IMG/VR virus record: IMGVR_UViG_3300025011_000016
Direction: 5' to 3' (one strand)
DNA length: 64,000 nucleotides
Origin: a virus
Taxonomy: Duplodnaviria > Caudoviricetes
Shown: piece by piece, positions 1 to 64,000 of the stretch
Position numbering within the stretch: the stretch's first letter is position 1
Layout: the number at the start of each line of letters is the position of its first letter
Translations under genes and position numbers: made by a program
Notes under the pieces: generated by a model
The model's input: the letters and a program-made list of their open reading frames with translations, nothing else
Told to the model about the DNA's origin: nothing
The model's database searches: none

Positions 1-23
1 CATGCCTATTTGAAAAAATAGGC

Positions 24-466
24 ATGTTTTTAGCGAATAAAGGTTTTATACTAAGATCAGGCCATGCTCAGGGAGCTGATATTGCATTTGAAAAGGGATG
101 TGATAAACTTAATGGGATAAAAGAGATATATTTGCCATGGAAAAATTTTGAGAATTCTGATTCTAATTTAATTGTTAAGGATATTAAAGCTTTTGAATTA
201 GCAAAGAAAGTTCATCCTAATTGGGATAGATTATCTGACGGCGTTAAAAAGTTGCAAGCAAGAAATACTCATCAAGTTTTAGGAATGGATTTAAATAATC
301 CATCTAAATTTATTCTCTGTTGGACTAAAGATGGTAAAGGTAAAGGTGTGGTACTGGCCAAGCCATTAGAATTGCCAAGTTATATAATATCCCAGTTTTT
401 GATGCTGGTATTTATTTGGGTATTGAAAATATTAAATTAGGATTAAAAACCTTTTTATCAAAATAG
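24..466 (+). CDS. SLOG/DprA-like nucleotide-binding protein, apparently frameshifted near 346
   Basis: RSGHAQGADIAFE motif; the family motif GGTGQAIRIA continues in another frame after ...aaaggtgtggtact and runs to a TAG near 466. Confidence 0.6.
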
Positions 467-470
467 GGGA

Positions 471-1184
471 GTGGTATTTATGTTATGTGAGAACTGTGGT
501 ACAAAACCTATAGCTCGGGGAATAAAAGAAATTGATTGTTTCATTTGCAGTAAAACTAAATTTATACCCGTTAATTATAAAAATATTTGTAATGACTGTT
601 CTGACAGTTTACACTTATGTCAGAATTGTGGTGCTAATGATCATGTAAAATCGAAAGTGAACGCCTACGATTACTATATGAATGAAATTATATCTATTGC
701 TAGACATTCTGAAACTAAGGATGATTTGATAATATCTAAAGATATTAATGGTAATTATTGGGTAGTTCCGTCAGTAGTGTGGAAAGATAAGAAAATATTG
801 GACAATATGACCCCTACTATTGATAATAATTATGTATTTGGAACATCTATTGAGCTTGGTAAATTGTATACCCATTATAAAAAAGGAGATGAATATGAAG
901 CTCAAATTCTTGCCCGACACGTGCTTACACAATCGGAATATATCATATACCAGGCTAAGTATGGTGATAAATTTATATGGGCCCGCCCTTTACCAATGTG
1001 GGGTGTGATGATCCCGGAGAATGATATAACTGAATTTGGTCAAAAGATACGATTTAAATTAAAAATTATTGATGAAGTTAAATCTATGAAACAGTGTATC
1101 ACTTCGAAACAATTGAAAGAACTAACACCTAATCAATTTAGGAAACTATGTACATTAATTTGGAGATGGGTATCATTCGTGTGA
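471..1184 (+). CDS. Zn-ribbon plus DUF1653-like domain protein
   Basis: CxxC pairs at the N-terminus; YTHYKKG..Y...ARH......YQAKYG...WARP is DUF1653-like. Confidence 0.6.
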   Translation: MVFMLCENCGTKPIARGIKEIDCFICSKTKFIPVNYKNICNDCSDSLHLCQNCGANDHVKSKVNAYDYYMNEIISIARHSETKDDLIISKDINGNYWVVPSVVWKDKKILDNMTPTIDNNYVFGTSIELGKLYTHYKKGDEYEAQILARHVLTQSEYIIYQAKYGDKFIWARPLPMWGVMIPENDITEFGQKIRFKLKIIDEVKSMKQCITSKQLKELTPNQFRKLCTLIWRWVSFV

Positions 1185-1230
1185 TCATGATAAAAAAATA
1201 TTAGATAATTTTCAAAAGGAGCATTCAACA

Positions 1231-1458
1231 TTGTATTTTCCAATATTAGAAAAAACTAATATTGGAAAATGTATTGAGATATTAGGATCAATAGAAATAC
1301 GAAATCGCTTACCTGTTATTAAACGAATTCATGAAGATGGGAAAGAGTATATTAAAATTGTGGTAGATACCAATAAAGGTGTTATTACCACAGATCAGTA
1401 TTATGAATCTCATGAACTCATTGATGCTTTATGGGAACTTATTAAATTAATACTGTAA
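1231..1458 (+). CDS. hypothetical protein
   Basis: 75-aa ORF, TTG start with AGGAG upstream, co-oriented with neighbours. Confidence 0.6.
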   Translation: MYFPILEKTNIGKCIEILGSIEIRNRLPVIKRIHEDGKEYIKIVVDTNKGVITTDQYYESHELIDALWELIKLIL

Positions 1459-1469
1459 ATTATTAAGGG

Positions 1470-2072
1470 GTGATTTATATTAAAGACCGAATAGGTAATT
1501 ATTTCGAAACCTATACGGGAAAGAAATTCTATCCTTTAGATCCAAAACCAGAAGAAATTGATATAAGAGATATTGCCCACGCATTATCTCTTATATGTAA
1601 ATTCGGAGGTCATTGTCCTAAGTTTTATAGTATAGCTCAACATTCAATTTATTTATCAACTGAATTACGTAAATTAGGTTATAACTCTACTATGCAATTA
1701 TATGGTTTATTATACAATGCATCAGAAACTTATGTGGGAAGTATACCTAGATCAGTAAAGATTTCTCTTAGTGGTTATTTATTCACTGAGAAAAATATCC
1801 AAAATGCAATTTGGAGAACTTTTAAATTATATATACCTACTGAAAAAGATCATGTTATTATTAAAGAAGTTATTAATAATCTATTAATCCATGAGCGAGA
1901 ACAGCTCATGGGAAATTTTAATGATTGGAAAAGGAAAGTGTATACTAAGTTAGATTTCAAAATAAATATTATGCCTAATTATGAAGTTGAAAAAGCATTT
2001 ATTGATTTATATTGTGAACTTAGATTTCCGTTACTTAAGAAAAGTGATTATAAAGAAGGAGTGTTTAATTAA
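1470..2072 (+). CDS. HD-domain (YfbR-like 5'-deoxynucleotidase) family protein with a degenerate HD motif
   Basis: TYTGKKF..LDP....IDIRDIAHALS..C.FGGH...YSIAQHS; the expected LLHDASE reads LLYNASE. Confidence 0.75.
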   Translation: MIYIKDRIGNYFETYTGKKFYPLDPKPEEIDIRDIAHALSLICKFGGHCPKFYSIAQHSIYLSTELRKLGYNSTMQLYGLLYNASETYVGSIPRSVKISLSGYLFTEKNIQNAIWRTFKLYIPTEKDHVIIKEVINNLLIHEREQLMGNFNDWKRKVYTKLDFKINIMPNYEVEKAFIDLYCELRFPLLKKSDYKEGVFN

Positions 2073-2251
2073 TGAAAGAAGTTAGAATAGTTGCCGGTGA
2101 GGTAGATAACCTAGTTGAACTATTAAAGTCATTACCATCACATAAAAAGACTGAGGTTGGAATTCATACTGCCAATATAAATGGGTTCCACATTCATTTG
2201 GTTGAAGGTAGTAATAAAGGTGGAGGTTTAATGCGTATTACTAAGAAATAA
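2072..2251 (+). CDS. small hypothetical protein (59 aa, MKEVRIVAGE...)
   Basis: Read manually; AAGGAG upstream, overlaps the previous stop, followed by a hairpin. Confidence 0.6.
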   Translation: MKEVRIVAGEVDNLVELLKSLPSHKKTEVGIHTANINGFHIHLVEGSNKGGGLMRITKK

Positions 2252-2388
2252 TTTTTATCATAGAAGACATAATATTCTTCTATGATGAAAAATTAAATGT
2301 AAAATTCTTAATGATACAATATTGTTTTCATAAACTATTTAAATCTAGGTGTTATATACAATTATAATATAACACCTAGATTTGAAAT

Positions 2389-2398
2389 TATATATTAT
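2389..2398 (+). promoter_or_regulatory. TATATATTAT putative early promoter; also at 12648, 19724, 45174, 59550 (+) and 37591, 41702, 59205 (-)
   Basis: Eight intergenic copies, each upstream of a co-oriented gene. Confidence 0.6.
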
Positions 2399-2436
2399 AA
2401 TTGTATCAACTGAAGATTAAGAGGAGGATTTTATAT

Positions 2437-3375
2437 ATGATTATACAAGGACAACCTGAGTTAAATTTGACTGAAGTATTTGTTACAGATTTTGGAGATA
2501 GTTATCATAAGTTAGCAACAGATCCATCTTCTGAATTAGAAAAAGATGCACGTAAAATTCGGCGACGATATAGAAGTGTTGCCGAGTATATGAGAGCTTT
2601 GTCCATATATAATGAGTATATGGAATGGTTGGTCCAGAAACATGGTGGTGGTCAATTGTTCGGTATAAAGAACAAATATGAACTCATTGAAGACTTTGTT
2701 CCCCCTAAACCAAGAATGCGTAATACCGTAATGAATAAGTATATTCTCAAGAATCGTATTTTATTAAGCAATATGAAACATTCTACACCATTAGATTCAA
2801 TTGAAGAATTCATTGATAGGACAGTTGTTATCGATAAAGATGTTGAATTCACAACTGTTAAAATGACAGATAAAGTTGCCCTTCGGATGTTAAAAGAAGA
2901 AGGTAATAACTTATCAGCAAAAGAGATTAAAGAGATAACTAACATTGATTATCTAGAAGAGTATTTCAAAACTAAAAATGTTATGAAGGAGAAGAAAGAA
3001 AAAGAGGTTAATATATCATTAAGAGAAATACTTAGTGGTGCATATGTTGATAAGATCAAAGATACCACTGAAGAAGATACTATTATATGGTATAAGGGTA
3101 ATTACATGAATCGGGAAACTGTTAATGAATTACAAGTATATCAAGATTTAAATGATAGTGGTTGGAACTCAATGAGATTGATGAAACATAAAAATGTTAG
3201 TAAACGTGTTACTAGAGTTATGCAAGACAAAGATCGTAGATCTAAGAAGAAAGGTAAGAAGAATAAAAAGAATGATGATTTCATAGTTAAAATTGTAACC
3301 GATAATGACTATGATACATTTAAAGATTTTGAAGAAGATATGAGAGACTTTACCGCAGGTAATTTATTTAGGTAA
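2437..3375 (+). CDS. hypothetical protein
   Basis: Long ORF; AGGAGG before ATG 2437; TATATATTAT motif upstream. Confidence 0.7.
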   Translation: MIIQGQPELNLTEVFVTDFGDSYHKLATDPSSELEKDARKIRRRYRSVAEYMRALSIYNEYMEWLVQKHGGGQLFGIKNKYELIEDFVPPKPRMRNTVMNKYILKNRILLSNMKHSTPLDSIEEFIDRTVVIDKDVEFTTVKMTDKVALRMLKEEGNNLSAKEIKEITNIDYLEEYFKTKNVMKEKKEKEVNISLREILSGAYVDKIKDTTEEDTIIWYKGNYMNRETVNELQVYQDLNDSGWNSMRLMKHKNVSKRVTRVMQDKDRRSKKKGKKNKKNDDFIVKIVTDNDYDTFKDFEEDMRDFTAGNLFR

Positions 3376-3415
3376 GCGTGTATTATGTTTCTAAAAAGAT
3401 GAGAGAGGTGTTATT

Positions 3416-4963
3416 ATGACAACCAAAGTAATACGTAGTAGAATTCTTGAACATTTTGAACCGGCTCTATTGAAAGATCTTTATAAAGTTTGTAAATCAA
3501 CTGGAACTTCTGATAATAATATCAAAACGGATATTATGTTAGAAGTACTACATCGTTATAAGAAAGATTTTACAGAATTAGGGCCTGGAACTAATAGGCT
3601 TGCAATTCTTATTGATAACTATGTATTTAAATTAGCCTTGGATAAGGCTGGTACTAGAGATAACATTAGTGAGTTTATAACCAGTGAAGAACTACAACCA
3701 TATGTTATTAAAACGTATGAAACCAATGGCTTAATTGCCGTTAGTGAATATATTACTGTCATATCACGTGAGGAATTTATTGATCGCCGAGAAGAGCTTC
3801 GTAAAATTTTATCTATATTATCTGAAAGTTACTTATTAGGTGACGTTGGTACTGTAGGTAAAAACTTCCTCAACTGGGGCTATCGTAATGACGGAGATTT
3901 GGCAATATTGGACTATGCCTACATTTATAGAATTAATGGTGAGGAAATGACTTGTAGGAATTGCCAATCATTAATTATATATGATGAAAATTATCATAAC
4001 TTATTATGTCCTAATTGTCATAGGAAGTATACTTTCACTGACATCAGAAGGCGCATTCCAATGGCTGTCGAAGAGAAGGATAATTTTATGGCCATGTCGT
4101 TAGCATATAAGCTAATAGAGCCATTACAAACATTCAATGATAGTCTTGAAGAAGATAATTCTTCTTCTGAAAATAAAAAGGAGGTCTATGAAATGGGTAA
4201 AGGTTTTGGTAAATTTGATGATTCGGATGAAATGCCGGGTATTGATGATTATCTCAAAGTATTAGAAAAGTTTAATGCCAACAAGAAATCGCAAGTTATT
4301 AATCCACCGGTAATCGATGGTGAGTTAAATGAAGATAATGTTCTTCAAACGGCTCAAATGTTGGTTGATCCAGATGAGACACTATTTGAGGAAGAATCTG
4401 AGGGTACTAATACAGTTACCAATGAATTTTTCCATATTGATAGGGAGATGTCTAATGATCCTGAATGTATCGATGAAACCACTGGTGAAGGTAACTGGCC
4501 ACAATGTTGTGGAAATGAATGTGCTGATACTCCAGTTGTAGTAGAACAGGAGTTTATAGTACTGAATGCTCACAATGCTACAGTCGGAGTGGATATGTGT
4601 GTGGATGGGAAGGACACTACCGTGTTGGTATCAGCCGATACTGATACTGGAAACGTTGAATCGATTCAAGTTATACAAACTTCTTCAGATATGCATGAAT
4701 ATATGTCCCAATTACCATCTAACATTAATATGGATATAGTAGATACTAGTTTAGTTTTGAACGTCGAACTGGAACAAGGTCCTCAGACAATTGATTTGAG
4801 GACCGACACCCCAGATGTAGCAAATTCAGTTCAGAATATGAGAGATTTGCTACGAATGGATATTGGCGATACTGGTCTTTCAGATGCAGAAAAAGACCAG
4901 TATGATAAAATGTTTGAAAAAGCTGGTCAGGATAGTCGGATTCATAGAGGAGGACATAAATAA
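3416..4963 (+). CDS. protein-kinase-like domain plus Zn ribbon plus acidic C-terminal region
   Basis: LGPGTNR (Gly loop), VFKLA, NWG...AILDYA (activation-segment-like), CRNC...CPNC; D/E-rich tail. Confidence 0.6.
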   Translation: MTTKVIRSRILEHFEPALLKDLYKVCKSTGTSDNNIKTDIMLEVLHRYKKDFTELGPGTNRLAILIDNYVFKLALDKAGTRDNISEFITSEELQPYVIKTYETNGLIAVSEYITVISREEFIDRREELRKILSILSESYLLGDVGTVGKNFLNWGYRNDGDLAILDYAYIYRINGEEMTCRNCQSLIIYDENYHNLLCPNCHRKYTFTDIRRRIPMAVEEKDNFMAMSLAYKLIEPLQTFNDSLEEDNSSSENKKEVYEMGKGFGKFDDSDEMPGIDDYLKVLEKFNANKKSQVINPPVIDGELNEDNVLQTAQMLVDPDETLFEEESEGTNTVTNEFFHIDREMSNDPECIDETTGEGNWPQCCGNECADTPVVVEQEFIVLNAHNATVGVDMCVDGKDTTVLVSADTDTGNVESIQVIQTSSDMHEYMSQLPSNINMDIVDTSLVLNVELEQGPQTIDLRTDTPDVANSVQNMRDLLRMDIGDTGLSDAEKDQYDKMFEKAGQDSRIHRGGHK

Positions 4964-4964
4964 T

Positions 4965-5621
4965 ATGGGGTGTGTAATCAGAATGAATTCTGAGGAGTTT
5001 ATTGCAGACTTCTTAAAAGAATTCAATCCAGATGATTTTCAGTTCATATTGATATCTGAAAATATCACTACAAAGAGGCGGTATAAAAATGTTATGCCTA
5101 TAAAGGCATTGATACCTCCACCTAATGTAGCCCAGATATTTATCAACGACGGTATGTGTAAATCATATGAGTCCAAGTATTTTGATTATCTCAAGAAGAA
5201 AGACGTTGAAGCTTTAATTACGATTATTGCTAAGTCGGCTTTATCTGGTATGAACCTAGTTCTTATTTGTTCAAAATCGGAAGATGATTTTAAATATCTA
5301 AAGATCATTTGTCAATTCATTGAAGAAGAGTATAGATTAAAAACATATACTCTCAAACGATTTATGAATGATCCACGTAAAGCCTCTAAGATTAAAAACG
5401 ATAGAGAGGTAACTTCCATCTTGATGAAGAAGATGGAGAAACTTCATGAAAATGTGAGTGAGATAAATCCCAATATAAATGAAGATAGTTTTATTAAGAA
5501 ACTGAAGAAATTTAGTAAAAAGGAGCTTACGAGTTATTGTAAAAATCGGATCAAGATCAAATCTAATATGTCGAAGAGAAAGATCCGTAAGAAGATAATC
5601 GACAAGTTATTTAACAACTAG
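4965..5621 (+). CDS. hypothetical protein
   Basis: ORF; GAGG before ATG 4965. Confidence 0.65.
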   Translation: MGCVIRMNSEEFIADFLKEFNPDDFQFILISENITTKRRYKNVMPIKALIPPPNVAQIFINDGMCKSYESKYFDYLKKKDVEALITIIAKSALSGMNLVLICSKSEDDFKYLKIICQFIEEEYRLKTYTLKRFMNDPRKASKIKNDREVTSILMKKMEKLHENVSEINPNINEDSFIKKLKKFSKKELTSYCKNRIKIKSNMSKRKIRKKIIDKLFNN

Positions 5622-5671
5622 ACTTAACAATGTCGTTATGTGAGTTTATTTCTAAACTCACATAACGACAT

Positions 5672-6442
5672 ATGGAAAGGTGGTATTATATGTTATATAA
5701 TAGACATAACTACTTAAATAAGAATATTGAATTTCTAGTATCTAATGAGATAATTGAATATGATATGCAATCGGCAGGTTTCAATATATTAAAGTATTAT
5801 AAATTAGTTAGTGATGATAAATTAAATTTTTTAGAATCTCTTGGTAAGAAAGAAAGACATGTTCAAATCGGATTGTATCAAAGGGCTGATAAAGTATTAG
5901 CTAGACAACTTAATGACAAATTTATTGAAACACGTAAATGGTTCTTTGAACAAAATGAGTTAATTGATGAAGATATTTTATCTATAAAGAAAGATGCAGT
6001 CATTACTTTCAAACGATGTTTAGTAACAGAACTAGATAATATTAAGTTTATTGAAAAGAATATATATACATCATATTACTATTTAAATAAATTGGAATTT
6101 TATTATAACAATAATGTCATTCATGTCAAAGGTATTAATGATGATTTGTTGAAATTACATTCAGAGTATATGCTAGACTTTTTACATATGTTTTTTCGAA
6201 TGAATGAAACTATTAAGGTTAAAAAGATCATTGAGTATTTAAAAGAGTTTTCACATTATTATAAAAATAGACATCTTGAAATTGGTTATTATAGAGAGTT
6301 GAATAAACAATCATTATTTAAATTAAATGATAGTCTATTTAATTCCCCATTAGGAATACGTGATATTGGTGACGTTGGTGAGATAAATATAGATTATAAT
6401 TATCTAAATTATCTTATTCCTTTGATCGGCATATTAATTTAA
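5672..6442 (+). CDS. small family-B DNA polymerase palm-like protein
   Basis: EYDMQSAGF (motif A-like) and LSIKKDAV (motif C-like). Confidence 0.45.
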   Translation: MERWYYMLYNRHNYLNKNIEFLVSNEIIEYDMQSAGFNILKYYKLVSDDKLNFLESLGKKERHVQIGLYQRADKVLARQLNDKFIETRKWFFEQNELIDEDILSIKKDAVITFKRCLVTELDNIKFIEKNIYTSYYYLNKLEFYYNNNVIHVKGINDDLLKLHSEYMLDFLHMFFRMNETIKVKKIIEYLKEFSHYYKNRHLEIGYYRELNKQSLFKLNDSLFNSPLGIRDIGDVGEINIDYNYLNYLIPLIGILI

Positions 6443-6485
6443 AAAAATAAAGACTATGTATTTCTACATAGTCTTTATTTTTTTT
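6441..6485. terminator. bidirectional intrinsic terminator
   Basis: Perfect inverted repeat flanked by A and T runs between convergent genes. Confidence 0.8.
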
Positions 6486-6844
6486 GTATTTGTGAATTCC
6501 ATTAACATTATTTCAGTATATTTCGCAACATAACCAATTATATATTTACGTGTATAAAAGAATTCTAATTCTTTTATAAGTGAAGGGCTTAATGCATTCA
6601 TTGTCGCTCGGGTGATGTTATCTAATTCTTCTTGAAAGTTATAAAGCATAACAAGATCTTTTAATTCATATTCTAATTTATAACGCATTTCAAATTCACG
6701 TTTCATAGTTCCATTTAATATAAACATACACTCATCATGAGTTAGTCTAAGTTTCGGTTCATTCCAATCGGTTACATGTATAAATAATCGAAATAATAGA
6801 GCTAAGATAATACCAATTTCAATGACCAAAATGTAATTATTCAC
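6464..6844 (-). CDS. hypothetical protein with N-terminal hydrophobic helix
   Basis: ORF track; hydrophobic N-terminus. Confidence 0.6.
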   Translation of the reverse strand: MNNYILVIEIGIILALLFRLFIHVTDWNEPKLRLTHDECMFILNGTMKREFEMRYKLEYELKDLVMLYNFQEELDNITRATMNALSPSLIKELEFFYTRKYIIGYVAKYTEIMLMEFTNTKKIKTM

Positions 6845-7493
6845 TATACTTCCCCCATCTTTTAATGTTTTCTTTTAATTCCAATACGTTTTTATCAAAA
6901 CTATCATATTTTTCTGAGGCTTCGATATATTTATTAATTTTACTAATGTGTTCCTTATGAAGTCCTTTCTTATATTTTTTAATAAATGAATTTAAATCTC
7001 CAAATGCTTGACGGAGATTAATAAATATATTATTAATATGAACTTGTTGATGTACAGTTTTAGTTAACATAACTACTTGGATTAAGTTATTGAAATGTTC
7101 TTCAAGGATAATATCAGCAACTATATAACTATTAATTCTTCTATTGTTGAATATTAGATAATCAATTATTATGGTTACATAGTCAAATAATGTTAAAATT
7201 GGTCCGTGGTGCATCTCAATGTCTACTTCATCATCGTCAGTAATATTAGATAACACTTGACAAGTATTTAAACCAATATCTTTTTTTAGGTATTTGATAT
7301 ATCCAGAATAAAAGGTTGATGTTCTAATAAGTTTCTCAGTTGCTTTTACAAAAGATACAAAATTATCAATATCAGCAAAATATGTGCTATTTTTATAAAA
7401 AGGGAGTTCATATGACGCACTATTAGAATCAATTATAGGGAATTTGTCTTTTTTAAACTCTATGCCTGGTATAATATTCATAAATTTCATCAC
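6837..7493 (-). CDS. hypothetical protein, possible HNH-like fold
   Basis: CQV...EMHH...HQQVH pattern; AACA-N6-TA motif upstream. Confidence 0.5.
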   Translation of the reverse strand: MMKFMNIIPGIEFKKDKFPIIDSNSASYELPFYKNSTYFADIDNFVSFVKATEKLIRTSTFYSGYIKYLKKDIGLNTCQVLSNITDDDEVDIEMHHGPILTLFDYVTIIIDYLIFNNRRINSYIVADIILEEHFNNLIQVVMLTKTVHQQVHINNIFINLRQAFGDLNSFIKKYKKGLHKEHISKINKYIEASEKYDSFDKNVLELKENIKRWGKYSE

Positions 7494-7565
7494 TCTCTTT
7501 CATTCTAATTTTGTACTACATTATAGTAATGTTGAATATTTGAAAAGGGAAGGTGATGATAGTAT

Positions 7566-10136
7566 ATGTTTATGCTTGATAATTTAATTAGAGATATACG
7601 GAGTATCATGAACTCTGTGGTAATAAAATATGAAAAAAATGCTAAGGTAATGGAAACTTTAGATATAGTAAAGGAATCTGATATGTATATATCGGCAACG
7701 TTACAACAAGATTCTTTTAATAGCTATATTAGATTTGATTTAGATTTAATAATGTCCTCTGGTGTAAATGATCCATTAGTTGCTCAAACATACTATGAAA
7801 ATAAAAGTTTAATTCCTTCTATATATAGAGAAATAATATTGGCTAAACAAAGGGCTCGTATCATAAATGATTATGTTGAAAAAAATAATTATTATCGAAT
7901 GCTTAATGGATTACCAGATATTGATGATATTGAAGTTATATATGTTGATTCGGAGATATGTATAGCAAATTCTTTAACCCCAAATACCCCGATTCATTTA
8001 TATCCACTAGAAGATATTTATACTCTAATGTATATAGGGGAAATAGATAAACTTATATTAAAGTATCCAACAAAGAAATATTTATTATATCTAGGACCCA
8101 ATCAGATAGATATAGTTCAAGCTAGGACAGCTAAGAATTTTATGATATTACGAATGACATCAGATATAAGTGACTCACTATACGCACAATTCAATGATTT
8201 TTATTTACAAAGTAGAGAATATTTTATGACTGTATTATATATTAAAGAGTATGCAAAGACTTATGAATTATATGATAATTTTATGGCAATGATGATAATG
8301 GTTATGACAATTCAGAAAACTGCAGTAAATCTATTTAAGAATGGTATTAATAGAGACTTCTATGATTTGGACTCCATTAAAATGTTATTAGATTCATATA
8401 AGATTCCATTCATGGTTGATCTTCCCATTGAATATCAAAGAGCCTTATTAAGAAACTTAAATAATCTATTACGCTATAAATCTACAGATAAAGTCTTATA
8501 TGATATTTGTTCATTAATGGGATTTGAACGAATGAAGATATTTAAATACTTTTTGATTAAAGAACATATCGTAGATGAAAACGGAGTACCTATTTTCCTA
8601 TATAAAGATGAAGTTAATGATGAGGGAGTTACTATAACTGTAGAAGACAAAGAAAATATGTATAATTTTTATTTTCAGAGGATTAATTTAACCGAAAAGA
8701 ATATTGCATTAGCCTTAACTGATGATACTATGAAAGTTGATTATGATATAGTAACTACCAATGATCCTTATTGGTGGGAAGATGAAAATCTGAAGAATAC
8801 TTTACTTACAGAAGATTTTAATTATATAGAATCAAAATATATGAATATGAATCTTATGTATCATTTAAGTGAAATGTTATTCGAAATAATATATGTGTTT
8901 AGATTAATAATAGATAAAAAAGACTCAATAGAATATATAACCATTAGATTGTCTAATATGTTTCTAAATAAACCCATTAAGTTATTCGATACATTAATTT
9001 TATTATGTGCGTTAATAGCTAAACGAGATCATATGGCTGGCAATATTTTAGTAGACCCATCAAAGATTTTATCAATTCTAGGTTTTAATTTTACTAATGA
9101 TTTTAAAATCATTCAAGATACAATTAAGAATAATCCACAAGTATATGATCAAGAGTTATTAACATATTTTGAGAATATGAATAAAACATCACCTCAAGAT
9201 ATTAATAATCTATTTACTAATATAAAAGGTTTGAATACTTTTCTTATCAATAAAATGAACACTAGTAGTAGTATTGAAGAATATAGAGCATATAAAAATC
9301 TATTTACAGCTTTAATGGTTTCCACTGAATCCACTACTTTATTTCAGAAATCAGATGGTACTCCAGCACTAACATTCAAAGATTACTTTAGTGATCATGA
9401 TAGTATAATATATGATTTTATTGATACTGTTGAATATGATAAAATTCCAGGGTATATCGATTATATTATTTTTAACTTAAATGATCTTCTTATAGATCTT
9501 AAGTATATTAAGTTCATAAATGACACTAATAATCCCATAATCAATGCTATTACAACATTAATAAACTTCTTTAAATCATACACAGTTAATTTAACTGACA
9601 TGAATATTTTTTATATATTAGATAGTAAAGCATATAACTTTATAACTTTAGTTGGAGATATCAAAACCATTAGTGGTATTATACCTTTAAATGATGATTC
9701 ATATTTAATGGATTCGTCTATGATAAGTAAAACTATTTCAAACATGGAATCATATAATTCATATGATACATTAAGAGATATAGTTTCTAATATATTAGTT
9801 AAAGATAATTTAAGTCTATTTAATACAATTACAGGTTTTAGTAAATTATTTACATTAAATACTAATTTACACATGGTTGATTTTCTTATTATATCTAAAC
9901 TGATTCAATTGAAAGATATGTGTAATTATTCAGATATGTTAAAACATATATCAACTACTATACTTAATAAAGATAAGTTAGAATTACTTAATATCATTAA
10001 ATCTATCACAACCAATCTACCTATTAATGATTCTAGTTTAATGATGGATTACCTTTTAGCTGATAAGGTTTTATTAATTAAAGATACTCTACTTATACTA
10101 GATAAAAATATTGAATTAATATATGAGCCCCAATAA
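7566..10136 (+). CDS. large putative virion structural (baseplate-like) protein
   Basis: 856-aa ORF next to other structural-type genes; function inferred from context only. Confidence 0.5.
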   Translation: MFMLDNLIRDIRSIMNSVVIKYEKNAKVMETLDIVKESDMYISATLQQDSFNSYIRFDLDLIMSSGVNDPLVAQTYYENKSLIPSIYREIILAKQRARIINDYVEKNNYYRMLNGLPDIDDIEVIYVDSEICIANSLTPNTPIHLYPLEDIYTLMYIGEIDKLILKYPTKKYLLYLGPNQIDIVQARTAKNFMILRMTSDISDSLYAQFNDFYLQSREYFMTVLYIKEYAKTYELYDNFMAMMIMVMTIQKTAVNLFKNGINRDFYDLDSIKMLLDSYKIPFMVDLPIEYQRALLRNLNNLLRYKSTDKVLYDICSLMGFERMKIFKYFLIKEHIVDENGVPIFLYKDEVNDEGVTITVEDKENMYNFYFQRINLTEKNIALALTDDTMKVDYDIVTTNDPYWWEDENLKNTLLTEDFNYIESKYMNMNLMYHLSEMLFEIIYVFRLIIDKKDSIEYITIRLSNMFLNKPIKLFDTLILLCALIAKRDHMAGNILVDPSKILSILGFNFTNDFKIIQDTIKNNPQVYDQELLTYFENMNKTSPQDINNLFTNIKGLNTFLINKMNTSSSIEEYRAYKNLFTALMVSTESTTLFQKSDGTPALTFKDYFSDHDSIIYDFIDTVEYDKIPGYIDYIIFNLNDLLIDLKYIKFINDTNNPIINAITTLINFFKSYTVNLTDMNIFYILDSKAYNFITLVGDIKTISGIIPLNDDSYLMDSSMISKTISNMESYNSYDTLRDIVSNILVKDNLSLFNTITGFSKLFTLNTNLHMVDFLIISKLIQLKDMCNYSDMLKHISTTILNKDKLELLNIIKSITTNLPINDSSLMMDYLLADKVLLIKDTLLILDKNIELIYEPQ

Positions 10137-10182
10137 TAGAAACATATCCATAAAAGAAACTACGAATGGGAGTGAATTGTAA

Positions 10183-11055
10183 ATGACTGATAATATTTTA
10201 AGATTAGAAGATAGACTTGATGCCAGAGACGGTCTACAAATATCATACAAACCTTCGGTTCTACATAGAACTAAGATTATAGGTGGTTATGATCATTTCG
10301 TTGATAAACGTGGTATTAGTCAACTGGGTGAGGTATTATTTGATGAGGAAAATCAGATTGTTCTTGGTGGAGCATTATTTACCCTAGAGAAAATATTTGG
10401 TATACCTTCACCTTTAACAGTAGACTATTTAAATAATATCATGAATATCGCTACAACAGGATTACCCGTTACGGATATCTATCCTAAAGCAAATGTAGTT
10501 TGTTTATTTGGATTAGGTATCGGCGGTTGTGGAGATACTATTGCATCCATTCAAGATGTCAAGTTTTATGAGAGAGAAATAGTTACAATGATACCATTTA
10601 GAATCGCTTTGACGACCACATTAACAGTTCAGGAGAAGTTACAATATTGGTTTAAAAGACTTGATATTGCAACCGGGAAAACATCTTATTATCTCAAAGC
10701 ATTTGATTCGATACCACAAATTAAAGTATTATGGAAAGACGGTATTGGTGATGAAGATGGTACTGTCGTTCAAGATGGTGTGCAAGATACCACTAGAACT
10801 GAACCAATAGAAACATTTGTTGAATTGATATTAAAGATAAGTAAACTGGATGTTCGAGAATATTTCCAAGTCAATGGGAATATTGAACAGACTAGAATCA
10901 ATAGCATTGGCTTATTCACTGGTGTACCCAGTATTCTTGCGGACGGTTCCACTGATTATAAGCAAGTAAAATTATTCTCTAAATTGAATATCAACAATGA
11001 GATGTTGACCCTTGCTAAAGATTTAACTATTATTTATCGTATATATACTTCTTAG
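10183..11055 (+). CDS. putative virion structural protein
   Basis: 290-aa ORF; AACA-N6-TA upstream; beta-rich; ends in IIYRIY. Confidence 0.45.
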   Translation: MTDNILRLEDRLDARDGLQISYKPSVLHRTKIIGGYDHFVDKRGISQLGEVLFDEENQIVLGGALFTLEKIFGIPSPLTVDYLNNIMNIATTGLPVTDIYPKANVVCLFGLGIGGCGDTIASIQDVKFYEREIVTMIPFRIALTTTLTVQEKLQYWFKRLDIATGKTSYYLKAFDSIPQIKVLWKDGIGDEDGTVVQDGVQDTTRTEPIETFVELILKISKLDVREYFQVNGNIEQTRINSIGLFTGVPSILADGSTDYKQVKLFSKLNINNEMLTLAKDLTIIYRIYTS

Positions 11056-11107
11056 TTTTATTAATTAGATGCTGTATTTAAATACAGCATCTAATTTTAT
11101 TTATCAA

Positions 11108-11119
11108 AACATTTTTATA
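11108..11119 (+). promoter_or_regulatory. AACA-N6-TA putative late promoter; also at 10141, 18037, 45835, 54299, 55756, 59260 (+) and 7522, 24340, 27048, 54284 (-)
   Basis: Eleven intergenic copies upstream of co-oriented genes; same as the AR9 late promoter consensus. Confidence 0.72.
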
Positions 11120-11138
11120 ATAGAAAGGGGATTTATAA

Positions 11139-12628
11139 ATGGCTAAATTATCAGAGGCAAATAAGTTATATTTATTAAGTCTAAACCCAGATGATATTAC
11201 TTTTGATCTTTTATTAGAATTATTTGCCCATACAACTAAAAAAGATAAAGATAATAAAGTATCTGTAGTTAAAGGTAGAATGAATATAACTGATGAATTT
11301 GAATTAAAACCTAATGAATACTTTAATAAAGTTAAAGTAAGAACTACTGCAGGTCAGTTCATATATAACAAATTAATTATTGAAACTGAATTAAGTGAAG
11401 TATTAGGATATATAAGTGACCCTTTAAATAGTAAACGATTAAAAGAATTGGAAGATGTTTTATCTAAAGCTTTATTAACAGATAAAATAACTGTTGAAAC
11501 TATGGTTAACTATCTAAATAAAGTACAATGGCTGGCACTTCAGTTTCATTCAGTTATAAGTGGTTCATTTACTATGAATACTTTAAAACCAAACAAAGTT
11601 GTAACTGCAAGACGAAATAAATTGTTAAAAGATAACGCCGAGAAAATAAAAAATGGTGATGTTATTACAGCAGTTAATATTGAAAAAGAATTATTGAAAG
11701 TTGCACAAGAAGAATTGAAAAATGATCACGGTATGGATCTTTATAAATCTGGTGCCAGAGGATCATTTGGTAATAACTTTAAGAATATATCTGTTATAAA
11801 AGGTCCAGTATTCAATCCATCGAAAGGTGTATTTGATATAGTCACTTCTAACCTAATGGAAGGTATACAGAAGAACGAGCTTACATCAGCAGGTAATAGT
11901 ATTATCAGTGGTGCTTACCCTAAAATATATTGGGGCAATATAGCGTAAGGTATATTGAAAACTATTTAAATTGACGGGAAACTCCTTAGGACTTTATATA
12001 ATAAAGATTGGACAATCCGCAGCCAAGATTCTATAATAGAATAAGGTTCAACGACTAGAGTGAGAACTCGTAAATATTAATAGTATTGAAAATGATGGGA
12101 TCTTCGTATTGGAGATTATGATATAGTCTTGTATCCTAATTAATAATAGGGAAGTTCATAAGAGAACTGTATAGATTAATAATCTATATGAAAATAACGA
12201 AAGCCATAGGAACTGCTGTGTCAGGCTATTTTGCTAAACAAATGGTTGCCTCTTTACAAGCAGTAGTATTAGATTCTATTGGTTCAGATTGTAAATCAAA
12301 AGGAACCTTAAAAGTATTTCTTACTAAAAGTCTAGCGAATGATTTCCTATATAGATATATTGTAGAAGGAAGTAAATTGATTCTATTAGACGATAATAAT
12401 ATATCAAAATATATTGATAAATTTATACAGGTGAGATCTCCTATGTATTGTATATCATCCAAGTTATGCAGGGCCTGTGCGGGACAGATGTACAACAAGC
12501 TTAAGATTGATAATATAGGATTAACAGCCGCTAAAGTTTCAACCACTTTAACCAATTTATCAATGAAAAAATTTCATAATTCATCACAAAGTATAGTTTC
12601 CCTAAAAGTGGATGAATTATGTATCTAA
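11139..12628 (+). CDS. rpoC: RNA polymerase beta'-like subunit (middle/C-terminal part); exons 11139-11921 and 12200-12628, about 403 aa
   Basis: SGARGS motif; spliced EGIQ...GAYP|KAIGTAVSGY aligns without gaps to bacterial EGLN...TALKTANSGY; C-terminal C...C..CAG Zn site. Confidence 0.85.
11922..12199 (+). ncRNA. group I intron (ORF-less, 278 nt)
   Basis: P1 CCCU/GGGG; P AAUUGACGGGAA, Q AAUCCGCAGC, R GUUCAACGACUA, S GAUAUAGUC; ends ...AUAACG. Confidence 0.9.
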
Positions 12629-12830
12629 ACACCATCTTGATTTAAATTATATATTATTAAAGTAATAATAAGAAAGGGGTTGATTAAGATGTAAATATAT
12701 TATTAGCCTATTAAAATAAGAGATGATAAGTTTTAAACTTATCATCTCTTTATATTATTTGTTAAAAATGAGAATTTAATATGTAATGGACAATAACATA
12801 AGGTCTACGAATAAAAGGAGGATAATTTAT

Positions 12831-15800
12831 ATGAGCCAACCCACAGGAGTGAAATTAGTTAAATTAGATTGGAATAAGGAGTGTGAAAAAGATTTTATAA
12901 CTGGTAAAGGTTTTGAAATTACTGAAGTTGCTTTTAAGAAAAAGGATGAGAAAACCTTTAAAGGGAAACCTGATGATTCAAATGGTAAGAAAGAAAAATC
13001 ATATAATGGTATGCACTCAAGTAGATACGCTTCGGATTAATTATTAGTCCCTTCATGTAGTAATACATGTTGTAAACTCTCTTAATTGCGGGGATCTCCT
13101 TAGAGCTTAAACTACTTATATAGTAATAACGTTTAAGATTGTATGATCCGCATCCAAAATTCTATTAAATAGATATGGTTCAACGACTAGAGAAATCTCG
13201 TAAATATAATTGTTATATTGAAATAGAGAGCAACCTAATTAATTAGGTTGATGATATAGTCTTGTATCCTAATTAACATTAGGGAAGTTCATTTGAGAAC
13301 TGTATAGAGTTACAATCTATATGAAAGTATCGTGGGGGGATGAAGATGCATTTGCAGAAAGATATTCCTGTAAATGTAAAGATTTAAAAGGTAGAGTTTA
13401 CGAAGATGAAATATGTAAAATGTGTGGTACTAAAGTAGTTTTTAAAGATGTTGATATGAAAATCACAGGATGGATAAAACTACAACATCATGAAATTATT
13501 CATCCGATATTCTATAAGATGATTAAATCTATTATAGGTGATAAAGTATTTAATGAGATAATTGAATATGATAAGGACATAACTAGAGAAGGAATTGCTT
13601 TAAGTAAAGAGGGTAAGAATCCATTTAAAGGTATTGGTTTGATTGAATTCAGAGAACGTTTCGATGAAATCTTGTTTTATTATAAAGATAAGAAAAAGAA
13701 TAAGATTGACTTAGTTAATGAAGTATTAGCTGAAAGAGAAAAAGTATTTACATTTTGTTTACCAGTTTATTCTTCTGTTTTAAGACCAGTATCATTTAAA
13801 GGTGAAAGTTATTACTATAACTTTATTGATAGAAAGTATAATGCCATATTTTCATTATCACGATTATTAAATACTAAAGGTCCAATGCCTAATGTTAATG
13901 GCATGAAAGTTAAAACAAGTAAGATGGATGAACCAACTATATTACAATCAATGCAAAAGAAAGTTATTGATCTATGGCAATTAATCTTCTCTGAAATTAA
14001 TCAGAAGTCGGGCCACATAAAGGATGGAGTTTGTCCCATCGTAGAGTGATTTACGTTGAAAACTATTTTTAATTGCGGGAATATTCTTAGAACTTCTTTA
14101 TGGAAGATTGGGCAATCCGCATCCAAGTCTCTTTTATATAAGAGAAAGGTTCAACGACTATCCTTTAGTGTTGAAATACACAATAGGAGTAGGGCCTAAG
14201 TAGGTGGGTGAGATTCCCTTAAATCGAAATAAAATGCATCTCGTTGGAGATGATGATATAGTCTGAACTTCTATTGAAAGATAGAGAGAGGTGAAATTCC
14301 TTTGCATTATTTTACAAATAATGTCTACGACTGCAAATTCTCGGTGGTAGGATCAACTTTAGTTCAAGAAATGTAATTATACCGGACCCACAACTAAAAT
14401 CCGATGAAATAAGATTAGGGTATCTTGCTTTTCTAGAGCTATTTAAATATGAAATAATTGCTCATGTCGTTAAGATGAATGATATTTCTGAAAATGAAGC
14501 ATATGAGCAATGGTTTAAAGCAAGTATCAACTATAACAAGAAGATTTATGAAGTGATGATGTACCTAGTTAAGAAAAGAAAACCACGAGTGATCATAAAC
14601 CGAAACCCTAAATAATGTGGGGCGTTATAGAGTGATCTATAAGAGTAAACTATTTTAATTGACGGGAAACTCCTTAGGGCTTCGTAAATGAAGATTGGAC
14701 AATCCGCAGCCAAGTCTCTTATATAAGAGAAAGGTTCAACGACTATCCTTTAGTGTTGAAATACACAATAGGAGTAGGGCCTAAGTAGGTGGGTGAGATT
14801 CCCTTAAATCGAAATGAAAGCATCTTTATAAGATGAAGATATAGTCTTATATCCTAATGAAAGTTAGGGAAGTTCATAAGAGAACTGAGCTACGTTACGT
14901 GTATCTCGAACTCGGGACAATTAATTACGGATCTGAACTCTTAATGAAGATAGTTGATATTAAAAATGAATATAAAGATGATTATACTATGAGTTTACCT
15001 ATTCAAATATTACGAGTACTAAACGCGGATTTGTAACAAAGTCCGGTTATAATAGTAATATTATAACGAGTTCCATGTGAACGCCTAACAAGCGGTGTGA
15101 GAGATATATTATGCTCTTGCTAACGGTAGAAGCGAAATATGCAGAATAAGCTTCGTAAGAGAATCTACGGTCCTGAAATATGGATAGCGTGACAATACCG
15201 TGCCAAGTTCCTATTAATTGTAAGTTCGCAAACAATCTACAAACAGTTAGGATGGTGAAATATCTTGCGTATACTGATTAAACCATATGGGGTAGTTTAT
15301 ATAATGAGAAATTTAATAGATACTAAGGTATATATCGGACAGACTGTAAATCTTGAGAGGCGAAAAAATGAACATAAAAACCGTAAATCCTCATCCAGTA
15401 AGAGATATAATTTTCATATTACTAAAGTTATAGAAGAATATGGATATGAAAATTTTGAATTTAAAGTTTTAGATGAAGCGTTTTCTAAAAAAGACTTAGA
15501 CGATAAAGAGAAATATTTTATATCCTTATTTAAATCCAATGATCCTAAATATGGATATAATTCAAGAGGAGGTAATTTACAAGAACCATTAAATCAGAGA
15601 ACTAAAGATTTAATGTCTAGTTCTCATATAGGCTTGACTGAAACTGCCATAACTAAAAGAAAAAAGTCTCATAAAATTTTAGCATTTAAAGATAATGTAT
15701 GTCTAATTGTGGATAGTGGTAAATTATTTGGTGATATGATTGGAAAAGATAGAAATAATGTAACAAATGCTTTACGAAAGGGAATAAAAATAAAAGGTTA

Positions 15801-16515
15801 CTATGTATTTTATCTAAGTAGTAAAAAACGTGAAGAAGTAATTAAGAAATCTGATGATTGGGCTTATTGCGAACTAAGCCGATTAATAGGAAACGGTGTA
15901 GAGGCCATCGAGCAATCGTATGTTATAGATTATATAACATATGATTGAGTAGAGTACTGGTCGGTTTGCGGGCCGATTGGGAAGCGCATGGCTCCAATAC
16001 TATAGATATATAATATTGGATGAAGATATGGTCCACCCCTATATGAAAATATAGGATGTGGTGTTCGACGGCCAATGTATATGACCGGTGATTCTTTAAT
16101 TGACGGGAATATCCTTAAAGCTTAGACTACTAATGTAATAATGTTTAAGATTGGACAATCCGCAGCCAAGTCTCTTATATAAGAGAAAGGTTCAACGACT
16201 AGAGTGAGAACTCGTAGATACTTTATGTATTGAAATGGGAAACCGATAGATTAAATCTATCGAAGATATAGTCTATTATCCTAATGAGTATTAGGGAAGT
16301 TCATAAGAGAACTGTATAGATTTATAATCTATATGAATATAAAGGATATATTGAATATTATTTCACTGAAGACTAAGAAACTAATTAAAGCTTATGATAA
16401 GACATTTAATCCGAGAAAGAATATGTTCATTTCTAGAAATGATGGATTATTTAATGATGATTTCAATCTACTAAAAGATCAACTTATTGGTCTATATGAG
16501 TTTAACAATATTTAA
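12831..16515 (+). CDS. rpoC: RNA polymerase beta'-like catalytic subunit (N-terminal part); 6 exons 12831-13037, 13333-14025, 14334-14609, 14917-15030, 16064-16072, 16345-16515, about 489 aa
   Basis: Spliced product restores the Zn-binding CKC..C..C, GHIKD|QILGGRINF, NRNP|TIN and NAD|FDG|DILN (NADFDGD); AGGAGG before ATG 12831. Confidence 0.9.
13038..13332 (+). ncRNA. group I intron (ORF-less, 295 nt)
   Basis: P1 GGAU/GUCC; P/Q/R/S elements; 3' G at 13332; joins ASD|WGD in frame. Confidence 0.9.
14026..14333 (+). ncRNA. group I intron (ORF-less, 308 nt)
   Basis: P1 GGAU/GUCC; P/Q/R/S; joins HIKD|QILGGR. Confidence 0.88.
14610..14916 (+). ncRNA. group I intron (ORF-less, 307 nt)
   Basis: P1 CCCU/GGGG; P/Q/R/S; joins NRNP|TINY. 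Confidence 0.9.
15031..16063 (+). mobile_element. group I intron (1033 nt, divergent core) carrying a GIY-YIG homing endonuclease
   Basis: P1 CGGAU/GUCCG; P4 ACGGU/ACCGU; S GAAGAUAUGGUC; ends ...GUGGUG just before TTC GAC GGC. Confidence 0.85.
15265..15948 (+). CDS. intron-encoded GIY-YIG homing endonuclease
   Basis: VVYIMRN....VYIGQT, conserved R and E, GYN motif; lies between the Q and R elements of the intron. Confidence 0.88.
   Translation: MRILIKPYGVVYIMRNLIDTKVYIGQTVNLERRKNEHKNRKSSSSKRYNFHITKVIEEYGYENFEFKVLDEAFSKKDLDDKEKYFISLFKSNDPKYGYNSRGGNLQEPLNQRTKDLMSSSHIGLTETAITKRKKSHKILAFKDNVCLIVDSGKLFGDMIGKDRNNVTNALRKGIKIKGYYVFYLSSKKREEVIKKSDDWAYCELSRLIGNGVEAIEQSYVIDYITYD
16073..16344 (+). ncRNA. 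group I intron (ORF-less, 272 nt) with an apparent C at the 5' splice site
   Basis: P/Q/R/S elements; removal joins FDG|DILN; P1 CGGC/ACCG. Confidence 0.82.
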
Positions 16516-16532
16516 AAAGAGGGGTGGGTAGT

Positions 16533-16604
16533 ATGAAACGTTTATTTAGTATTGTCTATTGGTCACTATTAGTGGGATTAATATACTATATATTCTTTAA
16601 ATAA
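16533..16604 (+). CDS. 23-aa hydrophobic peptide
   Basis: MKRLFSIVYWSLLVGLIYYIFFK with GAGGGG upstream; read manually. Confidence 0.45.
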   Translation: MKRLFSIVYWSLLVGLIYYIFFK

Positions 16605-16621
16605 AATGGAGGTATGAATAT

Positions 16622-16930
16622 ATGGCAAAGAAAACTATCGATCATGTATTTAATTTATTTGGAACAAGTTTAGGATATTATGATTTAATTGCTGTAAAGT
16701 TAGTAGAATCTGATAACTATTATGTTATTAATTGTAATTTCACAAATATGTTTATTAATAACAAATTATTAAGTCCAGGTACGATTATATCATCATTTAT
16801 ATTCAGTCAGTTGATCCTCAAATGCAATAGGCCGTTGGTATTAAATGATGATACTGTTGATATGGATAAAGTGAAAGAATATTGTAGACTACTCGGTTTT
16901 TATGGAATATCTAAGATCACAGTGGTATAA
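16622..16930 (+). CDS. hypothetical protein
   Basis: ORF with GGAGG. Confidence 0.65.
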   Translation: MAKKTIDHVFNLFGTSLGYYDLIAVKLVESDNYYVINCNFTNMFINNKLLSPGTIISSFIFSQLILKCNRPLVLNDDTVDMDKVKEYCRLLGFYGISKITVV

Positions 16931-16987
16931 ACTATATGAGGGAGTTAAAAAACTTCCTCATATTCTTAAATTTAAAGGAGGAAAATT

Positions 16988-17356
16988 ATGTTATTTTTGA
17001 TTTATTCAATAATAGGTATATTGATATGTGTTGCTGTTGGCTCAATACACATTTATTTAAAACGACCACTCGCTATTGTGGAAAATGATTTTATATATGT
17101 GAATGATATGTATTTAAAGGTTCATGAAATTTCAATATTCAAAGGTTATTCTCTTGATACCGCTACACTCCGATGTTCACGTAATATTGAGAAACGACAT
17201 CTTAACACATTTAAGAGGATTAATGTTGGTACAACATTAAAAGTATTAGAAAAGAACCTCACAGTACGATCACATATGACTATTGCTCATATTAGAATAA
17301 CAGATAGATCGCCAATAATCGTTGATATTGAGTTAGATAATGATTTCTTTGGGTGA
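16988..17356 (+). CDS. hypothetical membrane-anchored protein
   Basis: AGGAGG; N-terminal hydrophobic helix. Confidence 0.65.
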   Translation: MLFLIYSIIGILICVAVGSIHIYLKRPLAIVENDFIYVNDMYLKVHEISIFKGYSLDTATLRCSRNIEKRHLNTFKRINVGTTLKVLEKNLTVRSHMTIAHIRITDRSPIIVDIELDNDFFG

Positions 17357-17377
17357 TAAATATTTGAAGGGAGGGAA

Positions 17378-17560
17378 TTGATGGACAATAAGTTAAACTA
17401 TTGTATTCATGGAATATTTATTAATTGTAAATTAGAAGTTTGTCTATCTCAAACATGTATCCGGAAAGTGAAAGAATATCCCAATAATTCAAATCTCATA
17501 ATGTCTGATATTACCAAAGTTAACTCATCTAAAGTTAAAAAGGAAATATTAAAAGTATGA
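17378..17560 (+). CDS. small Cys-rich hypothetical protein
   Basis: GGGAGG upstream; 60 aa. Confidence 0.5.
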   Translation: MMDNKLNYCIHGIFINCKLEVCLSQTCIRKVKEYPNNSNLIMSDITKVNSSKVKKEILKV

Positions 17561-17573
17561 GGGGGAGTAAATT

Positions 17574-17981
17574 ATGTGGTTTATTATATGCTGGTTATTG
17601 CTTTCTGTGGGATGTCTTATAGCAACAGGTGTATTGATTATGATTGATGGTATACCCTATAATATTAAAACTGGTGGTATTATAAATATCGATGGATTGA
17701 ATTTAAGAGTTGATAAAGTAAAAATATTATATGGTCCGACGTTTGATACTGTCATTATATATGGATTTCCACTTATACGTAAAGTATCGGGAGTGCGTGA
17801 ATTGATGAACGGAACTAATGTTAATGTAGTAAATTCAAAGAGTGGTATACATATAAAAATGATGGCCGCTAACATTAGTATTGTTTCTCGTACACGGACA
17901 GTTACTATTATCCAAATTGATAATAATATGTTTTATAGTAAGTATAACGGATCAGTCCCTAAAGTGCCACAACGATTATAA
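17574..17981 (+). CDS. hypothetical membrane-anchored protein (similar layout to 16988-17356)
   Basis: Hydrophobic N-terminus followed by a beta-rich domain. Confidence 0.6.
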   Translation: MWFIICWLLLSVGCLIATGVLIMIDGIPYNIKTGGIINIDGLNLRVDKVKILYGPTFDTVIIYGFPLIRKVSGVRELMNGTNVNVVNSKSGIHIKMMAANISIVSRTRTVTIIQIDNNMFYSKYNGSVPKVPQRL

Positions 17982-18089
17982 GTGATAAAAATAAAGGATG
18001 ATTTTTACATCACCTTTATTTTTTTATCTTATGGTCAACATTTATTTAATATAATGATCGTTATAAAATATAGATAGAGGTGATGAAAT

Positions 18090-19334
18090 ATGGAATATGC
18101 ATTAGCTTCAACATCAATGGCTCATACATATGGAAATGTAACTGCATTCATAACAGAGTTTGTTAAGAATATATTTCCCAAGCACTATTTTAAAACAACT
18201 CATATAAGTTCAACTATAGCATATAGAGAATTTAATATATTTCAAAATTCAACTAAAGAATTTATGAAAAAGAATAAACCAATATTATTAATACGACCAC
18301 GTATTGAGTTAAATGATCAAGATAACTTTCTATATGGAACATTTTTAACTCAACGTATTACAGATAATTACATGGATTTAGATTTTAGTAATTTACAAGA
18401 GTTTATTGGAGATACTGAAAAAGGAATTTACATGAAATTTCTACTTAATAGAATAAAGATGTTTTTTGATATATCAGTAATAGTTGAATCTCAAATGGAG
18501 CAAATTAACCAAGTTATGTTTTTAAAAAATAAGATACGACAAGATCATAATTTTTATTTAGAAACTGCTTTAGAAAGCTTTGTTCCTAAGGAATTATTAG
18601 GGGTATTAGCATCGGATATTAATATACCGTTATATGATGAGAATATGAGTGTTAAACCTTTTCTTGATTATATTAATAATAAATCAGCGTATCCCGTAAC
18701 ATACAAAATGAAAAACTCAACTGGTAGAGATGAATTCTTTCGATTTTATCCTGCAAAAATTGATACTGTATTTACTAACTTAAGTGTAGATGATGGTAGT
18801 AAGAAGGGTTTTATATCTGATGCATTTACGATTAATTTTACAATATCCACTGAATTTAATACGGCGGGCCTATACTATTATTTCACTCAAAATCCGGACG
18901 TTATACGCAATATTGATTTATCTATCATAGCTGATAGTAATACAATAATACCAGTATTTACTATAAGTAATTTATTTGATGAAACCATCCCAGAAGGATG
19001 GAATATGTACTCATCTTCAATGTATGGTGTTGATAGTGATCGACAACCGGACGAAATGGATATATCAACATTGTTCAATAATAGTTTAATTGACATCATT
19101 CAATATCATATAGATAAAGGAATACCTACAAGTGTATTCTTAAAAATATCAATTATGAAAGACAATGCATTATTAGATCCACTCAATAATGACTACTCAA
19201 TCGATATGACTAAACTTATACTGACAACTAATGTAGTTAATACAATTTCAACATATAGATTAGTAGTATATGTAAATACGTTATATATTAACAATTTAAT
19301 AGAAACTCTATATGGATTTACTGAAGAAAAATAA
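18090..19334 (+). CDS. hypothetical protein (possibly structural)
   Basis: 414-aa ORF; GAGGTG; AACA-N6-TA upstream. Confidence 0.6.
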   Translation: MEYALASTSMAHTYGNVTAFITEFVKNIFPKHYFKTTHISSTIAYREFNIFQNSTKEFMKKNKPILLIRPRIELNDQDNFLYGTFLTQRITDNYMDLDFSNLQEFIGDTEKGIYMKFLLNRIKMFFDISVIVESQMEQINQVMFLKNKIRQDHNFYLETALESFVPKELLGVLASDINIPLYDENMSVKPFLDYINNKSAYPVTYKMKNSTGRDEFFRFYPAKIDTVFTNLSVDDGSKKGFISDAFTINFTISTEFNTAGLYYYFTQNPDVIRNIDLSIIADSNTIIPVFTISNLFDETIPEGWNMYSSSMYGVDSDRQPDEMDISTLFNNSLIDIIQYHIDKGIPTSVFLKISIMKDNALLDPLNNDYSIDMTKLILTTNVVNTISTYRLVVYVNTLYINNLIETLYGFTEEK

Positions 19335-19351
19335 TAGGGGGTAATAGAAAA

Positions 19352-19678
19352 TTGGATTATGAAACAATAGTCAAAAAACTTTGGTTGACTCCTCATAATA
19401 ATTTAAAGATAACCTTATATATTAAAGATAAATCAATTGTTAATGAAATTGAAGTGAATAAAATGATAACATTAGATGTTCCTATAATTATAAACGGTGT
19501 TGTCACGACATGTGATGTATTTAAAATCGATATAATCGATAAGACATTTTCCATATCTCTATTTAAACATGATAATAATGTTATGTATACAACTAGATAT
19601 AATTCTGTGAATACTAGTATACGAATTACTGAAAGAGAAAAGAATGTAATAATTAATATCTATGAAGATTTTGATTGA
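19352..19678 (+). CDS. hypothetical protein
   Basis: ORF track; GGGGG upstream. Confidence 0.55.
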   Translation: MDYETIVKKLWLTPHNNLKITLYIKDKSIVNEIEVNKMITLDVPIIINGVVTTCDVFKIDIIDKTFSISLFKHDNNVMYTTRYNSVNTSIRITEREKNVIINIYEDFD

Positions 19679-19770
19679 TATCGGAAACGATATCAATCTC
19701 TTTTTTTTATCTATTTTTTTAAGTATATATTATAATGTCATACATAATAAAATAAACGGAGGAATGGATA

Positions 19771-21906
19771 ATGAATTATACTGATATCAATGATGCATAC
19801 CATAAAGAGATACTTGATCTAGCATCTAAATTTGACGCACCGAAGTATTATATAAATCGAGAATTGAGTTTTCTTGATTTTAATAAACGGGTGTTACATC
19901 AAGCATTAAGGAAAGAGATTCCATTATTAGAAAAATTAAAGTATCTTGGAATCACTGCTTCAAACTTAGATGAATTTACAATGGTTAGATTTTCATACTT
20001 ATTAAATAAGCTTGATTTAAATAGTGATCAAGAAGAATTGTCAGGTTTAACAGCTATGGAAGAATATGAACAAACTCTTGATGAAATACTTAAATTTAAA
20101 CATCTTCAATTACAGACATATGAAAAGTTAGTCAGTAAGCTCAATAAAAATAACATTCATATTTGTAAATTTAGTGAATTGAGCAGTAAAGAGAAAGGAT
20201 ATGTTGAAAAGTTATTCTCTCGTAATATATACCCATTAATAACTCCTATCACTTATGATACTTCTAAAGAACTTCCTTCACTGAAATCTAGACAACTTAA
20301 TATAGTGGTTTCATTAAAGGATAATCATAATCGAAATCTAGAGGTCATATCATTAATAACCCTAGATAAATCTTTAGATCGAATCTATAAGATAGAAAGT
20401 GATGACATTGAGGAGGATAAATATATCTTATTAGAAGAGATAGTATTTAATTTCCTTCATAGAATATTCATCAATAAAACTATTTTATATAAAGGTTGTA
20501 TGAGGATACTAAAGGAAGCTAATATAGATCTAGATAATGATACGGATATCTATATCACAGATCGTATGAAACAGAATTTACTTCAAAGGGAGTTAAGTCA
20601 ACCAATATTCATGGATGTGACAGAAGATATTCCCAAACACATTCTAAAGTTATTGGTAAATATATTCGATTTAAATAAACGACATATTTTTAAATCGAAT
20701 ATGATATTAAACTTATCATTCCTATCTAATTCACCAATCAAAAATGCTTCATTGGAATATGTCCCATTCAGTCCTCAGTTTCCTCAAGAATTGATAGGTG
20801 AACATGATATGTTTACAGCAATTGATACTAATGATATAATTCTCCACCATCCATATGAGAGTTATTCCCCTGTTGTAAATTTCATTGAACATGCATCTGT
20901 TGATCCAAATGTACTTGCCATTAAGCAAACTCTATATAGAGTATCCTCACCAGATTCACCAATAGTTGAGGCTTTATGTAGAGCTGCTGAGAATGGTAAA
21001 CAAGTTAGTGTATTATTAGAAATAAAGGCTCGTTTTGATGAAGATCGAAATATATCTTTAATTGAAAAATTAAAACTATCTGGATGTAAATTGATCTATG
21101 GAGTCGAGGAATTTAAAACTCATTGTAAATTTATTATTGTAGTTAGGAAAAGTAATAAGGGTTTACGATTATATTCTCATCTCGGAACTGGTAATTATAA
21201 CGATACTACAGCGAAGATATATACCGATCTATCATACTTTACATCTAAGGAAAAGATTGGTGAGGATTTACTGACAGTTTTCAATATACTATCAGGATTT
21301 TCAGAACCAACTATTGAAGTGAATAAGTTATTCTTTTCTCCTTATAATTTAAGAAGTAAGTTATATGAACTAATTGATCGTGAAATAGCTATAGCCAAAG
21401 AAGGTAATAAAGCTTCTATTACTTTCAAATTAAATTCATTATCTGATAAGGGGATGATTAAGAAACTTTATAAAGCATCCGAGGCTGGAGTTAAAATTAA
21501 TCTCATATGTAGAGGAATTTGCTCAATGAAAGCTATTAACAAGAATATATCCATTAGAAGTATTGTGGGTAGATTCTTAGAGCATAGTCGAATATATTAT
21601 TTCTACAATTCAAATAAACCATTGTTATTTATATCCAGTGCCGATTTATTAACTCGTAATTTAAATAAGAGATTTGAATTATTAATTCCATTAACTGACG
21701 CTGAGGTTAGAAGTAAACTATTAAATATACTAGATTCATATTTTAAAGATAACTTCAATACTTATTTAATGGATGATAAAGGATGTTATAAGTTACTTAA
21801 AGATACCAATGTTTTTAACATTCATGAGTACTTTATGAATAGGGCTATAGAGAATTACAAGCTAAAGAATATACCTAAGATGAGTTTTAAGAAAAAGAAA
21901 AAGTAA
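19771..21906 (+). CDS. ppk1: polyphosphate kinase 1
   Basis: YINRELSFLDFNKRVL, HHPYES, KARFDE, KTHCK, HLGTGNYN, LEHSRIY, SADLLTRNL. Confidence 0.95.
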   Translation: MNYTDINDAYHKEILDLASKFDAPKYYINRELSFLDFNKRVLHQALRKEIPLLEKLKYLGITASNLDEFTMVRFSYLLNKLDLNSDQEELSGLTAMEEYEQTLDEILKFKHLQLQTYEKLVSKLNKNNIHICKFSELSSKEKGYVEKLFSRNIYPLITPITYDTSKELPSLKSRQLNIVVSLKDNHNRNLEVISLITLDKSLDRIYKIESDDIEEDKYILLEEIVFNFLHRIFINKTILYKGCMRILKEANIDLDNDTDIYITDRMKQNLLQRELSQPIFMDVTEDIPKHILKLLVNIFDLNKRHIFKSNMILNLSFLSNSPIKNASLEYVPFSPQFPQELIGEHDMFTAIDTNDIILHHPYESYSPVVNFIEHASVDPNVLAIKQTLYRVSSPDSPIVEALCRAAENGKQVSVLLEIKARFDEDRNISLIEKLKLSGCKLIYGVEEFKTHCKFIIVVRKSNKGLRLYSHLGTGNYNDTTAKIYTDLSYFTSKEKIGEDLLTVFNILSGFSEPTIEVNKLFFSPYNLRSKLYELIDREIAIAKEGNKASITFKLNSLSDKGMIKKLYKASEAGVKINLICRGICSMKAINKNISIRSIVGRFLEHSRIYYFYNSNKPLLFISSADLLTRNLNKRFELLIPLTDAEVRSKLLNILDSYFKDNFNTYLMDDKGCYKLLKDTNVFNIHEYFMNRAIENYKLKNIPKMSFKKKKK

Positions 21907-21944
21907 GTGTGTAAGGCTATAAAAAGCCTTACACATATTTTTTT
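21907..21944. terminator. terminator between convergent ppk1 and holin-like genes
   Basis: GTGTAAGGCT...AGCCTTACAC plus a T run. Confidence 0.75.
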
Positions 21945-22425
21945 AGATCTCCCTCGATACTTCATCTAATTGATCTTGAGTTATATACCCTTTCTCAACC
22001 AATATAGCACCAATCTTTTTTTTATTAGCAATACAATAACAATCAGTTCGCATTTTATATAATACCATCTTATACTCAGTTAATTGACTTATAAATTCAA
22101 TATATCGTTTAGATGATAATTCATCTTGTTTGATAAATAATTCCAACATATCATGTCGGTCTGTAATCCCAATTCCCAATCTATTCGTTATTTCATTAAA
22201 TGATTGCGTGATATGGGCATTTTGATTATTTAGAGTTTGTAGTAAAGCTGCCAGTAAATCTTTAAGGTCATCAAAAGAATCATTCTTCTGTGTTACTAAA
22301 TTAGTTATAAGAAGTTCAAATTGTTTACTTTGTTTGTTAAATAAATTATATGCTACTGTTATAAATACAAAACAAATGACTCCTAAAGCTCCATACTGTA
22401 AGAACGGTTCAATGGTTGGCATCAT
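21943..22425 (-). CDS. holin-like membrane protein with a C-terminal MshEN-like motif
   Basis: N-terminal TM YGALGVICFVFI, coiled coil, then KIGAILVEKGYITQDQL. Confidence 0.5.
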   Translation of the reverse strand: MMPTIEPFLQYGALGVICFVFITVAYNLFNKQSKQFELLITNLVTQKNDSFDDLKDLLAALLQTLNNQNAHITQSFNEITNRLGIGITDRHDMLELFIKQDELSSKRYIEFISQLTEYKMVLYKMRTDCYCIANKKKIGAILVEKGYITQDQLDEVSREI

Positions 22426-22437
22426 TAATCGCCCCTT

Positions 22438-23016
22438 TTAAATATCAAATACAGTTCCCCTCAATACCTGTTCCAATTCACCATTTAAATCATTAATAGT
22501 CTTTTCAGCATCAATAATGGTTAATCTGAAAGCAAATAGTAATATATCTAAAGATGCAGCAATTTTTTCATATGGTGAGTCATAAAAACAACTTTCACCA
22601 ATGGACTTTAAAGCTTCAAATGCAATTTCAATATGACATGAATGCCATTCTCTAAATTTATCTATGAATATAATAGGTATATATTTACGGACAGCTTCCT
22701 CTTCATATTCAGAAATACAATCAAGAAATACTTTCTTTATATTTACATCATTAGTATTACTATCAACAGTATTTATGTAATCTAAGAAATTCTTCTCAAA
22801 TATATTGAATTTAATCTTTAGAAATTTACTAATGACCCTCTTCTTTATCTTATTCTGTACAGGTATATTATCAATTTCCACATTTATCCAGTAATTTATT
22901 AATATAAAAAATTGATGATTTTTCAATCTTTTATATTTACTGGAACGATTTAAGCCTAGGAAGGAACATAGATCTCTAAATGGTTTTAGAATATTCATTA
23001 AACTCACCCCACTCAT
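22438..23016 (-). CDS. hypothetical protein
   Basis: ORF track. Confidence 0.6.
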   Translation of the reverse strand: MSGVSLMNILKPFRDLCSFLGLNRSSKYKRLKNHQFFILINYWINVEIDNIPVQNKIKKRVISKFLKIKFNIFEKNFLDYINTVDSNTNDVNIKKVFLDCISEYEEEAVRKYIPIIFIDKFREWHSCHIEIAFEALKSIGESCFYDSPYEKIAASLDILLFAFRLTIIDAEKTINDLNGELEQVLRGTVFDI

Positions 23017-23100
23017 TTATTTTATATTTATTATAATGTTAATTCATAATAAACAGAATTCATAGAGTTTATTGATAAACTCTATGAATTCTGTTGTGTA

Positions 23101-23661
23101 TTACATATGAGCCACATAAAGATCAGTAAACTCAACTTCAGCAGATGGTTGTAGTTTAGTTATAATAATCTTTACACCAATAGCCCAATTAGATGTCGTT
23201 TTAATGTTATTAGTGAATCCATAAAAAAGCCCATATGAATATTCAGTACTCATTGTTTCCCATGTGGGGACTTCATCAAGAGCATTATTGCATACTTGTA
23301 TTTCGTAAGATAAATTTAGTGGATCAGTAACAATCTTTCTATCAATAACTTTAATCCTTTTTCGTTTATCGTATGTAACAACAGGATTCATAATAAAAGT
23401 TAAACTGGGTGATGCTGAAATCATTAGTTTACCAGGAATGAAAACTCCGCTGATTAAATCAATACTATCGAGACTATCCATATTAATAGTATATATATGA
23501 TTCATTTTAAATGGCTTTGTAATATAAGCAGGCATATTCATTACTAGTGTAAGTAAATCATCAATAATACCATCCTGATTAGTATTAACCAGTGATGTTA
23601 AGATATTTGCTAATCCTAGATTATTCTGTATTTTTTTTATAAATTTAAAAGTAGCGGACAT
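23101..23661 (-). CDS. putative structural protein
   Basis: ORF in the late-type minus-strand cluster. Confidence 0.5.
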   Translation of the reverse strand: MSATFKFIKKIQNNLGLANILTSLVNTNQDGIIDDLLTLVMNMPAYITKPFKMNHIYTINMDSLDSIDLISGVFIPGKLMISASPSLTFIMNPVVTYDKRKRIKVIDRKIVTDPLNLSYEIQVCNNALDEVPTWETMSTEYSYGLFYGFTNNIKTTSNWAIGVKIIITKLQPSAEVEFTDLYVAHM

Positions 23662-24329
23662 GTCGCATCAACCACCTTAATATAATCTTCCGATAAAACT
23701 AAAATGCTATGCACTATATTTTTAACCACACGATCAATAATAATATTAGAATTTCGTACAATAGATATCTCTGTTAATGACATGGTATAATCGACTGGGT
23801 TAGCGGTCAGAGGTAATAATTTTACTGGTTCCAGAACGAATATATTATTTTCTGATAATACCGACACTAATGAATATGATAGCGGAGTATCAACCCCATT
23901 AGTTATAGTAAAGGACATCCTTATAGATGGCTCAACCTCAATTAAAGTTTGATCCCCAACAACTTCAACACAATCCATATCTATACTAATAAGTATTTTA
24001 ACTGGAATATTTGTTATAATGTATGGTTCTAAAAGTAAATTAGATTCATCTAGGATAACCTCAGGTAATTCTATATCACTCAATTCAAGAGAATATAGAT
24101 TACCATCAATATTCAGATTATATGCAACGAATGTTGTATTATCAATATGATTTCTAAGTCTTGTTAAACTGTCGTATGATATAACGTTACCATCAACAGT
24201 CTTAAGTAAAATCTGCCCAGAGGCTTTATGGATCATTAATTCTTGAGGTACTGCATCATCTTTATATTCACGGGACAGTAATGATACTGCAAATCTATTC
24301 AGTAATGTCATAATTCCACTCCTATTCAT
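23637..24329 (-). CDS. putative structural protein
   Basis: ORF; AACA-N6-TA upstream. Confidence 0.5.
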   Translation of the reverse strand: MNRSGIMTLLNRFAVSLLSREYKDDAVPQELMIHKASGQILLKTVDGNVISYDSLTRLRNHIDNTTFVAYNLNIDGNLYSLELSDIELPEVILDESNLLLEPYIITNIPVKILISIDMDCVEVVGDQTLIEVEPSIRMSFTITNGVDTPLSYSLVSVLSENNIFVLEPVKLLPLTANPVDYTMSLTEISIVRNSNIIIDRVVKNIVHSILVLSEDYIKVVDATCPLLLNL

Positions 24330-24387
24330 TATTGTTTTTTATACTATTGTTTGATAATAGTAAAGTAAAGAAATTTACTTAGTTATA

Positions 24388-27018
24388 TTAAAGAGTAGTA
24401 ATAGTGGGAAAAATATTCATAATGATATTTGAACCGACACCATCATCTGGATTCATTAATAATACTTTATCGGGTGAGAATATAAACGGGTATTCATTAA
24501 TAATATCTTGTGAAAATACTCCAGTTATATCTGGATTTATAAACATATTTGAATTCATAATAAGTAAATAGAAATCATATAATTGAGGGCCTCTTTTATC
24601 AATAAGATCAGTTATCATATCGTCGAGTATATCGTTGATTACTGGACGAATAGCAGTCATTGACGTTCCTATTGTTGGTATATTATCCCATAGAGTATCT
24701 GATACTGATACTGGATTTGGCCCCATTGGTAATAATTCATCTTCAATAACCCTTTCAAAAACAGTAAAGTTCTTAAGAGTAATAACATTTTTCACAAATA
24801 TTTTTGTTGGTGAAAGTATATCAATATTATTTTTATTTAGTCTATAACCATTCAGATAAGCATCATACCATTTTAAATCAAAAGGTTTAGTTATGAAACC
24901 TTTCATATCAACAAATCCATTTTGAGGTATAATTTCTTGATAAAAGATCTGTCTATATTTAGTTGGCGTATATTCAACGATATATTTATCACCTATCTGT
25001 ACAACAATATTAGTTGTTACACGATAATCATCACCCGCGTATTTTGGAAAAGCAACATTAAATAACTCAGTCATCATCAATTGACCATTTCTGAATAATC
25101 TAAAATTACGTGGATCATTATTCACTATTTCATTAGAACTAAATGTGGATACATTAAATATATTATCAACATTAGTTATTTCAAATTCATGAGTAAAAGC
25201 AATCTTATTAATATATAATGTCAAATCTTGACCAAGTAAATTAGTATCCGCAATTCTTAATTTGAAATCAGTTAGATTAAATGATGAGGTTTTATCTAAA
25301 TCTATCAGTTCACCGTTGGTTTCAATTGATATAATAAGTGATGTTGGATCTACATATACTCCACCGTTAGAATTATTTATAATAAATATATCATTTATCA
25401 TTACTTCCATATCAGATTTCAGTATTGTGATATCTATTACATCTTCAATTGAAGCGAAACTTAAATTGGTATTAAAAGAGAAACTTTCAGGTTTTTCCAA
25501 TTCGATAATAGAATTTTGTGTTATTAAAGTTACTGGGATATAGTAATAATTATAATCATTATCTACATTAAATTTATCTGGAGTATATAATAACCCATCT
25601 ATAAAAAATTTTAGATCGGTTAAATCATTTGAATACCCATTACCTAATATAAATAAATAACGGGGTTCCAGAAAATCCTCTTGTTCAGACACAACACTTA
25701 TCTCTTGTCTATTATCCAATCTATATTTAGAAGCTAAATCCATAGTGGATACATCAAGATATGATCCAGTTCCATTCGTTAATTGTTTGAATAGATATGA
25801 TTTTAATATCTCACTATTTTGATTACACCAAGCTTGAAATTTATCAAGTTTGTATCTTAAAGGATCAGAAGCTGTATCTGTAAAGTCTTTAATATCATAT
25901 ACAAATTCTATCGGAGAGAAATTCTTTATAATGTCAGGTATGGTACTATCTTTATATTTATCTAAGATATTCGTACTTGCATTATAATATAGAGCTAACT
26001 CATTTTGATAACTTAGAGTTACAACATTAGGGGTATCGTCAGAATATAATACAAAGAAGGTTAAGTCATTATCAGCAGTATTTCCAATTACTTCATAAAT
26101 GTTAGGATAATATAATCTTAGAGTTATATCATGAGCAAAATATTTTATTTCATTGATAGTTTTAAATATCAAGATGTTTTCTACTGGAATGGGCATATTT
26201 TGAATTGGTATATCAAAATATTTTGTCGCTCCAGTAATATCAATCTTCTTTAGAAGATGTGGTATACCAAAAACATTTAAATGCACGTATCGATTATCAA
26301 ATGTATTCTGAGCACTACTATAGAATTTAAGTATTCCTGTCGATTTAACTACATTGGCAATTATAGCTGAGAATTTCAGATTTAATGTATTTATATAATT
26401 AATATAATTTGTCGATGTATCAATATGAGTACCTAAGCTTAATTCAGGTAAAGTTAAATTATTCTTATATTTTTGTAATACTGTATTGTCAGTATTATAT
26501 ACGTTATACGCACAATTTGGTAAAAATAAAATAGTTACTTTTGAATTAGCACTCACTAACGTATTAAAATATGTTTGAGTGATCACAGTATCTATATTAA
26601 ATATTATATAGGTTACATCATCTTTAACCGTTATTGTGGCGGAATCAAAAAACTTACCTTCGATAAAGACTAAAAATGTATATGAGAAAATATCAGAGTT
26701 GGAAACAGTATCAAATACTCCTATTTCTTTATTATAAAACTTAGAATTTTTATACCTTTTTTTGTTTTGATTTGATACAAAATCAAAATCTATAGTCCTA
26801 ATGTATTTCTTAGGATATGTTACACGATCTTTATATGGATTCATCAATAATAAATCACTCATTAGTAAATCAATTCGCTTATATCCAATTAATTGAAGTT
26901 GGGTTGAATAAAGATACTTAAATGAATTTATTTTAACTTCATTTATAGTATCTTCCAACATATCTAAATTAAATGTACCGTTGGTATATAACTGTTTCTC
27001 AAGATCACTTAACGTCAT
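24388..27018 (-). CDS. large putative virion structural protein
   Basis: 876 aa, beta-rich; AACA-N6-TA upstream. Confidence 0.55.
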   Translation of the reverse strand: MTLSDLEKQLYTNGTFNLDMLEDTINEVKINSFKYLYSTQLQLIGYKRIDLLMSDLLLMNPYKDRVTYPKKYIRTIDFDFVSNQNKKRYKNSKFYNKEIGVFDTVSNSDIFSYTFLVFIEGKFFDSATITVKDDVTYIIFNIDTVITQTYFNTLVSANSKVTILFLPNCAYNVYNTDNTVLQKYKNNLTLPELSLGTHIDTSTNYINYINTLNLKFSAIIANVVKSTGILKFYSSAQNTFDNRYVHLNVFGIPHLLKKIDITGATKYFDIPIQNMPIPVENILIFKTINEIKYFAHDITLRLYYPNIYEVIGNTADNDLTFFVLYSDDTPNVVTLSYQNELALYYNASTNILDKYKDSTIPDIIKNFSPIEFVYDIKDFTDTASDPLRYKLDKFQAWCNQNSEILKSYLFKQLTNGTGSYLDVSTMDLASKYRLDNRQEISVVSEQEDFLEPRYLFILGNGYSNDLTDLKFFIDGLLYTPDKFNVDNDYNYYYIPVTLITQNSIIELEKPESFSFNTNLSFASIEDVIDITILKSDMEVMINDIFIINNSNGGVYVDPTSLIISIETNGELIDLDKTSSFNLTDFKLRIADTNLLGQDLTLYINKIAFTHEFEITNVDNIFNVSTFSSNEIVNNDPRNFRLFRNGQLMMTELFNVAFPKYAGDDYRVTTNIVVQIGDKYIVEYTPTKYRQIFYQEIIPQNGFVDMKGFITKPFDLKWYDAYLNGYRLNKNNIDILSPTKIFVKNVITLKNFTVFERVIEDELLPMGPNPVSVSDTLWDNIPTIGTSMTAIRPVINDILDDMITDLIDKRGPQLYDFYLLIMNSNMFINPDITGVFSQDIINEYPFIFSPDKVLLMNPDDGVGSNIIMNIFPTITTL

Positions 27019-27080
27019 AATATATCACCCTTTCTTTTGCATATCATTAATAGTATGTTGAAATAAATAATAATCCCCAT

Positions 27081-27127
27081 AAAAAAGAAAGTGTAATGAG
27101 AGTTTTATTCTCATTACACTTTCTTTT
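27081..27127 (-). terminator. terminator after the endolysin
   Basis: Long inverted repeat AAAGAAAGTGTAATGAGA...TCTCATTACACTTTCTTT. Confidence 0.75.
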
Positions 27128-27132
27128 AATTG

Positions 27133-28173
27133 TTAAAATTTAGTGAATTTACCATTGTATTGTACATAACCACTCTTCGTATTAACGCCCTTTACGGTTG
27201 TATATACAACATGTAATTTACCATTCTTTCTATATAAGGGGGTTGCTGATTCCCCTGGCTCCAGTCTTCCTATGGTTGATCCAACATTATCATATACAGT
27301 TTCGCTACTCGAACCATTTTCCCATTGATTTTGAAAGTAATAGTTGATATTTGATGATAATTTAATATACCCGCTTCTTACAACACCAGAACTTGTGGGA
27401 TATTCTACTAAAGCCAATTGTTTAGAATAACTTACATCTAAAACTGTAATATTATCACCGTTTGATACATATCGTCCAGATAATATATTACCGTTTATAT
27501 CGCGAATGGGTAAGTCCGAATTAATACATTTTGCATTATTATCATATGAAAAGTTTGATGGTGTAGTATGAGTTAATGTAATTATTGATGATGGTTGAAT
27601 ATTGATAGTTCCATTATAATTAATGCCTAAAAAATTCAACACACCTTTTGCAATGGCAACTGCTGCAATATCCATCTTAGCTAAAATTACAGCCTCTTCA
27701 CTATCAATAAATCCATATTCTACAAGACATGCACTCGTTATAGTTTTGTCGAATTTACGAGTAACATATAAATTACTTATTTTAACCCCACGATCTATCA
27801 TTTCTAAGAGAGATGCCATTTGACTCTGAATACTTTCTGCTAACCGATAATCACTCCCAGCGCTTTTATAACAGTGGGTTTCATTCCCCTTTGCTTGCGT
27901 ATTAAAACTATTATTGTGTAAACTTACAAATACATCAGGATTAAATTGTTTTGCAATTGTAATTCGATTTAATAGATCGACATTTACATCAAAAACACCA
28001 GAACAAAAATCTTTATCTGTTGTTCTGGTGTAATGGATATTCATATCATGTTGTTGAAGTATTTTACCAACTTTTAATCCTAGTATTAAATTGTTATTTT
28101 TTTCATAAGTTGTTTTTCCAAGGGCTCCAGGATCTCTACCCCCATGCCCAATATCAAGTACTACATTATACAT
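27133..28173 (-). CDS. N-acetylmuramoyl-L-alanine amidase (Amidase_3) endolysin with SH3-like cell-wall-binding domains
   Basis: VVLDIGHGG.DPGA, FVSLHNN, LVEYGFID; C-terminal SH3-like repeats. Confidence 0.92.
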   Translation of the reverse strand: MYNVVLDIGHGGRDPGALGKTTYEKNNNLILGLKVGKILQQHDMNIHYTRTTDKDFCSGVFDVNVDLLNRITIAKQFNPDVFVSLHNNSFNTQAKGNETHCYKSAGSDYRLAESIQSQMASLLEMIDRGVKISNLYVTRKFDKTITSACLVEYGFIDSEEAVILAKMDIAAVAIAKGVLNFLGINYNGTINIQPSSIITLTHTTPSNFSYDNNAKCINSDLPIRDINGNILSGRYVSNGDNITVLDVSYSKQLALVEYPTSSGVVRSGYIKLSSNINYYFQNQWENGSSSETVYDNVGSTIGRLEPGESATPLYRKNGKLHVVYTTVKGVNTKSGYVQYNGKFTKF

Positions 28174-28294
28174 ATATTATCACCATCCTTCTAATAGTTT
28201 ATAAATTAATTTTTAATTATTATGTCACATAATGCGTCTACTGTTCATTAACGATTTATCACGTTCATTTGTAACCATATCAACACCCTTTAAT

Positions 28295-30034
28295 TTAATT
28301 CTCATACACTAATATCTTAGGACTTACGATCATATCAACAGTTTGACCATTTAAAACCTTAACGCTAATCCCCGTTACCTCTGTATCCACTGTAAAATAA
28401 TTATAAATTTCGTTTATGCCAGACATTACGACCGTTGTACCTGTTTTAAAAATATTCAGCGTGGCCATTGGTGAGCCGACAGCCATCACCTTATGATTTT
28501 TAGGTATGGTGAAAACACTCTCCCCACCATAAGCACCGATGAACCAGAAAGTTGTGTCAGCGATTGCAGTACCTGTCATTTGATATACTCCTGGCTTTAA
28601 AAGTTTAACTGTGATTCCTGTTGTCGTAACTGGCACGACAATTGTAAAATCAGGAGTAATATCATAATAATAATCCCGAAAATTAACCCTGTTTAATACT
28701 ATTTGGTTATACTCCGTTGTGGATAAATCAATTAACTTAGTTGTGTGTAAACCATCAACAGAAGCCACAATATTGTTATTTTTAAAGGTATTGGTTGAAA
28801 TATAAAGCCCTGTTTGTTCATAAATGGCCCCAAAATTAGTATTGTTTTTACAAATAATAGTCACTTGATTTTCTTTTCCGTCTACAAAAACAGCACCATA
28901 TGTCATTGGATTGTTACCCATATTATTTCTATCGCAAATAATATCAAGTTGGTTTTGTATTGCGCCAGTTAGCAACACGCCAGCATAATAATTTTCCTGT
29001 GCTTCAATACAGGAATACTGTGAGGTTGTAGAAGCAATAATAATACCTGGTTTTGCGTTTGCATAATTCCCTGAAAACCATACCTTAACATTACTAACCT
29101 TAGTGTTTCCTCCGCCAAAATACGCGCCCTCTGTCCCGCCAGTAACACCGCAATTGGAAACATAGATACCATTAAGTGTACCGTCATACCCACCATAATA
29201 TAGACCCTGTTTATCGCATAGATCAATATATATGTCTTTAAGATTGGGTATTAAGCATCGACCGTTTACATAAATGCCTTCTAACGCGAAGTTTTGTAAA
29301 TATAAATCTTTGACATAGCACGTACCCACAATATAATTTGCGTCATTAGTATCGTAAAGAATACCTCTAGCAACTGCACCATTAGCTTTATTACCGTCCA
29401 AGACTAACTTACTAAGACTAACATACCATGTATATTTATAAAATTTAAAAATGGCATCAATCGTTGCACCATCTTTAACTTTAATTCTCCGGCCCTTGTT
29501 ATCAGATGTAATATTATAAAAATCATTAATAAGTATAACTTGTGAAACGATTACATCTGAATTTAATTTTAGTTCAAGTCTGTTTGATGCAATAAAACTC
29601 AAAGCTTTTAAAAATTGCGTTGTATCATCAACCAGACCTGTAATACCAAATTGTTTTGTATTGATACTATCCGCAACCATTAGTCCTGCGAATATTAACC
29701 CTGTAATATGGTGATATGATCCACCATCGTCGACAAAAGGGCCACTCACAATCCTGTACTTTGCCCCTCCACCATCGGCAACGGATAAATAACCATGAGT
29801 TGTAACAATAGTCCCTACACTTAAACTAGTGTCAGATTTCATGTCAGCAACGGTTTTGTAATACGTATTCTCCGCCTTATGCGCATCAAGACTACTTTGT
29901 TTAGCCAATTCAATATTTCCATCAGGTCCACCTATAAAGGGCCTTTTTGTATCGGTAGTGAGTGCCAATTCGGATACTGGTAATATTGGTAAGTTAACTT
30001 CTAAACCTCTTTTATGTTGAATTCTTCTAGCCAT
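28295..30034 (-). CDS. tailspike/depolymerase with pectate-lyase-like beta-helix
   Basis: N-terminal MARRIQHKRG...ELA.TTDT anchor; DGGGA motif; NTKQFG....DDT..; G/N/I-rich repeats. Confidence 0.8.
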   Translation of the reverse strand: MARRIQHKRGLEVNLPILPVSELALTTDTKRPFIGGPDGNIELAKQSSLDAHKAENTYYKTVADMKSDTSLSVGTIVTTHGYLSVADGGGAKYRIVSGPFVDDGGSYHHITGLIFAGLMVADSINTKQFGITGLVDDTTQFLKALSFIASNRLELKLNSDVIVSQVILINDFYNITSDNKGRRIKVKDGATIDAIFKFYKYTWYVSLSKLVLDGNKANGAVARGILYDTNDANYIVGTCYVKDLYLQNFALEGIYVNGRCLIPNLKDIYIDLCDKQGLYYGGYDGTLNGIYVSNCGVTGGTEGAYFGGGNTKVSNVKVWFSGNYANAKPGIIIASTTSQYSCIEAQENYYAGVLLTGAIQNQLDIICDRNNMGNNPMTYGAVFVDGKENQVTIICKNNTNFGAIYEQTGLYISTNTFKNNNIVASVDGLHTTKLIDLSTTEYNQIVLNRVNFRDYYYDITPDFTIVVPVTTTGITVKLLKPGVYQMTGTAIADTTFWFIGAYGGESVFTIPKNHKVMAVGSPMATLNIFKTGTTVVMSGINEIYNYFTVDTEVTGISVKVLNGQTVDMIVSPKILVYEN

Positions 30035-30669
30035 TAAAATGTACCCCCGTCTATCGTTTGCTCATCATTAACATCACCGAACATTCCAGCATCAATATCA
30101 GATTCACTTGTGTCTATATCTATCCCAACAGGTATATTTTTTAAGATAATCATTGCAATAGTTGTACTATCGGCAAGTATTCCACTTATTAAAGTCGAAT
30201 CGGTAAATCTAATAAAACCATTTACTGAAGGGGATCTAGTTGCACTAGTTAAAGTATATTTATCTGAAGTTATAAAAGTTGTATTTTTATAAACTATAAT
30301 AGTATCCATGTCTTTATCATAGGTTGGTAAAGGTATTGTAAAAATAGTTTGTCCGTCAGTTTCTGTTGGTACAGCATAATTATAAGATACTAATCTAGAA
30401 AGTTTATTATCAATTAGTGAAGTATTTACAATATCCCAATTACTATTATTAAAAGCTCCTGTAGTTCCATTATATTTACATTTATAGATAATATGTTTAT
30501 TTGTATCAGTATCAAACATATAAACAAATTGATCCATGTTATAAACGTTATTAGGGGTAAAATCCGTGACATCCCCTATATCTGAGAATATAAAATCGGA
30601 AATAAGACTGATTATGTTGTTAGTATCAACTTTTTTTAAATGTCCCTTTAGAATATCAATACTTTTCAT
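30034..30669 (-). CDS. tail-associated protein
   Basis: Adjacent to the tailspike; GQT.FTIP and DGG.F motifs. Confidence 0.5.
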   Translation of the reverse strand: MKSIDILKGHLKKVDTNNIISLISDFIFSDIGDVTDFTPNNVYNMDQFVYMFDTDTNKHIIYKCKYNGTTGAFNNSNWDIVNTSLIDNKLSRLVSYNYAVPTETDGQTIFTIPLPTYDKDMDTIIVYKNTTFITSDKYTLTSATRSPSVNGFIRFTDSTLISGILADSTTIAMIILKNIPVGIDIDTSESDIDAGMFGDVNDEQTIDGGTF

Positions 30670-30682
30670 ATTTTAATACCTC

Positions 30683-31678
30683 CTATTCGTTTAGATTAGC
30701 TAAATCAGAATATATTTTTACACCTTGTTGATCAACAATGTCTTCCATAATATATTGATTATTGATATAACTGCCATTAACAACAGCTAATATATTATAT
30801 AGTAGATAAGGAAAGGATTCTAATGCTAATAAAGCTGATGGATCATACATATTAATATACGATTCAAGATAATTTCTTACAGTTAAATCTTTAAAACCTA
30901 GATTTAATTCTTTCTTAGTAAGAGCTTGAATGAATGTAGATAAATCACTGTAGTCTTCAATCTTCATCATATCATTAACTTCTTTTAATATAAATAGATT
31001 GGCATTAACACAATTCTTAATAGAATAATTAAATGTCATTTCGGTATCTGAATGACCTAATATATTTATCATATAAAATTTAGATGCTAAAAATAAAACT
31101 TTTTGCATTTTATTCTTATCTGTATTAAGAGCATATTTCTTATTTAATACACGTGTAAATAAATTAGAGTATATAGACGAGCCATTAGTAATGATAACAT
31201 TTCGTCCAGAAACTTGATTACCATGATGGTAACATATCTTAGAAAGATAAGCTGCTTCCATGATACAATATAATTTCTTAGCGTCTATATTAATATCTCC
31301 ATTTTCTTTGTTCATTGTACCGTAACTATCAACGACTACAATAGCTACTACATTACCAGAATGATTACGGGTTAAGAAGAAAGGCATACACATTGGTAAT
31401 TTGGCATTATCGGGCGAATATATTAATACTATTTCACCAGATGATACAGCTTCAAGGATTTTAAATTTCAAAGGAAATTTAAAATTCTTATTTATAATTA
31501 TGAAAGATTCTTCTAAATTTTGCTGTTTAAGAATAGTACCATGTTGTAATATCTTATGTATATTACTGGAAAGGGCGTTGCCTGAGTTTAAATGTCTATA
31601 TACAAAAGTTTCTTCTAAAGATCTAAATGCCATATTATCAACCCCTTTATGTGGTTTTATTATAGAAATGTTGCTCAT
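30683..31678 (-). CDS. hypothetical protein
   Basis: Long ORF; GGAAGG before ATG 31678. Confidence 0.65.
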   Translation of the reverse strand: MSNISIIKPHKGVDNMAFRSLEETFVYRHLNSGNALSSNIHKILQHGTILKQQNLEESFIIINKNFKFPLKFKILEAVSSGEIVLIYSPDNAKLPMCMPFFLTRNHSGNVVAIVVVDSYGTMNKENGDINIDAKKLYCIMEAAYLSKICYHHGNQVSGRNVIITNGSSIYSNLFTRVLNKKYALNTDKNKMQKVLFLASKFYMINILGHSDTEMTFNYSIKNCVNANLFILKEVNDMMKIEDYSDLSTFIQALTKKELNLGFKDLTVRNYLESYINMYDPSALLALESFPYLLYNILAVVNGSYINNQYIMEDIVDQQGVKIYSDLANLNE

Positions 31679-31772
31679 AAAACCTTCCAATTAAAGACTA
31701 ACTACTATTTTATTTCAAGAAGAACTTTATAATAAGACAAAGATAAATTTTATAAAAGAGAGGAAGAATATA

Positions 31773-32429
31773 TTGAAATATAGTACAGGACATACAGTTT
31801 ATATGAATGAGTTTGGGGTGGAAGTTCCCTCTGTAACTACGATATTAAAGATTTTAAATAAACCTGCCCTATTACATTGGGCTAACTATCTGGGATTTAA
31901 GCGATTAAATATTAAAGATGTATTAGAGAAGTCCTCAAATATAGGAACTTTAGTGCATTCAATGGTATACGCTTATTTAATGGATAGATATTTTATTTTT
32001 ATAAATACTGAATTATGTAATATAAATACTCTTAAATATTATATGGATAATTTCTTAACATGGCGTAAAACTCATGATATTAAACCTATATTTGCTGAAA
32101 AGCAAATAACTTCTTTAGACTTTGGGGGTACTATAGATCTATATTGTGAGTTTGATAATAAGAAAACAATAATTGATTATAAAACAAGTAAAAGTTTTTA
32201 TTCATCAATGTTTCTTCAATTAGCAGGTTATACAATGCTTTTAGAGGAGAAAGGTTATATAGTAGAGCAAGTTGGTATTGTATTATTACATGAAACTGAT
32301 TATAAAGAAAAGTTTATAAGTCGAGATGAGTTATCAATATATATAGAGAATTTTAAATTAGTAGTGAAGTTATTTCATTCCTGGTTTGATTTAAATGCAG
32401 AAATATGGAAACGTAAACTATATGAGTAG
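31773..32429 (+). CDS. PD-(D/E)XK (RecB/Cas4-like) exonuclease
   Basis: PSVTTIL, GTLVH, GTIDL...IIDYKTS, QLAGY. Confidence 0.85.
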   Translation: MKYSTGHTVYMNEFGVEVPSVTTILKILNKPALLHWANYLGFKRLNIKDVLEKSSNIGTLVHSMVYAYLMDRYFIFINTELCNINTLKYYMDNFLTWRKTHDIKPIFAEKQITSLDFGGTIDLYCEFDNKKTIIDYKTSKSFYSSMFLQLAGYTMLLEEKGYIVEQVGIVLLHETDYKEKFISRDELSIYIENFKLVVKLFHSWFDLNAEIWKRKLYE

Positions 32430-33627
32430 TGAGAAAGCCTATGTGATAATAAATCTCGCTGATGTGCATTTCGGATCTTTACCTGCAAAAGAATTATATG
32501 ATCAGTTAAATAAAATTTTCTTAAAGAAGTTGGAAGAACTTCCCATAGTAGATGCCATAATAATTGATGGTGATTTATGTCATTTTAAGTTATCTATGAA
32601 TTCACCTCATGCAAAGTATTTAGCACAATTTATTTCTAGAATGATAGAGATTGTAAATAAAAAGAATGTTAAAACTAAGAAGAAAACTAAAATCAGAGTA
32701 GTTAAAGGTACTAAATCACATGATGAACTTGATCAGTTAGAAGTATTAGAAGTGTTTGCTAAAAACTCTAAATGTGATTTTAGAGTTATATCAACTGTTG
32801 AAGAAGAATATCTTTTTGATGATTTATTAGTGTTATATATACCAGAAGAATATTTGGACAATAAAGATGAATACTATAAGGATTATTTTTCTACTAAGAA
32901 TAAATATGATATGATTTTTGGTCATGGTTTAGTGGGAGAAGTAGCTTTTGCCGCTAGTAAACAAGAAGGTGAAACTACTTTAGCTAAAGCTCCTATATTT
33001 AAATCAGATCAATTATTATATATATGTCGCGGAATTGTGTTCTTTGGTCACATTCATAATTCGCAAGTTATTAAAGATAGAATATTCTATGTTGGTTCAT
33101 TTTCCAGATATGCTTTTGGTGAGGAGAATGAAAAAGGCTTTTACATAACAACATACTCACCATCTAATGGTAATTTCTTAAATGAATTTGTCGTTAATAC
33201 ATTAGCAAAGAGATTTGATACTGTAATAATAGATTATGGATCGAGTTTATTTAAGAATTCAGATAATCAACAAATTGAATACTTAACAAGTATAGTTAAT
33301 AATTTAGTTATTGATAATTTAAGATTGATTATTAATATACCAGAAGATTATCCTAATGCTTTATTACTTACTAATATGATACATGAAACCTTTAGTAAAC
33401 AAATGAATATTAAAATCATCATAAACAATAATGCTAAGATGAGACAAAAACGAGAAACTGACGAAAAGATTAATTTGTTATTAACTAGATATGGATTAAT
33501 ATTTGATAAATCCATATCACATGAAGAAAAAATATCTGAATTTATTAAGATCAAATATAATAAAGAAATTTCCGTAGAGAAGATTCGTATGTATCTTTAT
33601 GAGAAGATACTTAAGGAGGCTATATAG
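32422..33627 (+). CDS. SbcD/Mre11-like metallophosphoesterase nuclease
   Basis: DVHFG, DGD, GTKSHD, GHG, GHIH motifs; start taken at ATG 32422. Confidence 0.85.
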   Translation: MSSEKAYVIINLADVHFGSLPAKELYDQLNKIFLKKLEELPIVDAIIIDGDLCHFKLSMNSPHAKYLAQFISRMIEIVNKKNVKTKKKTKIRVVKGTKSHDELDQLEVLEVFAKNSKCDFRVISTVEEEYLFDDLLVLYIPEEYLDNKDEYYKDYFSTKNKYDMIFGHGLVGEVAFAASKQEGETTLAKAPIFKSDQLLYICRGIVFFGHIHNSQVIKDRIFYVGSFSRYAFGEENEKGFYITTYSPSNGNFLNEFVVNTLAKRFDTVIIDYGSSLFKNSDNQQIEYLTSIVNNLVIDNLRLIINIPEDYPNALLLTNMIHETFSKQMNIKIIINNNAKMRQKRETDEKINLLLTRYGLIFDKSISHEEKISEFIKIKYNKEISVEKIRMYLYEKILKEAI

Positions 33628-33629
33628 TT

Positions 33630-36600
33630 TTGGTTAATAAGAAATTTAAACTATCTATAAATGAGCAACCAAAAAAAATTGCCATCAAATTTGACATTTC
33701 GATTTTGAATTCTATGATCGGGTTTTTATTTAAACAATCAGTGCAAATTAATAGGAAAGCTCTTAATAATATGAAAAAATTATTTGATATTATTGATACA
33801 ACGATATATGAAGGTAATGATAAACTTGAAGCACGACTTAATTTTATAAAAACAGCTTTGGACGCTCGCATAACTAAACAATTCGAAAATGAAAGTATGA
33901 TTATAAATTTCTGTCGCGGTGATACTTATAATAAAGATACTGAAGAAATTATATCAGCAATCGGGGCCTATCGCAGAATAAACTACGAGGAGATAAAATT
34001 TATAAACAAAGCAATCCAAGATAGATTGAAATACTCTTATCTATTAGATATTAAAGATAGAATGTATAATGTTGTAGAGAAAATAGATTCTGGGGATTTT
34101 GAAAGCTTTCAGGATGTTAATGATGAATTAGTTGGACTATGTTCTCACCTATTGAATAAAACCAGAAAAACAAGTGTTCTTGATGATGTGACAACTTTTA
34201 GTTTAGATTCAGAATCATTTGAAACATCGATTACAGATATAGTCAATGCTCTCAGAGATCCATCAAAAAAATATAGGTGGCATTGTAGAGTAATTTACAA
34301 TGATAAACTTCTTTAATTGCGGGAAATCTCTTAGAGCTTCTTAATTGAAGATTGAGTAATCTGCATCCAATATTGTTAATACAACAATAAGGTTCAACGA
34401 CTAGAGTGTAAACTCGTAGATATATGAAATATATCGAAATGGGAAGCATCCTTGATGAAAAAGGTTGATGATATAGTCTTGTATCTTAATGTAAATTAAG
34501 GAAGTTCATAAGAGAACTGTATAGGAGTACATACCTATATGAAAAAACGCACGTATTTTGAAAACAGGCTTGAAAATGCTGAACCAGATACTGGCCCCTG
34601 GCTTTATATCTAAACGATTGTATATGTTTTTAGGCTTACCAGCTTATAAATAAGGTTGGCTCATTGGTAACAATGTGATATAAACTTCTTTAATTGCGGG
34701 GAACTTCTCATAGCTTTATACTAATAAAGATTGGACAATCCGCATCCAATATTCTTATAATAAGAATAAGGTTCAACGACTAGAGTGTAAACTCGTAGAT
34801 ATCGATAATATTGAAATGGGAAGCTCTCTTATTATATAAGAGATGAAGAGATAGTCTGGTATCCTATATTAATATAGGGAAGTTCATTTGAGAACTGTAT
34901 AGATTAATTATCTATATGAACATATCGGGTTTTAAATCAGGTATATTATTGAAAACTGCTAGAGATATAAAAAAGTATAATAAAGGAATTAAACCTAAAA
35001 AAGCAGGTAAAAAACCATGTGTATTATTACTAACACTTGAAAACTCAATTAGTGAATCCGTAGAGAGATTATTTAACATGGTTAGTACTTCTGAGGATAT
35101 TAGGAATTTTACTCCTAAGCAAGTTATTAAGAAATTAAAAGAAGATGGTGAATTAGTATTAACTGATGATGACGATATTGATATTATTATTAAATATTAT
35201 CCAAATAGAAGTATTGATACCTCTGATATATATACTATAGTTGAAGAATTAGCTGATGATGACAAAGAGGTAATAGCTTTAATTTTAGACTATATTAAAA
35301 GAATACGACCTGCTGAAAAAGCTAGTGACGAAAAAGAAGAATTAAAGAATATTACCAATGAATTGAAGAATCTAGCTACAGAATTAGATATACCAGTTAT
35401 TTCAGCCCATCAATATAGGGTGGCTTTATAGAGTGATTTATAAAGAGAACTTTTTTAATTGCAGGAAACTCCTTAGGACTTTATATAATAAAGATTGGAC
35501 AATCTGCATCCAATATTGTTAATACGACAATAAGGTTCAACGACTAGAGTGTGAACTCGTAGATATATAAGTTAATGATATATCGAAATTGAAAGCATCT
35601 AATAAGATGGTGATATAGTCTTGTATCCTATAGAAATATAGGGAAGTTCTTAAGAACTGCATTATATTACGAATAATGTGAAAATCGCAAATGAATAGAG
35701 CTGGAGCAAGTTCAGTTGATGCCGCATTACAAGCTAATAAAGAAGACTTGGCTAAATTTGTAGGTAGAGCCAATGTTGGAAGTGCCTATATTTCATGGGC
35801 CGCATGATGGTAATGTCATGTTGATACTTTTTTAATTGCAGGAAACTCCTTAGGACTTTATATAATAAAGATTGGACAATCTGCATCCAAGATTCTTACA
35901 TAAGAATAAGGTTCAACGACTAGAGTGTGAACTCGTAGATACTTTATGTATCGAAATGGAAAGCAACCTAATTTATAGGTTGAAGAGATAGTCTGGAATC
36001 CTAATGAGAATTAGGGATGTTTGAATAGAACTGGATTATATTACAAGTAATCTGAACATTACGGGGAAGTTTGTATAGAAGCTTCAACATACAGTAATGT
36101 ATGTTTTAAATTTTCTTTAATTGTCGGGGATCTCCTTATAGCTTAAACTACTTTCAATATAGTAATAATGTTTAAGATTGGACAATCCGCATCCAAGTCT
36201 CCCAAAAGAGAAAGGTTCAACGACTAGAGTGTAAACTCGTAGATACATTACGTATCGAAATAAGAAACCCCTTTATATAAAAAATATAGAGGGTGAAGAT
36301 ATAGTCTTGTATCCTAATTAATAATAGGGAAGTTCATAAGAGAACTGTATAAGTTTATGACTTATATGAAAATAACGACTTGAAAACTCAGATTGGGTAT
36401 GTATCATAAACGTCGAGCGTAAGAAAGGAACCGATCAATATTACTTAACCTTTAAAAGAGTTAAGATTCGTTATAGAGATCCAAATGATTTAGGTTATTT
36501 CAATCATCCATTTGATATTCAAAATAGAATGAAGCTTATTGACGACATATATTTAGAAAAATCATTATCTGAAGAAAGTCTAATGAGTGATTTTGAAGGT

Positions 36601-36717
36601 ATTGACGAGAATGTAAATAAAAAAGGTAAACGTAATGCTGTTGAAAGAGACGTTATTGATGATGATGATAAAAATGATTTATTTGACTTCACTAGAGCTA
36701 TTAATAAAACTGCATAA
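33630..36717 (+). CDS. dnaB: DnaB-like replicative helicase; 6 exons 33630-34263, 34550-34644, 34928-35410, 35688-35787, 36064-36070, 36378-36717, about 552 aa
   Basis: Spliced length 1659 nt, open; restores Walker A GLPA|GFKS, LTLEN, ILDY, ISAH|QMNR and A|WEV|LENSD. Confidence 0.88.
34264..34549 (+). ncRNA. group I intron (ORF-less, 286 nt)
   Basis: P1 CCAU/GUGG; P/Q/R/S; phase-1 junction T|CA gives Ser. Confidence 0.85.
34645..34927 (+). ncRNA. group I intron (ORF-less, 283 nt) inside Walker A
   Basis: P1 CCAGCU/GGUUGG; P/Q/R/S; joins LPA|GFKS. Confidence 0.9.
35411..35687 (+). ncRNA. group I intron (ORF-less, 277 nt)
   Basis: P1 CCAU/GUGG; P/Q/R/S; joins SAH|QMNR. Confidence 0.88.
35788..36063 (+). 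ncRNA. group I intron (ORF-less, 276 nt)
   Basis: P1 GCCU/GGGC; P/Q/R/S; T|GG gives Trp. Confidence 0.88.
36071..36377 (+). ncRNA. group I intron (ORF-less, 307 nt)
   Basis: P1 GAAGU/GCUUC; P/Q/R/S; GT|A gives Val. Confidence 0.88.
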
Positions 36718-36758
36718 AAAAATAAAGAATACACTTAAATGTGTATTCTTTATTTTTT
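36717..36758. terminator. bidirectional terminator after dnaB
   Basis: AAATAAAGAATACAC...GTGTATTCTTTATTT. Confidence 0.78.
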
Positions 36759-36767
36759 AAGGTTTTA

Positions 36768-37103
36768 TTATAAGTTCATATCAATCCGCTTGAAATTTAA
36801 TGTTAATCTATAACCTTCATTATAATGATCATCTGATTGTTCCAATATACCTAAAGTGACTAAATGTCTAATACCTCTTGAAACAGCGGATTTATGTATA
36901 TTGAGCAATCGACTTATTTTCACTTGGGTTATCTGTTTAAATTTTTTATCGTCTAAAGCAACTATTAGATAAATTAGTATTCGATACTCCGCTTTCGTTA
37001 AATCAACTTCCCCTTCAATAATAGTTTTACAAAAATTAATAATAAAATCATACCCATTATCACATTCCATCATAATAATAACCTCCGTTATTTTATACTG
37101 CAC
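36768..37103 (-). CDS. winged-helix DNA-binding protein
   Basis: ITQVKISRLLNIHKSAVSRGIRHLVTLG HTH. Confidence 0.75.
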   Translation of the reverse strand: MQYKITEVIIMMECDNGYDFIINFCKTIIEGEVDLTKAEYRILIYLIVALDDKKFKQITQVKISRLLNIHKSAVSRGIRHLVTLGILEQSDDHYNEGYRLTLNFKRIDMNL

Positions 37104-37155
37104 TAATGAGATTGGATAACTGGTAATATAATATTACCAGTTATCCAATATTTAA

Positions 37156-37548
37156 TTAGTCGTCTTCTCTTGGTGGATGTTTAATTTTAGATTTGGAACG
37201 ATCTTCTCTTGGGAATTTTAGACTTAGGCGAAACGTCCCTTTGTCCTCATCAATCAATCCACATACCCTTAACTTCTTTAGATTACGTAAGAAGGTTTTC
37301 TCTCTAATACCTAGCTCACGCATCATGGATGGTGGATGGATTACTCTGAAGGTTTGATGTGATAAGGTACGTAGAAAATAGATTAACATTCGATACTCAT
37401 TACGCCCCAGTGTTTCACCATCAACGATCATTTTAGAAAATGCTGTAAGATACTCCTCTCTTGTAAGTGATTTGGTGGCATCTGAATTGTCTGATAATTG
37501 TCTCAAAATCTCTTTTCTTCTTGCTGATTCAACTTGTCTTTGTGACAT
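37156..37548 (-). CDS. winged-helix DNA-binding protein (related to 36768-37103)
   Basis: LGRNEYRMLIYF resembles LTKAEYRILIYL; MMRELGIREKTFLRNLKKL HTH. Confidence 0.65.
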   Translation of the reverse strand: MSQRQVESARRKEILRQLSDNSDATKSLTREEYLTAFSKMIVDGETLGRNEYRMLIYFLRTLSHQTFRVIHPPSMMRELGIREKTFLRNLKKLRVCGLIDEDKGTFRLSLKFPREDRSKSKIKHPPREDD

Positions 37549-37680
37549 ATAAAATCATCCTCCCTTTAATATTATGTAGTATTCTTAGTAATAATATATA
37601 TTTATATATAGTAATAAATATTTTTCGTATTAACGTATTTAAACATAATGGTAAAGATATTATATAAGGAGGTTATTGAT

Positions 37681-39351
37681 ATGGCTAGAAAGATAAAAGT
37701 CCGACGAGGACTTGAAGCTAACATAAAACAACTTGATGAAGCCGAATTTGGATTTACTGTTAATACCAAAAAGACCTTTATAGGTTCTGATATTGGTAAT
37801 ATTGAATTGGCTAACCAGGGTAGTCTTGATGAGTATAAGGCTGATAATGCGAAATACTTTATTAATGCCTTACGTCCACCAGTACCTATAGTTGGAGTAC
37901 CTACAGATGGGAGCGACATTGGGCCTGCACTAACAAATATAATTAATTATGCCAATGGGATTAGAGTATTTTTACCGGAAGGTGACTATAATCTTTACAC
38001 TGAAATTGTCAGAAACAATACTTTAGCTGAAACGGAAAAAATTCCGTTAAAACTTTTCGGTGCAGGACTTGATAAGACTAGAATATTTAACTTTGTGGAA
38101 AATGGTAGTGCTATTAGAGCTGAAGCTAATATTGGTGCTGATGGTGTCGGATTTGGTGTATTCGCAAAGGGAGGGTATATTGAAGACCTTAGTATATTAG
38201 GGCAGATAGGTGTCGCTAATTCTAGCGGTTTAACAATATCTTCTAATTGGTTCTTTGATCTTAGAAAAGTATTGATATATGGTCACTCGGATTACGGTGT
38301 AAATGTTACGGGAGTTGTAGGCATAAACCCTGACTACGTAGCATCTTTAGGGCTTAATATTAAGTCATGTATCCTAACGAGTAATAGAATTAATCTCTAT
38401 TCAGATTTTTATAATGTAGTACCCATGTTATTGGTAGAACTATCTATGATTTCAACTGCAACGGAATATGGTGTGAAAATGGGACCATCAACACACATTA
38501 AGTTTTCGCAAAATAGTATATCTGGCAATACTTTGGGTGGGATATGGCTCTATGGTACAAGTTACAAGGGAAAGGGTATTGAAATTCTAAATAATGAATT
38601 TGATGATAATGGTAGTGGTATAGGAGACTTTAATATCCAACTTGAACGTGCAAGTATGCCCGATATTAAACACAATATGTTTATCCTTCGGACTCCGGGT
38701 GTCGATGGTGTTGTGTTAGGTACTGACACGGCTATAACTACAGAAAATGTTTGTTATTTTGCCGATGTAGACAAAAACACATTCAATGTAAATTATGACA
38801 TCACAACAGTCTCCGGTAATCCAGTTGGATTAAGGTGCAAAAATAGTGCTGACAATACCCGATATGGTAAAAGTTTTGTAAATTTATTAGGTGAAACTAG
38901 TGGTAAATTTATTCATGTTGCTGAAACATTGAAAACAGATGCCTCTAGGGGGTATATAAATACCGCTAATACACTTATAGAAAATGATTACAGAGATACT
39001 CCAGACAGGTATATAGTTGGACCATTCCGAAAAAAACGCTTCGAGGTAACAATAGCACAAGATTCCGTTTTCTCTTTTATTCCTGCTAAAGCCAATGGGA
39101 AGTTATACATTAGTAAGGATGGCTATGCCAACCAAACCGCTGATATAAGATATAGGTGTATTGTAGGAGCTGAGGTTTGTGCCCACAACGTTGTCATAGT
39201 CGGAACGATTGTTGATGTATCTATATTACCGTTGACGGGCACGACAGGAACGGTTAATCGCATGACTGTTAGTGCATCTGGTCATACAATAATGTTTGAA
39301 AATCGCCAAGGTGGGCCTGTGACTATCACGTTTGAGCAAGGTTCTGTTTAA
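37681..39351 (+). CDS. second tailspike/depolymerase (beta-helix)
   Basis: N-terminus MARKIKVRRG...NIELANQGSL is homologous to 28295-30034; VFLPEGDY pectate-lyase-3-like motif; AGGAGG before ATG 37681. Confidence 0.8.
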   Translation: MARKIKVRRGLEANIKQLDEAEFGFTVNTKKTFIGSDIGNIELANQGSLDEYKADNAKYFINALRPPVPIVGVPTDGSDIGPALTNIINYANGIRVFLPEGDYNLYTEIVRNNTLAETEKIPLKLFGAGLDKTRIFNFVENGSAIRAEANIGADGVGFGVFAKGGYIEDLSILGQIGVANSSGLTISSNWFFDLRKVLIYGHSDYGVNVTGVVGINPDYVASLGLNIKSCILTSNRINLYSDFYNVVPMLLVELSMISTATEYGVKMGPSTHIKFSQNSISGNTLGGIWLYGTSYKGKGIEILNNEFDDNGSGIGDFNIQLERASMPDIKHNMFILRTPGVDGVVLGTDTAITTENVCYFADVDKNTFNVNYDITTVSGNPVGLRCKNSADNTRYGKSFVNLLGETSGKFIHVAETLKTDASRGYINTANTLIENDYRDTPDRYIVGPFRKKRFEVTIAQDSVFSFIPAKANGKLYISKDGYANQTADIRYRCIVGAEVCAHNVVIVGTIVDVSILPLTGTTGTVNRMTVSASGHTIMFENRQGGPVTITFEQGSV

Positions 39352-39449
39352 GTCGTATTTGACGCATTATACGACATAAAAACGTATATTTAAATAATAT
39401 AATTAGAGATTTAAAATCTCTAATTATATTATTTTTTTTCAAAATTATA

Positions 39450-39881
39450 TCATAAACCATTCTCCTGTCTATTCTTTTTTAATTCATTTTTCTCTAAGAT
39501 TAATATTTCATTTAATAAATTAAAGACATCTGTAGTAAATAGTTTTAATTTCTTTAAATTGAATTGTGTTATGCTGGTTAAATTATTTATTCGTAATATA
39601 GATGACCATAATTCTGTAGTCCCATACATTTCAAAGCATAAAGCTTTCGGTTGATAAATATATTTAATGAATTCAGTTTCTGTTAAAGTAACGTCCATTA
39701 TTACAGATTGCAGATAATCAATATATTTATCAATTAAAGAGACATTATTTATAACAATAGTGGTTAAATCAGGTAATATTAAAGTTGATTTATAATGTAA
39801 CTTATCATGAGATATGTCTAACCTCTTATTATATGAAATAAGAGACTCTAAAGTATTACATTTGGTTATTTTATTAGCCAT
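39450..39881 (-). CDS. putative baseplate/LysM-like protein
   Basis: Y..QPKALCFEMYGT.ELW..IL..NNL pattern. Confidence 0.45.
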   Translation of the reverse strand: MANKITKCNTLESLISYNKRLDISHDKLHYKSTLILPDLTTIVINNVSLIDKYIDYLQSVIMDVTLTETEFIKYIYQPKALCFEMYGTTELWSSILRINNLTSITQFNLKKLKLFTTDVFNLLNEILILEKNELKKNRQENGL

Positions 39882-39908
39882 TATATTAGCCTCCAATTAT
39901 AATATTAA

Positions 39909-40499
39909 TTAAAGAGTATATTCCCCAGCTTTCTTATGTACCCCTAAGATTTTATCTGGTGTTATAGGAGTTCCATTTACCATAATACCCCAGTCTCCTT
40001 TAGATGATACTGTGCCACTTGATGAAGACGATCCGGTTGAATATCGTACAGTATCTCCAACATTTATCATTTCCAATATATCGTATGCTGGATTTCTAAT
40101 AAAAACAGGTTTACTATTATCAGCATATTGCTCATTGAATTCATCATCTATTAACCATATATTACGAATATTTTTATCAACTACTTTACACGCCAATCTA
40201 GTTCCTTTTAATATATTACTAGGGGTAAATCTAAACCAACAATTTTTAAATCGTTTTAATGTTACATAGTTTTGTACTATTATATCATTATTAGGGGTAG
40301 GTTTATTAGTTTTATCATTGATGAAAATATTGGTATCCACGACTTCTTTTAATCTTGATGGAATATTGGTATAATTAAAAAGTGGCATCAACTTAGGTAT
40401 AAATACTTTAAATATTGAACTGTTGTTAGGAGTATCCTCCATAATGAAACAATACTCTGTTGAATTTAATTCTAATTTCTCCAATGATTCAAATCCCAT
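39909..40499 (-). CDS. putative baseplate-associated protein
   Basis: FKVFIPKLMP; TACA-N6-TA upstream. Confidence 0.4.
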   Translation of the reverse strand: MGFESLEKLELNSTEYCFIMEDTPNNSSIFKVFIPKLMPLFNYTNIPSRLKEVVDTNIFINDKTNKPTPNNDIIVQNYVTLKRFKNCWFRFTPSNILKGTRLACKVVDKNIRNIWLIDDEFNEQYADNSKPVFIRNPAYDILEMINVGDTVRYSTGSSSSSGTVSSKGDWGIMVNGTPITPDKILGVHKKAGEYTL

Positions 40500-40584
40500 A
40501 AATTCACCTCATTTGTATCTTATATTAATATAATGTAGTTTAAAATAAAAAAATAAGTGATTGCTCACTTATTTCTTAAATGAA

Positions 40585-41460
40585 TTATTTAACCATTCTG
40601 TATTCAAGTTTAGTAATTAACTTAGTTGTCTTATCAACATTGGCTAAAATTTCTGTCGTTTTAGTATCATTGATAAATTTACAGTGAGTTTCATTCGTTA
40701 CGGCATTATCTATAGATTCATAAGGAGAACCGATATCCTTAGTTAGATCATCAAAAGGTGATCCAACCGTTATTCCGAAGATATCATACATACTTTTACC
40801 AGTTATCTTAACTGACTTAATGATACCTGTTGTACCATCAGTACAAAGTTCTAGATTACTAGAAATTAAATATAGATCATCAGACTCATTGGTAATGTAT
40901 TTACTTCTGATAGTTAAAGTGTCACCACTATTGATACGTTTCATAGTGGAATCCAGATAATTGGCAGCATTTAATGTCAACATATCATCCATAAGTGAAT
41001 GTGGTACAATTGACACTGTAGAAACTTTATCATTTTTAACTCCAGTTATCAACACAAGAAAACTAGATTTATCCCTTAAGTATATAGCCATAGTCCTATC
41101 ACCTTTTGGTATCAAACCATCGGGTGTGCCCAATCGTTTAACATTTTCATCGAACGATGAATCTAGAGTAACACCCGATAGTTTATATATGTCTGAAGTT
41201 TCTTTTGTGACTAGGTTATTGGCTAAGGTTATACTATTTACACCAGAATCCGAACCGATGAGCGAAACACCTGTATTATATTCATATTCAAATTGTTCTT
41301 TGTCATCACGTATAACTGTACTAGGCTTACCGACTTGCTTAACAACTTGTTGTTTATCGACAGCCATTAAATCAGATAAATCCCCTTTAGAAGTAGCACC
41401 ACAACCTGTTAACAGCATTAACATAATGGAACATAGAGTCATTAGAATGAATTTGCACAT
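40585..41460 (-). CDS. lipoprotein
   Basis: Signal peptide with lipobox LLTGC; internal repeats VVKQVGKP / VKRLGTP / DIGSP. Confidence 0.75.
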   Translation of the reverse strand: MCKFILMTLCSIMLMLLTGCGATSKGDLSDLMAVDKQQVVKQVGKPSTVIRDDKEQFEYEYNTGVSLIGSDSGVNSITLANNLVTKETSDIYKLSGVTLDSSFDENVKRLGTPDGLIPKGDRTMAIYLRDKSSFLVLITGVKNDKVSTVSIVPHSLMDDMLTLNAANYLDSTMKRINSGDTLTIRSKYITNESDDLYLISSNLELCTDGTTGIIKSVKITGKSMYDIFGITVGSPFDDLTKDIGSPYESIDNAVTNETHCKFINDTKTTEILANVDKTTKLITKLEYRMVK

Positions 41461-41498
41461 TTCTCTTTAACCTCTTTCTCTCTTTTAATTTATATGTT

Positions 41499-41663
41499 TT
41501 AGATAGTGGTACGTTGGGATACTTCAGTGAACTTGGAGAAACACAGTCGCATAGCATCTAGATTATCAGTAATAAGGGCTTTATTCATTTCAACTCGTAT
41601 TTCATCATACTTTCCTTTCCTTTCTTCAGCTTCCCTGTTTAACTTTTCAAGATACTCTTCCAT
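41499..41663 (-). CDS. small helical hypothetical protein (54 aa)
   Basis: Read manually, MEEYLEKLNREAEERK...; AGGAG and a TATATATTAT motif upstream. Confidence 0.6.
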   Translation of the reverse strand: MEEYLEKLNREAEERKGKYDEIRVEMNKALITDNLDAMRLCFSKFTEVSQRTTI

Positions 41664-41792
41664 AAAATAACAACTCCTTAATTTAATTATTGCTTAATAT
41701 TATAATATATATTTGAAATTCACTATGTTACGTTTTTATTTATGTCAGTACATTTATATAAATGGATCTAGTGATAAAAAGGATTTGATGTT

Positions 41793-44615
41793 ATGAAAAT
41801 TGTACCTAATAAACAACAAAAGAAAGCTGTTATTGAATCAGTGAAATGGTTAAAGAGTGGTTATAAACAAGTCTTTGAAATATCAGGTCCTCCAGGATCA
41901 GGTAAAACCTTTATAGTTTATTTAATACGAAAGGCAATGAAGCTAAATCCCTTGGATGTTCTATTTATGGCATATGTAGGAAAAGCTACAATGGCTTTGA
42001 CATTACAAGGTAATAATGCAAAGACAATGCATAGTTCTATTTATGATAGGGTTGATTTACCTAAGATGGATGAGAATGGTAAGTTTATTTTAAAAAATGG
42101 TAGAATACTTACAACTCCTGGTTTTGTTAAGAAAAAATCTTTACCTGATAATATAAAACTTATAGTGGTGGACGAAGGTTCTATGATTAATGAAAAATAC
42201 GCTTTAGATATTTTAAGCTTCAAGTTACCAGTTTTAGTGCTCGGGGACTTAAATCAGCTTTTTCCTATCTTTGGGAAACCTTATTTCTTAAGACAACCTG
42301 ATATTATATTAACAGAAATTATGAGACAGGCTAAAGATGATCCTATTATTCATTTAAGTCAAAAGGCAATTAATGGTGAAATTATTGAGATAGGAAAATA
42401 TGGTGATAGATGTTTTGTTATTAATAAAGAAGATATCACAGACAATATGCTTACAAAAACAGATATCGTTATTTGTGGTAAAAATAAGACACGGGATCAT
42501 ATAAATAAATATGTTAGAGAAGAAATATATAAAATAGACAAGCCTTATCCAGTAAAAGGTGAGAAATTAATATGTAGACAAAATAATTGGGATATGTCTG
42601 TCGATGAAGGTAAAATATTCTTAGTTAATGGTCTTGTAGGTTACGTTGAAGAAACACATTTAGACACTTATAATAAAAGATCTTTATGTATTGATTTTAG
42701 GCCTGAGTTTTTAAAAGAAACTTGTTTTGAAAGAGTAGCAATTGATTCTTTTATGAGTCACGTTGCATAGTAATATGCAATTGCAACTACTTTAATTGCG
42801 GGAAACTCCTTAGAACTTTATCTACTAATGTAACATGATAAAGATTGGACAATCTGCAGCCAATGATCTATTCATAATAGATTTAGGTCCAACGACTAGA
42901 ATGGGAAAGTTCGTAGGGCTCAAGTGAGTGGGTGAGACTCCCTTAAATCGAAATGGGTGGCCCCATTATAATAATTAGTATAATGGGTGAAGATATAGTC
43001 TGTGCTTTAAGGAAACTTAGAGAATAACTAACCGTAAGTCTTAATAACTATTCTGTATATAATTATATTATACAGTTAACAAATAATATAAGAACGGGGG
43101 TGATATAAAATGATTAAGACTTTTAAAACAAGAATACGACCGAATAAAGAACAAGAGGTATATTTAAATAAGTGCTTTGGGTATAGAAGGTTTATATATA
43201 ATAATGCGTTAGAATACTTTAATACTCTTTTAAAATATAATAATAATGTTATTGATAAGGATTTAAAGAAGTTCTTTGATAAATTTGATTATATTACTCA
43301 TATATATTCTAAGAAAGAAAAGGGACCGGGATTTGAATGGACTAAAGAATATAATAAGTCCATAAAGAATGAAGTGGCTAGTGATGTTAACTTAGCTGTT
43401 AATAGATTTTTTAAAGATATTAAAAATAAGAAGCGTTGTAAACTGCATTTTAAAAGAAAGGTTCATGGAAATGGATCGTTTAGAATATATAGTAAGCATA
43501 AAACTAATGTTATGATTCTTGATATGAAATTATTCTCTTTTATTATTAATAGAGAATTTGGTCATATGTCATTAAAAACATATGAGGACATAAGTTTCTT
43601 ATATCATCATGATATAAAAACAATGACTATTAGTATGAAGAATTTTAAATATTATGTCTCATTTACTTATGAAATAGATGTTCCAAAGCATAAGCATGAG
43701 AAAGATACCATAGGTATAGATTTAGGGATACATAATCCGGTAGTTTGTTTTGATGGAAAAGATATCATAAATCCTAAATTTCCGAAAGGAATTATTAAGA
43801 AACTAGAGAAGAGAGCCGATAAATTTTCAACGATAGTTTCTAAGAAGAAATATGATAAATGTAATCCATCAAAGAACTATATAAAAGCGAGAACCAAGCT
43901 TAATTATATTCATGGTAAGATAGTGAATATTAGAATGGATTATATTCAGAAGGTTTCAACCTTCTTAACTAAGACTTATAGAAATATCGTAGTTGATGAA
44001 TTTAGTTTTAAAGAATTACTAACAGAGTCTGATGGTATTAAACGTATTAATAGAGGTATACATAGAGTAGGTGCCTTTACGTTTATGCAAGTGTTAAAAT
44101 ATAAATGTCACTTTTACGGCAGTGAATATATTTTAGCCGAACCTAATAGTACCATTACATGCTCTGAATGTAATCATAAACTTAAAACTAAGTTGAAGTT
44201 ATCCCAAAGAGTCTTTAATTGTCCTGATTGTGGATATATAGATGATAGGGATAATAATGCGGCTATTAATATTTATAAGTCATATAAGAATCTTTATTAA
44301 CTAACGTAAATAGAGATTTCGCCGTTGGTCGGACGGTTTAAAGAACCTTGACGGTTAAGTTATTGTGGTATCTAACGAATACTACTAACACGACAGTATA
44401 AGCATTTATTTACACCATATGAACAGAGAGATAATAAACGTAGCTATTATAATAAATTTGAATTTGCCAACGCAATAAGCGTTCATTTATCACAAGGATC
44501 ACAATATAATACAGTTTTAATATATAATGAAAGAATGGGAGATAAAGAGTATTATAAGAAATGGTTATATACAGCAATATCGAGAGCGGTATCCGGATTA
44601 GTATTGGCCGTTTAA
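41793..44615 (+). CDS. RecD/Dda-like SF1B helicase; exons 41793-42746 and 44397-44615, about 390 aa
   Basis: GPPGSGKT, VVDEGSMI, LGDLNQL, LTEIMRQ; exon 2 supplies FANAISVHLSQGSQY and LYTAISRA. Confidence 0.9.
43110..44300 (+). CDS. tnpB: TnpB RNA-guided endonuclease (IS605 OrfB family)
   Basis: N-terminal KTFKTRIRPNKEQ HTH; RuvC GIDLG, VVDEF, DRDNNAAINI; CSEC...CPDC Zn finger. Confidence 0.93.
   Translation: MIKTFKTRIRPNKEQEVYLNKCFGYRRFIYNNALEYFNTLLKYNNNVIDKDLKKFFDKFDYITHIYSKKEKGPGFEWTKEYNKSIKNEVASDVNLAVNRFFKDIKNKKRCKLHFKRKVHGNGSFRIYSKHKTNVMILDMKLFSFIINREFGHMSLKTYEDISFLYHHDIKTMTISMKNFKYYVSFTYEIDVPKHKHEKDTIGIDLGIHNPVVCFDGKDIINPKFPKGIIKKLEKRADKFSTIVSKKKYDKCNPSKNYIKARTKLNYIHGKIVNIRMDYIQKVSTFLTKTYRNIVVDEFSFKELLTESDGIKRINRGIHRVGAFTFMQVLKYKCHFYGSEYILAEPNSTITCSECNHKLKTKLKLSQRVFNCPDCGYIDDRDNNAAINIYKSYKNLY
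44300..44396 (+). ncRNA. putative omegaRNA scaffold / IS605 right end (5' limit uncertain, may extend into tnpB)
   Basis: Nearly identical block at 56285-56381; hairpins GCCGUU/GACGGU and GUGGUAU/AUACUAC. Confidence 0.65.
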
Positions 44616-44646
44616 TACATAATATTATTTGAAAGGAGTTAGTATA

Positions 44647-44799
44647 ATGCAACCACCTAAGGTATTAACAGACTTAATGAAACCATTAACTGAGCAGAAC
44701 AATAGATTAATATCTGAAACTCTTACTGATAAGATCAATAGAGTTAAATCAAAGTTTAATTTATATCACGGTAAAGGTAAAAAGAAACGACGTAAATAA
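44647..44799 (+). CDS. small basic hypothetical protein (50 aa)
   Basis: Read manually; AAGGAG upstream. Confidence 0.55.
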   Translation: MQPPKVLTDLMKPLTEQNNRLISETLTDKINRVKSKFNLYHGKGKKKRRK

Positions 44800-44820
44800 A
44801 ATAATAGGAGGTTCTATTAT

Positions 44821-45099
44821 ATGAGTTTGGAAAGTTTACTAGCATTTGTAGCTAATGTTGGAGAAGATAAAATTGCAGGTTTTTCATTTAATAATAGTGG
44901 CAGGGTAATGTTTACATCAAGTAAAAGTTTCTCATTGGACGGAAATGTGACTGATGATGGATATCTTAAAATTGGGGATAGTGATACCGATGGGAATATT
45001 TACTACATGTATAAACCGATTGCTACTATCGAATCGATTATTGTAGTAGATGATGCTCTTGCCCGTGACAAACTTAATCTACGATACATCTTCGGTTAA
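44821..45099 (+). CDS. hypothetical protein
   Basis: AGGAGG; 92 aa. Confidence 0.65.
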   Translation: MSLESLLAFVANVGEDKIAGFSFNNSGRVMFTSSKSFSLDGNVTDDGYLKIGDSDTDGNIYYMYKPIATIESIIVVDDALARDKLNLRYIFG

Positions 45100-45240
45100 C
45101 CATTAAAATATAGAGAGGGAATTTATCCCACTCTATATTTTATCATTATGATAAATTTAACTATAACTTCAATTATATATTATTAGCTTAGAAACAATTA
45201 ATCAATGTAGAGTAAATAAAAAAATAGGGGGAATTTTAAG

Positions 45241-45723
45241 ATGAGAGACAAAGACATTAAAGAGTTCGAACATTCCATGGAAAGAATCCAGGAAAAGAAA
45301 AAGTTAATTGAGCGAGAAGAAAAACAAATTATGGTTAGATGCGCGCATCAAAACCGTCGCCGTAAATTGAAGATCAAGCCAATAGATGAACGAGGTAATT
45401 TCAAGTGTAAAGATTGCAGCACCGAATTCAATATGAATCCGATTATCCGTGAGGATCTAAAGCGGGCAATTCAAATTCTGCATGATGCCATTCAGCAAAT
45501 TCGCTGCTTTGCAGATCCTGACGAGGATGGAAAGATGATCCGTCTTCTCGGAGAAGCTGACTTCAACAACGAAGAAATACAACGCTTATACGCCCGGACT
45601 CTGGACGCGTATAGTAAGAATCGGAAGAAAGATAAATTCGGTGATCGAGATCGTGACAATTTCGGTTCTTATGGAACTGGCGCTATTAGCTTCATCGGTT
45701 CTCGTAAGAAAGACCGCAAGTAA
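45241..45723 (+). CDS. hypothetical Zn-binding protein
   Basis: CAH...CKDC; TATATATTAT upstream. Confidence 0.65.
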   Translation: MRDKDIKEFEHSMERIQEKKKLIEREEKQIMVRCAHQNRRRKLKIKPIDERGNFKCKDCSTEFNMNPIIREDLKRAIQILHDAIQQIRCFADPDEDGKMIRLLGEADFNNEEIQRLYARTLDAYSKNRKKDKFGDRDRDNFGSYGTGAISFIGSRKKDRK

Positions 45724-45898
45724 TCATTCTATTTTACAAGTGCATAAGATGGGCAACTATCTTATGCACTATTTATATCTCTTTTATTTAGGGAATTATT
45801 TTTTAAGGATAATTGATTCCGTAACATAGAAAATAACAAATTATTATTAGAGTAACATATCGATAAGTAATAGAAGAAGGAGATGTGAAATAAAAAAT

Positions 45899-48800
45899 AT
45901 GGCTAAATTTACAGATGATCAAATAGAACACATAGAAAGTGACATAGAGAAGATTCAGACTAAGCCTAAATATAATTGGGCTATTATATAGTGATATATA
46001 ATATAAACTTTTTTAATTGACGGAAACTTCCTTAGAGTCTAAACTACTAAATTGATATTTTAGTATATTGATGGCTGAGTGTAATTAACTCAGGTATAGT
46101 AATAATGTTTAGGATTGGATAATCCGCATCCAAGTCTCTTATAATAAGAGAAAGGTTCAACGACTAAATGTAGAGCTCAAGTGAGTGGGTGGAAATCCCT
46201 TAAATCGAAATGGAAAGCATCTTTAATAAAAGATGATGATATAGTCTTATATCCTAATGAAAATTAGGGAAGTTCATAATAGAACTGCACAGCTCAGCAA
46301 ACTGTGTGAAATAATGAATATGTACGTCAGCTATTTAGCACACCTAGGCGCATTACATTTATCTAAAGAGGTAATAAATAATTCTATAGATGAATGTATT
46401 AATCAAAATTCACCAGCTAACGAAATTAATATATATTTAGATGAAGGTGAGAATACTTTACTAGTTGCTGATAATGGTAGAGGAATAGCTTTCGATAAAA
46501 TGGAAATTGTGTGCACTAAATTACAAGCAGGTAGTAAGTTTACCAGAGAGGGTAGTGGTGGAGCTTCTGCTGGAGAAAACGGGTGTGGCATTACGGCCGT
46601 GAATTCGCTGTCGGAACACTTTGAGATAATCTCAACTCGTTATGGTGAAAGGGCTATAATTGAATTTGAATCTGGTAAGTTGGTCAGGTCACCAGTAATT
46701 AAAAAAATCGGTGATAAAACTAAACACGGTACTACAGTAAAATTTAAACCCAATCCATTTTACATGGGTGACGATTGTGATATCCCAACAGATTTATTGA
46801 TTGAATGGATTGAAAAAATAGTTTATTTAATGCCATCAAATATAGAAATATCACTAAGTGTCTCCAGAAAAGGTAAAGAATCTGCAATAAATAAAAAGTA
46901 TCGTAATAAAAATGGTTTAAAGGACTATATTTTGAAATTGTGTAAAAAGCCTATTTTAGATCCAATTCATTTTATGAAATCTTTAAAAATTAAAGAATTT
47001 GATAAAGGTAGAGAGATCGAAAGATTCATTGGATTAGAAACAGCTTTTACTTACAATTCAAATAGTATGGAACCTATTATTGAATCATTTTGTAATTTTG
47101 TGGTCACTGTTGAAGGGGGTATTCACAACGATGCTGTTAAACAAGGTGTTGTCCAATTCTTAGTTAGGAAAACTAAGGAGGGTTTATCTGATAAAGAATC
47201 GAAAAATATTGATATACTACCTATAGACGCTACTCAAGGATTAGTGTTGACATTATACTTAAGTACCGATATGAATATGATGTTTGCATCACAAACGAAA
47301 GAAAAACTTTCTAATAATGCTTTCTTCAAACCACTCAGAAACATGACATTTAATTCATTGGATGAATACTTTAAAAAAGAAGTTAATGATTTAAAGAAGA
47401 TAACAAGTTTTATTAAGACTAATGCTAAAGCAAGAATTGAATCAAACAAAGCTAGAAATGCTGTTATTAAAGGTGAAACTACTTCATTCGAAGAACACAA
47501 AATGAAGAATTTCTCTCCTGCAAATAATTTAGGGAATGATTACAGAGAGTTATTTGTTATAGAAGGTAAATTAGATTGCCTTATTTTCTTTAATTGACGG
47601 GAAACTCCTTAGAACTTCTTAATTGAAGATTGGACAATCCGCAGCCAAGTCTCTTTATATAAGAGAAAGGTTCAACGACTAGAGTATGTAAGCTCGTAGG
47701 TTTATTTATAATCCGAAATGGGAAAACAATAGATTTATTCTATTGAAGAGATAGTCTAATATCCTAATTAACATTAGGGAAGTTCATAAGAGAACTGTAT
47801 AGAGTTATAATCTATATGAATGATTGGATTCAGCAAAGGGTAGTGCAAGGTTAGGTAGGGATACGGATACTCAGGCATTATTTGCAATGCGAGGAGTTCC
47901 ACTTAATAGTTTTAATCTAAAGTTAGATAAAGTTTTATTGAATGATGAATTTAGGGATTTAACTAAAGTATTAAAATGTAATATCGGTGAACGATTTGAT
48001 ATTACAAAACTAAATTATAAAAAAATAATCATACTTACGGATGCGGATTAATTCATAGTCCCATTATGTAGTGATATATAATGTAAACTTCTTTAATTGA
48101 CGGGAAACTCCTTAGAACTTCTTAATTGAAGATTGGACAATCCGCAGCCAAGTCTCTTTATATAAGAGAAAGGTCCAACGACTAATAGTAGGGCTCAAGT
48201 GAGTGGGGTAATAACACCCTTTAAATCGAAAATAGAGGCATCTTTTATAAGATGATGATATAGTCTACACTTTATTGAAAGATAAAGAAAGATAGCATCT
48301 TTACATTATCTAACGAATAATGTTAATATGAATGGATTGATGGTTTGAGAATAGCCTCACTAATTTGTGTATTCTTCTTATGTCATATGCCAGAGATAAT
48401 TAAGCAAGGATATTTATATAAATCAGTATCACCACTATATTTATTAAATGATACTAAGGGTCATTTTATTATTGATAAAAAAGAGTATGTATCAGTTTTT
48501 GAAAAAGCTGTTAGAAATAACATTAAAGTTATTGATCCAGAAACTAATATTGTTTATACTAATAATGAGATGAAAGAGTTACTATTAAAGAATAGGGGAT
48601 ATTTAGAGGAGTTATACCGAGTTAGTAATCATTTTGCAGTTAATCCTTTTATCATTGAATACATCACCATATATGGGGATCAATCAAATTTCATAAATAA
48701 AATGAAAAAGAAATTCCCTGAGTTAACACTTGATGAAGAAAATGTTTTATCTGGTATATATGAAGGAAAATATCAGATTATTATATTGGATAAAATATTC

Positions 48801-49172
48801 GAAAAGAGAATTGCAACTCTTCGTAATATGATAAGGATAGTTAATGATAATAAAATCCATTATATAGTGAATGATAATCATGGTAATCAAGTTGACTCTA
48901 GAGGAATATTAACTTTAGGGGAATTCCTAACAGTATGTCAAAAATATCAACCAGAGATCGTGTCCAGGTTCAAAGGTTTGGGTGAGCTACAGCCCAATGA
49001 TTTATGGAAAACCACTCTTGATTTTGAGTCCCGTACCTTGATACGTTTAACAATGTCAGATGTTTTAGATGAATTAGAAAAGTTCAAAATATTACATTCT
49101 AACGACTCTATAGAATCAAGGAAAAAGCTTATGGGTAACTTCAAGATCGATAGAGAGGACTTAGATAATTAG
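45899..49172 (+). CDS. gyrB: type IIA topoisomerase B subunit (GyrB/ParE); 4 exons 45899-45967, 46317-47567, 47827-48048, 48336-49172, about 792 aa
   Basis: KP|NMY, EVINNSIDE, DNGRGI, GENGCG, IEG|DSA, TDAD|IDG, RFKGLGE. Confidence 0.92.
45968..46316 (+). ncRNA. group I intron (ORF-less, 349 nt)
   Basis: P1 AGCCU/GGGCU; P/Q/R/S. Confidence 0.88.
47568..47826 (+). ncRNA. group I intron (ORF-less, 259 nt) in the TOPRIM EGDSA motif
   Basis: P1 AAGGU/GCCUU; P/Q/R/S. Confidence 0.9.
48049..48335 (+). ncRNA. group I intron (ORF-less, 287 nt) in the TOPRIM DxD motif
   Basis: P1 GGAU/GUCC; P/Q/R/S; joins TDAD|IDG. Confidence 0.88.
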
Positions 49173-49191
49173 TTTTATATAAGATGAAAAT

Positions 49192-49887
49192 GTGAAATTC
49201 AACCCAACTATTCATTTAAAAGGAGTGTTTGTTATTATTAATGATTTAACTGGTAGGGAATTTGGTAGGTGGAAAGTTATTAAAATAACTGATGAGAGAA
49301 CTAAAGATGGTAATGTTAAATGGTTATGTGAATGTAGTTGTGAGAAGCGCACAACAAAAACTGTCAGTGGATCAAATTTAGTAAAAGGAGTTTCAACAAA
49401 CTGTGGATGTGTTCGTACAGAAAAAGTGAAAAAGCGGGCAAAACATGGTCTGTGGAACACTAGAATTTATAAAACATGGCATAGTATGAATAGAAGGTGT
49501 TCAAATCCTAAAGATTCGAATTATGTGAATTATGGAGGTCGTGGAATTACAGTATGTGAAGAATGGAAAGAAGTCATACCTTTTTATAATTGGGCTATAA
49601 ATAATGGTTATTCCAAAAAATTAACTATTGATAGAATAGATAACGATAAAGGATATTATCCTGAAAATTGCCGTTGGGTGAGTATGTATGTTCAAAGTAG
49701 GAATAAACGGAGTAATAATTTTATCACCTTTGAAGGTAAAAGTAAAATTATTACTGATTGGGCAAAATATACTGGATATGATATAACTACTATTAGACAT
49801 AGGATAAATAATAATTTACCTATTGAGGAAATATTAGCACGTAAACCGAATAGATATTTTATTGATATAAATATATTGAGTAAATGA
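49192..49887 (+). CDS. free-standing HNH-type homing endonuclease
   Basis: DLTGREFGRWKV, WLCECSC, NCGC, YGGRGITVC..W, TIDRIDNDKGY.PENCRW. Confidence 0.85.
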   Translation: MKFNPTIHLKGVFVIINDLTGREFGRWKVIKITDERTKDGNVKWLCECSCEKRTTKTVSGSNLVKGVSTNCGCVRTEKVKKRAKHGLWNTRIYKTWHSMNRRCSNPKDSNYVNYGGRGITVCEEWKEVIPFYNWAINNGYSKKLTIDRIDNDKGYYPENCRWVSMYVQSRNKRSNNFITFEGKSKIITDWAKYTGYDITTIRHRINNNLPIEEILARKPNRYFIDINILSK

Positions 49888-49900
49888 TGTGGAGGGTATA

Positions 49901-52303
49901 ATGATGTCAGTAAATGATCGGAAACTGAATAATCAGGTTTATGATAAAAATATAGTGATTGGAAATATTGGTGATATATGCACTGGATATATGAAGATAT
50001 TTGGTGCAAATAATAATTTAATGCGCCACATCCCAATAATCGCGGACGGTTTGAAGCCCGGAGAACGACGTATTTTATATACAATGTCAGAAGTTATGGG
50101 TATTACACATAAGGGTAAACATAAGAAGTGTATGGGAATTGTGGGACGTACGGCTGATATACACCCTCACGGCGACCAGGCCTTATACAGCACATTAGTT
50201 AAACTAGCGCAGAAATGGCAAAATACAATTTGTCTGATTGATGGATCTGGAAATTTCGGTAGTCCGACTGGAGAAACTGAGGCTAGTATGCGATATACGG
50301 AGGCCCGTTTGAGTTTTTATTCATATAAATGTTTCTTTGAAGAATTTAACCCAAATATAGTAGATATGAAATTATCATATAATGGAGAAATATATGAGCC
50401 TGAATTCTTACCATCTAAATACCCAAATGTTTTAATTAATCAAGCATTTGGGATTGGATACGGTTTATCTAGCTCCATTCCAACATATAATTTCAAAGAA
50501 GTTATTGATTTAACAATTAAATTAATGAATGATCCTGATTATGGAGATATTGTTTTAATACCTGATAGTCCTTCAGGTTCTCATATTATTGATGATGGTC
50601 AGTTTGAGACTATATCGAAAACTGGTAAAGGTAAATTTAAAATGAGGGGAACAATTGAGATTGATAGTGAAAATAATATAGTAACCATTACTTCAGTACC
50701 TCTATATGTAAATAGTGATGATGTAAAAGCCGATATAATTGATTTATTCAAGGAAAATAAGATGCAGGGATTGAAGAAAATCGATGACCAATCTTCTGAA
50801 AGAAATGGTACTAAAGTAATATTTTATTTAAAAAAGGAAGTCGATCCCGTTTCGATTATGCATAGTATCTACACTAAGACTAATATGGAAAAGACTTATC
50901 CGATAAATTTTAAACTCATAGATGACTATCAAGATGTTGATTATAATATACGATCCCTTTTGTTAACTTGGCTAGACCAACGGAGAGAAGTTAAACGCCG
51001 TCTATTTAATCATACTCTCATCAAAGCGAAAGAAAGACAACATGTTTTAACCATTCTATTATTCATATTAAACAAAGATAATGCTGAGAAAACTATGAGT
51101 ATCGTTAAGAAGTCTGAAAATAAAAAAGAGATTATTAAGAAATTAATGAATTCATATGGCATTACATCATTACAGGCGGATACTATTGCCGAAATGAAAT
51201 TAACTGCATTTTCTAAAGAATCACTCAATAGATATATAAAAGAGAAAGTTGATATTGATGAGAAGGTTACTAAATATGAAAAACTTGTGCGTTCCATTAA
51301 GAAAATTGATAAAATTATTAAAGAAGAATTAGAAGAAGGAATTAAACTATTCGGTGAGCCAAGACGGAGTAAGATTATTAACATTGATGGTGAGGTTAAA
51401 ATTCGAGATACTAATCATTTAGTTTCATTTACATTAAATGGATTTGTTAAGAAATTACCTGAAGGATGTACATCTATTGGTTTCATTAATCAGAATGATT
51501 ATCCTATAGAGATTATTGAGATAAGGAATACAACAGATTTATTGATCTTTGATGAAAGTGGAAAAATATCTAAGCTTCCTGTTCATTTATTACAAAACAG
51601 TGAATTAACAGGAGAAGGTGAAAAGCTAAGTAAATATTGTAATATTAATGGTAGTATAAAAACTATAATACCAAAACCTACTACTGAGATATTATCTCAA
51701 GTTAAAATACCAATATATTTCTTAATGATAACTACCAATGGTATTATTAAGAAGACTTTAGCAAATTCATATACTAATATCAAAAATGATTTAATAGGTC
51801 TTATTGTTAAAGATGGCGATACATTAAGATCGGTTAAGCTATTGGCTGGAGACAAAGACGTGGTTATTTATACTAATAAAGGATTCGGTGTCAGACTTAA
51901 ATCTGATGACATTAAAACTACAAGTAGAATGTCTATTGGTATTAAAGCTTTAGAATTAGGTCCTAATGAGATAGTTATTGGTATGGATCTTGTTAATGAA
52001 AAGGATAAATACTTATTTGCATTAACTAATCATGGCACGGGTAAGAAATGTTTACTTAGTGCATTTAAAACTATGGACAGAAATAGTAAGCCCTTAAGAA
52101 TTATATCATTAGAGACTAATGAAGAGGTCATATTTATAAAAACTGTTAAAGGTAATGAAAATTTCAAAGCTTATATGAAAAATAAGATCGAAACTATAAA
52201 TATTGAAGAAGTATTTGAGTTGCCACGCTTATCAAAGGGTAAGAAGATACTGGGTGTACTCAAAGGAGATACTATAATTGACATCAAAGAAGTAACTAAG
52301 TAA
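49901..52303 (+). CDS. gyrA: type IIA topoisomerase A subunit (GyrA/ParC)
   Basis: DGLKPGERR, HPHGD, GSGNFG, SMRYTEARL; beta-pinwheel C-terminal repeats. Confidence 0.92.
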   Translation: MMSVNDRKLNNQVYDKNIVIGNIGDICTGYMKIFGANNNLMRHIPIIADGLKPGERRILYTMSEVMGITHKGKHKKCMGIVGRTADIHPHGDQALYSTLVKLAQKWQNTICLIDGSGNFGSPTGETEASMRYTEARLSFYSYKCFFEEFNPNIVDMKLSYNGEIYEPEFLPSKYPNVLINQAFGIGYGLSSSIPTYNFKEVIDLTIKLMNDPDYGDIVLIPDSPSGSHIIDDGQFETISKTGKGKFKMRGTIEIDSENNIVTITSVPLYVNSDDVKADIIDLFKENKMQGLKKIDDQSSERNGTKVIFYLKKEVDPVSIMHSIYTKTNMEKTYPINFKLIDDYQDVDYNIRSLLLTWLDQRREVKRRLFNHTLIKAKERQHVLTILLFILNKDNAEKTMSIVKKSENKKEIIKKLMNSYGITSLQADTIAEMKLTAFSKESLNRYIKEKVDIDEKVTKYEKLVRSIKKIDKIIKEELEEGIKLFGEPRRSKIINIDGEVKIRDTNHLVSFTLNGFVKKLPEGCTSIGFINQNDYPIEIIEIRNTTDLLIFDESGKISKLPVHLLQNSELTGEGEKLSKYCNINGSIKTIIPKPTTEILSQVKIPIYFLMITTNGIIKKTLANSYTNIKNDLIGLIVKDGDTLRSVKLLAGDKDVVIYTNKGFGVRLKSDDIKTTSRMSIGIKALELGPNEIVIGMDLVNEKDKYLFALTNHGTGKKCLLSAFKTMDRNSKPLRIISLETNEEVIFIKTVKGNENFKAYMKNKIETINIEEVFELPRLSKGKKILGVLKGDTIIDIKEVTK

Positions 52304-52369
52304 TAAAAAATATACATCTGTTCACATATATAGGTAGTATATTAAGAGAAAGAGTGGGGTTTTAATAGA

Positions 52370-52933
52370 ATGGGAGAATTCATATTCTTAAGTAACTATG
52401 TAAAAGATTCTGAACGTATTACCGATATAACAGGATATCTATTAAGTCAAAAGATACAATATTATATTGGTGAGCCTTTAGAAGTTTCTGAAGGTTTGGA
52501 ATCAGAACTTGTTGGAATATATATTATTTTACCTACTACTTATGAAACTATTAATGATATATTCGATCGTAGGGAATTCATAAAGAATATACCCATTCAT
52601 CGAAGATTCATTATGACATATGAGGAAGAATTTAGACCAAAGATAGATAAGTTTTTATCTATATTATCAAATAAGAAATCGATACAATCTTTCAATTATA
52701 CTAAGAGTAAAGGAATACTTATGCTAATTACTGAAGTTGATGATAAAGTGGGATGTATTCCTGCTGATGTATTACTTAAATTAAATAAGAGTTTTGATAC
52801 CTTGACATATAGTTTAGACATGGACAGAGTAACACAGATATGCAATATATTTGGTTGTGATGTCGACGAGTTAACACATATACTTAGTGATGGTTTATGG
52901 ACTAAATTTGGAATTGATATATACAATCTATAA
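52370..52933 (+). CDS. hypothetical protein
   Basis: ORF track. Confidence 0.6.
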   Translation: MGEFIFLSNYVKDSERITDITGYLLSQKIQYYIGEPLEVSEGLESELVGIYIILPTTYETINDIFDRREFIKNIPIHRRFIMTYEEEFRPKIDKFLSILSNKKSIQSFNYTKSKGILMLITEVDDKVGCIPADVLLKLNKSFDTLTYSLDMDRVTQICNIFGCDVDELTHILSDGLWTKFGIDIYNL

Positions 52934-52939
52934 ATGATT

Positions 52940-52985
52940 AAAATAAAAGATATACGATTTAAATCGTATATCTTTTATTTTTTTT
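52940..52985. terminator. bidirectional terminator
   Basis: AAATAAAAGATATACGATTTAAATCGTATATCTTTTATTT. Confidence 0.75.
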
Positions 52986-54252
52986 AAGCCTCATGATTAG
53001 ATACTAACTCGAATAACTCTCTAAAATCTACCATATTATGAAATACCTTTATTGTCATGTAATTAAGCATCCACGAGAAAATCCGCCTACTATTGTCATT
53101 CTTATTGAAATCGAGATAATATTCATTAATAAATTTTTCAGAACTCTCTATATCATCTTCAAGAGTTTTTCTTAATCTGGGATTTAAATCAGGATCTTTT
53201 AAATCCCTCTTTAGTTTATCTAATTGAGAATTTATTCTAACGGCGTCCTGTGGATGAGGATCGGCGATAGCCGTTAACATTCCCAAGGTTACATTAAGCA
53301 GATCATAACCCCAGTTTAATAGGGGAATTTTGTATATAATTTGATCGGAAATAAGGTTTTCTCGTTTATGTAGTTTATTTTGGAAGCTCATCATGGCTGG
53401 ACCATATCCATATGTGGAAGCAAAACTATCTGAGTATTTTTCTCCAGCATAACCAAATATATTTCTTGAATTTAAAGCACCCAACACTATAAGTTCGGGA
53501 CCTTTAATTACATTAATAAAACTCTTAACTTTAAAATACGCCATAATATTTAAATAACCTTCCCAAAAAGTTGTAGCTGCTCTAAGTAATCCAGGAAATT
53601 TATTTATCAATAATGACTCGACTAATTTTATCGTATTTGTATATTTACCCCCTAAATTAAACACATCATATATTCCTAAAACCATAAGTGTGTTTATAAT
53701 ATATACAGGACCATTTTTTATAAATTCTGGGACTAACATAATATCTAGTGGTAATTTAGACAGGAGTGTGAACATTGATATATCCATATTATGACCTATT
53801 TCATGAAGTATGACTGCCATAATTTCTTCTGCTGTTAAATCAGCGTATAATACTAACAGTATATCTATATTCACACCCACGTGCATAGTAGATACATCTG
53901 TAGATCCCGTATTATCTCGATGAAAGAAATTAAAAGCTCTTGGTATAGTAAATGCATTAAACGGGGTTGTTAATAATACAGGCTTCATAGGATAATAGAA
54001 ACATAAATAGAATTCACCAAATCCAAATTTCTGTTTAAATAACTTCTCTATAAGAATAACACTATCATTCTTATTCAGATCAGTTATTTTTATTGGGGTA
54101 TTAATTTTTTCTTTTAAATCGGAAAATTTGGGATTATCTTTTCGTATTATTTGTATTATTTTATCCAGTTCTTTTTCTATAATAAGAAATTCTTTAGGTT
54201 TACCATAATATGCTTCGGTAACAGGTTTCATAAATGATGTTAATATGCCCAC
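52984..54252 (-). CDS. zinc metallopeptidase-like protein
   Basis: ILHEIGH zincin motif plus EKYSDSFA; AACA-N6-TA upstream. Confidence 0.7.
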   Translation of the reverse strand: MGILTSFMKPVTEAYYGKPKEFLIIEKELDKIIQIIRKDNPKFSDLKEKINTPIKITDLNKNDSVILIEKLFKQKFGFGEFYLCFYYPMKPVLLTTPFNAFTIPRAFNFFHRDNTGSTDVSTMHVGVNIDILLVLYADLTAEEIMAVILHEIGHNMDISMFTLLSKLPLDIMLVPEFIKNGPVYIINTLMVLGIYDVFNLGGKYTNTIKLVESLLINKFPGLLRAATTFWEGYLNIMAYFKVKSFINVIKGPELIVLGALNSRNIFGYAGEKYSDSFASTYGYGPAMMSFQNKLHKRENLISDQIIYKIPLLNWGYDLLNVTLGMLTAIADPHPQDAVRINSQLDKLKRDLKDPDLNPRLRKTLEDDIESSEKFINEYYLDFNKNDNSRRIFSWMLNYMTIKVFHNMVDFRELFELVSNHEA

Positions 54253-54342
54253 GATAAATCACTTCCTTCTATATATTCGATATTAAACTATTGTTTAAAA
54301 CAATCATTTAAATAGATAATGTTGATAGGTAGGTGTATTTAT

Positions 54343-55506
54343 ATGGCTAAAGATGACAGTGTTTTATTAGATGAGTTATATCCTTTAGTTGAAAAGGGTT
54401 TATCTAAAAAGGAAAATAGTATGAAGATAAAGAAAGCTGTTGGTGAGTTCTTAGATAGAAATTCTGAGAAATTAACTACTATTGGCCCGATCCATCAAAT
54501 GATGTTTACAGATGAAGATATGAAAAAACTATACGATGCTATCGAAGTTCCACCTGAGCAGATAAAAGAGATAATTAAGAAATCTCCATATATACAAACT
54601 CAGTGGAAGATTATGAATAATCCATTTAATTCAGCTTGTGTATTAGCACTCAGATTTTATAAATTACATAAGAATGATGAAATGGTTAATTCAGTCTTAA
54701 TATATCTAACTATGTCTATGTATCCATCATTATTTCATAAATACTTTCAGTTTGAACCCAATGAAAACATAATGAATTATACTATTAATAGCTTATCTAA
54801 TAAATTTAAAATTAAACAAACTGGTACTATATATGGGGCATTAATAGATACTGTTAGAGTGAATGATACAAAATATGGAGATGAGGTATTACATGGGACT
54901 GATAAAGAATTAGTAGATTATATTAACTCTATTAAAACTCGTTTGAATAGTTTATTAAAACATATCTCTATTGAGTTTTATAAGAATCATGAAAATAAAA
55001 ATTATATGAATTCAGACTCTGATAATTTAGAAGAAGAAAACTATCATGAAGCTGACAGTAATTTATATGCAATTGAAAGGATAACTAATAATGTAGTTCT
55101 TAAATTAACAGTAGAAGGGCCTAATATTAAATTGATCAATATGGCTGCTGAATTATCACAAGTTAGTAGAAATGAATTAAGGAATTATGTAAATTCAATG
55201 GTCTTAAATAATAATAGAGATGATATCAAAATTATAGTAGAGAGTATATTATTCTTATTTTTATTTGATTCACAAAATCAAATTCAAGAATTAAGTAGTA
55301 ATAAATTTCTATTGTATTGTAGAGAGATGTATCGAAAGTCTAATACAAATGATGAAAACATAATAAAGATAAAGAAGATATTAGACTCATGGTTAACTGA
55401 CTTAGGAACATATAAAAAGACCCAAAGATTAGCTACTATTAACTCATTTAGAAAAGCTTTATTTATGTTTTTTGTTATAAGTATCCAGAATGCAAATGTA
55501 GTTTAA
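54343..55506 (+). CDS. hypothetical protein
   Basis: Long helical ORF; AGGTG; AACA-N6-TA upstream. Confidence 0.65.
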   Translation: MAKDDSVLLDELYPLVEKGLSKKENSMKIKKAVGEFLDRNSEKLTTIGPIHQMMFTDEDMKKLYDAIEVPPEQIKEIIKKSPYIQTQWKIMNNPFNSACVLALRFYKLHKNDEMVNSVLIYLTMSMYPSLFHKYFQFEPNENIMNYTINSLSNKFKIKQTGTIYGALIDTVRVNDTKYGDEVLHGTDKELVDYINSIKTRLNSLLKHISIEFYKNHENKNYMNSDSDNLEEENYHEADSNLYAIERITNNVVLKLTVEGPNIKLINMAAELSQVSRNELRNYVNSMVLNNNRDDIKIIVESILFLFLFDSQNQIQELSSNKFLLYCREMYRKSNTNDENIIKIKKILDSWLTDLGTYKKTQRLATINSFRKALFMFFVISIQNANVV

Positions 55507-55790
55507 AGATGATACGAATATGATTTAAATCATATTCGTATCATCTTTATCTTCCTCTATATAGACATCTTCACATTTTAAACCTCTAATTAACATACTC
55601 TCAAATATATCATCGGGAATTTCATTTACCAAGTATTTATTATATGAGTTGAGTTTACAACCGGCTTCTACATCTTTGACACCTATGAATTAGTTCATTC
55701 ATTAACATATCAGCTCCTTTATTTATATGTAAACACTTTTTTATAGTATAATGAAAACATTTTATTAATTGAGACATTATAAAGGAGGAT

Positions 55791-56381
55791 TCATATTGAG
55801 TCTCGTTGCATAGTAATATGTAATTGTAACTACTTTAATTGCGGGAAACTCCTTAGTGCTTAAAACACTTTTAAAGTAACAAAGTTTAAGATTGGACAAT
55901 CCGCAGCCAAAGTTATTATTTAATAACGAGGCTCAACGACTATCCCAATGGTACTAAAATGTACATTAGGAGTAGGGCTCAAGTGAGTGGGTGAGATTCC
56001 CTTAAATCGAAAAGGGTAGCCCCATTATTATAATGGGTGAAGATATAGTCTGTGCTTTAAGGAGACTTAGAGATATAACTTAACCGTAAGTAAGTCTTAA
56101 TAATTCATTCTTAATAAGATATTATTATAGTTATAACAAATAATATAAGAAGGGGGTGACGATAAATGTTTAAAACTTTTAAATACATCTGACTAAAAAA
56201 GCTATGTATTGACACGAAACTTATAAATAATGGCGATAACCAAGCCTATTAATAATATTTATAAGTTGTAAAAATCTTTATTAACTAGCGTAAATAGAGA
56301 TTTCGCCGTTGGTCGGACGGTTTAAAGAACCTTGACGGTTAAGTTATAAGTGGTATCTAACTAATACTACTAACACGACAG
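55791..56381 (+). mobile_element. non-autonomous IStron-like group I intron (591 nt, tnpB deleted) between the SD and start codon
   Basis: 5' end, core and 3' end are homologous to 42747-44396; residual tnpB ends (ATGTTTAAAACTTTTAAA ... AATATTTATAAG...AATCTTTATTAA). Confidence 0.88.
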
Positions 56382-56385
56382 GAAT

Positions 56386-58063
56386 ATGTCTATTACTAAA
56401 CAGGCTAGAAAACAAATGGAATTATTAATTTATTCAGTATTTACAGCTTTAGATCCAACTGGTTCTAATACTGCTAAATATAAAGAATTATTTGGTAAAA
56501 TGAATGATACTCAATTTGATAAATTCTTCAAAGATTTCTTTAAAGAGGAAGATGAGTATCTTATATTAGACGTTATTGATTATGAGTTAAATCTTCAAAT
56601 GGAAGATGTAGAAAGAGCTGCAAAGATTCTTGATGTACCTTTATTCGAAAAAGTTGCAATGCCATTTATTAACAACAATACAGAAAATCCTGTTGTTACT
56701 CAATATGAAGTTCCGGTTGGTTACATTAACTTGAAACGGGTTCAACAAATATTAGCTAAAAAAAATACTACATCTACAGAAATATCAACACGTTCTGCTA
56801 TAACAGGACAAGTTGTTGGTAAGGATAAAAATGCCAGAGATTCAGATCAGGAGAATTTTGCTCTTGTCACTTTAAATGCTACGAACACATTACGTGAGCT
56901 TTTGGGTTATGTTGCTTAGCCCCTATATACGGTAACGTATATAGCAAACTTCTTTAATTGCAGGAAATTCCTTAGAGCTTATTATATGAAGATTGGATAA
57001 TCTGCATCATATTTTCTAATGATTAAAATATTTTCTTACTAATAAATATACAATATTTTAAAGGATGTGAATTATAAAAATGTATATAGTCATTCGTAAA
57101 GATAGAGAAATATTTAAACTTGTAACATATCCTAAAGTCAAACCTGATACTTATGAAGTTAGTAATTATGGTAATATTAGAAATTTAAAAACTGGCAAAT
57201 TAGTAAAATTATTTCCCGATACAAAAGGTTATCCTTTTGCAAATCTTATGTATAAAAAATCCATTGCTCGTAGTGTTAATATCCATAGGTTGGTAGCGTG
57301 GGAATTTGTAGATGGATATGATATAGATCGAGGGAGAACTAATGTTAATCATCTGGACAGCGATCCTACTAATAATTATTATGAAAACCTTGAATGGGTT
57401 ACAACTAAAGAAAATAATCAACATGGTATTAAACATGGTAAGATTAGATTTGGTGCAGGTGGTAGTCTAAATTATAAAGCTAGATATAATGAAGAATTTT
57501 GTTCGTAAACTATGTCCATACATTGAAAAAGGACTCACTCAAATGGAAATAATGCATATTTACGGTTATAAAACAAGAAAAGAAAATAAAAGTTTATATT
57601 CTTTAATAGATGGAATTTACTGGGGTGTGTGGAGAGAGGTATCAAAAGAATTTAATATTAATATAAAACAAGAAAAATGTTCAACGACTATCCTTTAGAT
57701 GTGAAATTCATCATTAGGAGTAGGGCCTAAGTAGGTGGGTGAGACTCCCTTAAATCGAAATAAGAAGCATCTTATATAAGATGATGATATAGTCTTGTAT
57801 CCTATATAACTATAGGGAAGTTCATAAGAGAACTGCATAGATTAACGAACTATGTGAAAGTATCGCCCAGGAGTGATGACCTTGTGATGAAAAATCAAAT
57901 GTATGCTAGTATAGCTCAAAAAGGATATGTATCACTAGATGAACTACCGAACGATGTTGCCAATAAAACAACGCTGAATACAATTGATGTGCATCTTATT
58001 GGCTTAGGTATTAAAAGCGATTTAATCACTCAAGGATTATTAGTTAGAAAGACTATGAAATAA
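56386..58063 (+). CDS. rpoB: RNA polymerase beta-like C-terminal subunit; exons 56386-56907 and 57866-58063, about 239 aa
   Basis: VPVGYINLKRVQQ, TGQVVG, TLRELLG|PRSDD match the bacterial beta C-terminus (VGYMY.LKL, TLQEMLTVKSDD). Confidence 0.82.
56908..57865 (+). mobile_element. group I intron (958 nt) carrying an HNH homing endonuclease gene
   Basis: P1 GGGU/GCCC; P/Q before and R/S after the ORF; 3' G at 57865. Confidence 0.9.
57080..57698 (+). pseudogene. NUMOD4-HNH homing endonuclease, frameshifted near 57497-57500
   Basis: YEVSNYGNIR, IHRLVA..F, VNHLD....NN...NLEW; the C-terminal part continues in another frame after a TTTT run. Confidence 0.75.
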
Positions 58064-58103
58064 AAAAATAATAAGATGAGTTTAACTCATCTTATTATTT
58101 TTT
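58062..58103. terminator. bidirectional terminator
   Basis: AATAATAAGATGAG...CTCATCTTATTATT with A and T runs. Confidence 0.78.
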
Positions 58104-58672
58104 CAATATGTTATTATACCTCTATTAGTACGAAACCATCCAAAATCAGTTTTTTCCATGGGATGTATAATAAAACCCTTATTATTGAGCTTCTGAAAAT
58201 ATTTCAAGTAATCAGGCTCATTATCACCAATTAATAATTTATTTAACAAAGCTGAAGCTTCTTCCTCTAATGAACCCGGACGGAGCTCTATAAAAATATA
58301 ACCCATGCGTACTTCAGATTTGATAGGCGTGGTACCTTTATGTATTAGATTGAGGATATTTACTAATGTAATGAAATTCATTTCTGATGTGCAGTGTAAT
58401 TCAGTCGAGAACCTTGATGTAATATTTGATAATTTCTTAACGCCGCTCTTAATGAGATAATCAATAGCTTCAAAATCAATTATGCCGTCCAAGGGTTTAT
58501 TTTCATCGAAGGTTACTTGTAAACAATCCAATTCATTTATAGTGCTAACACTATCCTTCCCCTCAATAATACAACCCACGACAGGATTATATCCTCTGAT
58601 TTTAAAGACCCTTCCATTTGGTAATTTGAAATATACATTTTTATCAAACATCACTATATCACTCCGATTCAT
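58103..58672 (-). CDS. hypothetical protein
   Basis: ORF track. Confidence 0.6.
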   Translation of the reverse strand: MNRSDIVMFDKNVYFKLPNGRVFKIRGYNPVVGCIIEGKDSVSTINELDCLQVTFDENKPLDGIIDFEAIDYLIKSGVKKLSNITSRFSTELHCTSEMNFITLVNILNLIHKGTTPIKSEVRMGYIFIELRPGSLEEEASALLNKLLIGDNEPDYLKYFQKLNNKGFIIHPMEKTDFGWFRTNRGIITY

Positions 58673-58675
58673 TTA

Positions 58676-59167
58676 TTACATTGATTTTAAAACATCTAGT
58701 CGTTTTATCAATTCAGTATTTTTAGGTAATTGAGTAACTATGTATTCTAACCCATGTATGGATTTTTCAATACCAATATTATTAACAGCATATGTATCAG
58801 CATCCAATTCTTTTTGATCAACTTGTTGAAATTTAGCTTTAAATGGACGCAGGAATGCATTCCATTGAGTTAATTGTTTACCTTCAAAATGACCACATTT
58901 AAAATGACCAATTTCATGAGCCAGTATAAATATTCGAGTATCTTCATCAGCATTCATATATAGTTGATCGACATATATTATTAAATCATTTAAACAGGTT
59001 TGGACTAAGGCAAATTTTATATTTTTAAAATTAAGTAGAGCCTCATCTAGAGCAACCGATATGTTTATACCATCATAAACAAATTGACTTAATAATGGGA
59101 CGGGTCGTTGTTTACCACATATTTCACCGAATATTAATTTAACATTACTAATAAAAGTTTTTAACAT
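58676..59167 (-). CDS. M48-like metallopeptidase domain protein
   Basis: FILAHEIGH ... ELDADTYA. Confidence 0.7.
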   Translation of the reverse strand: MLKTFISNVKLIFGEICGKQRPVPLLSQFVYDGINISVALDEALLNFKNIKFALVQTCLNDLIIYVDQLYMNADEDTRIFILAHEIGHFKCGHFEGKQLTQWNAFLRPFKAKFQQVDQKELDADTYAVNNIGIEKSIHGLEYIVTQLPKNTELIKRLDVLKSM

Positions 59168-59297
59168 TTGTCAAAACACCTTTCATTTTATTATACCTAC
59201 TATTATAATATATATTTATTTTATCACATATTACTAATATTGAATATTATTAGTATTGGAACATAGAAATAATTAAATTAAAGGAGTTGAGGTTATT

Positions 59298-59468
59298 ATG
59301 AATAATGAAGACACTGAATTATATGTAGTTACTGAAGTAGGAACTTTCGGGGAATTGAATATTGATGATCCTACCAAGAAAAAACTAAAAAGAAAAGACG
59401 AAGATATCATGTCAGTTATAAAAGAAGCCACTGAAATTAACCTTAGTAATATTATACCACAAAGATAA
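59298..59468 (+). CDS. small hypothetical protein (56 aa)
   Basis: Read manually; GAGG; AACA-N6-TA upstream. Confidence 0.5.
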   Translation: MNNEDTELYVVTEVGTFGELNIDDPTKKKLKRKDEDIMSVIKEATEINLSNIIPQR

Positions 59469-59594
59469 CTTATTGAATGTATATAAGAAGATATTAATAT
59501 CTTCTTATATACATTTTAAGTTTTACTAAAAGTTAATTATCAATATAAATATATATTATCATGGTATAGATCAAGCCTATTAATATATTAAGGA

Positions 59595-60740
59595 GTGATA
59601 ATATTGCTAAAGTTATGTATTATTGGATTGGGTAATTGTGGTAATCAAATCGCTGAATTAGCAAAGAAAGAGAAGAATATTCCGGGTATCGCTATTAATA
59701 GTTCTGAAAAAGATCTTACTACTATCAATACTGTTGATAAGATCCTAATAGGCGATATGATGGGTAGTGGTAAAGATCGGAATGAAGCTAAACGCTTCAT
59801 AACTCAAAATATTCAGTTGATACTTCAACAAGAAGTATTTAAAAAGCTGATAGAAGAAAGTAACGTGATATTCATAGCTTCTTCTACTAGTGGCGGAACT
59901 GGCTCTGGTATGACACCGATCTTAACTGAAATACTTACGAAAATTTACCATGGGAAAAGATTCGTTGTCATTCATGTTTATCCGGCAATTAGTGAGTCTG
60001 TTGCGGCTCAACAAAACTCACTGGACTATTTAAAAGAGTTGAGACAATTTATTCCCAATATTACCTATATGGCTTATGATAATCATCGTAGGTCAAATGA
60101 GCCGACTGACAGAATGATGACTGAAATCAACATGCAAGTGGTTAATGACATTTGTGTGATCCGTGGAGATTATCAATACTCAACTCAATATAGTTCAATT
60201 GATGAAAAGGATATGCTTAAGTTAATTGAAACTCCAGGCCGGTTGTTGATAACAACTGTAAATGGTTTAAAGGAAAAAGATCTTGATGAAAAATCTGTTG
60301 AGGATATCTTAATATTTGATATCAAGAACACTTCAGTAGCAGTGGAAATTGAGCGTGACCGACTTATAAAAAGAATAGGTCTGATCACGAACTTAAATGA
60401 TAAAATCCATAAAGCATTCAATACTAAGTTAATTATCTTCAAAGAATTTATCGGTGAGCCGGTAGAAGGATTCGAACATATCCATATCAATAAAGGCCCA
60501 GATGAATCTAATCAAATTATTGTAATAATGTCTGGCTTATCAGTTCCAGACGATCGTATTCAGAAAATGATTCAAAGGATTGAAGAAGTTCGATCGGAGT
60601 TAATGAAAGTTCAAGGATCATCTATCCTCGATTCCATAAAAACCGAGGATATTGATATATTACGAGAAAACTCTGGACGGTTTGATCCAGAGAGTCAAAT
60701 TAACCTGACTGACGTTATGGCAAAATATCTTAAGCGTTAA
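59595..60740 (+). CDS. tubulin/FtsZ-family GTPase (PhuZ/TubZ-like)
   Basis: IGLGNCGNQIA, GSGKD, STSGGTGSG signature. Confidence 0.9.
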   Translation: MIILLKLCIIGLGNCGNQIAELAKKEKNIPGIAINSSEKDLTTINTVDKILIGDMMGSGKDRNEAKRFITQNIQLILQQEVFKKLIEESNVIFIASSTSGGTGSGMTPILTEILTKIYHGKRFVVIHVYPAISESVAAQQNSLDYLKELRQFIPNITYMAYDNHRRSNEPTDRMMTEINMQVVNDICVIRGDYQYSTQYSSIDEKDMLKLIETPGRLLITTVNGLKEKDLDEKSVEDILIFDIKNTSVAVEIERDRLIKRIGLITNLNDKIHKAFNTKLIIFKEFIGEPVEGFEHIHINKGPDESNQIIVIMSGLSVPDDRIQKMIQRIEEVRSELMKVQGSSILDSIKTEDIDILRENSGRFDPESQINLTDVMAKYLKR

Positions 60741-60834
60741 AACATTCAAATGATATCTTTATGAGGTGTAGTAATAAAATACATTTCATATAACAAAAAA
60801 GTAATCGTATAAAAATTAAGGAGGATTTATTGAG

Positions 60835-61704
60835 ATGAGTTTTAAAGATGTTTTGGAAGCAAAGATGCGTAAAATGAGCAAGGGTGAAAAAGTTGAGTTG
60901 CTGAGCGATAATGCGTCGGCCATTGTCAGCTTCTACATTAAGAAGGCATACCGAGAGCAGGATAATGTGACGGCATTGTTTGACAAAATGGAAGATGATC
61001 GGGAGAAGTTCGCTCCCACATTGATAAAAATGTTAAAGGAAGCTAAGAAAGAGGAACGGGATATTGATCTCGGCCTTGCCAGTGTTATCGGGGATTTCCT
61101 GGAGAAACGTAGCCCGAAATTAACTCAAGAAAACATTGATCTTTATGCCGATGCAGTTGATCAAATTCTAAAAGGCCGGGTAAAGAAAGTCAATAAGAAA
61201 CTTCAATTAGACAAAGGACTTATTAAGGAATTACTGGTAATTGTCCCAGATAAAGACTATGTATCCGATGTCAAATATATCGGCAACTATGTCGGCAGAA
61301 TTCTACGAAAACTATACTACATTACCAAAGATGATGAAATCGGTATCACTACCGTTAAAACTTTAACGAAACTCTTTAAGGAATTATTTGACGAGGAAAT
61401 GTTACCGGCCATCGCGACCGCTATTCTTCTCGAACGGAAATCCAGTATGGGTAATTTTAATGATAAACAAATCGCCATCTGGAATCTGTTAACAGATACT
61501 GCTTTGACAATCTACAATAAACTCGATAAAGATGTTCTTATCGATCAGATTGAGAATTATGTTAAGCGACGAGTATGGGATGCTGAAAAAGGAAAAGACT
61601 TTGCCCGCCGCATTCAACTGGATCAATTACCGGAAGATTATGACAAAATTTCCAAAGTTGTCAAGAAGCTTTCTTCCAAAGAAAAGACTAAGAAATATCT
61701 ATAG
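60835..61704 (+). CDS. hypothetical helical protein
   Basis: AGGAGG; 289 aa. Confidence 0.7.
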   Translation: MSFKDVLEAKMRKMSKGEKVELLSDNASAIVSFYIKKAYREQDNVTALFDKMEDDREKFAPTLIKMLKEAKKEERDIDLGLASVIGDFLEKRSPKLTQENIDLYADAVDQILKGRVKKVNKKLQLDKGLIKELLVIVPDKDYVSDVKYIGNYVGRILRKLYYITKDDEIGITTVKTLTKLFKELFDEEMLPAIATAILLERKSSMGNFNDKQIAIWNLLTDTALTIYNKLDKDVLIDQIENYVKRRVWDAEKGKDFARRIQLDQLPEDYDKISKVVKKLSSKEKTKKYL

Positions 61705-61841
61705 ATATATTTAAAGAATGGGAAAGAATTCTCATATATATTCTTTCCCATATCTTTTTAATTTGACGGTCATAATTCCAAAATTTGACTGTTATATGTA
61801 AGTAAAAGAGAGAAAAAAATAAGAAGTGGGGAGAGATTAAT

Positions 61842-62717
61842 ATGATTTTAATGTATAATGAAACCAGAACTCCTTGGGTTGTAAAAGTTATCAACGATAA
61901 GGCTATTTGTTTAACTAAGGTTAAATCCTATACCCGAGGCGAGGAAATCGTTAAGCGCAGCGCACATATTTTCAGTTACAGTAATATCTTCGATGTTCCT
62001 GAAGGTGTTAGCATGGAAGACATAACGAAGAAATTCGTCAATATGAATGACGTGAAAATACTCATGGGGAAATCTTCTTCTGTTACTTTCAGTAAGAAGG
62101 ATTTCAATCCTTTCATTACGGCAAGTGACTATCTGCTCAAAGACATCTGTTTAATTTCTATCGACCTAAAAGGCCGTAAAATTATCAACGTCTCACATGA
62201 AGACATTTTCATTTTGGAGAATTTCATCCTCGGTGGCGAACTGACTATGATTGCATCTCTAAATGCATTCGACAGTGCTCTCAAAATTAAGTTATGGGAT
62301 TCTGAAACTAATACTGTTAACGTATACACCTTTACTTGTGAAGGTGTAGTACCTTGTCTAGTATGTAGTGAAGAAGTCCCACTCGGTAATGAAGAGGAGT
62401 ATGTGTTATATCTAAGAAAATTCAGACCGGGTAGACCGACTCACACCATTTTAGCTCTTGAAAAGGATCTAGCGAAGGTTAACAAAGCCGTTGACCCTGA
62501 ACGCTATAATATTATTACCATAACGGCGGATAATACCGACGAGATTCTTAAACCACTTATATTGGATAACCATAAAGCCATTACGCTGTTTACCGGCAAG
62601 CAACTTACAAAACATAGCGATATTCGCTATAGGGAACTAGCCAATATCCTTTTCACCAATTTCAATTTATTCTATGAGCTGTTTGACAACGGCAAGGTAT
62701 TCAAATCTAAAATCTGA
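61842..62717 (+). CDS. hypothetical protein
   Basis: GGGGAG; 291 aa. Confidence 0.65.
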   Translation: MILMYNETRTPWVVKVINDKAICLTKVKSYTRGEEIVKRSAHIFSYSNIFDVPEGVSMEDITKKFVNMNDVKILMGKSSSVTFSKKDFNPFITASDYLLKDICLISIDLKGRKIINVSHEDIFILENFILGGELTMIASLNAFDSALKIKLWDSETNTVNVYTFTCEGVVPCLVCSEEVPLGNEEEYVLYLRKFRPGRPTHTILALEKDLAKVNKAVDPERYNIITITADNTDEILKPLILDNHKAITLFTGKQLTKHSDIRYRELANILFTNFNLFYELFDNGKVFKSKI

Positions 62718-62723
62718 TAAATA

Positions 62724-62758
62724 AAAAATAGCTAACCTTATTGGTTAGCTATTTTTTT
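62724..62758 (+). terminator. intrinsic terminator
   Basis: AATAGCTAACC...GGTTAGCTATT plus T7. Confidence 0.75.
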
Positions 62759-62839
62759 ATATCTCCTATATATTTTTAAGTTTATATTATGTGTTAAACT
62801 ATCTATTAAAGGAATAAAAATAATAGGAGGAAAAAGAAA

Positions 62840-64000
62840 ATGGCTAATAGCTTCTTAGATCGTTTAAGATCAATTGATAAAAAAGGGTTATTCACCCCAA
62901 CACAAACATCAATCAGTTATGCCAGTGGTTTTGTACCATTTGATTATCGAAATGGGTATATGGTTGAGGTAAGAGATTTACAAGAAACCTTAATAGATTC
63001 ATATCCATCAGTCGGTGTTATTGGAGGTACCTTTTTAACGATTATTGGAAAATCTGGTGTTGCAAAAACAACATTTGCCGCTCAACTGGCAGCTCAGATA
63101 GTTAATAGGTTTACAGATAATGCATTCGTGCAACACTATGATCTTGAACAAGCATTGACATATACTCGTATTAAGAATATCACAGGTATGACTCAACAAC
63201 AACTTGATGATAAATATATATTAAAACAAGAAAAGAATTATATTGAAGATATTTATGACGCAATTATGTTAGTTGCAAATCAAAAAGAGGAATTTAAGAA
63301 GGATTTTATTTATAATACAGGATTAAAAGATGAATTCAATAGACCCATACATGCGTATGTACCAACTGTAATGATCATAGATAGTCTCCCTACACTAGCA
63401 TCCAAAGAAGCCTCTGATTCAATAGAAGGTGGTACGTATACACTCAGACTGGCAAAAGCTGTTACTCAATTTTACAAACGATTGATGCCGATCATAAAAA
63501 CATATAATATTACGGTTATAGCTGTAAACCATATAAATGTTAAGATGGACATAAACCCCTTGGCTAAGACTCAGCCACAGCTATTGTATTTGAAAATGGA
63601 TGAGAGTATACCTTGCGGCCATGCAGCAATATATTTCGCAAATCTATTAGTAAAATTTATTGCTGTAGGTTCTAGTAAATTTACTACTGAAAAAGATGGT
63701 TTCGACGGTGTTACTATAAGATGTGAATTTCTTAAATCACGCACTAATAAGGCCGGTCAATCCTGTAATATGGTATATAATCAATCAACGGGTTTTGACC
63801 CCATAATGACACAATATCAATTTGCTAAAGATAATAATTTAATTGATGGACGGAATCCATATCAATATGTAATTGATAATAAAGATATAAAATTCGATTC
63901 GAGGCATTTTAGAAAAGCTTTTCTTACTGATGAAAAACTCAGATTTGCATTATTTAATAAAACAGTACCCATTCTCGAAAAACAATTATCTCATGTAGAT
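62840..64000 (+). CDS. recA: RecA/UvsX-like recombinase (runs off the window end; missing from the ORF track)
   Basis: AGGAGG; GKSGVAKTT Walker A, DLEQAL, MIIDSL, VIAVNH, KSR motifs. Confidence 0.85.
   Translation, partial: MANSFLDRLRSIDKKGLFTPTQTSISYASGFVPFDYRNGYMVEVRDLQETLIDSYPSVGVIGGTFLTIIGKSGVAKTTFAAQLAAQIVNRFTDNAFVQHYDLEQALTYTRIKNITGMTQQQLDDKYILKQEKNYIEDIYDAIMLVANQKEEFKKDFIYNTGLKDEFNRPIHAYVPTVMIIDSLPTLASKEASDSIEGGTYTLRLAKAVTQFYKRLMPIIKTYNITVIAVNHINVKMDINPLAKTQPQLLYLKMDESIPCGHAAIYFANLLVKFIAVGSSKFTTEKDGFDGVTIRCEFLKSRTNKAGQSCNMVYNQSTGFDPIMTQYQFAKDNNLIDGRNPYQYVIDNKDIKFDSRHFRKAFLTDEKLRFALFNKTVPILEKQLSHVD

Follow-up and report, generated by a model that had tools for sequence, protein, structure and literature searches.

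How six essential genes of a single phage can be expressed when they are interrupted 17 times within 46 kb, and how so many interruptions came to be there, are the questions raised by this locus. The window, the whole stretch of DNA that was analyzed, comprises 64,000 nt of a contig of ~100 kb (G000) from an uncultured groundwater giant phage; the contig covers ~42% of the genome and 58% is unseen. Comparisons were made with the related IMG/VR jumbo phages G001–G004, which together amount to ~600 kb. A search for related loci with the gyrB exon returned two relatives while the same search with the beta'-N exon gave no match, and the remaining relatives were obtained by a P9.1 motif scan. The sole match from a megablast search of 20 kb against INPHARED was 52 nt in Vibrio phage HNH genes, indicating that the phage has no close cultured relative. 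We consider it probable (roughly 85%) that each of the 17 interruptions is a genuine group I intron of the self-splicing type, and that they were left behind by repeated homing and subsequent loss of the endonuclease genes, with an expansion of one compact subtype in addition.

The initial annotation had described 17 group I introns in six genes within 46 kb and had named a covariance model search as one means of checking this. Using the Rfam group I model RF00028, 15 of the 17 elements scored above the gathering score of 50 bits (56.9–100.7 bits) and the other two were matched in parts. Fourteen elements passed in the default run and the recD-like element passed in the E-value run. Both elements below the gathering score are split by an ORF and gave partial matches, of 32.5 bits for the GIY-YIG intron and 23 bits for the HNH intron, the latter also being matched by nhmmer in two halves (E 1e-16 and 2e-32). 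The boundaries (Table 1) have a terminal G and, except at intron 16073, U at position -1. The per-gene counts, the total of ~8.0 kb (8,016 nt, 17% of the 46-kb stretch) and the 13 ORF-less mini-introns of 259–349 nt were all confirmed, as was the terminal G, which is present in 17/17 introns. A P1 helix at each junction was also claimed; in 16 of 17 introns P1 places U.G at the 5' splice site, the exception being intron 16073, which has C at -1 paired as C.A.

Table 1. Introns and micro-exons in the six genes. Hyphens within amino acid or exon strings mark splice junctions; P1 is given as 5' strand/3' strand.
Feature	Position	Strand	Length (nt)	Type and content	RF00028 match	P1 and junction
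beta'-C intron	11922-12199	+	278	type A, no ORF	63.9 bits	P1 CCCU/GGGG with U.G; GAYP-KAIGT colinear with uninterrupted G003 orthologue
beta'-N intron 1	13038-13332	+	295	type A	58.1 bits	
beta'-N intron 2	14026-14333	+	308	type B, P7.1/P7.2-like hairpins	69 bits	HIKD-QILGG
beta'-N intron 3	14610-14916	+	307	type B	100.7 bits	splits NRNP-TINYG
beta'-N intron 4	15031-16063	+	1,033	different core; GIY-YIG ORF 15265-15948	partial, 32.5 bits	P1 CGGAU/GUCCG; splits NAD-FDGD
beta'-N micro-exon	16064-16072	+	9	TTCGACGGC, Phe-Asp-Gly of NADFDGD		
beta'-N intron 5	16073-16344	+	272	type A, C at -1	58.8 bits	P1 of 6 bp, C.A at splice site
dnaB intron 1	34264-34549	+	286	type A	65.6 bits	RDP-SRILKTG colinear with G003
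dnaB intron 2	34645-34927	+	283	type A	73 bits	splits GLPA-GFKSG
dnaB intron 3	35411-35687	+	277	type A	69.9 bits	splits SAH-QMNR
dnaB intron 4	35788-36063	+	276	type A	89.3 bits	codon phase 1
dnaB micro-exon	36064-36070	+	7	GGGAAGT		
dnaB intron 5	36071-36377	+	307	type A	56.9 bits	P1 GAAGU/GCUUC, read off the sequence; codon phase 2
recD-like helicase IStron	42747-44396	+	1,650	group I core, tnpB ORF 43110-44300, conserved right end	80.8 bits	
gyrB intron 1	45968-46316	+	349	type B-like	74.7 bits	QTKP-NMYV colinear with uninterrupted gyrB of G001, G002 and G003
gyrB intron 2	47568-47826	+	259	type A	65.5 bits	splits Toprim motif EG-DSA
gyrB intron 3	48049-48335	+	287	type B-like	95.4 bits	splits DAD-IDG
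beta-C-like leader intron	55791-56381	+	591	ORF-less mini-IStron	86.3 bits	P1 GGAU-UCA/UGAGUCU
beta-C-like intron	56908-57865	+	958	type B, NUMOD4-HNH ORF 57080-57508 continued in shifted ORF 57489-57698	nhmmer halves	

It had further been proposed that sixteen of the introns share P, Q, R and S boxes. The R box GTTCAACGACTA does occur 16 times at ≤1 mismatch, all on the + strand, and with P, Q and S boxes at the expected spacing; allowing ≤2 mismatches there were 18 matches against 3.7 expected, a number reached by 0 of 100 shuffles. The R-box 16-mer alone, however, matches >110 unrelated viral contigs. Phage IA-type introns have these boxes in their core quite generally, so that the boxes were rejected as a definition of the family, and membership was based instead on an nhmmer profile together with a common P9–P9.2 region. 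Judged in this way, 16 of the 17 introns constitute one IA-type family, all with an extended P9, to which the GIY-YIG intron is unrelated. Seven of the family members (type B) carry one or two P7.1/P7.2-like hairpins in the segment from the R box to P3' and nine compact members (type A) carry none. Subgroup IA2 is characterized by P7.1/P7.2 hairpins together with an extended P9 (P9.0–P9.2). The RNAalifold consensus of nine mini-introns recovered P3, P4, P5, P6, P8, P9, P9.1 and P9.2, with double compensatory changes in 22 of 56 pairs. P7 is missing from this drawing because it is pseudoknotted with P3; the R and S boxes were complementary by eye.

The interrupted genes encode three RNAP subunits, a DnaB-like helicase, a RecD-like helicase and GyrB, and the insertion points lie in their most conserved catalytic motifs. 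The RNAP subunits gave only sub-threshold Rpb1 matches in Pfam and were identified by tblastn to the annotated subunits of AR9 and phiR1-37 and by the NADFDGD motif. Site occupancy across relatives and an intron phylogeny had been suggested as checks in the initial annotation. For at least 11 of the 17 sites, one or more of G001–G003 lacks the intron. In the phylogeny, monophyly of type A (0.94 on the full alignment) was lost once the P7–P8 region was excluded and is not claimed here. The gyrB and recD-like genes are intron-free in G001–G003, the site of the recD-like insertion being empty in all three. For dnaB, G003 is intron-free, G002 has two introns, one of them at a site which is empty in the window, and G001 has introns at ~residues 406–415. 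Introns of G001 lie near the site of dnaB intron 3. In the beta'-N gene the site of intron 1 is empty in G001, G002 and G003 and that of intron 2 in G002 and G003, while at the site of intron 3 an ORF-less intron is found in G003, an intron with a NUMOD4-HNH ORF in G001 and an empty site in G002. The GIY-YIG ORF of intron 4 (domain E 1e-12) has an orthologue at the same site in G002 (48% amino-acid identity), while G003 is uninterrupted there; a second intron, such as intron 5, is found at this position in none of the relatives. For the beta-C-like gene, which has no detectable homologue in G002, the junction was set against those of G003 and G001, both of which are intron-bearing there, and against AR9, whose homologue, a virion RNAP subunit, is annotated as three joined pieces. 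Here G003 has an ORF-less intron, and the ORF in the window has HNH_3 and NUMOD4 domains but is frameshifted at ~residue 140 relative to its orthologue in G001, which occupies the same site and is 203 aa long, with the C-terminal part displaced into the second ORF.

Two of the elements belong to a different class. The protein encoded within the recD-like intron contains OrfB_IS605 and Cas12f1-like TNB domains and aligned over its full length with ISDra2 TnpB (E 5e-26), which makes the element an IStron. Its 5' exon ends in TTGAT and the element itself ends in ACACGACAG. The leader intron of the beta-C-like virion RNAP gene, which lies between the Shine-Dalgarno sequence GGAGG and the ATG at 56386, is 78% identical to this IStron over the first ~390 nt and 93% over the last 132 nt with the tnpB part deleted, and it is a TnpB-less deletion derivative of the recD-like IStron. 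A third IStron copy is known, and the left flanks of the three are TTGAT (recD-like), AGGAT (leader) and TAGAT (third), with ACAG at the end of each. The initial annotation had counted three nucleases for the 17 introns. The GIY-YIG gene is intact, but the HNH gene is frameshifted and the third nuclease is the TnpB of an IStron, so that a homing endonuclease gene resides in only 2 of the 17 introns.

Removal of the 17 elements restored all six coding sequences, each of which is complete, a multiple of three in length and closed by one terminal stop, as had been stated for the motifs at every junction. Fourteen junctions are gap-free and colinear with uninterrupted G003 or G002 orthologues at ~60% amino-acid identity, including NAD-FDG-D, GSA-WE-V, EG-DSA and DAD-IDG. 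Across the two micro-exons, NAD-FDG-DILN in the window aligns with an unbroken NADFDGDVLN in G003 and GSA-WE-VLENSDW with an unbroken GTAWEIMENSDW, also in G003, and the dnaB frame closes only when the 7-nt exon is included. From these features we infer that the introns are spliced. Guanosine-initiated self-splicing would have to clear each of them from the transcript before functional protein could be made, the 5' exon pairing in P1 with the intron's own guide sequence and the 3' end being set by the terminal G, and the 9-nt and 7-nt micro-exons would be expressible solely through splicing. The disruption of automated gene calling that had been anticipated was evident, with ~30 fragments seen in place of six genes.

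It might be argued instead that the pieces are not spliced and are either separately translated split subunits or the remains of a decaying, non-viable genome, given that in jumbo phages the RNAP subunits are naturally distributed over separate genes and that several introns end in ATG just before the next exon, which provides gene callers with starts. Exons of 7 and 9 nt cannot be translated alone, however, and codons are split at three junctions (phase 1, 1 and 2), so the pieces cannot be translated independently. The exons are also clearly under purifying selection, with 54–85% amino-acid identity to relatives and undamaged frames, and the sequences between them are scored as ribozymes and show compensatory base changes, so that we regard this explanation as very improbable. 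An assembly artefact, in which a repeat was collapsed or chimerically inserted by the assembler, comes to mind when >20 repeats of an element are found in a single metagenomic contig, but is scarcely credible here. The copies are just 57–84% identical, each guide matches its own exon, every insertion is exactly in frame, and the same architecture is found in relatives and in AR9. In addition, 62–94% of the dnaB-stretch words were present in independent Logan assemblies from three separate samples, with 93–94% in two of these. No RNA runs containing the dnaB or gyrB stretches were listed, and three SOLiD metatranscriptome runs of the same study, all very small, contained next to none of the words.

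The intron load itself would be the residue of repeated endonuclease-driven homing into this clade of jumbo phages, with the endonuclease genes lost afterwards; the ribozymes would then have been kept because imprecise deletion from an active-site codon would be lethal. Members of the family in the relatives carry NUMOD4-HNH ORFs of 190–280 aa in the same loop, including those at beta'-N 393 and beta-C 174, and at some of their sites the corresponding intron of the window is ORF-less or decayed. Loss of endonucleases after ordinary homing therefore explains part of the ORF-less load, and the earlier inference of spread in trans or by some other route does not follow for the set as a whole, though it may still apply to type A. 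Introns at shared sites in different genomes are 64–74% identical compared with a mean of 69% for those at different sites, and since they are no more alike than others they fit poorly with simple vertical inheritance. On top of homing and loss, the compact ORF-less subtype would have expanded within this lineage. With nine type A copies in the window and 12–14 in the contig, no type A copy bears an ORF and none was found in G001–G004, leaving homing followed by loss a conjecture for 9 of the 17 introns.

Endonuclease-independent transposition within the lineage might accordingly be the main source of the ORF-less load, or at least of type A. Introns could have moved by reverse splicing into transcripts at sites partly matching the 4–6 nt guide, with cDNA synthesis and recombination to follow, or else by ectopic DNA recombination; by either route the guide would later have adapted to the new site. 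Beyond the absence of type A from G001–G004, the combination of its core with the family P9.1 element was found in 0 of ~190 other IMG/VR loci, the G000 introns group together and not with same-site introns of the relatives, and the 5' exons of type A introns end in similar short words (CCCT, CCAT twice, GCCT, GGAT, AGCT, AAGT and AGGT); furthermore, one HNH_3, one GIY-YIG and two TnpB genes are all that accompany ~24 introns in the contig. Yet a reverse transcriptase was not found in the contig, the copies are old (mean identity 70–75%) with no recent movement visible, and the clustering by genome is weak (70–75% versus 69–72% identity). The unseen part of the genome could hold an ORF-bearing master or free-standing endonucleases, and conserved catalytic motifs are typical endonuclease targets. 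On balance we hold this route to be possible, short of even odds. The mini-introns could alternatively be non-autonomous IStron derivatives, moved by an IS200/IS605 TnpA in trans or kept by TnpB-guided cleavage of empty sites. The three IStron-type copies do have the ribozyme core family of the mini-introns, the recD-like copy follows TTGAT, the target of group A IStrons (PMC4227781), and the leader copy demonstrates that TnpB-less derivatives arise. This is nevertheless improbable, in that the 13 mini-introns have varied ends and lack the right end ACACGACAG and the ~130-nt tail, their left flanks (CCCT, CCAT, AGCT, GGAT, AGGT) present no single target motif, even the three IStron copies differ in left flank, and the best match to a Y1 transposase (TnpA) in the 100-kb contig was a single sub-threshold one of 18.6 bits. 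Homing followed by endonuclease loss remains our preferred account. As a conjecture that we think rather unlikely, the compact endonuclease-free subtype could have arisen in this lineage, shed P7.1/P7.2, kept the P9 of the clade and multiplied to at least 12 active-site codons with retuned guides and without a homing endonuclease, for example by reverse splicing, some copies landing 7–9 nt from a neighbor and so forcing an order of splicing. If true, this would amount to a MITE-like burst of a ribozyme, and one micro-exon would serve both P10 of the upstream intron and P1 of the downstream intron.

Expression of the transcription and replication machinery of this phage is predicted to rest on 17 ribozyme reactions, and two of the introns flank micro-exons within catalytic motifs. 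Surveys of jumbo-phage RNAP, helicase and gyrase genes in metagenomes will miscount them unless intron-aware models are used. The paralogous ORF-less copies with distinct guides, together with the empty and endonuclease-bearing sites of the relatives, provide a natural data set on the old question of how group I introns come to occupy new sites and what lets ORF-less ones persist.

Introns of this kind have already been documented in AR9, Jug and crAss-like phages. The density had been called extreme, which applies to its degree and not to its kind, as multi-intron genes are documented in both AR9 and Jug. At 0.24 introns per kb over the contig (~24 per 100 kb) and 0.37 per kb over the 46-kb stretch, it is the highest that we found for a phage and 3–5 times that of AR9 and Jug. 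AR9/PBS1 (Takahashivirus; Lavysh et al. 2016) are the nearest cultured relatives (~30–48% amino-acid identity), likewise jumbo phages with split multisubunit RNAPs and many short, mostly ORF-less group I introns in essential genes, among which HNH and other endonucleases are in the minority. From its annotation (KU878088) and an Rfam scan, AR9 has 18 RF00028 matches in 251 kb, with terL in five joined pieces and the virion RNAP beta-N gene in six. The gaps between neighboring RF00028 matches in AR9 terL are ~70–130 nt, compared with the 7- and 9-nt exons described here, and the present phage differs also in the invasion of dnaB, gyrB and the recD-like gene, in its TnpB IStrons and in the compact subtype without P7.1/P7.2. 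Jug phages, with a mean of 18.5 group I introns of ~206 nt each per 360–402 kb genome, of which splicing was confirmed by metatranscriptome reads for 37/76 (PMC12880540), resemble it together with the crAss-like phages (PMC12880540; PMC7886860) as uncultured huge phages with fragmented essential genes, few intron endonucleases and broken gene calling; Jug phages belong to another clade with a Bacteroides host, have ~0.05 introns per kb and no reported IStrons. With the HNH (I-HmuI-type) and GIY-YIG (I-TevI-type) introns of SPO1/SP82, Twort, T4 and PhiPA3, the elements share a NUMOD4-HNH or GIY-YIG gene in a ribozyme loop, insertion into active-site codons of genes for replication and transcription, and plus and minus alleles among relatives, but here the nuclease gene is kept in 2/17 introns, one of them frameshifted, and cleavage activity and homing are predicted. 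The recD-like and leader elements resemble the group A IStrons typified by CdISt1 of Clostridioides difficile (Tourasse et al. 2014, PMC4227781; Zedaveinyte et al., PMC10690162) in having a putative IA2-type ribozyme at the 5' end. The recD-like copy also has a tnpB of IS605 type at its 3' end and follows TTGAT; derivatives with TnpB only or with no ORF are known. Group A IStrons insert after TTGAT, ATTAT or TTTAT and end in TCAG, and the IStrons reported from phages were of group B, in C. botulinum phages, and none of group A (PMC4227781). The copies described here differ in residing in a jumbo phage, in ending in ACAG rather than TCAG, in the absence of tnpA from the contig and in their varying left flanks, and the 13 mini-introns beside them are not IStrons.

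Covariance-model and boundary analysis confirmed that the interruptions in the six genes are group I introns. With the Rfam group I model RF00028, 14 window elements scored above the gathering score in a default run and the recD-like element reached 80.8 bits with laxer filters, giving 15 of 17 above the gathering score, while the remaining two are interrupted by ORFs and matched the model in parts. The R box with at most one mismatch occurred 16 times, always on the coding strand, and with at most two mismatches 18 times against 3.7 expected. Boundaries were set by requiring U at position -1 and G as the last intron base, and the join which best fitted the orthologue was chosen. All six spliced coding sequences then had a length that was a multiple of three and one terminal stop, and 14 junctions aligned to a continuous orthologue free of gaps (for example GAYP|KAIGT, NAD|FDG|DILN, GLPA|GFKSG, SAH|QMNR, GSA|WE|VLENSDW, EG|DSA, DAD|IDG and AID|YKHLF). 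The 17 introns, the size range of the 13 mini-introns (259-349 nt) and the summed length (8,016 nt, 17% of the span flagged by the initial annotation) were thus borne out.

Both separate translation of the gene pieces and their joining as inteins were excluded, since all six frames were closed, the junctions were gap-free, two exons were only 9 and 7 nt long and codons were split at three dnaB junctions. On sequence grounds we infer that the 17 introns would be removed by splicing. Of the 16 coding junctions, 13 are in phase 0, falling between codons (chance probability approximately 1e-4 by binomial arithmetic), likely because the third codon position of an AT-rich genome accommodates the required U most readily.

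When nine mini-introns were folded to a consensus structure, P3, P4, P5, P6, P8, P9, P9.1 and P9.2 were recovered, and at 22 of the 56 pairs both sides had changed with pairing kept. Every intron carries an individual guide sequence that is complementary to the 5' exon preceding it (partly read by eye). The canonical U.G pair was found in 16 introns; the exception, intron 16073-16344, has C at -1 and a C.A pair within a 6-bp P1, and a synonymous GGC-to-GGT change would give it the canonical pair. By eye, bases 3-6 (GAAG) of the 7-nt exon could form P10 with UUUC, which lies in the upstream intron's guide region, and could also form P1 with GCUUC of the downstream intron, so that with both pairings an order of splicing would be imposed.

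The P, Q, R and S sequences which the initial annotation found to be shared are present but do not by themselves mark a family, as the R-box 16-mer alone matched more than 110 unrelated viral contigs. Searched with a profile of the 13 mini-introns, the source contig showed 23 elements (E 1e-17 to 1e-66) and each relative 8-19, and the P9.1 element GGGAAGTTCATWWGAGAACTG served as family marker in approximately 80 stretches, which come from many viral contigs of 100-290 kb. Two subtypes were distinguished in the window. Nine compact introns (type A: the beta'-C intron, beta'-N introns 1 and 5, all five dnaB introns and gyrB intron 2) have GAG after the R box and lack P7.1/P7.2 hairpins, and seven (type B) are marked by one or two additional hairpins. 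The GIY-YIG gene lies in the remaining intron, whose core differs from that of the other sixteen.

Features of the window and of its source contig (window coordinates)
Feature	Coordinates	Length	Remarks
GIY-YIG ORF	15265-15948		intact; orthologue (48% amino-acid identity) at same position in G002
Micro-exon	16064-16072	9 nt	between tandem introns
Micro-exon	36064-36070	7 nt	between tandem introns
TnpB ORF	43110-44300		full-length alignment with ISDra2 TnpB
Leader intron (mini-IStron)	55791-56381	591 nt	between Shine-Dalgarno GGAGG and ATG at 56386 (window 55780-56390)
NUMOD4-HNH ORF	57080-57508		C-terminal third in another frame relative to 203-aa G001 orthologue at same site
HNH gene region	57080-57698		split by frameshift near residue 140 relative to same orthologue
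Tubulin/FtsZ-type ORF	59595-60740		GGTGSG signature
Six further family introns and third IStron	66695-69056 and 72924-74443 (window-equivalent)	introns ~2.4 kb	beyond window end; G000 (source contig), G000:C1:1-7800, minus strand

Three nucleases had been counted for the 17 introns. The GIY-YIG gene is intact. The HNH gene of the beta-C-like intron is the contig's sole HNH homing endonuclease gene and is probably decaying, judging from the displaced frame of its C-terminal third; the frameshift could reflect decay or an assembly error. The third ORF was rejected as a classical homing endonuclease and is a TnpB, with DLGI and DRDxNAAxNI motifs and a CxxC...CxxC zinc finger, read in an alignment to the top-ranked designed homologue of equal length. 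The element which hosts it in the recD-like gene is preceded by TTGAT and has the 3' end ACACGACAG, and resembles the group A IStrons (PMC4227781), in which a group I ribozyme is combined with an IS605-type tnpB. The leader intron is a deleted version of this IStron, with the first ~390 nt 78% identical, the last 132 nt 93% identical and the tnpB part missing. Its removal would yield GGAGG-ATGAAT-ATG with a 6-nt spacer, whereas the unspliced leader RNA has only AGGA near the ATG, so splicing may be needed for translation of the beta-C-like RNA polymerase subunit. The contig breaks off within a third TnpB IStron copy, which shares 84% identity with the recD-like copy. No Y1 transposase, reverse transcriptase or additional HNH or GIY-YIG gene was found in the 100-kb contig.

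The window was taken from the minus strand of a 100,486-bp IMG/VR virus contig (29.7% G+C) with a CheckV completeness of 42%, approximately 58% of the genome being unseen, and DNA runs containing the sequence originated from one groundwater study. No close cultured relative of the contig was found; the nearest annotated phages were AR9/PBS1, Staphylococcus and Listeria jumbo phages and phiR1-37 (27-48% amino-acid identity). The ORF with the tubulin-type signature may encode a PhuZ/TubZ-like phage tubulin. Three related IMG/VR jumbo phages, G001 (75 kb), G002 (187 kb) and G003 (250 kb), were retrieved via the gyrB exon and the family-specific P9.1 motif and were syntenic with the window at a protein identity of approximately 55-85%.

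Site occupancy differed sharply among these three. The gyrB and recD-like genes were intron-free in all of them, as were beta'-C and dnaB in G003 and residues 1-430 of beta'-N in G002. In total, beta'-N contained three introns in G001 and a single intron each in G002 and G003. The dnaB gene of G002 had two introns, one of them (residue ~285) a family intron at a site empty in the window; in G001, family introns were found at residues ~406-415, two of them adjacent and a few dozen bases apart, where the window sites are likewise empty. In many family members from the relatives, this same loop houses a NUMOD4-HNH ORF of 190-280 aa. At beta'-N site 393 such ORFs occur among relatives and the window and G003 copies are ORF-less; at beta-C site 174 they again occur among relatives, the window copy is frameshifted and that of G003 is ORF-less.

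The initial annotation had held that spread by another route or in trans was implied. ORF-bearing, decayed and ORF-less versions at shared sites are the pattern expected if homing invasion were followed by endonuclease decay with the ribozyme retained, and a special route is unnecessary for type B. Endonuclease-independent spread is possible for type A, which was present in 12-14 copies in the contig, none bearing an ORF, and was absent from approximately 600 kb of relatives; a type A core together with the family P9.1 element was seen in none of approximately 190 other fetched loci. The copies are not recent (57-84% identity, mean 70%). Introns clustered by genome and not by insertion site: same-site pairs across genomes shared 64-74% identity, and the mean over all pairs drawn from different genomes was 69%. 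The signal is weak, and type A monophyly was lost once the P7-P8 region was excluded.

Multi-intron genes are already known in this phage clade, as seen in the annotation of AR9 and in the RF00028 counts of the relatives. Across 251 kb of AR9 (Bacillus jumbo phage, KU878088), RF00028 matched 18 times; the annotation divides its terL into 5 pieces, and the four introns there fall within 1.35 kb (95395-96740), its virion RNA polymerase beta-N gene is in 6 pieces with six or seven matches within 3 kb (150108-153011), and its homologue of the beta-C-like gene, a virion RNA polymerase subunit, is in 3 pieces. In Jug gut phages, genomes of 360-402 kb contain on average 18.5 group I introns, and metatranscriptome reads confirmed splicing of 37 out of 76 introns (PMC12880540). 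The RF00028 scan gave 22 matches in 100 kb for the contig, 14 in 250 kb for G003 and 8 in 187 kb for G002. With a total of approximately 24 introns per 100 kb the contig is the densest example found, by approximately 3-5 fold, and has the shortest micro-exons. The interpretation of the initial annotation is partly supported: the density is extreme, but the contig is an extreme case of a phenomenon already known from the AR9 clade and the Jug phages.

Follow-up and report, generated by a model that had tools for sequence, protein, structure and literature searches.

The window, a stretch of 64,000 nucleotides, derives from an uncultured AR9/phiR1-37-like jumbo phage from groundwater. It carries a gene that, by sequence comparison, is the N-terminal half of β' of a non-virion-type multisubunit RNA polymerase (β'-N; Table 1). 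The gene contains five group I introns, and its NADFDGD motif is present in three pieces, AAC GCG GAT (15022-15030), TTCGACGGC (16064-16072) and GAT ATA TTG (from 16345). The middle piece reads TTC GAC GGC (F-D-G) and is a micro-exon of only 9 nt between introns of exactly 1033 nt (intron 1, 15031-16063) and 272 nt (intron 2, 16073-16344), both of which have G as their last base. An earlier note on this DNA had described two tandem introns around a 9-nt exon, with the three aspartates of the motif on three different exons. Our analysis confirms this layout to the base, and the group I assignment is upheld by Rfam, by covariation and by the presence of a separate ωG in each intron. The site is identical, C16072 included, in a Logan DNA contig that spans it and in three more assemblies of this phage (L021, L023, L024). 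The sequence recurs across several assemblies and across samples of 2014 to 2016, and SOLiD metatranscriptome contigs made from those samples have no match to the stretch. A contiguous D[FY]DGD is absent from all frames of the 100-kb contig, which holds only 42% of the genome.

Table 1. Exons, introns and intron-encoded reading frame of the β'-N gene.
Feature	Position	Strand	Basis
Exon 0 of β'-N (nvRNAP-like) gene	12786..13037	+	ORF list; in-frame join to 13324
Group I intron, swarm family	13038..13323	+	RF00028, 58.1 bits
Exon 1, zinc-ribbon CKC...CKMCG	13324..14018	+	tblastn to phiR1-37 g274 and AR9 gp270; PDB 7S00 chain d, E=8e-14
Group I intron, swarm family	14019..14323	+	RF00028, 69 bits
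Exon 2, ...GGRINFSSRNVI...VIINRNP	14324..14609	+	Pfam RNA_pol_Rpb1_2, 24.3 bits, just below the cut-off of 25.3; homologue alignment
Group I intron, swarm family, top-scoring copy	14610..14916	+	RF00028, 100.7 bits; P1 CCCU/AAA...GGGG (slash, 5' splice site)
Exon 3, 3' end AAC GCG GAT (N-A-D, first catalytic Asp)	14917..15030	+	Sequence and homologue alignment
Intron 1, group I, inserted at NAD/FDGD	15031..16063	+	Partial Rfam match; six homologous introns; covariation
GIY-YIG homing-endonuclease ORF within intron 1	15304..15948	+	PF01541
Micro-exon TTC GAC GGC (F-D-G, second catalytic Asp)	16064..16072	+	Sequence; homologue alignment
Intron 2, ORF-less group I, swarm family, inserted at DFDG/D	16073..16344	+	RF00028; sibling alignment; hairpin fold
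Exon 5, GAT ATA TTG... (D-ILNIISLKT..., third catalytic Asp) to stop codon	16345..16515	+	Sequence, ORF list, alignment

The upstream junctions were placed by P1 pairing and by the protein. Exon 0 ends in ...TAC GCT TCG GAT, and the Rfam alignment of the following intron contains P1 as GGAU/UAA...UUAGUCC (slash, splice site). The 5' splice site of the next intron lies after U14018, based on P1 (GGGCCACAU/GUUUGUCCC) and protein collinearity, the P1 that Rfam proposes at 13989 being misplaced; its 3' splice site is G14323 or, less probably, G14329, and both junctions keep the reading frame. Splicing after G14916 would give NRNP/TINYGS, matching the homologues.

With the five introns removed, the gene encodes a 508-aa β'-N that is collinear with AR9 gp270 and phiR1-37 g274 in a MAFFT alignment. 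The zinc ribbon, NRNP and the D(F/Y)DGD loop are all collinear, as in a subunit of the AR9 gp270 type. tblastn matches phiR1-37 g274 at E=3e-21 and also AR9, and alignment of the spliced product with five homologues is gapless across the motif (LNADFDGDILNIIS compared with LGADYDGDVLNFIA, LSGDYDGDVLNIIP and others). In every assembly of the phage and its relatives this intron-split subunit is annotated as unrelated small ORFs, which is a practical warning for gene callers.

Intron 1 is IA-like, with peripheral hairpins after P7, and its structure was derived from an alignment of six homologous introns. P1 is formed by 15026-15032 with 15039-15045, including U15030·G15041, and P2 spans 15046-15067. 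The 5' strand of P7 (G15901 and G15903-U15908) pairs with A16028-C16034, P9.0 consists of A16035 and C16036 with G16061 and U16062, and P9 spans 16038-16055, with G16063 as ωG. P1, P2, P7 and P9.0 are backed by compensatory changes among the homologues, all six of which have the U·G pair at the 5' splice site and a terminal G. In L036, P1 is changed to GCUGAU/GUCAG by a compensatory G-C to U-A replacement, and the intron-side pairs of P1 covary too. Compensatory changes are many in P2; P7 is canonical in 6/6 homologues, with a C-G to U-A compensation; P9.0 is CAC/GUG in most site-1 homologues and CAU/AUG in L014; and P8 and P9 show compatible variation. Sequence and comparison together show these ribozyme helices. 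The alignment gave no clean assignment for P3, and a covarying hairpin precedes P3'. GGGCCG (15970-15975) was rejected as part of P7, since it closes a covarying hairpin and the true 5' strand lies inside the endonuclease ORF. An 8-bp pairing with the 3' exon proposed by RNAalifold (CUAUCGAA) was likewise rejected, as it clashes with P7 and lacks covariation.

Because the ORF splits the core, RF00028 matches intron 1 only in its 3' part (32.5 bits, E=4e-6, against a gathering score of 50), and the "P1" of this partial match is actually a peripheral hairpin. No Rfam match at E≤0.01 was obtained for the site-1 intron of L032, which lacks an ORF. The ORF encodes a GIY-YIG protein (PF01541, E=9.8e-13, 48.6 bits against a cut-off of 22.6). 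Its first ATG is at 15304, with a TTG upstream at 15265, and its last codons (GVEAIE) overlap the 5' strand of P7. It is called as 214 aa in other assemblies. Homologous endonuclease ORFs are found in L019, L034 and L036, and a 118-aa remnant in L014.

The relatives reveal how the motif came to be interrupted. L017 carries the motif without intron, as an uninterrupted AAT GCA GAT TTT GAT GGA GAT. Seven relatives (L014, L019, L032, L034, L036, L102 and L104) have the site-1 intron only, followed by TTT GAT/GAC GGN GAT ATY YTN AAT, that is, a contiguous FDGDILNII. AR9 has only the intron at DYDG/D, and among the relatives compared both introns occur together in this phage alone. Insertions across the survey fall at three sites within the 21 nt of the motif: before NAD, between NAD and FDG, and between FDG and D. 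Judged from these alignments, the arrangement is not a product of chance, and the comparisons demonstrate, at the level of sequence, the junctions and the evolutionary order of insertion. They also bear on the alternative that the region is one composite element, a twintron or a pair of mis-delimited introns, in which the 9 nt are not exon. Adjacent introns can indeed be twintrons (PMC10352661), but each ribozyme here has a separate set of helices from P1 to P9 and a separate ωG, and exon sequence in eight relatives is orthologous to the 9 nt. If these are left out, the invariant DFDGD disappears, and shifting either junction by a single base destroys an ωG or the motif; a composite element is thus extremely improbable.

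Exon 1 alone as query found no relative in IMG/VR. A pattern search for a swarm-type intron 16-32 nt after T[TA]Y GAY GGN returned only L041, a chance coding match that was discarded. With the looser pattern ATATRGTCCA...TTYGAYGG, the matches listed for two collections were mostly chance; filtering of these kept L102, L104, L148, L052 and a duplicate of L019, none of which has a micro-exon.

Intron 2 belongs to a swarm family of ~25 copies in the contig and has neither P2 nor ORF. It scores 58.8 bits with RF00028 (gathering score 50), and its core retains every conserved P, Q, R and S block intact, at 75-83% identity to sibling copies. The guide sequence lies at 16078-16087 (UAUAUGACCG). P1 consists of C16069-G16087, G16070-C16086, G16071-C16085, C16072 opposite A16084, and C16073-G16083; P10 has 5 bp (A16346-A16350 with U16082-U16078); and ωG is G16344, 11 nt after P9.2 as in siblings. 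P1 is weak, at -3.2 kcal/mol compared with about -6.5 for siblings, and a possible lower extension of it competes with P3.

A U at the 5' exon end is near-universal among group I introns. By eye, U at -1 is paired to G in at least 20 of the 24 other contig copies (one being unclear and a few left out), whereas intron 2 has C16072 opposite A16084 where its siblings have U·G, a point that had escaped the earlier note. RNAfold presents C16072/A16084 as a 1x1 loop between Watson-Crick pairs. In the two siblings without P2, the guide G opposite U(-1) is located exactly 14 nt 5' of AAUUG, and the same position is A16084 here. Alternative 5' splice sites after U16064, U16065 or U16076, or displaced by one base in either direction, were rejected, as each of them loses ωG or the motif. 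A C·A pair needs a protonated adenine and usually lowers activity. Such a wobble was reportedly engineered at the Tetrahymena 5' splice site by Doudna, Cormack and Szostak in 1989. A passage in a later paper that cites Doudna et al. 1989 states that C·A+ can replace G·U in group I P1, and C(-1) opposite A in place of U·G in Tetrahymena is cited there as functional (PMC5769748). The Tetrahymena pair is a laboratory mutant, whereas the present one would be a natural allele if functional. The 5' splice site of intron 2 looks like a natural C·A wobble, new here. By analogy, C·A+ could preserve the splice-site geometry, and cleavage at this site is presumably efficient.

The unusual C(-1) can also be read differently, with intron 2 as a recent, poorly splicing or dead insertion and this copy of β'-N as one that is becoming a pseudogene or is rescued by another copy. 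Cleavage at 16072/16073 would then be rare or absent. C(-1) is unique to intron 2, U being present in at least 20 of 24 other contig copies and in the six site-1 homologues; P1 is weak; and a contig with 42% of the genome leaves room for a second copy. These points are countered by the state of the gene, which keeps its other four introns and every exon undamaged and encodes a product collinear with its homologues, and by that of the intron, in which every conserved ribozyme block and a 5-bp P10 are kept. Moreover, the A sits exactly at the position of the wobble partner, unlike a random mismatch, the codon choice of the micro-exon seems matched to the guide sequence, the identical sequence persists in samples from 2014 to 2016, and the contig holds no other D[FY]DGD. 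Decay of intron 2 is quite unlikely.

The micro-exon differs from its counterparts in codon choice. TTC GAC GGC stands in place of TTT GAT GGN in six relatives and of TTT GAC GGN in L102 and L104, and its joint codon-usage probability is ~0.0017. The codons, new here, appear to fit the guide sequence of intron 2, and we infer that these GC-rich synonymous codons were kept, or co-converted, for pairing with it. Bases 16064-16067 form P10 of intron 1, with 3/4 pairs, and bases 16069-16072 (extendable to 16065) form P1 of intron 2, so that the earlier note was right in having both introns use the same 9 nt. The ωG of intron 1, G16063, is one to five bases from P1 of intron 2; therefore the two active sites are presumably not occupied at once, and it is reasonable to infer that the two ribozymes cannot act simultaneously on the shared 9 nt. 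An order of splicing, which the note had considered probable, is not derivable from sequence, as the helices of each intron can form whether or not the other intron has already been removed. A more far-reaching proposal starts from the 9 nt being P10 partner for the upstream intron and P1 substrate for the downstream one, which would therefore make the reactions mutually exclusive and obligatorily ordered. With an intron 2 cleaved at C·A+, output of the subunit would become sensitive to pH, Mg or folding and would time the switch from virion to non-virion polymerase. We regard this as unlikely.

Skipping of the micro-exon would preserve the frame because 9 nt make three codons, and on this arithmetic the earlier note was correct. 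Frequent skipping from 15030 to 16345 would then yield an in-frame NAD-DILN isoform with a dominant-negative or regulatory role. RT-PCR has revealed skipping in Twort orf142, where the exon has 23 nt, and in Coxiella 23S rRNA, where it has 34 nt (PMC10136302), and here the CGGAU that closes exon 3 can base-pair with the guide of intron 2 through U15030·G16083 with one A/A mismatch. However, the determinants of the second step of intron 1 misfit the 3' splice site of intron 2: P9.0 needs GU before ωG, where intron 2 has AA, and P10 needs UUYG, whereas the exon after intron 2 starts GAUAUA. The two introns come from different families, and in engineered tandem introns distinct splice-site elements suppressed skipping (PMC10136302). 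No relative has any sign of the isoform, and nothing points to selection for it. Frequent skipping is very unlikely, and the regulatory isoform is pure speculation.

Among the closest known systems is the intron of AR9/PBS1 gp270 (nvRNAP β'-N), which contains the HNH endonuclease g271 and occupies the same site as intron 2 in the same gene family. gp270 is spliced as GAC GGT/...G/GAC GTA (slashes, splice sites), and the spliced 426 aa equal the length of PDB chain 7s01_d. The AR9 intron has an IA-like core (CUUUAAUUG...GGGAA and GAUAUAGUC), and its P1 is likewise built from GACGG and a wobble pair. It differs in being a single intron with a canonical U·G and an HNH ORF, whereas intron 2 is ORF-less, has no P2, places C opposite A and follows a second intron, 9 nt away. 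Mini-exons between group I/II introns are familiar from mitochondria (e.g. fungal cox1), where the introns often need maturases or host factors, but these are organellar and the present case is viral; we know of no mitochondrial mini-exon in the catalytic loop of an RNA polymerase. Exons of less than ~4 codons between self-splicing introns are regular in mitochondrial genes (PMC10352661). Two group I introns around a very short exon are found in Twort orf142 (I2/I3) and in the 23S rRNA of Coxiella burnetii (PMC10136302), with exons of 23 and 34 nt, respectively, against the 9 nt of the present exon. In Twort the pair consists of nearly identical IA2 introns, whereas the introns described here represent two different families, and in neither Twort nor Coxiella does the exon lie inside the catalytic motif of an enzyme. 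The intron of PhiPA3 gp210 (vRNAP β) is similar in being a homing-endonuclease intron that interrupts a jumbo-phage RNA polymerase beside conserved catalytic aspartates (PMC11620839); it differs in that it is a single intron, resides in β rather than β', and encodes an HNH rather than a GIY-YIG enzyme.

The whole is best explained by two presumably self-splicing group I introns placed 9 nt apart in the NADFDGD loop, order of insertion included, a reading to which we assign a probability of roughly 0.8. In this reading, intron 1 is an old, clade-wide mobile intron with a GIY-YIG homing endonuclease. Intron 2 is small and ORF-less, comes from the family found at ~25 sites of the contig, and was inserted later, into the site occupied in AR9 by an unrelated HNH intron. 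Intron 1 would choose its sites through P1 (CGGAU/GUCCG with U·G), P9.0, ωG16063 and a P10 to which the micro-exon contributes its first four bases. For intron 2, the 5' site would be set by a short P1 mostly from the micro-exon (CGG/CCG), with C16072 opposite A16084, and the 3' site by the 5-bp P10 with exon 5 and ωG16344. Excision of both, which is presumed to take place, would restore AAC GCG GAT TTC GAC GGC GAT and the 508-aa subunit. The predicted junctions are 15030/16064 and 16072/16345, and the spliced RNA is predicted to contain GCGGAUUUCGACGGCGAUAUA, reading GCGGAU-UUCGACGGC-GAUAUA at the RNA level.

In conclusion, the two introns that crowd one catalytic motif are a genuine, if extreme, form of an arrangement already known. 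To our knowledge, no shorter exon flanked by group I introns on both sides has been reported from viruses or bacteria. The locus illustrates how densely mobile introns can be packed into the 21 nt of an essential enzyme that are most conserved, with two sites filled at once. It also offers a natural test case for whether 5' splice sites in nature can be set by a C·A wobble, and for how two ribozymes share a nine-base substrate.

The catalytic motif NADFDGD of the beta'-N subunit of a non-virion-type RNA polymerase is split exactly where the earlier note had placed it. In the window, AAC GCG GAT (15022-15030), TTC GAC GGC (16064-16072) and GAT ATA TTG (from 16345) are separated by 1033 and 272 nt, both ending in G. 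Further assemblies of this phage, and a Logan DNA contig spanning the split, have the identical sequence. The window corresponds to the minus strand of a 100,486-bp IMG/VR contig (CheckV completeness 42%), and the DNA runs containing it are groundwater metagenomes. Among dU-DNA jumbo phages, exon 1 has matches in the N-terminal beta' subunits of phiR1-37 (g274), AR9/PBS1 (gp270) and Staphylococcus jumbo phages; the structure of the AR9 non-virion polymerase is matched as well (7S00 chain d, E=8e-14). The six joined exons encode a protein of 508 aa, which is collinear with five homologues; its motif region, LNADFDGDILNIIS, aligns without gaps to LGADYDGDVLNFIA, LSGDYDGDVLNIIP and other homologues. 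A second D[FY]DGD was sought across the whole contig, and none is encoded. Directly upstream lies a second beta'-like gene (GARGS..., GTAVSGYFAKQMV and the trigger-loop-like GLTAAKVSTTLTNLSMKKFH), interrupted by one intron of the small group I "swarm" family to which intron 2 belongs; CCT at 11922 immediately precedes the 5' splice site, and AAA GCC ATA (KAIGTAVS) opens the 3' exon.

Coordinates of the split gene, its motif introns and the upstream gene
Feature	Coordinates	Remark
beta'-like gene	11139-12628	upstream of beta'-N
beta'-N exons	12786-13037, 13324-14018, 14324-14609, 14917-15030, 16064-16072, 16345-16515	micro-exon (FDG) 16064-16072
Intron 1	15031-16063	between NAD and FDGD
Intron 2	16073-16344	between DFDG and D

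Either site can be occupied without the other. In a 203-kb contig (L017, 61% identity) AAT GCA GAT TTT GAT GGA GAT is uninterrupted. Seven relatives carry the intron between NAD and FDGD alone, followed directly by TTT GAT/GAC GGN GAT ATY YTN AAT (FDGDILNII). The sole motif intron of AR9 lies at the exact site of intron 2 (DYDG/D, spliced as GAC GGT/...G/GAC), and splicing leaves a product of 426 aa, the same length as the PDB chain. Among the relatives sampled, only this phage has both. The micro-exon therefore originated by later insertion of a copy of the ORF-less family of intron 2, 9 nt downstream of an endonuclease intron that was already in place. Two further insertions were seen in compared contigs. 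In L052 (IMGVR_UViG_3300011005_000065, minus strand, ~7114) AAT GCA GAT TTC GAC GGG GAC is immediately preceded by the end of a swarm-like group I intron; this is a third insertion site, before NADFDGD, in a related beta'-N gene. In L148 (plus strand, ~2098) a group I intron lies between NAD and FDGD of a polymerase gene resembling Rpb1 (...TPYNAD, intron, FDGDEMNAHLPQ), and the site is thus struck in very distant RNA polymerases too.

Intron 1 is distinct from the family of intron 2. Its core is split by a GIY-YIG ORF (PF01541, E=1e-12), which restricts the Rfam match to the 3' part of the intron (32.5 bits). Homologues occur in the related contigs L014, L019, L032, L034, L036, L102 and L104. 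P1 runs from C15026-G15045 through U15030.G15041, with two further intron-side pairs. In six aligned copies the U.G pair is invariant, one P1 pair is changed on both sides (GCGGAU/GUCCG to GCUGAU/GUCAG), P2 has many compensatory changes and the final base is always G. P7 pairs G15901 and G15903-U15908 with A16028-C16034, with a C-G to U-A compensation among the copies; P9.0, formed by the two bases preceding omega-G and the two following P7, covaries in L014. P10 is UUUG/CAAA in relatives and UUCG here, where C16066 faces A15038 and thereby weakens it. The 5' strand of P7 lies within the last codons (GVEAIE) of the ORF (15895-15912 vs 16028-16034), so that endonuclease translation and ribozyme folding must compete. 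RNAalifold also pairs CYAUCGAR (15905-15912, overlapping P7) with UUYGAYGG of the 3' exon (16064-16071; alignment columns 25-32 and 193-200), with 8 bp in relatives and 7/8 here; this pairing lacks covariation, conflicts with P7 and may be fortuitous or reflect an alternative fold. Stretches without annotation in Clostridium phages CS266P1, P2 and P4 share 85% identity with the P4-P5 core (15156-15210) and are probably group I introns that escaped annotation.

In the window, Rfam detects 14 group I introns, and intron 2 scores 58.8 bits (gathering score 50). Its family numbers about 25 members in this contig, and every one of them has AAUUG(N)CGGGAA, AAUCCGCAGCC, GUUCAACGACUA and GAUAUAGUC; the 25 AATTG(N)CGGG anchors in the 100-kb contig (11969-72964 in window-style numbering) include ~24 group I cores of one family. 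P2 is absent from at least three copies: intron 2 itself (16098) and the siblings with anchors at 47592 and 66724. In these two siblings the last U of the exon pairs with a guide G located exactly 14 nt 5' of AAUUG. A16084 occupies this position in intron 2, and the last exon base is C16072. RNAfold places C16072/A16084 in a 1x1 loop between exon-side pairs (C16069-G16087, G16070-C16086, G16071-C16085) and C16073-G16083. Among the 24 other copies of the contig, at least 20 show on visual inspection an identifiable P1 in which U(-1) pairs with G (one ambiguous). G.U and the C.A+ wobble are isosteric, and in a passage of PMC5769748 citing Doudna et al. 1989 the latter is reported to replace G.U in P1. 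P10 of intron 2 comprises 5 bp with exon 5, and its omega-G lies 11 nt past P9.2, as in siblings. In the swarm intron at 14019-14329, P1 (GGGCCACAU/GUUUGUCCC, 5' splice site after U14018) is misplaced in the Rfam alignment; G14323 or G14329 could be the 3' splice site, either keeping the frame.

The micro-exon reads TTC GAC GGC vs TTT GAT GGN in six relatives and TTT GAC GGN in L102 and L104, all without intron 2; GAC also occurs in AR9, which carries an intron at that site. Given the window's own codon usage, three C-ending codons have a joint probability of ~0.0017, which fits either selection for pairing with the intron 2 guide or co-conversion at insertion. The cost is one P10 pair of intron 1.

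Elements that would define the junctions 15030/16064 and 16072/16345 are present in both ribozymes. With omega-G16063 in the G site of intron 1, bases 1-5 positions away would form the docked P1 of intron 2, so that the two active sites could not engage the 9 nt simultaneously. The earlier note considers splicing to be probably ordered, but the sequence fixes neither intron as first. Skipping of the micro-exon stays in frame by arithmetic, but P9.0 and P10 of intron 1 do not match the 3' end of intron 2, and a regulatory NAD-DILN isoform is therefore unsupported. The sole hint of a conceivable skipping route is an imperfect pairing of CGGAU in exon 3 (15026-15030) with the intron 2 guide (16083-16087), with U15030.G16083 and one A/A mismatch.

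Intron-rich jumbo phages are precedented by Jug phage genomes (mean of 18.5 introns each; PMC12880540), and in PhiPA3 endonuclease introns adjoin catalytic aspartates of the jumbo-phage polymerase (PMC11620839). Mini-exons of less than about 4 codons occur regularly in mitochondria (PMC10352661). Short exons between group I introns, with exon skipping, are known from Twort orf142 (23 nt) and Coxiella 23S rRNA (34 nt) (PMC10136302), compared with 9 nt here. What appears to be new is the degree, an exon of 9 nt within NADFDGD in a virus, together with an apparent natural C.A splice site.

Follow-up and report, generated by a model that had tools for sequence, protein, structure and literature searches.

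There are known examples of group I introns separated by only a very short exon. In the Twort phage gene orf142, which carries three group I introns, introns 2 and 3 are separated by a 23-nt exon whose skipping was shown (Landthaler & Shub 1999, as summarised in PMC10136302). In the Coxiella burnetii 23S rRNA gene, two group I introns flank a 34-nt exon that is also subject to skipping (Hicks et al. 2011, as summarised in PMC10136302), and in an engineered system of tandem Tetrahymena introns around a 24-nt exon, differing guide sequences favour inclusion of the exon (PMC10136302). In mitochondria, mini-exons of under about 4 codons “occur regularly” (PMC10352661), and two group IB introns of the placozoan cox1 gene enclose an exon of just 1 nt (PMC5436844). 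Huge phages can be rich in group I introns as well: Jug phages are described as having an average of 18.5 per genome, and crAss-like phages are also intron-rich, with no mention of micro-exons of the size considered here in the accessible text of that paper (PMC12880540). Our search of the published literature found no phage exon shorter than 23 nt, and none as short as 7 nt.

Here we analyse a phage helicase gene in which two neighbouring group I introns are predicted to flank an exon of 7 nt, GGGAAGT. The arrangement resembles that of Twort orf142, i.e., a phage protein gene with several related introns lacking ORFs, two similar neighbours of which enclose an exon of very few bases whose retention is required. 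Unlike Twort orf142, whose introns belong to subgroup IA2, the present gene has five introns, its exon measures 7 nt rather than 23 nt, which places the whole exon within reach of both the upstream P10 and the downstream P1, and some skipping is plausible here where for Twort it was shown. With Coxiella the locus shares tandem bacterial group I introns around a short internal exon; the Coxiella introns belong to different subgroups and flank 34 nt of an rRNA gene, whereas the exon described here lies in a protein-coding gene and is under a reading-frame constraint. As in the mitochondrial mini-exons, there are only a few bases, a second group I intron sits beside an existing one, and the exon was detected through conserved residues that were otherwise missing. 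The mitochondrial cases, however, are organellar, where protein-assisted splicing is common, while the present exon is in a phage. The locus is also like those of the intron-rich huge phages in that essential genes are broken up by numerous short group I introns without ORFs.

Helicase gene and its phage

The window, i.e., the whole 64,000-nt stretch of DNA that was analysed, corresponds to the minus strand of a 100,486-bp IMG/VR virus record (IMGVR_UViG_3300025011_000016) with an estimated completeness of 42%, and the runs that contain it come from a groundwater metagenome study. Almost none of the window's sequence words were present in three metatranscriptome runs of the same study, and none of the runs on record as containing the window is an RNA run. 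The helicase gene occupies positions 33630–36717 on the + strand and has five group I introns inside it. As the original prediction had stated, the spliced coding sequence is 1659 nt long and open, and its translation gives a protein of 552 aa.

The product had been labelled a jumbo-phage DnaB, and this label was borne out by database searches. Exon 3 matches the Pfam families DnaB_C (42.5 bits against a cut-off of 27, E 6.8e-11) and divDNAB (E 3.4e-10), and the nearest named proteins by tblastn are DnaB-like replicative helicases of the Bacillus phages AR9/PBS1 and BpSp, Listeria phage LPJP1, and Staphylococcus jumbo phages, with that of AR9 the nearest. Since these are the nearest named helicases, we take the host phage to be an uncultured relative of the AR9/PBS1 group. 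The 211 aa encoded by exon 1 retrieved no match in Pfam, and a megablast search of the gene against 50,697 phage records matched nothing. When a homologue (L004) was searched against PDB sequences, it matched DnaB chains (E 1e-3) from Walker B to SQLxR; the segment containing the 7-nt exon, a candidate for DnaB motif H4, lies outside this match. The AR9 g007/PBS1 helicase is 29% identical to the window's protein overall and 40% identical in the core exon, shares its xFKSG P-loop, and has equal length through the micro-exon segment. Unlike the window's gene, those of AR9, BpSp, and LPJP1 are intronless at the helicase locus. The Walker A motif here reads GLPAGFKS, in which F replaces the last G of GxxxxGK[ST] and the K-S pair is retained. 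This deviant P-loop with F is common to the AR9-type homologues and to the closer relatives L005–L007, and the canonical GGGKS is found in L004 and L016.

Five group I introns

Exon 1 (33630–34263) has a TTG start with AAGGAGG 10 nt upstream, and it ends in phase 1. It is followed by group I intron 1 (34264–34549; 286 nt, no ORF, Rfam 65.6 bits), which has a P1 with U.G and an ungapped junction, and by the 95-nt exon 2 (34550–34644), which ends in ...GLPA inside the P-loop. Group I intron 2 (34645–34927; 283 nt, 73 bits) splits the deviant Walker A motif as GLPA/GFKS (slashes mark splice junctions). An intron at this place had been predicted as a third one; it was found, and it is the second by gene order. 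Exon 3 (34928–35410; 483 nt) encodes the DnaB_C core from the P-loop to ...VISAH, where group I intron 3 (35411–35687; 277 nt, 69.9 bits) splits SAH/QMNR. Exon 4 (35688–35787; 100 nt) ends in ...GCC T, the T being base 1 of a Trp codon, and group I intron 4 (35788–36063; 276 nt, 89.3 bits) ends in ...UUACG. The micro-exon GGGAAGT (36064–36070) then leads into group I intron 5 (36071–36377; 307 nt, 56.9 bits), which ends in ...AUAACG, and the last exon (36378–36717; 340 nt including TAA) starts with A CTT GAA AAC (..V L E N S D W). All of these features are on the + strand.

All five introns lie above the cut-off of 50 of the Rfam family RF00028, as expected from the earlier claim of five introns in a DnaB helicase. 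Intron 5 does so only narrowly (56.9 vs. 50), and introns 4 and 5 both cover model positions 1–253. The five range from 276 to 307 nt, are all ORF-less, and form one family, with a mean column identity of 72%, invariant core blocks, identities between intron blocks of up to 97% over 73 nt, and hairpins, P9.2 among them, that show compensatory changes. A U.G wobble marks the 5' splice sites of group I introns, and a P1 hairpin with U.G at the 5' splice site is present in 5/5 introns. The 3' ends are equally regular: each intron ends in ...CG, 9–11 nt past the P9.2 hairpin and after a conserved UGAA-tail. We predict from these features that all five are self-splicing group I introns.

Such introns are numerous on this genome, with 14 above the RF00028 threshold in the window and at least 22 matches in the 100-kb record. 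In a tree of 21 introns of the record, introns 4 and 5 are not sisters, from which we conclude that no local duplication produced the pair. Intron 4 groups weakly with intron 3, and intron 5 groups with its nearest relative, an intron at 16056–16296 (support 0.96–0.98), itself the downstream partner in a tandem pair.

Predicted splice junctions and the 7-nt exon

The junctions were derived independently from three features, namely a U pairing with G in the P1 hairpin, a terminal G after the conserved tail, and an open reading frame, and together these gave the exon coordinates listed above. For intron 4, P1 pairs GCCU with GGGC (guide G35797–C35800; −7.1 kcal/mol by RNAfold). For intron 5, the proposed pairing of GAAGU (36066–36070) with GCUUC (36081–36085) was recovered; its U.G wobble falls on the splice site, and two further U-A pairs extend into the intron (−8.8 kcal/mol by RNAfold). 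The micro-exon is read as T/GG GAA GT/A CTT, encoding W-E-V-L over two junctions, and the phases of these junctions in the spliced coding sequence are 1 and 2, in agreement with the phase change that had been noted.

We aligned the spliced protein with seven intronless homologues that are 27–49% identical to it (AR9 g007, BpSp gp044, LPJP1_219, and four IMG/VR contigs). The alignment was ungapped at 5/5 junctions. Across the micro-exon the window reads A-W-E-V-L-E-N-S-D-W, and the four closer intronless homologues read A-W-E-I-I-E-N-S-D or C-W-D-L-(I/V)-E-N-S-D at exactly the same place; the AR9 group has S-A-L-M-Q-E-N-T-D there, a segment of equal length. The original prediction had proposed an alignment of this kind as a check, and the segment is indeed present in the homologues (as AWEIIENSD or CWDLIENSD) with no gaps at the junctions.

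For introns 4 and 5 we also scanned 994 open-frame models that obey the U/G rule and scored each against the homologues. The top two were both 7-nt exons at the same spot (GGGAAGT with 153.1 and GGAAGTT with 153.6), whereas models lacking a micro-exon scored at most 141. Omission of the 7 nt results in a frameshift with a stop at codon 448, so that the earlier expectation of a frameshifted C-terminus upon skipping held. We are largely confident in the junction positions as modelled.

Relatives with a single occupied site

Scanning metagenome contigs yielded 16 further relatives, among which each of the two insertion sites was found occupied singly. The closest relative, L012, is 71% identical in the last exon, and its contig starts within an intron. 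That intron lies at the intron-4 position with an identical 3' junction, ending in ...TGAACATAACG (tail ...CATAACG) and followed directly by GGGAAGTTATGGAAAATGCGGATTGG, which encodes (W)-E-V-M-E-N-A-D-W. Right after the intron, GGGAAGTTATGGAAAAT gives W-E-V-M-E-N, i.e., GGGAAGT is ordinary coding sequence in L012, and intron 5 is absent.

The converse arrangement is found in L015, L016, and L026. These are uninterrupted through the intron-4 site (...GCT TGG GAG AT) and have an intron between TGGGAGAT and (C/T)ATAGA, which is the intron-5 position to the nucleotide; the insertion point falls between bases 2 and 3 of the codon following W-E. Their downstream exon begins with (C/T) ATA GA(A/G) AA(C/T), giving A-W-E-I-I-E-N-S-D-W. 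In two more relatives, L014 and L021, only the 3' part of the intron-5-site arrangement is present. The intron of L016 is ~1.1 kb long and contains a 255-aa ORF with weak matches to HNH_3 (E 1.3e-4) and NUMOD4 (E 9e-3); as both are below the Pfam cut-offs, we describe the ORF only as endonuclease-like. The ORF-bearing introns of L016 and L026 were not detected by Rfam even at E 0.01 and were placed manually using exon ends, P1 pairing, and the GAUGAAGAUAUAGUC core motif. Four further viral contigs that matched a degenerate DNA pattern of the micro-exon plus the intron-5 guide (L008–L011) contain no Rfam group I intron and were set aside as chance matches.

The introns of L015 and L012 are a uniform 70–82% identical to the window's introns in pairwise comparisons, values that do not discriminate among them. 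By sequence, the introns that occupy the two sites in relatives are no more than possible orthologues of introns 4 and 5.

The two insertion sites are thus independent and separated by 7 nt; relatives have an intron at one or the other, the window has one at both, and this double occupancy yields the micro-exon as a by-product. Taken together as one explanation, we consider it very probable that the gene encodes a DnaB-like replicative helicase, that its phage is an uncultured jumbo phage from groundwater related to AR9/PBS1, that GGGAAGT is a true exon, predicted from its sequence context to hold the C-terminal 111 residues in frame, and that the intron-5 site is a recurrent homing site.

Proposed origin and splicing of the micro-exon

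Under this explanation, occupancy of two sites within the conserved W-E-(V/I) codons, just upstream of ENSDW, would leave GGGAAGT between the introns. The 5' splice site of intron 5 is specified by the 7 nt and needs nothing from exon 4, because the exon strand of its P1, GAAGU, lies wholly in the micro-exon. On the other side, the terminal G of intron 4 follows the same tail motif as in the other four introns, and a loop of intron 4 directly 5' of the wobble G (35790–35796) is complementary to the micro-exon at 6/7 positions, a candidate P10 in the canonical register. The other four introns match their own 3' exons at 2–4/7 positions, and intron 4 matches the start of the last exon at 3/7. 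With a chance of about 0.018 per intron of reaching at least 6/7, and five introns inspected, this match is suggestive only. The difference between 6/7 with the micro-exon and 3/7 with the last exon may nonetheless favour inclusion over skipping.

As the P10 of intron 4 and the P1 of intron 5 share bases, the two ribozymes probably act sequentially. The simplest order would be 5' to 3' and co-transcriptional, in which intron 4 could be finished once the 7 nt emerge and before the guide of intron 5 exists. A second GAAGT in exon 4 (35779–35783) is a possible cryptic 5' splice site for intron 5, and this, along with the near-identical intron cores, makes some skipping plausible, yielding a helicase truncated at codon 447. 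The splicing order and the role of P10, as read from the sequence, are considerably less certain than the junction positions themselves.

A more elaborate version would have the two ribozymes coupled through the 7 shared bases, such that competition between P10 and P1 forces the splicing order and the balance of inclusion and skipping sets the ratio of full-length to truncated helicase; or it would have intron 5 enter beside intron 4 independently of an endonuclease, e.g., by reverse splicing into the 5-nt match. Endonuclease-independent entry is suggested by the kinship of intron 5 with the other downstream intron of a tandem pair on this genome and by the presence of intron 4, which would already interrupt any homing-endonuclease site there in its upstream half. 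We consider this version rather unlikely.

Alternative interpretations

Four other interpretations bear on whether the 7 nt are an exon as modelled, the first being that the micro-exon is real and placed one base off. G36064 would then be the last base of intron 4 and U36071 the last base before intron 5, so that the exon becomes GGAAGTT and encodes W-K-L. This shifted exon has the highest protein-similarity score of the scan and fits the bare rule of a U preceding the intron and a G ending it. However, U36071 would form a Watson-Crick pair with A36080, whereas U36070 makes the U.G wobble with G36081; intron 4 would need to end in ...CGG where the other four introns end in ...CG; and the second residue of the segment would become K where relatives have E or D. 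The contiguous DNA of L012, moreover, reads W-E-V. Protein similarity by itself does not distinguish the two exons; GGGAAGT was preferred for its U.G wobble, its intron-tail pattern, the acidic residue that relatives have, and its agreement with L012, and we regard the one-base shift as quite improbable. A different possibility accepts the junctions and holds that the 7 nt are usually lost, either because the ribozymes act as a unit or use each other's sites, making a truncated helicase the main product, or because the gene is decaying. Skipping has precedents in the 23-nt exon of Twort orf142, the 34-nt exon of the Coxiella 23S rRNA gene, and engineered tandem introns, as recounted in PMC10136302, and the core blocks are identical across the five introns of the helicase gene. 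Against this, the exons are all open, conserved, and ungapped relative to homologues, which argues for selection on the full-length product, and truncation would cost 105 conserved C-terminal residues. The guides of introns 4 and 5 also differ, a property that favoured inclusion in the engineered system (PMC10136302), and the loop of intron 4 fits the micro-exon better than the last exon. Habitual loss of the exon thus appears improbable.

The DNA itself could be at fault if the repeated intron cores had led to a chimeric join, so that the two introns are not truly adjacent. Repeated cores do break the short-read graph contigs, and the introns share the near-identical blocks described above. 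Yet other runs of the study, representing two samples, yielded contigs of 263 nt that cover 35928–36190 with 0 differences. They run from the 3' part of intron 4 through the micro-exon into the 5' part of intron 5 at a depth equal to that of the flanking single-copy sequence, and we conclude from them that the DNA at the micro-exon was not produced by misassembly. The exon order is also collinear with that of all homologues, and an artefact is in our view highly improbable. Finally, with the introns so nearly adjacent, one might be inserted inside the other with zero exon bases between, i.e., a twintron, the usual alternative for mitochondrial introns that look contiguous (PMC10352661). But both intron units are complete by Rfam, the frame breaks without the 7 nt, and the best model lacking a micro-exon drops a residue and leaves the 5' splice site unpaired to the guide G. 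GGGAAGT being plain coding sequence in L012, a twintron at this locus is barely conceivable.

Significance

With GGGAAGT taken as a true exon, the evidence supports well the view that it stands at the extreme end of an arrangement already known, involving no new mechanism or kind of element. For the annotation of phage genes it marks a practical lower limit: a 7-base exon is invisible to ORF callers, so a helicase such as this one would be annotated as fragments or as a pseudogene. The locus also offers a compact natural system, with two ribozymes, one 7-nt substrate, and relatives carrying a single intron, for the question of how adjacent self-splicing ribozymes avoid skipping, for which engineered Tetrahymena constructs with a 24-nt exon have so far been the main material. 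The presence of two insertion sites within 7 nt at a conserved helicase motif bears in turn on the clustering of homing sites.

Closely spaced introns and the repeated core of the helicase introns

A second tandem pair, besides that in the helicase gene, was found by Rfam at window 15916-16296, where a weak partial match (33 bits) adjoins the intron at 16056-16296, and the two introns are separated by a putative 9-nt micro-exon, TTCGACGGC, encoding F-D-G. In the intron tree, helicase intron 5 is closest to the downstream intron of this pair (16056-16296), with 79% identity and a support of 0.96-0.98. Two further introns were found by Rfam past the window's end, at G000:C1:5406-6034 of the same record (68410-69038 if the window numbering is continued), spaced 54 nt apart by Rfam coordinates. 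Once the 3' tail of the upstream intron is allowed for, the exon between them seems to be about 16 nt long (GATACGAATTGGAGAT).

Within the helicase gene, each of the five introns carries one copy of a core block roughly 35 nt long (AAGGTTCAACGACTAGAGTGT.AACTCGTAGATA; window 34391-34425, 34770-34804, 35534-35568, 35910-35944, and 36214-36248), and all five copies are identical except for one base. Introns 3 and 4 share 97% identity over a 73-nt stretch. Such direct repeats should favor both recombination and misfolding across introns. A 1-nt deletion within the repeated core, at window 35553, appears in one short contig in each of the sequencing runs compared; its most probable source is another copy of the intron rather than a variant of intron 3.

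Helicase homologues and flanking ORFs

The homologous helicase contig L016 has an intron at the same position as intron 5 (L016:2877-3999), not detected in the Rfam search, which encloses a 255-aa ORF. This ORF, with weak matches to HNH_3 (E 1.3e-4) and NUMOD4 (E 9e-3), both under the Pfam cut-offs, probably encodes a homing endonuclease.

The P-loop of the helicase reads GLPAGFKS (window 34633-34644 and 34928-34939), with F replacing the last Walker A glycine. The xFKSG motif is common to the cultured phages AR9, BpSp, and LPJP1 and to the homologous contigs L005-L007, while the canonical GGGKS is found in L004 and L016.

Immediately past the helicase, two neighboring small ORFs of 121 and 132 aa lie on the minus strand (window 36768-37133 and 37156-37554); both contain an ...EYR(I/M)LIY... 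segment, and their products look like paralogues.

A candidate cryptic splice site

GAAGT occurs twice near intron 5, in exon 4 (window 35779-35783) and in the micro-exon (36066-36070), with the two copies at a distance of 11 nt from each other once the mRNA is spliced. The exon 4 copy is a perfect match to the intron 5 guide and could act as a cryptic 5' splice site for that intron, the use of which would result in a premature stop.

Follow-up and report, generated by a model that had tools for sequence, protein, structure and literature searches.

The window analyzed here, a 64,000-nucleotide stretch of the IMG/VR virus record IMGVR_UViG_3300025011_000016 (Caudoviricetes), contains a RecD/PIF1-like helicase gene interrupted by an IStron-like element, in which a group I intron is combined with a tnpB gene and a structured 3' RNA. 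An earlier note on this DNA had placed such an element at 42747-44396, and these coordinates hold exactly. The features of the locus, and a sister copy further along the window, are as follows.

41793..42746, plus strand: helicase exon 1, 318 codons, RecD/PIF1-like (AAA_30 and AAA_19), ending in ..GCA ATT GAT
42742..42746, plus strand: TTGAT, the final five exon bases, 5' strand of P1 and candidate TAM (sequence, copy comparison)
42747..44396, plus strand: whole IStron-like element, 1650 nt (ribozyme, copy comparison, spliced alignment, contig ends)
42747..43022, plus strand: group I ribozyme core P1-P9 (RF00028, 80.8 bits; pairings read from the sequence)
43024..43035, plus strand: 5' strand of P9.1, a long-range inverted-repeat stem around tnpB (sequence; minimum-free-energy fold of the tnpB-less copy)
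43110..44300, plus strand: tnpB, 396 aa (Pfam HTH_OrfB_IS605, OrfB_IS605 and Cas12f1-like_TNB)
44290..44349, plus strand: three stem-loops SL2-SL4, a 60-nt block, candidate omegaRNA scaffold core and best-conserved part
44351..44363, plus strand: 3' strand of the P9.1 inverted-repeat stem (copy comparison; fold of the tnpB-less copy)
44365..44385, plus strand: terminal hairpin P9.2, GUGGUAU / loop CUAACGA / AUACUAC (compensatory changes)
44386..44396, plus strand: tail TAACACGACAG, whose last base is the intron terminal G (sequence, copy comparison)
44397..44615, plus strand: helicase exon 2, 72 codons and stop, UvrD_C_2 (E 2.6e-11)
55791..56381, plus strand: tnpB-deleted sister copy, 591 nt, between AAAGGAGGAT on its left and GAATATG of an RNA polymerase beta fragment gene on its right

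The group I core described in the earlier note was recovered as a match to RF00028 (80.8 bits, E 2e-20), with an alignment spanning 42738-43022 in a local Rfam scan. A scan of the whole window at the Rfam gathering cut-off missed this core, yet listed 14 other introns. At E <= 1, Rfam returned the group I model alone over 42500-44700, and no omegaRNA-type family. In the P7-P9 region, matches of 75-79% to introns of Twort-like and jumbo Staphylococcus phages are the only indirect sign as to subclass IA2. As read from the sequence, UGAU/UC across the exon end pairs with the IGS GAGUCA (42755-42760), with a U.G wobble at 42746. Because of this pairing, the exon ends in ..AATTGAT with 42746 as its last base, in agreement with the TTGAT end that had been claimed. 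Changes in P1 and in the exon go together in four copies (GAGUCA with UGAU; GAGUCU with AGAU or GGAU), and a P2 hairpin lies at 42763-42780. A P10 pairing is possible between UUUAU at 42750-42754 and bases 2-6 of exon 2; such a pairing can be drawn in two copies, with 5 bp and 6 bp.

After P9 comes GAGAAUAAC, which carries a GAAUAA-type motif upstream of the 5' strand of P9.1. The P9.1 stem (43024-43035 with 44351-44363) has 12-13 bp in every copy, and tnpB and the structured 3' RNA sit in the loop of this predicted 13-bp long-range stem. Homing-endonuclease genes have the same placement in ordinary phage introns. The right boundary was set by ..AACACGACAG, which is common to all copies, the sequences parting immediately beyond it. 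In four metagenome runs, loose contig ends fall exactly at 44396, and at least six distinct right flanks start exactly past ..CGACAG. The 3' end is ACAG (..CGACAG) in all TnpB copies and TCAG in one ORF-less sister intron. Compensatory changes in the P9.2 hairpin were found in the ligase copy and in the ORF-less sister introns. An IS605-like right end had been reported for the element; the hairpin and tail are present, but the same features occur in ORF-less sister introns. Since the terminal hairpin and the GAT flank are both found in such introns, they cannot be taken as proof of an IS605 end or of a TAM. The predicted ribozyme alone explains the hairpin, with its CTAACGA loop, and the GAT flank, for which P1 pairing may be as good a reason as a TAM.

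Exon 1 consists of 318 whole codons. The restored RecD-like frame claimed earlier was confirmed by the alignment of the spliced product, without gaps, to 11 uninterrupted homologues; the exon join reads ..AID/YKHLF, as compared with ..ALD/YEYLF in uninterrupted homologues of about 389 aa. Excision of 42747-44396 restores a co-linear RecD-like helicase, the splicing itself being predicted.

The tnpB gene, which had been called full-length, is an intact 396-aa ORF with three Pfam domains, and a GGGGGTG ribosome-binding site lies upstream of it. The RuvC triad is intact (D in GIDLG, E in VDEF and D in DRDNNAA), two CxxC pairs are present, and ISDra2 TnpB structures (8exa, 8h1j, 8bf8) match the protein at E 5e-26. 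Four copies of tnpB are free of stops and frameshifts, with the RuvC acidic residues and the zinc finger invariant. Between copies in different genes, dN/dS is 0.14-0.21 at dS 0.41-0.62, so that TnpB is under purifying selection in each copy. The C-terminus of the helicase-copy protein is 14-17 residues shorter, through a 1-nt change. Identity to any non-family protein found is at most 34%, and these compact TnpBs of 396-413 aa represent new nuclease sequences. In cmscan and nhmmer checks, which covered this intron family alone and not other intron types, the family was not found upstream of any of the closest non-family TnpBs, namely those of the Staphylococcus jumbo phage Machias, a 242-kb metagenomic contig and 80 bacterial loci (<= 32% identity).

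Diverged copies of the element were found in a DNA ligase gene and a probable terminase gene, together with at least two further right flanks. Blank cmscan results for L002 and for the ligase copy in L007 represent filter misses and not absence; an HMM made from the phage's own introns scores the latter at E 2e-49. In L010, the 5' half of the helicase is joined to a different right flank and the tnpB similarity switches partway. L010 was treated as an assembly chimera or recombinant and was counted only as evidence of one further right flank. The tnpB-deleted copy at 55791-56381 separates the ribosome-binding site from the start codon of the RNA polymerase beta gene, and contains the ribozyme core, a degenerate tnpB start, the conserved SL2-SL4, P9.1, P9.2 and the same tail. 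The 5' flank varies by copy (TTGAT in the helicase; TAGAT, ATGAT and AGGAT elsewhere), and the family as a whole therefore shares only xxGAT. Summed contig depth over the element was 4-16 times that of the flanks. A scan of IMG/VR with the TnpB peptides and a 24-nt scaffold word returned the element's own record only, and the metagenome scan yielded one 1-kb contig.

The SL2-SL4 block is 93-100% identical between copies, as compared with 78-89% for the ribozyme core. It remains 98% identical in the tnpB-less copy, the tnpB remnant of which is down to 62-64%. Five stem-loops are predicted in the 3' RNA (z -2.35), with two compensatory pairs in the scaffold; covariation is thin there because the copies are so alike. 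A conserved 60-nt block after tnpB fits a putative guide-RNA scaffold, and gene conversion could also keep this block uniform. P9.1 and the local SL4 fold use the same bases and are mutually exclusive, and CGAC in the tail could pair with the complementary GUCG of the SL3 loop, a possible pseudoknot. Since the conserved scaffold reaches exon 2, exon 2 is the most likely guide, which would most likely consist of its first 16 nt (44397-44412). Each exact guide match is found a single time in the 100-kb record, behind the element's own CGACAG. We also considered a guide inside the intron, after tnpB or SL4, which would target tnpB-less introns. This reading is disfavored because no part of the element is better conserved than the block downstream of tnpB, whereas the 3' coding part of tnpB, which would then have to be the scaffold, is decayed in the tnpB-less copy.

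The record is a fragment, estimated by CheckV at 42% of about 240 kb, consistent with the jumbo phage proposed in the earlier note; relatives have genomes of 248-272 kb, and a PhuZ-like tubulin is encoded in the window. The carrier phage is uncultured. The absence of tnpA noted before extends from the element and the window to the whole 100-kb record, where Y1_Tnp and Resolvase (PF00239) gave no match above cut-off (42% complete genome). A weak Y1_Tnp match in the ORF at 5672-6442 (17.6 bits, under cut-off) lacks an HUH motif, and this ORF instead matches phrog_21037, of unknown function, over its full length. Two of the repair proteins that had been listed were less well supported. For the phage RecA, PF00154 found no match in the 100-kb record, from which 58% of the genome is missing. 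The SbcD-like call stands on a borderline Metallophos match (21.6 bits against a cut-off of 21.5).

As to the empty site, which the earlier note proposed to look for in related phages, uninterrupted helicases exist, but a close intronless allele was not seen. Of the contigs with this helicase exon, 24 in all, each carries the intron wherever it is long enough to show it. Uninterrupted helicases were found in related jumbo-phage contigs, one of which shares a JGI sample (Ga0209319) with an IStron contig. At the protein level the nearest of these alleles reach only about 65% identity, and they differ from the 16-nt guide at its positions 4 and 7, in the TAM-proximal half; the uninterrupted sites read ..TAGAT/TATGAGT.. 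and ..TAGAT/CATAATT... The empty-site joint 42746>44397 was absent from the Logan contigs of four DNA runs. Such contigs drop rare variants, and the missing joint therefore says nothing on rare empty sites. Another joint, 42590>44451, was of low depth with 33 nt on one side, and most likely derives from a divergent relative.

The anatomy, as predicted, is that of an IStron without tnpA. We favor, with reasonable though not high confidence, the view that it is a tnpA-less group A IStron in an essential jumbo-phage gene, and that it is probably passed from phage to phage during co-infection by RNA-guided intron homing. On the model of ISDra2 TnpB and the C. botulinum IStron, transcripts that escape splicing would be converted to an omegaRNA, in which the conserved final ~110 nt of the element, possibly ~170 nt, would serve as scaffold and the first ~16 nt of exon 2 as guide. 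The loaded TnpB would cut only DNA in which xxGAT stands immediately before exon 2, the arrangement of the intronless helicase allele in a relative infecting the same cell, and would leave the occupied allele, with GACAG in the xxGAT position, uncut. Repair by recombination, with the intron-bearing genome as template, would then insert a copy of the element; alternatively, the cut would simply damage the competitor. The copy at 55791-56381 keeps the scaffold and could therefore borrow TnpB in trans. A tentative extension, which we think rather doubtful, is a two-tier system in which tnpB-bearing introns supply the nuclease and every scaffold copy adds its own exon guide, forming a multi-guide array that is both homing drive and weapon. 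If this were true, one TnpB pool would be aimed at the intronless helicase, ligase, terminase and RNA polymerase genes of rivals, and the guide would update itself whenever the intron reaches a new exon.

The benefit of cleavage could also lie in the cut itself. In a nucleus-forming jumbo phage, an endonuclease encoded within an intron serves as an inter-phage weapon; similarly, TnpB-omegaRNA might cut the essential genes of intronless competitors, so that the carrier gains with or without copying. The location of copies in helicase, ligase, probable terminase and RNA polymerase genes agrees with this idea, as does the PhuZ-like tubulin. However, it depends on the same putative cleavage step as homing, and the co-occurring relatives examined mismatch the guide; we regard it as unlikely to be the main explanation. 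The classical IStron cycle, in which a Y1 TnpA acting in trans (from the unsequenced 58% or the host) placed the copies and still moves them and TnpB only restores excised ones, would account for several copies in unrelated genes, each after xxGAT, and for the group A-like architecture with its GAAUAA motif and inverted-repeat stem; moreover, many accepted IStrons have spread despite lacking ORF A (PMC4227781). In this phage, however, Y1_Tnp and Resolvase are below cut-off in 100 kb, the lone weak match being without an HUH motif, the left hairpin (P2) is unlike the right hairpin, and the GAT preference is common to ORF-less introns. The copies, furthermore, are old paralogues (dS 0.4-0.6) and not recent transpositions. 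These observations make the classical cycle quite unlikely here.

Two other accounts dispense with DNA cleavage. TnpB might have been recruited as an RNA-binding regulator of host-gene splicing or expression. In the C. botulinum IStron, splicing is in competition with the binding of TnpB and omegaRNA (10.1101/2023.11.20.567912); in the phage family, the P9.1 stem and the local fold of SL4 exclude each other on the same bases, and one copy lies between a ribosome-binding site and a start codon. Against this role, four diverged copies are invariant in the three RuvC acidic residues and in the zinc finger, which purely RNA-binding activity would not require, and we consider it very improbable. 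Finally, tnpB might be a decaying remnant, an inert passenger in a resident intron, as could be imagined from its loss in one copy and the shortened C-terminus left by the 1-nt change in the helicase copy. We hardly credit this reading, as dN/dS is 0.14-0.21, four copies have neither stops nor frameshifts and no catalytic residue has been lost.

IStrons, ORF-B-only IStrons, phage-borne IStrons and TnpB homing have all already been published, as has the IStron / IS605 TnpB mechanism (10.1101/2023.11.20.567912, PMC10055086). A 2026 review names intron homing as a way in which tnpA-less IStrons could spread (PMC13565253); the homing idea itself is not new. So far, demonstrations of RNA-guided homing by IStron TnpB are limited to bacterial elements assayed in E. 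coli, and propagation of tnpA-less IStrons by this route is a stated expectation (PMC13565253), for which the present family is natural test material. It offers several diverged, selected TnpB copies, one nearly invariant scaffold, different exon guides and a natural tnpB-less copy with the scaffold kept. All copies lie in essential phage genes, and co-infection provides an opportunity for drive.

Among the closest known systems are the group A IStrons, CdISt1 / CdiIStron of Clostridioides difficile and relatives (Tourasse 2014, PMC4227781). Shared with them are a 5' group I intron, an ORF B of IS200/IS605 type after P9 and a GAAUAA-type motif, an inverted-repeat stem around the ORF, insertion after TTGAT with a U.G pair inside a paired P1, a 3' end in ..CAG, and multiple copies in unrelated genes with ORF-B-only and ORF-less derivatives. 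Unlike these IStrons, the phage element ends in ACAG and not TCAG, its family has a varying 5' flank (TTGAT, TAGAT, ATGAT, AGGAT), no copy with ORF A (Y1 TnpA) was seen in the 100-kb record, and its host is an uncultured jumbo phage whose replication, packaging and transcription genes are the targets. CbISt3 and CbISt4 of the C. botulinum phages c-st and D-1873 (PMC4227781) are likewise phage-borne, but are IS607-type single copies in temperate plasmid-like prophages of a cultured host. CboIStron (C. botulinum, IS607-type) is the only IStron with measured TnpB-omegaRNA cleavage, TAM and conflict between splicing and guide RNA (10.1101/2023.11.20.567912, PMC13521648). In the phage element, the 3' splice site would likewise be the scaffold-guide junction; CboIStron differs in its serine TnpA, TGGG TAM, G at the 5' splice site and group B membership.

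The ISDra2 TnpB-omegaRNA system has the same domain order and catalytic residues as the phage TnpB. Its TAM is TTGAT and its guide comes from the right-end flank, features that the phage element would share. ISDra2 differs in being a plain IS with TnpA and no ribozyme, and its omegaRNA sequence is unrelated. Phage group I introns with a homing-endonuclease gene in a peripheral loop, such as T4 td with I-TevI, provide a further parallel. Here too, an essential phage gene contains an intron with a nuclease ORF in one of its peripheral loops, and the expected target is the intronless allele of a co-infecting phage. In contrast to these introns, the nuclease of the phage element is of the RuvC/TnpB type and not GIY-YIG, HNH or LAGLIDADG, and its RNA-guided recognition would follow the intron automatically to any new exon.

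The insert in the RecD-like helicase gene (the helicase copy) comprises the following features, given in window-strand coordinates.

42738-43022, + strand: group I intron core (local Rfam scan, 80.8 bits)
42755-42760, + strand: internal guide sequence (IGS) GAGUCA (sequence reading)
43110-44300, + strand: tnpB, 396 aa (Pfam, match to ISDra2 structures)
44290-44349, + strand: 60-nt block with three stem-loops (conservation between copies)
43024-43035 and 44351-44363, + strand: strands of the P9.1 stem (fold of the tnpB-less copy, inverted repeat)
44397-44615, + strand: helicase exon 2 (UvrD_C_2)

The complete group I core and the full-length tnpB reported earlier at 42747-44396 were confirmed to the base. 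The intact ORF contains all three TnpB Pfam domains, the RuvC D, E and D residues and both CxxC pairs, and its product matched the ISDra2 TnpB structures with an E value of 5e-26. In P1, as read from the sequence, UGAU of the exon and UC of the intron pair with the IGS, placing a U.G wobble at 42746; the 5' exon therefore ends in TTGAT, in accordance with the earlier note. The 3' end of the element is ..AACACGACAG at 44396. Its removal restores the helicase frame exactly, as had been claimed: exon 1 spans exactly 318 codons, exon 2 carries the UvrD_C_2 motif block, and the helicase spliced in silico showed a gap-free alignment over the junction with 11 uninterrupted helicases (~389 aa).

We found a second copy within the record, in an NAD-dependent DNA ligase gene (TnpB 84% identical), which is truncated by the contig end. 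In related 248-kb contigs the ligase copy is complete, and a third copy lies in a gene that matches terminase weakly; short contigs add two more right flanks. When all copies were aligned, the likeness began at the 5' splice site and ended exactly after ..CGACAG; these several copies in different sites fix the element boundaries. In four metagenome runs, contigs showed loose ends precisely at 44396, and the depth summed over contigs was 4-16 times higher for the element than for the exons. The 5' exons end in TTGAT, TAGAT, ATGAT or AGGAT, and the IGS tracks the fourth-last exon base (GAGUCA with U; GAGUCU with A or G), a co-change that, as judged from the sequences, is a requirement of a working P1. 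P10 is possible in two copies, between the bases just 5' of the IGS and exon-2 bases 2-6 or 2-7. On a further contig (L010, 1-3952), helicase exon 1 is followed first by the 5' portion of the helicase copy and then by a 3' portion of tnpB and a right flank that belong to another site, within a large phrog_18960 gene of unknown function; the contig is either a chimeric assembly or the product of genuine recombination between copies.

A 591-nt copy at 55791-56381 came to light when parts of the element were compared with the record by BLAST; it retains the ribozyme core and a degenerate start of tnpB, followed by the element's last ~130 nt at 94% identity. It is flanked by AAAGGAGGAT on the left and by GAATATG of the downstream gene (56386-56919), whose product matches an RNA polymerase beta PHROG, on the right. 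This copy separates the Shine-Dalgarno sequence from the start codon of the RNA polymerase beta fragment gene, so that predicted splicing would set these two signals side by side, and translation of this gene should depend on splicing. In the minimum-free-energy fold, a long-range stem of 13-17 bp closes the region where full copies hold tnpB, directly followed by the terminal hairpin. The same stem is formed in the helicase copy by the two P9.1 strands, the 5' strand being preceded by a GAAUAA motif.

Comparison of TnpB between copies in different genes gave dN/dS values of 0.14-0.21 at dS 0.41-0.62, and the catalytic residues were invariant; these sequence comparisons therefore argue that TnpB is under selection in every copy. 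Identity between copies was 78-89% in the ribozyme core, 76-84% in the spacer 5' of tnpB, 88-96% in the last 47 nt and 93-100% in every pair for the 60-nt block after tnpB (helicase versus tnpB-less copy, 98%); the tnpB 3' remnant of the tnpB-less copy has decayed to 62-64%. The block, non-coding in two copies, sits in the P9.1 loop and thus lies outside the catalytic core, and the simplest reading is that it is a candidate TnpB-binding scaffold. RNAalifold predicted five stem-loops in the scaffold region, with compensatory changes at only two pairs, since the copies barely differ there. GUCG in the loop of the third stem-loop (SL3) is complementary to CGAC of the tail, a motif absent from ORF-less sister introns, and may form a pseudoknot. 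ACGGUU occurs twice within 44290-44363 (44333-44338 and 44351-44356); either of them can pair with AACC at 44344-44347, and the second also takes part in P9.1 with 43024-43035. Because these bases are shared, the modelled splicing fold and local scaffold fold look mutually exclusive.

The ORF-less introns compared (7201-7497 of L007, the sequence holding the ligase copy, and 48039 to ~48335 of the window) are relevant to the gain or loss of tnpB. Both are preceded by ..GGAT, and in both P9.1 is short and the terminal hairpin carries the CTAACGA loop of the TnpB copies, with its stem fully compensated; their tails resemble that of the TnpB copies but end in TCAG or TATG, and neither contains the 60-nt block. 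The hairpin, tail and GAT flank are therefore features of the intron subfamily and alone cannot, on these sequences, be taken for the right end of a transposon or for a TAM, the motif TnpB would need beside its target. Hence, of the IS605-like right end described earlier, the hairpin and tail stand as structures but are by themselves no evidence of a transposon end. Specific to the TnpB copies are tnpB, the 60-nt block, the long P9.1 and the GACAG tail. The present phage introns may descend from an IStron, tnpB having disappeared from most of them, or a TnpB module may have been captured by an intron already in residence.

Fifteen group I introns reached the Rfam threshold in the window, spanning 11911-56072: 14 in the whole-window gathering scan, which missed the helicase intron, and the latter in the local scan. 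BLAST revealed further intron copies in the same record beyond the window (66699-73207, window-strand coordinates). At least two subfamilies can be told apart by their 3' domains and by the exon ends that precede them (..CCCT and ..GGAT). In no scan did cmscan report the ligase intron, although it reaches E 2e-49 with the family HMM, and Infernal filters missed clear introns at window 42738-43022, L002 1239-1541 (a further sequence) and L007 3608-3912; cmscan intron counts here are therefore lower bounds. An HNH-type ORF at 57080-57508 (..NHLDSDPTNN..ENLEW..) lies between partial intron-like matches (56947-56980 and 57720-57761), and probably belongs to an intron of the classical endonuclease-encoding kind in the RNA polymerase beta gene that follows the tnpB-less copy. 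A 256-aa ORF at 5672-6442 was rejected as a transposase: its Y1_Tnp match (17.6 bits) lies below the threshold, phrog_21037 (unknown function) matches along the whole ORF, and no HUH motif was seen.

The window comes from the minus strand of an IMG/VR virus record of 100,486 bp with a CheckV completeness of 42%. The label of jumbo phage is reasonable, since near-identical groundwater metagenomic contigs reach 272 kb and the window genes include a PhuZ-like tubulin (59595-60740; PhuZ PHROG, E 7e-12), topoisomerase II and RNA polymerase beta fragments. The PhuZ match and split RNA polymerase genes hint at a nucleus-forming type.

The best-supported account, from the anatomy, is the published IStron logic minus the transposase: neither kind of tnpA was found when the search was widened to the 100-kb record, in agreement with its reported absence. 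Beyond the anatomy, we infer that the element would splice out of the helicase transcript and that unspliced RNA would yield an omegaRNA with exon 2 as guide. TnpB would then cut DNA where xxGAT adjoins exon 2, that is, the intronless allele, and repair would copy the element into the cut allele; the occupied allele would be spared because GACAG precedes the target. For both the helicase and the tnpB-less copy, the exact 16-nt guide is present just once in the record, behind CGACAG. The phage RecA invoked for repair was not found in the 100-kb record, and no RNA runs containing the sequence were found among the sequencing runs searched. As for the empty site sought in relatives, uninterrupted helicases do exist, one from a metagenome also holding an IStron copy, but those available have ~65% identity and differ from the guide at positions 4 and 7, and no empty-site joint appeared among the metagenome contigs.

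Published IStrons include forms whose only ORF is ORF B, derivatives without any ORF, and elements carried by C. botulinum phage genomes (PMC4227781), and the inverted-repeat stem and its position described there by Tourasse et al. are alike in the present copies. TnpB-omegaRNA homing and its conflict with splicing are likewise published (PMC10055086; 10.1101/2023.11.20.567912; PMC13521648), and a 2026 review names intron homing as a route by which IStrons without tnpA could spread, also from one co-infecting phage to another (PMC13565253). In a search of 5.8 billion proteins, no other protein exceeded 34% identity to the present TnpBs, and cmscan and nhmmer showed the present intron family in none of 80 bacterial TnpB relatives. 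Taken together, the element is a genuine, well-delimited IStron of an already known class, to which this family adds several selected paralogues, a nearly invariant candidate scaffold and a natural tnpB-less copy keeping that scaffold.

What the first reader, a model, noticed from the sequence alone, without database searches (positions are those of the whole stretch)
43023..44364. Long-range helix that loops out tnpB overlaps the omegaRNA, suggesting a splice-versus-guide conformational switch
Seen: AATAACTAACCGTAAG (43023-43038) complements CTTGACGGTTAAGTTATT (44347-44364) with small bulges. In the second copy ATAACTTAACCGT (56075-56087) is a perfect 13-nt complement of ACGGTTAAGTTAT (56335-56347). 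This pairing brings the distant terminal G back to the ribozyme core, yet its 3' strand lies inside the presumed omegaRNA scaffold. Inference: splicing and omegaRNA folding are mutually exclusive, in line with the published intron/guide antagonism in bacterial IStrons. Here a specific helix can be proposed.
Basis: partly seen in the sequence, partly recalled or inferred. Interest (0 to 1): 0.7.

Follow-up and report, generated by a model that had tools for sequence, protein, structure and literature searches.

The report
Loop-closing helix of a phage IStron
The reported pairing is real, but it is the already described "IR stem" that closes the loop holding the tnpB gene in a self-splicing intron/transposon hybrid (IStron); it only partly competes with the guide-RNA fold, so it is a good example of a known design and not a new switch.

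Summary
Observation confirmed. A 1,650-nt IStron (42747-44396) splits a helicase gene of an uncultured groundwater jumbo phage. It consists of a group I ribozyme, tnpB and a right end. The segment straight after P9 (43023-43038) pairs with 44347-44364. In copy 1 the core is 6+6 bp around a one-base bulge. In the tnpB-less copy 2 it is a perfect 13-14 bp. Full-length partition functions predict it at P 0.6-1.0 in all five family members. Three unrelated TnpB-IStrons and the experimentally studied C. botulinum IStron have a helix at the same place with unrelated sequence.

This is the "IR stem" of Tourasse et al. 2014. In the C. botulinum element its 3' strand is the published 18-20-nt minimal splicing determinant and the base of the last guide-RNA hairpin. 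The helix-versus-guide principle is therefore already in the literature, and this scan noted it earlier in a Staphylococcus phage IStron (e1-1961208).

Here the geometry differs. The 3' strand lies 33-45 nt before the terminal G. Eight of its 13 bases are predicted to form two weak 4-bp guide-RNA helices, which cost only 3-5 kcal/mol to open. The other predicted guide-RNA hairpins survive helix formation. A decisive RNA-only switch is not supported. No RNA data and almost no covariation exist. Interest is low to moderate.

The parts
42747..43022 (+). Group I ribozyme core (P1 to P9) of IStron copy 1; 5' splice site after TTGAT (42746|42747); P9 hairpin 43005-43022
   Evidence: RF00028 80.8 bits, E 2e-20 at 42738-43022. 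P1 pairs GAU|UC with GAGUC, with a U-G pair at the splice site. The exon 1 frame ends on a codon boundary.
43023..43038 (+). 5' strand of the IR stem, directly after P9 and overlapping the GAAUAA motif
   Evidence: The position matches Tourasse's description of the IS component starting after a GAAUAA-type motif.
43110..44300 (+). tnpB (396 aa), looped out by the helix
   Evidence: Pfam HTH_OrfB_IS605, OrfB_IS605 and Cas12f1-like_TNB. Best solved relatives are ISDra2 TnpB structures.
44289..44337 (+). Predicted guide-RNA hairpins SL-A (44289-44318) and SL-B (44321-44337). The SL-B loop GUCG (44328-44331) is a candidate pseudoknot partner of CGAC (44391-44394).
   Evidence: RNAalifold on five copies and RE-only folds. 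The pseudoknot is inferred by analogy with 10.1101/2023.11.20.567912. It shows no covariation.
44347..44364 (+). 3' strand of the IR stem (core 44351-44363). In RE-only folds GGUU (44353-56) pairs with AACC (44344-47) as SL-C, and GUUA (44359-62) pairs with UAAC (44386-89) as the base of SL-D.
44365..44385 (+). Terminal hairpin SL-D upper stem (GUGGUAU / AUACUAC), between the helix and the 3' splice site. It probably also corresponds to the IS200/IS605-type subterminal palindrome of the right end.
   Evidence: One compensatory pair (G-C to A-U) and one G-U to G-C change in L006. The palindrome role is inferred from PMC4227781.
44386..44396 (+). 11-nt tail ending in the terminal G (44396). ACA (44393-95) can pair with UGU (43001-03) as P9.0, and it overlaps the candidate pseudoknot strand CGAC.
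   Evidence: The boundary is shown by contigs of other copies diverging after 44396 and by the in-frame exon 2. P9.0 is inferred.
44397..44615 (+). Exon 2 of the helicase gene (UvrD_C_2 domain). Its first bases would be the TnpB guide.
   Evidence: PF13538, 43.7 bits. Exon 1 (41793-42746) matches AAA_30/AAA_19.
55791..56381 (+). IStron copy 2, a 591-nt form without tnpB that keeps the ribozyme, both helix strands (56075-56087 and 56335-56347) and about 150 nt of right end
   Evidence: RF00028 86.3 bits, alignment of the two copies, helix P about 1.0.

Best explanation
The pairing is the IR stem of an IS200/IS605-type (group A-like) IStron.

What it is. It is a peripheral extension of the P9 domain. 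It closes a loop of about 1.3 kb that holds tnpB and the 5' two thirds of the right end. It places the terminal hairpin, the 11-nt tail and the terminal G beside the ribozyme core, so the second splicing step can use G44396.

What it shares with the guide RNA. The same right end very probably encodes the TnpB guide-RNA (omegaRNA) scaffold, so the 3' strand serves two RNAs. In the guide-RNA fold, four of its bases close a small hairpin (SL-C) and four form the base of the last stem-loop (SL-D). These alternatives are weak. In an unprocessed transcript at equilibrium the long-range helix wins.

What sets the balance. Splicing versus guide formation is more likely decided by three things. The first is TnpB binding. 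The second is 5' processing of the scaffold, which would cut the 5' strand away. The third is the pseudoknot (GUCG-CGAC) competing with P9.0 next to the splice site.

Shown: the helix, its conservation of position across unrelated IStrons, its predicted dominance, and the overlap in position with the right end.

Inferred: that it is needed for splicing here, the omegaRNA fold, the pseudoknot, and any regulatory role.
For: - Helix at the quoted coordinates.
- P 0.6-1.0 in 1.65-kb partition functions of all five family members and in the mini copy.
- A 13-14 bp perfect run is rare in shuffles.
- Three TnpB-IStrons with only about 30% TnpB identity (L012, L208, L215) have a strongly predicted helix from just after P9 to the right end, with unrelated sequence: 9 bp at -109..-101, 22 bp at -67..-46, and 18 bp at -27..-10.
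- L208 repeats the order helix, hairpin, 11-nt tail ending ACAG.
- Phage c-st IStrons, and the C. botulinum BKT015925 plasmid element that fits the published CboIStron, have a 14-16 bp IR stem whose 3' strand sits at -20..-7. That stretch is the published minimal 18-20 nt for splicing.
- Tourasse et al. describe exactly this IR stem, after a GAAUAA-type motif, in all IStrons.
- RE-only consensus fold and the energetics of competition.
Against: - Within the family there is no compensatory change in the helix. There is one wobble-compatible change and one bulge-creating deletion.
- The five copies are close paralogues, so conservation alone says little.
- Copy 1 by itself is not above chance.
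- The guide-RNA fold rests on thermodynamic prediction with a single covarying pair. No Rfam family, sequence-related intron-less element or RNA data was available.
- In the C. botulinum element, sequence upstream of the last 18-20 nt is dispensable for splicing. A helix strand placed 33-45 nt upstream, as here, might therefore not be essential either.
Confidence: 0.65

Rival explanations
1. Strong form of the first reader's idea. The helix is the decisive toggle. The RNA adopts either the splicing fold (helix formed) or the guide fold (SL-C and the SL-D base formed), and this choice by itself sets RNA fate.
For: - Eight of 13 bases of the 3' strand are used by alternative pairs in RE-only folds, with P 0.6-0.95.
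- In C. botulinum the base of the last guide-RNA stem-loop controls fate. That base is made of IR-stem 3'-strand bases by my analysis.
Against: - The competing helices are 4 bp each. Freeing the strand costs 3.3-4.7 kcal/mol, against a net gain of 6-13 kcal/mol for the long-range helix.
- SL-A, SL-B and the upper stem of SL-D coexist with the helix.
- Those 8 alternative pairs show no covariation.
- Mortman and Sternberg argue against toggling between conformations in the system they studied.
Confidence: 0.2
2. The complementarity acts at the DNA level. It is an inverted repeat used in transposition or in recombination that deletes the ORF, and the RNA pairing is incidental.
For: - ORF-less IStrons arise by deletion between repeats flanking the ORFs in BcISt1 (PMC4227781).
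- A tnpB-less copy exists here (copy 2).
Against: - The deletion in copy 2 does not run from repeat to repeat. It keeps the tnpB start region and about 150 nt of right end.
- IS200/IS605 elements move as single strands through subterminal hairpins and not through long-range inverted repeats (established knowledge).
- No Y1 transposase is found in the 100-kb record. The only hit is below cut-off and has no HUH motif.
- Unrelated IStrons keep the position but not the sequence, as expected for an RNA helix.
Confidence: 0.05
3. Chance complementarity in A+T-rich DNA.
For: - Runs of 7-9 complementary bases are common in shuffles of these segments.
- Copy 1 alone does not exceed them.
- Duplex-energy shuffles were not discriminating.
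Against: - A 13-14 bp perfect run in copy 2 and L003 has p of about 0.0005-0.0015.
- The position is fixed directly after P9 in five copies and in four unrelated IStron lineages.
Confidence: 0.03

Closest known systems
IR stem of IStrons (Tourasse, Stabell and Kolsto 2014, PMC4227781; first drawn for CdISt1 of Clostridioides difficile)
   Same: It is a helix formed by inverted repeats that flank the ORF region. It starts right after the P9 domain and a GAAUAA-type motif, and it encloses the IS genes in a peripheral loop. Group A stems are short with balanced composition. This one has a 13-bp core with 4 G-C pairs.
   Different: No P9.1/P9.2 hairpins lie between P9 and the 5' strand here, whereas they are present in the c-st IStrons. 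It is slightly longer than the 6-10 bp quoted for group A. The host is a jumbo phage, and no tnpA or tnpA remnant was seen.
CboIStron of Clostridium botulinum BKT015925 (Zedaveinyte et al., 10.1101/2023.11.20.567912; Mortman and Sternberg 2026, PMC13521648)
   Same: The right end serves both the intron and the TnpB guide RNA. The base of the last guide-RNA stem-loop shares bases with the intron structure. A candidate pseudoknot strand overlaps the bases next to the 3' splice site.
   Different: It is IS607-type (TAM TGGG, terminal CGG, serine TnpA). Its IR 3' strand sits at -20..-7 and equals the minimal splicing determinant. Here the strand sits at -45..-33, upstream of a separate terminal hairpin. 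Nothing here has been tested experimentally.
ORF-bearing group I introns of phages (homing-endonuclease genes held in peripheral loops closed by a stem)
   Same: A long-range stem closes a loop with a protein gene so that the ribozyme can fold.
   Different: The cargo is an RNA-guided nuclease. Its guide scaffold is in part inside the loop and in part made of the closing stem.

Membership tests
IStron, group A (IS200/IS605-type) | Group I (IA2-like) ribozyme at the 5' end of the element | tested here: met
   RF00028 at 80.8 bits for copy 1 and 86.3 bits for copy 2. The subclass was not determined.
IStron, group A (IS200/IS605-type) | IS605-type ORF B (TnpB) downstream of the ribozyme, inside the intron | tested here: met
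   Three TnpB Pfam domains. The splice sites enclose the ORF.
IStron, group A (IS200/IS605-type) | Insertion 3' of a T-rich pentanucleotide such as TTGAT, with the U-G pair inside P1 | tested here: met
   The flanks are TTGAT (copy 1, L008), AGGAT (copy 2), ATGAT (L003) and TAGAT (L006). U-G is the third pair of a 6-bp P1.
IStron, group A (IS200/IS605-type) | 3' terminus TCAG | tested here: inconclusive
   The element ends in ACAG in all five copies and in L208 and L215. This is close to the quoted TCAG but not identical.
IStron, group A (IS200/IS605-type) | Y1 transposase (ORF A) or a remnant of it | tested here: not met
   There is no ORF A in the element. The only Y1_Tnp hit in the 100-kb record is below cut-off (17.6-18.6 bits) and lacks an HUH motif. 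Many published group A copies also lack ORF A, so this is not disqualifying.
IR stem of IStrons | Inverted repeats flanking the ORF region, with the 5' arm directly after the P9 domain and a GAAUAA-type motif, predicted to pair in the RNA | tested here: met
   The definition is from PMC4227781.
IR stem of IStrons | Support from compensatory base changes | tested here: inconclusive
   Within the family there is one G-U-compatible change and one bulge. Across unrelated IStrons the position is kept with different sequence.
TnpB omegaRNA scaffold | Consecutive stem-loops upstream of the guide, with the first one pairing to the scaffold 3' end as a pseudoknot | tested here: inconclusive
   SL-B, SL-C and SL-D are predicted, and GUCG/CGAC is a candidate pseudoknot. 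Only one pair covaries. There was no Rfam match and no nhmmer match to 80 other TnpB loci.
TnpB omegaRNA scaffold | A mapped RNA bound and processed by TnpB | not testable with these tools
   No RNA run holds the sequence.

The most novel reading that the evidence does not exclude
Here the helix strand lies upstream of a separate terminal hairpin, and the helix is predicted to be far more stable than the local alternatives. It could therefore keep the ribozyme half and the guide-RNA half together after TnpB has processed the scaffold's 5' end. Exon ligation could then proceed in trans. In this IS605-type phage IStron, guide maturation and splicing would then not be strictly exclusive, unlike the published model.
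Probability: 0.07. Interest if true: 0.6.

Novelty: new member of a known kind. Interest (0 to 1): 0.3.

Why it matters
IStrons must serve three functions with one right end, and experiments exist only for one IS607-type element. This phage family offers an IS605-type layout in which the loop-closing helix, the last guide-RNA hairpin and the splice-site tail are physically separate. Their contributions could therefore be mutated apart. The 591-nt natural mini copy would make a convenient assay substrate.

The analysis also gives a structural reading of published data. The 18-20-nt "minimal splicing determinant" of the C. botulinum IStron coincides with the 3' strand of its IR stem.

As a discovery, however, the helix and the antagonism are both already described.

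Tried and rejected
- **Exact-pattern scans for more copies.** Viral contigs gave none. Metagenome contigs gave 119 hits, all chance matches in unrelated G+C-rich DNA; BLAST back found no true copy.
- **nhmmer.** A profile of the right end against 80 viral TnpB loci found nothing significant.
- **Rfam on 60 distant TnpB loci.** No introns were reported. A simple P7-motif screen then found three real IStrons that RF00028 misses.
- **TnpB-based locus searches.** These returned only relatives at about 30% identity, so the family has only five distinct copies to compare.
- **Duplex-energy shuffle test.** It was not discriminating in A+U-rich RNA and was replaced by the perfect-run test.
- **Direct repeat.** A copy of the 5' strand inside the SL-A loop, which would give a three-strand switch as in group B IStrons, is not significant.
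- **Covariation in the L215 family.** The IR core is an invariant palindromic A/U run with one uncompensated mismatch, so it is uninformative.
- **RNA evidence.** No RNA holder is listed. The contigs laid were DNA only.
- **Weak Y1_Tnp hit in ORF 5672-6442.** It is below cut-off and has no HUH motif.
- **The genome search on the 248-kb ENA contig.** That record is not held.

Full report
**Anatomy**

The window (29.7% G+C) is part of a 100-kb IMG/VR record of an uncultured virus, estimated 42% complete. Public runs that hold the stretch are groundwater metagenomes.

At 41793-42746 an AAA_30/AAA_19 helicase reading frame is interrupted after TTGAT. A group I ribozyme follows (RF00028, 80.8 bits, 42738-43022). 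Next comes a 396-aa TnpB gene (43110-44300) with three TnpB Pfam domains, and then a 96-nt untranslated right end. The element ends at G44396.

Exon 2 (44397-44615) continues in frame and is a UvrD_C_2 domain. Contigs from other copies diverge exactly after 44396. The intron is therefore 42747-44396, 1,650 nt.

A second copy (55791-56381, 591 nt) has lost nearly all of tnpB. It keeps the ribozyme, the tnpB start region and about 150 nt of right end.

TnpB homologues at 83-99% identity led to three further copies in related groundwater phage contigs:
- L008, in the same helicase gene;
- L003;
- L006, in a DNA ligase gene.

**The observation**

The 5' strand begins at the base after the P9 hairpin (43005-43022). 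The core of the 3' strand (44351-44363) lies 33-45 nt before the terminal G.
- Copy 2 and L003 have a perfect 13-14 bp helix.
- L006 has one G-U pair.
- Copy 1 and L008 lack one U in the 5' strand, which leaves a bulged A.
- In the metagenome, most paralogous copies carry the extra T (table 4).

A perfect run of this length is rare in dinucleotide shuffles (1/2000 and 3/2000). The interrupted helix of copy 1 is not significant on its own. Whole-element partition functions nevertheless predict the pairing across 1.3 kb at P 0.89, about 1.0, about 1.0, about 1.0 and 0.6.

The AAG/CUU extension "with small bulges" holds in copy 1, copy 2 and L008, but not in L003 or L006.

**What it is**

Tourasse et al. 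(PMC4227781) state three things about IStrons:
- In all of them the IS part starts after the P9 domain and a GAACGA/GAAUAA-type motif.
- The ORF region is flanked by inverted repeats predicted to form an "IR stem".
- The stem is 6-10 bp with balanced composition in group A and 15-34 bp A/U-rich in group B.

Copy 1 reads ...GAG-AAUAA-CUAACCGU, so the motif and the position fit exactly.

I tested the generality independently. Rfam reported no intron in 60 distant TnpB loci. A screen for the P7 motif then found three real IStrons (L012, L208, L215). Their TnpBs are only about 30% identical to this one.

All three have a strongly predicted helix from just after P9 to the right end, with unrelated sequence. 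L208 repeats the layout seen here: helix 3' strand, then a hairpin, then an 11-nt tail ending ACAG. The feature is thus conserved as a structure and not as a sequence.

**Relation to the published antagonism**

Zedaveinyte et al. and Mortman and Sternberg worked on an IS607-type C. botulinum IStron. They found:
- The last 18-20 nt of the right end suffice for splicing.
- Removing upstream guide-RNA structure raises splicing.
- The 3' pseudoknot strand is needed for splicing, while mutating its upstream partner stimulates splicing.

I fetched the IStrons of phage c-st. I also fetched the 98%-identical element on plasmid NC_015417.1, which that paper names as the plasmid carrying the CboIStron. 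It is the one near-identical match in that plasmid. It has IS607 tnpA and tnpB, the TGGG flank and a terminal CGG.

In this element a 14-bp IR stem joins the bases after GUGAAUAA to positions -20..-7. The published minimal splicing determinant is therefore the 3' strand of the IR stem plus a 7-nt tail. In an RE-only fold the same bases form the 3' side and base of the last stem-loop.

So the principle "loop-closing helix versus guide-RNA fold" is already contained in published results, even if described in other words.

**How strong is the competition here?**

RE-only folds of the five copies and their RNAalifold consensus give four stem-loops:
- SL-A (44289-44318);
- SL-B (44321-44337);
- SL-C (AACC 44344-47 with GGUU 44353-56);
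- SL-D, with base GUUA 44359-62 / UAAC 44386-89 and upper stem 44365-71 / 44379-85.

The SL-B loop GUCG can pair with CGAC (44391-94). This matches the "nexus plus pseudoknot, three consecutive stem-loops" description of TnpB guide RNAs. Only the upper stem of SL-D shows a compensatory change.

Eight of the 13 helix bases are used by SL-C and the SL-D base. Freeing them costs only 3.3-4.7 kcal/mol, whereas forming the long-range helix yields a net 6-13 kcal/mol. With the helix formed, SL-A, SL-B and the upper stem of SL-D remain.

At the level of secondary structure the two folds are therefore only partly exclusive. Without protein the intron-side helix is predicted to dominate.

A second overlap resembles the experimentally validated one. 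The candidate pseudoknot strand CGAC overlaps ACA (44393-95), which can pair with UGU (43001-03) as P9.0 next to the terminal G. This is inference.

TnpB binding would also separate the helix strands, as would 5' processing of the scaffold. The published work proposes both.

**Limits**

- No RNA run holds the sequence.
- The family has five close copies, and the 3' strand is invariant.
- No intron-less relative with an alignable right end was found.
- The catalytic Glu column of RuvC-II is Asp in this TnpB family, so nuclease activity is not assured.

**Verdict**

The helix is a known feature of a known class of element, seen here in an IS605-type, tnpA-less phage member with a slightly different layout. 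Nothing supports a decisive RNA-only switch.

Noticed in passing
window 42738-43022 versus the whole-window Rfam scan: The whole-window gathering scan listed 14 group I introns but not this one. A local scan then scored it at 80.8 bits. The window therefore holds at least 15 introns, and filtered scans undercount them.
   Followed up: partly
L012:940-1500, L208:1040-1500, L215:975-1500: Three TnpB loci have clear group I introns upstream of tnpB, with P3/P4, P6, J6/7 and P7 motifs and split host genes. RF00028 does not report them even at E<=1. IStrons in phage and metagenome data are probably under-detected by Rfam-based screens.
   Followed up: partly
window 55781-56400: The mini IStron sits between a Shine-Dalgarno sequence (AAAGGAGGAU) and the ATG at 56386 of a 177-aa gene. 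Splicing would restore a normal 6-nt spacing, so the intron may gate translation initiation instead of interrupting a reading frame.
   Followed up: no
window 42743-42761; 55787-55806; L003 and L006 left ends: The sixth base of the internal guide sequence (GAGUCA versus GAGUCU) covaries with exon position -4: U-A in copy 1, L003 and L008; G-U in copy 2; A-U in L006. The P1 loop of copy 2 is also complementary to its own 3' exon over 6 bp, a possible P10. Each copy's ribozyme is thus fitted to its own insertion site.
   Followed up: partly
window 43995-44000 (TnpB residues 296-297): All four TnpBs of this family have VVDEF where relatives have xxEDL. The column of the RuvC-II catalytic Glu holds Asp, followed by Glu. 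Activity could be altered.
   Followed up: partly
L310 (ENA contig of 240,610 bases): A different IStron family (TnpB about 30% identical) also splits an AAA_30/UvrD_C_2 helicase gene in another phage-sized contig. The same kind of gene has been invaded independently.
   Followed up: no
window 42984-43047 and 44328-44391: In the groundwater contig sets, summed depth over the P9/5'-strand bin and the last right-end bin is about 17-19 times that of the unique flanks (5705 and 5112 against 296 in run X1). Many more copies or relatives share these two segments than the five recovered.
   Followed up: no
L008:2490-2520: The helicase-gene copy in contig L008 has the same left flank as copy 1. Its 3' flank shares only AUAAG and then differs. 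The gene downstream of the element is arranged differently in that phage.
   Followed up: no
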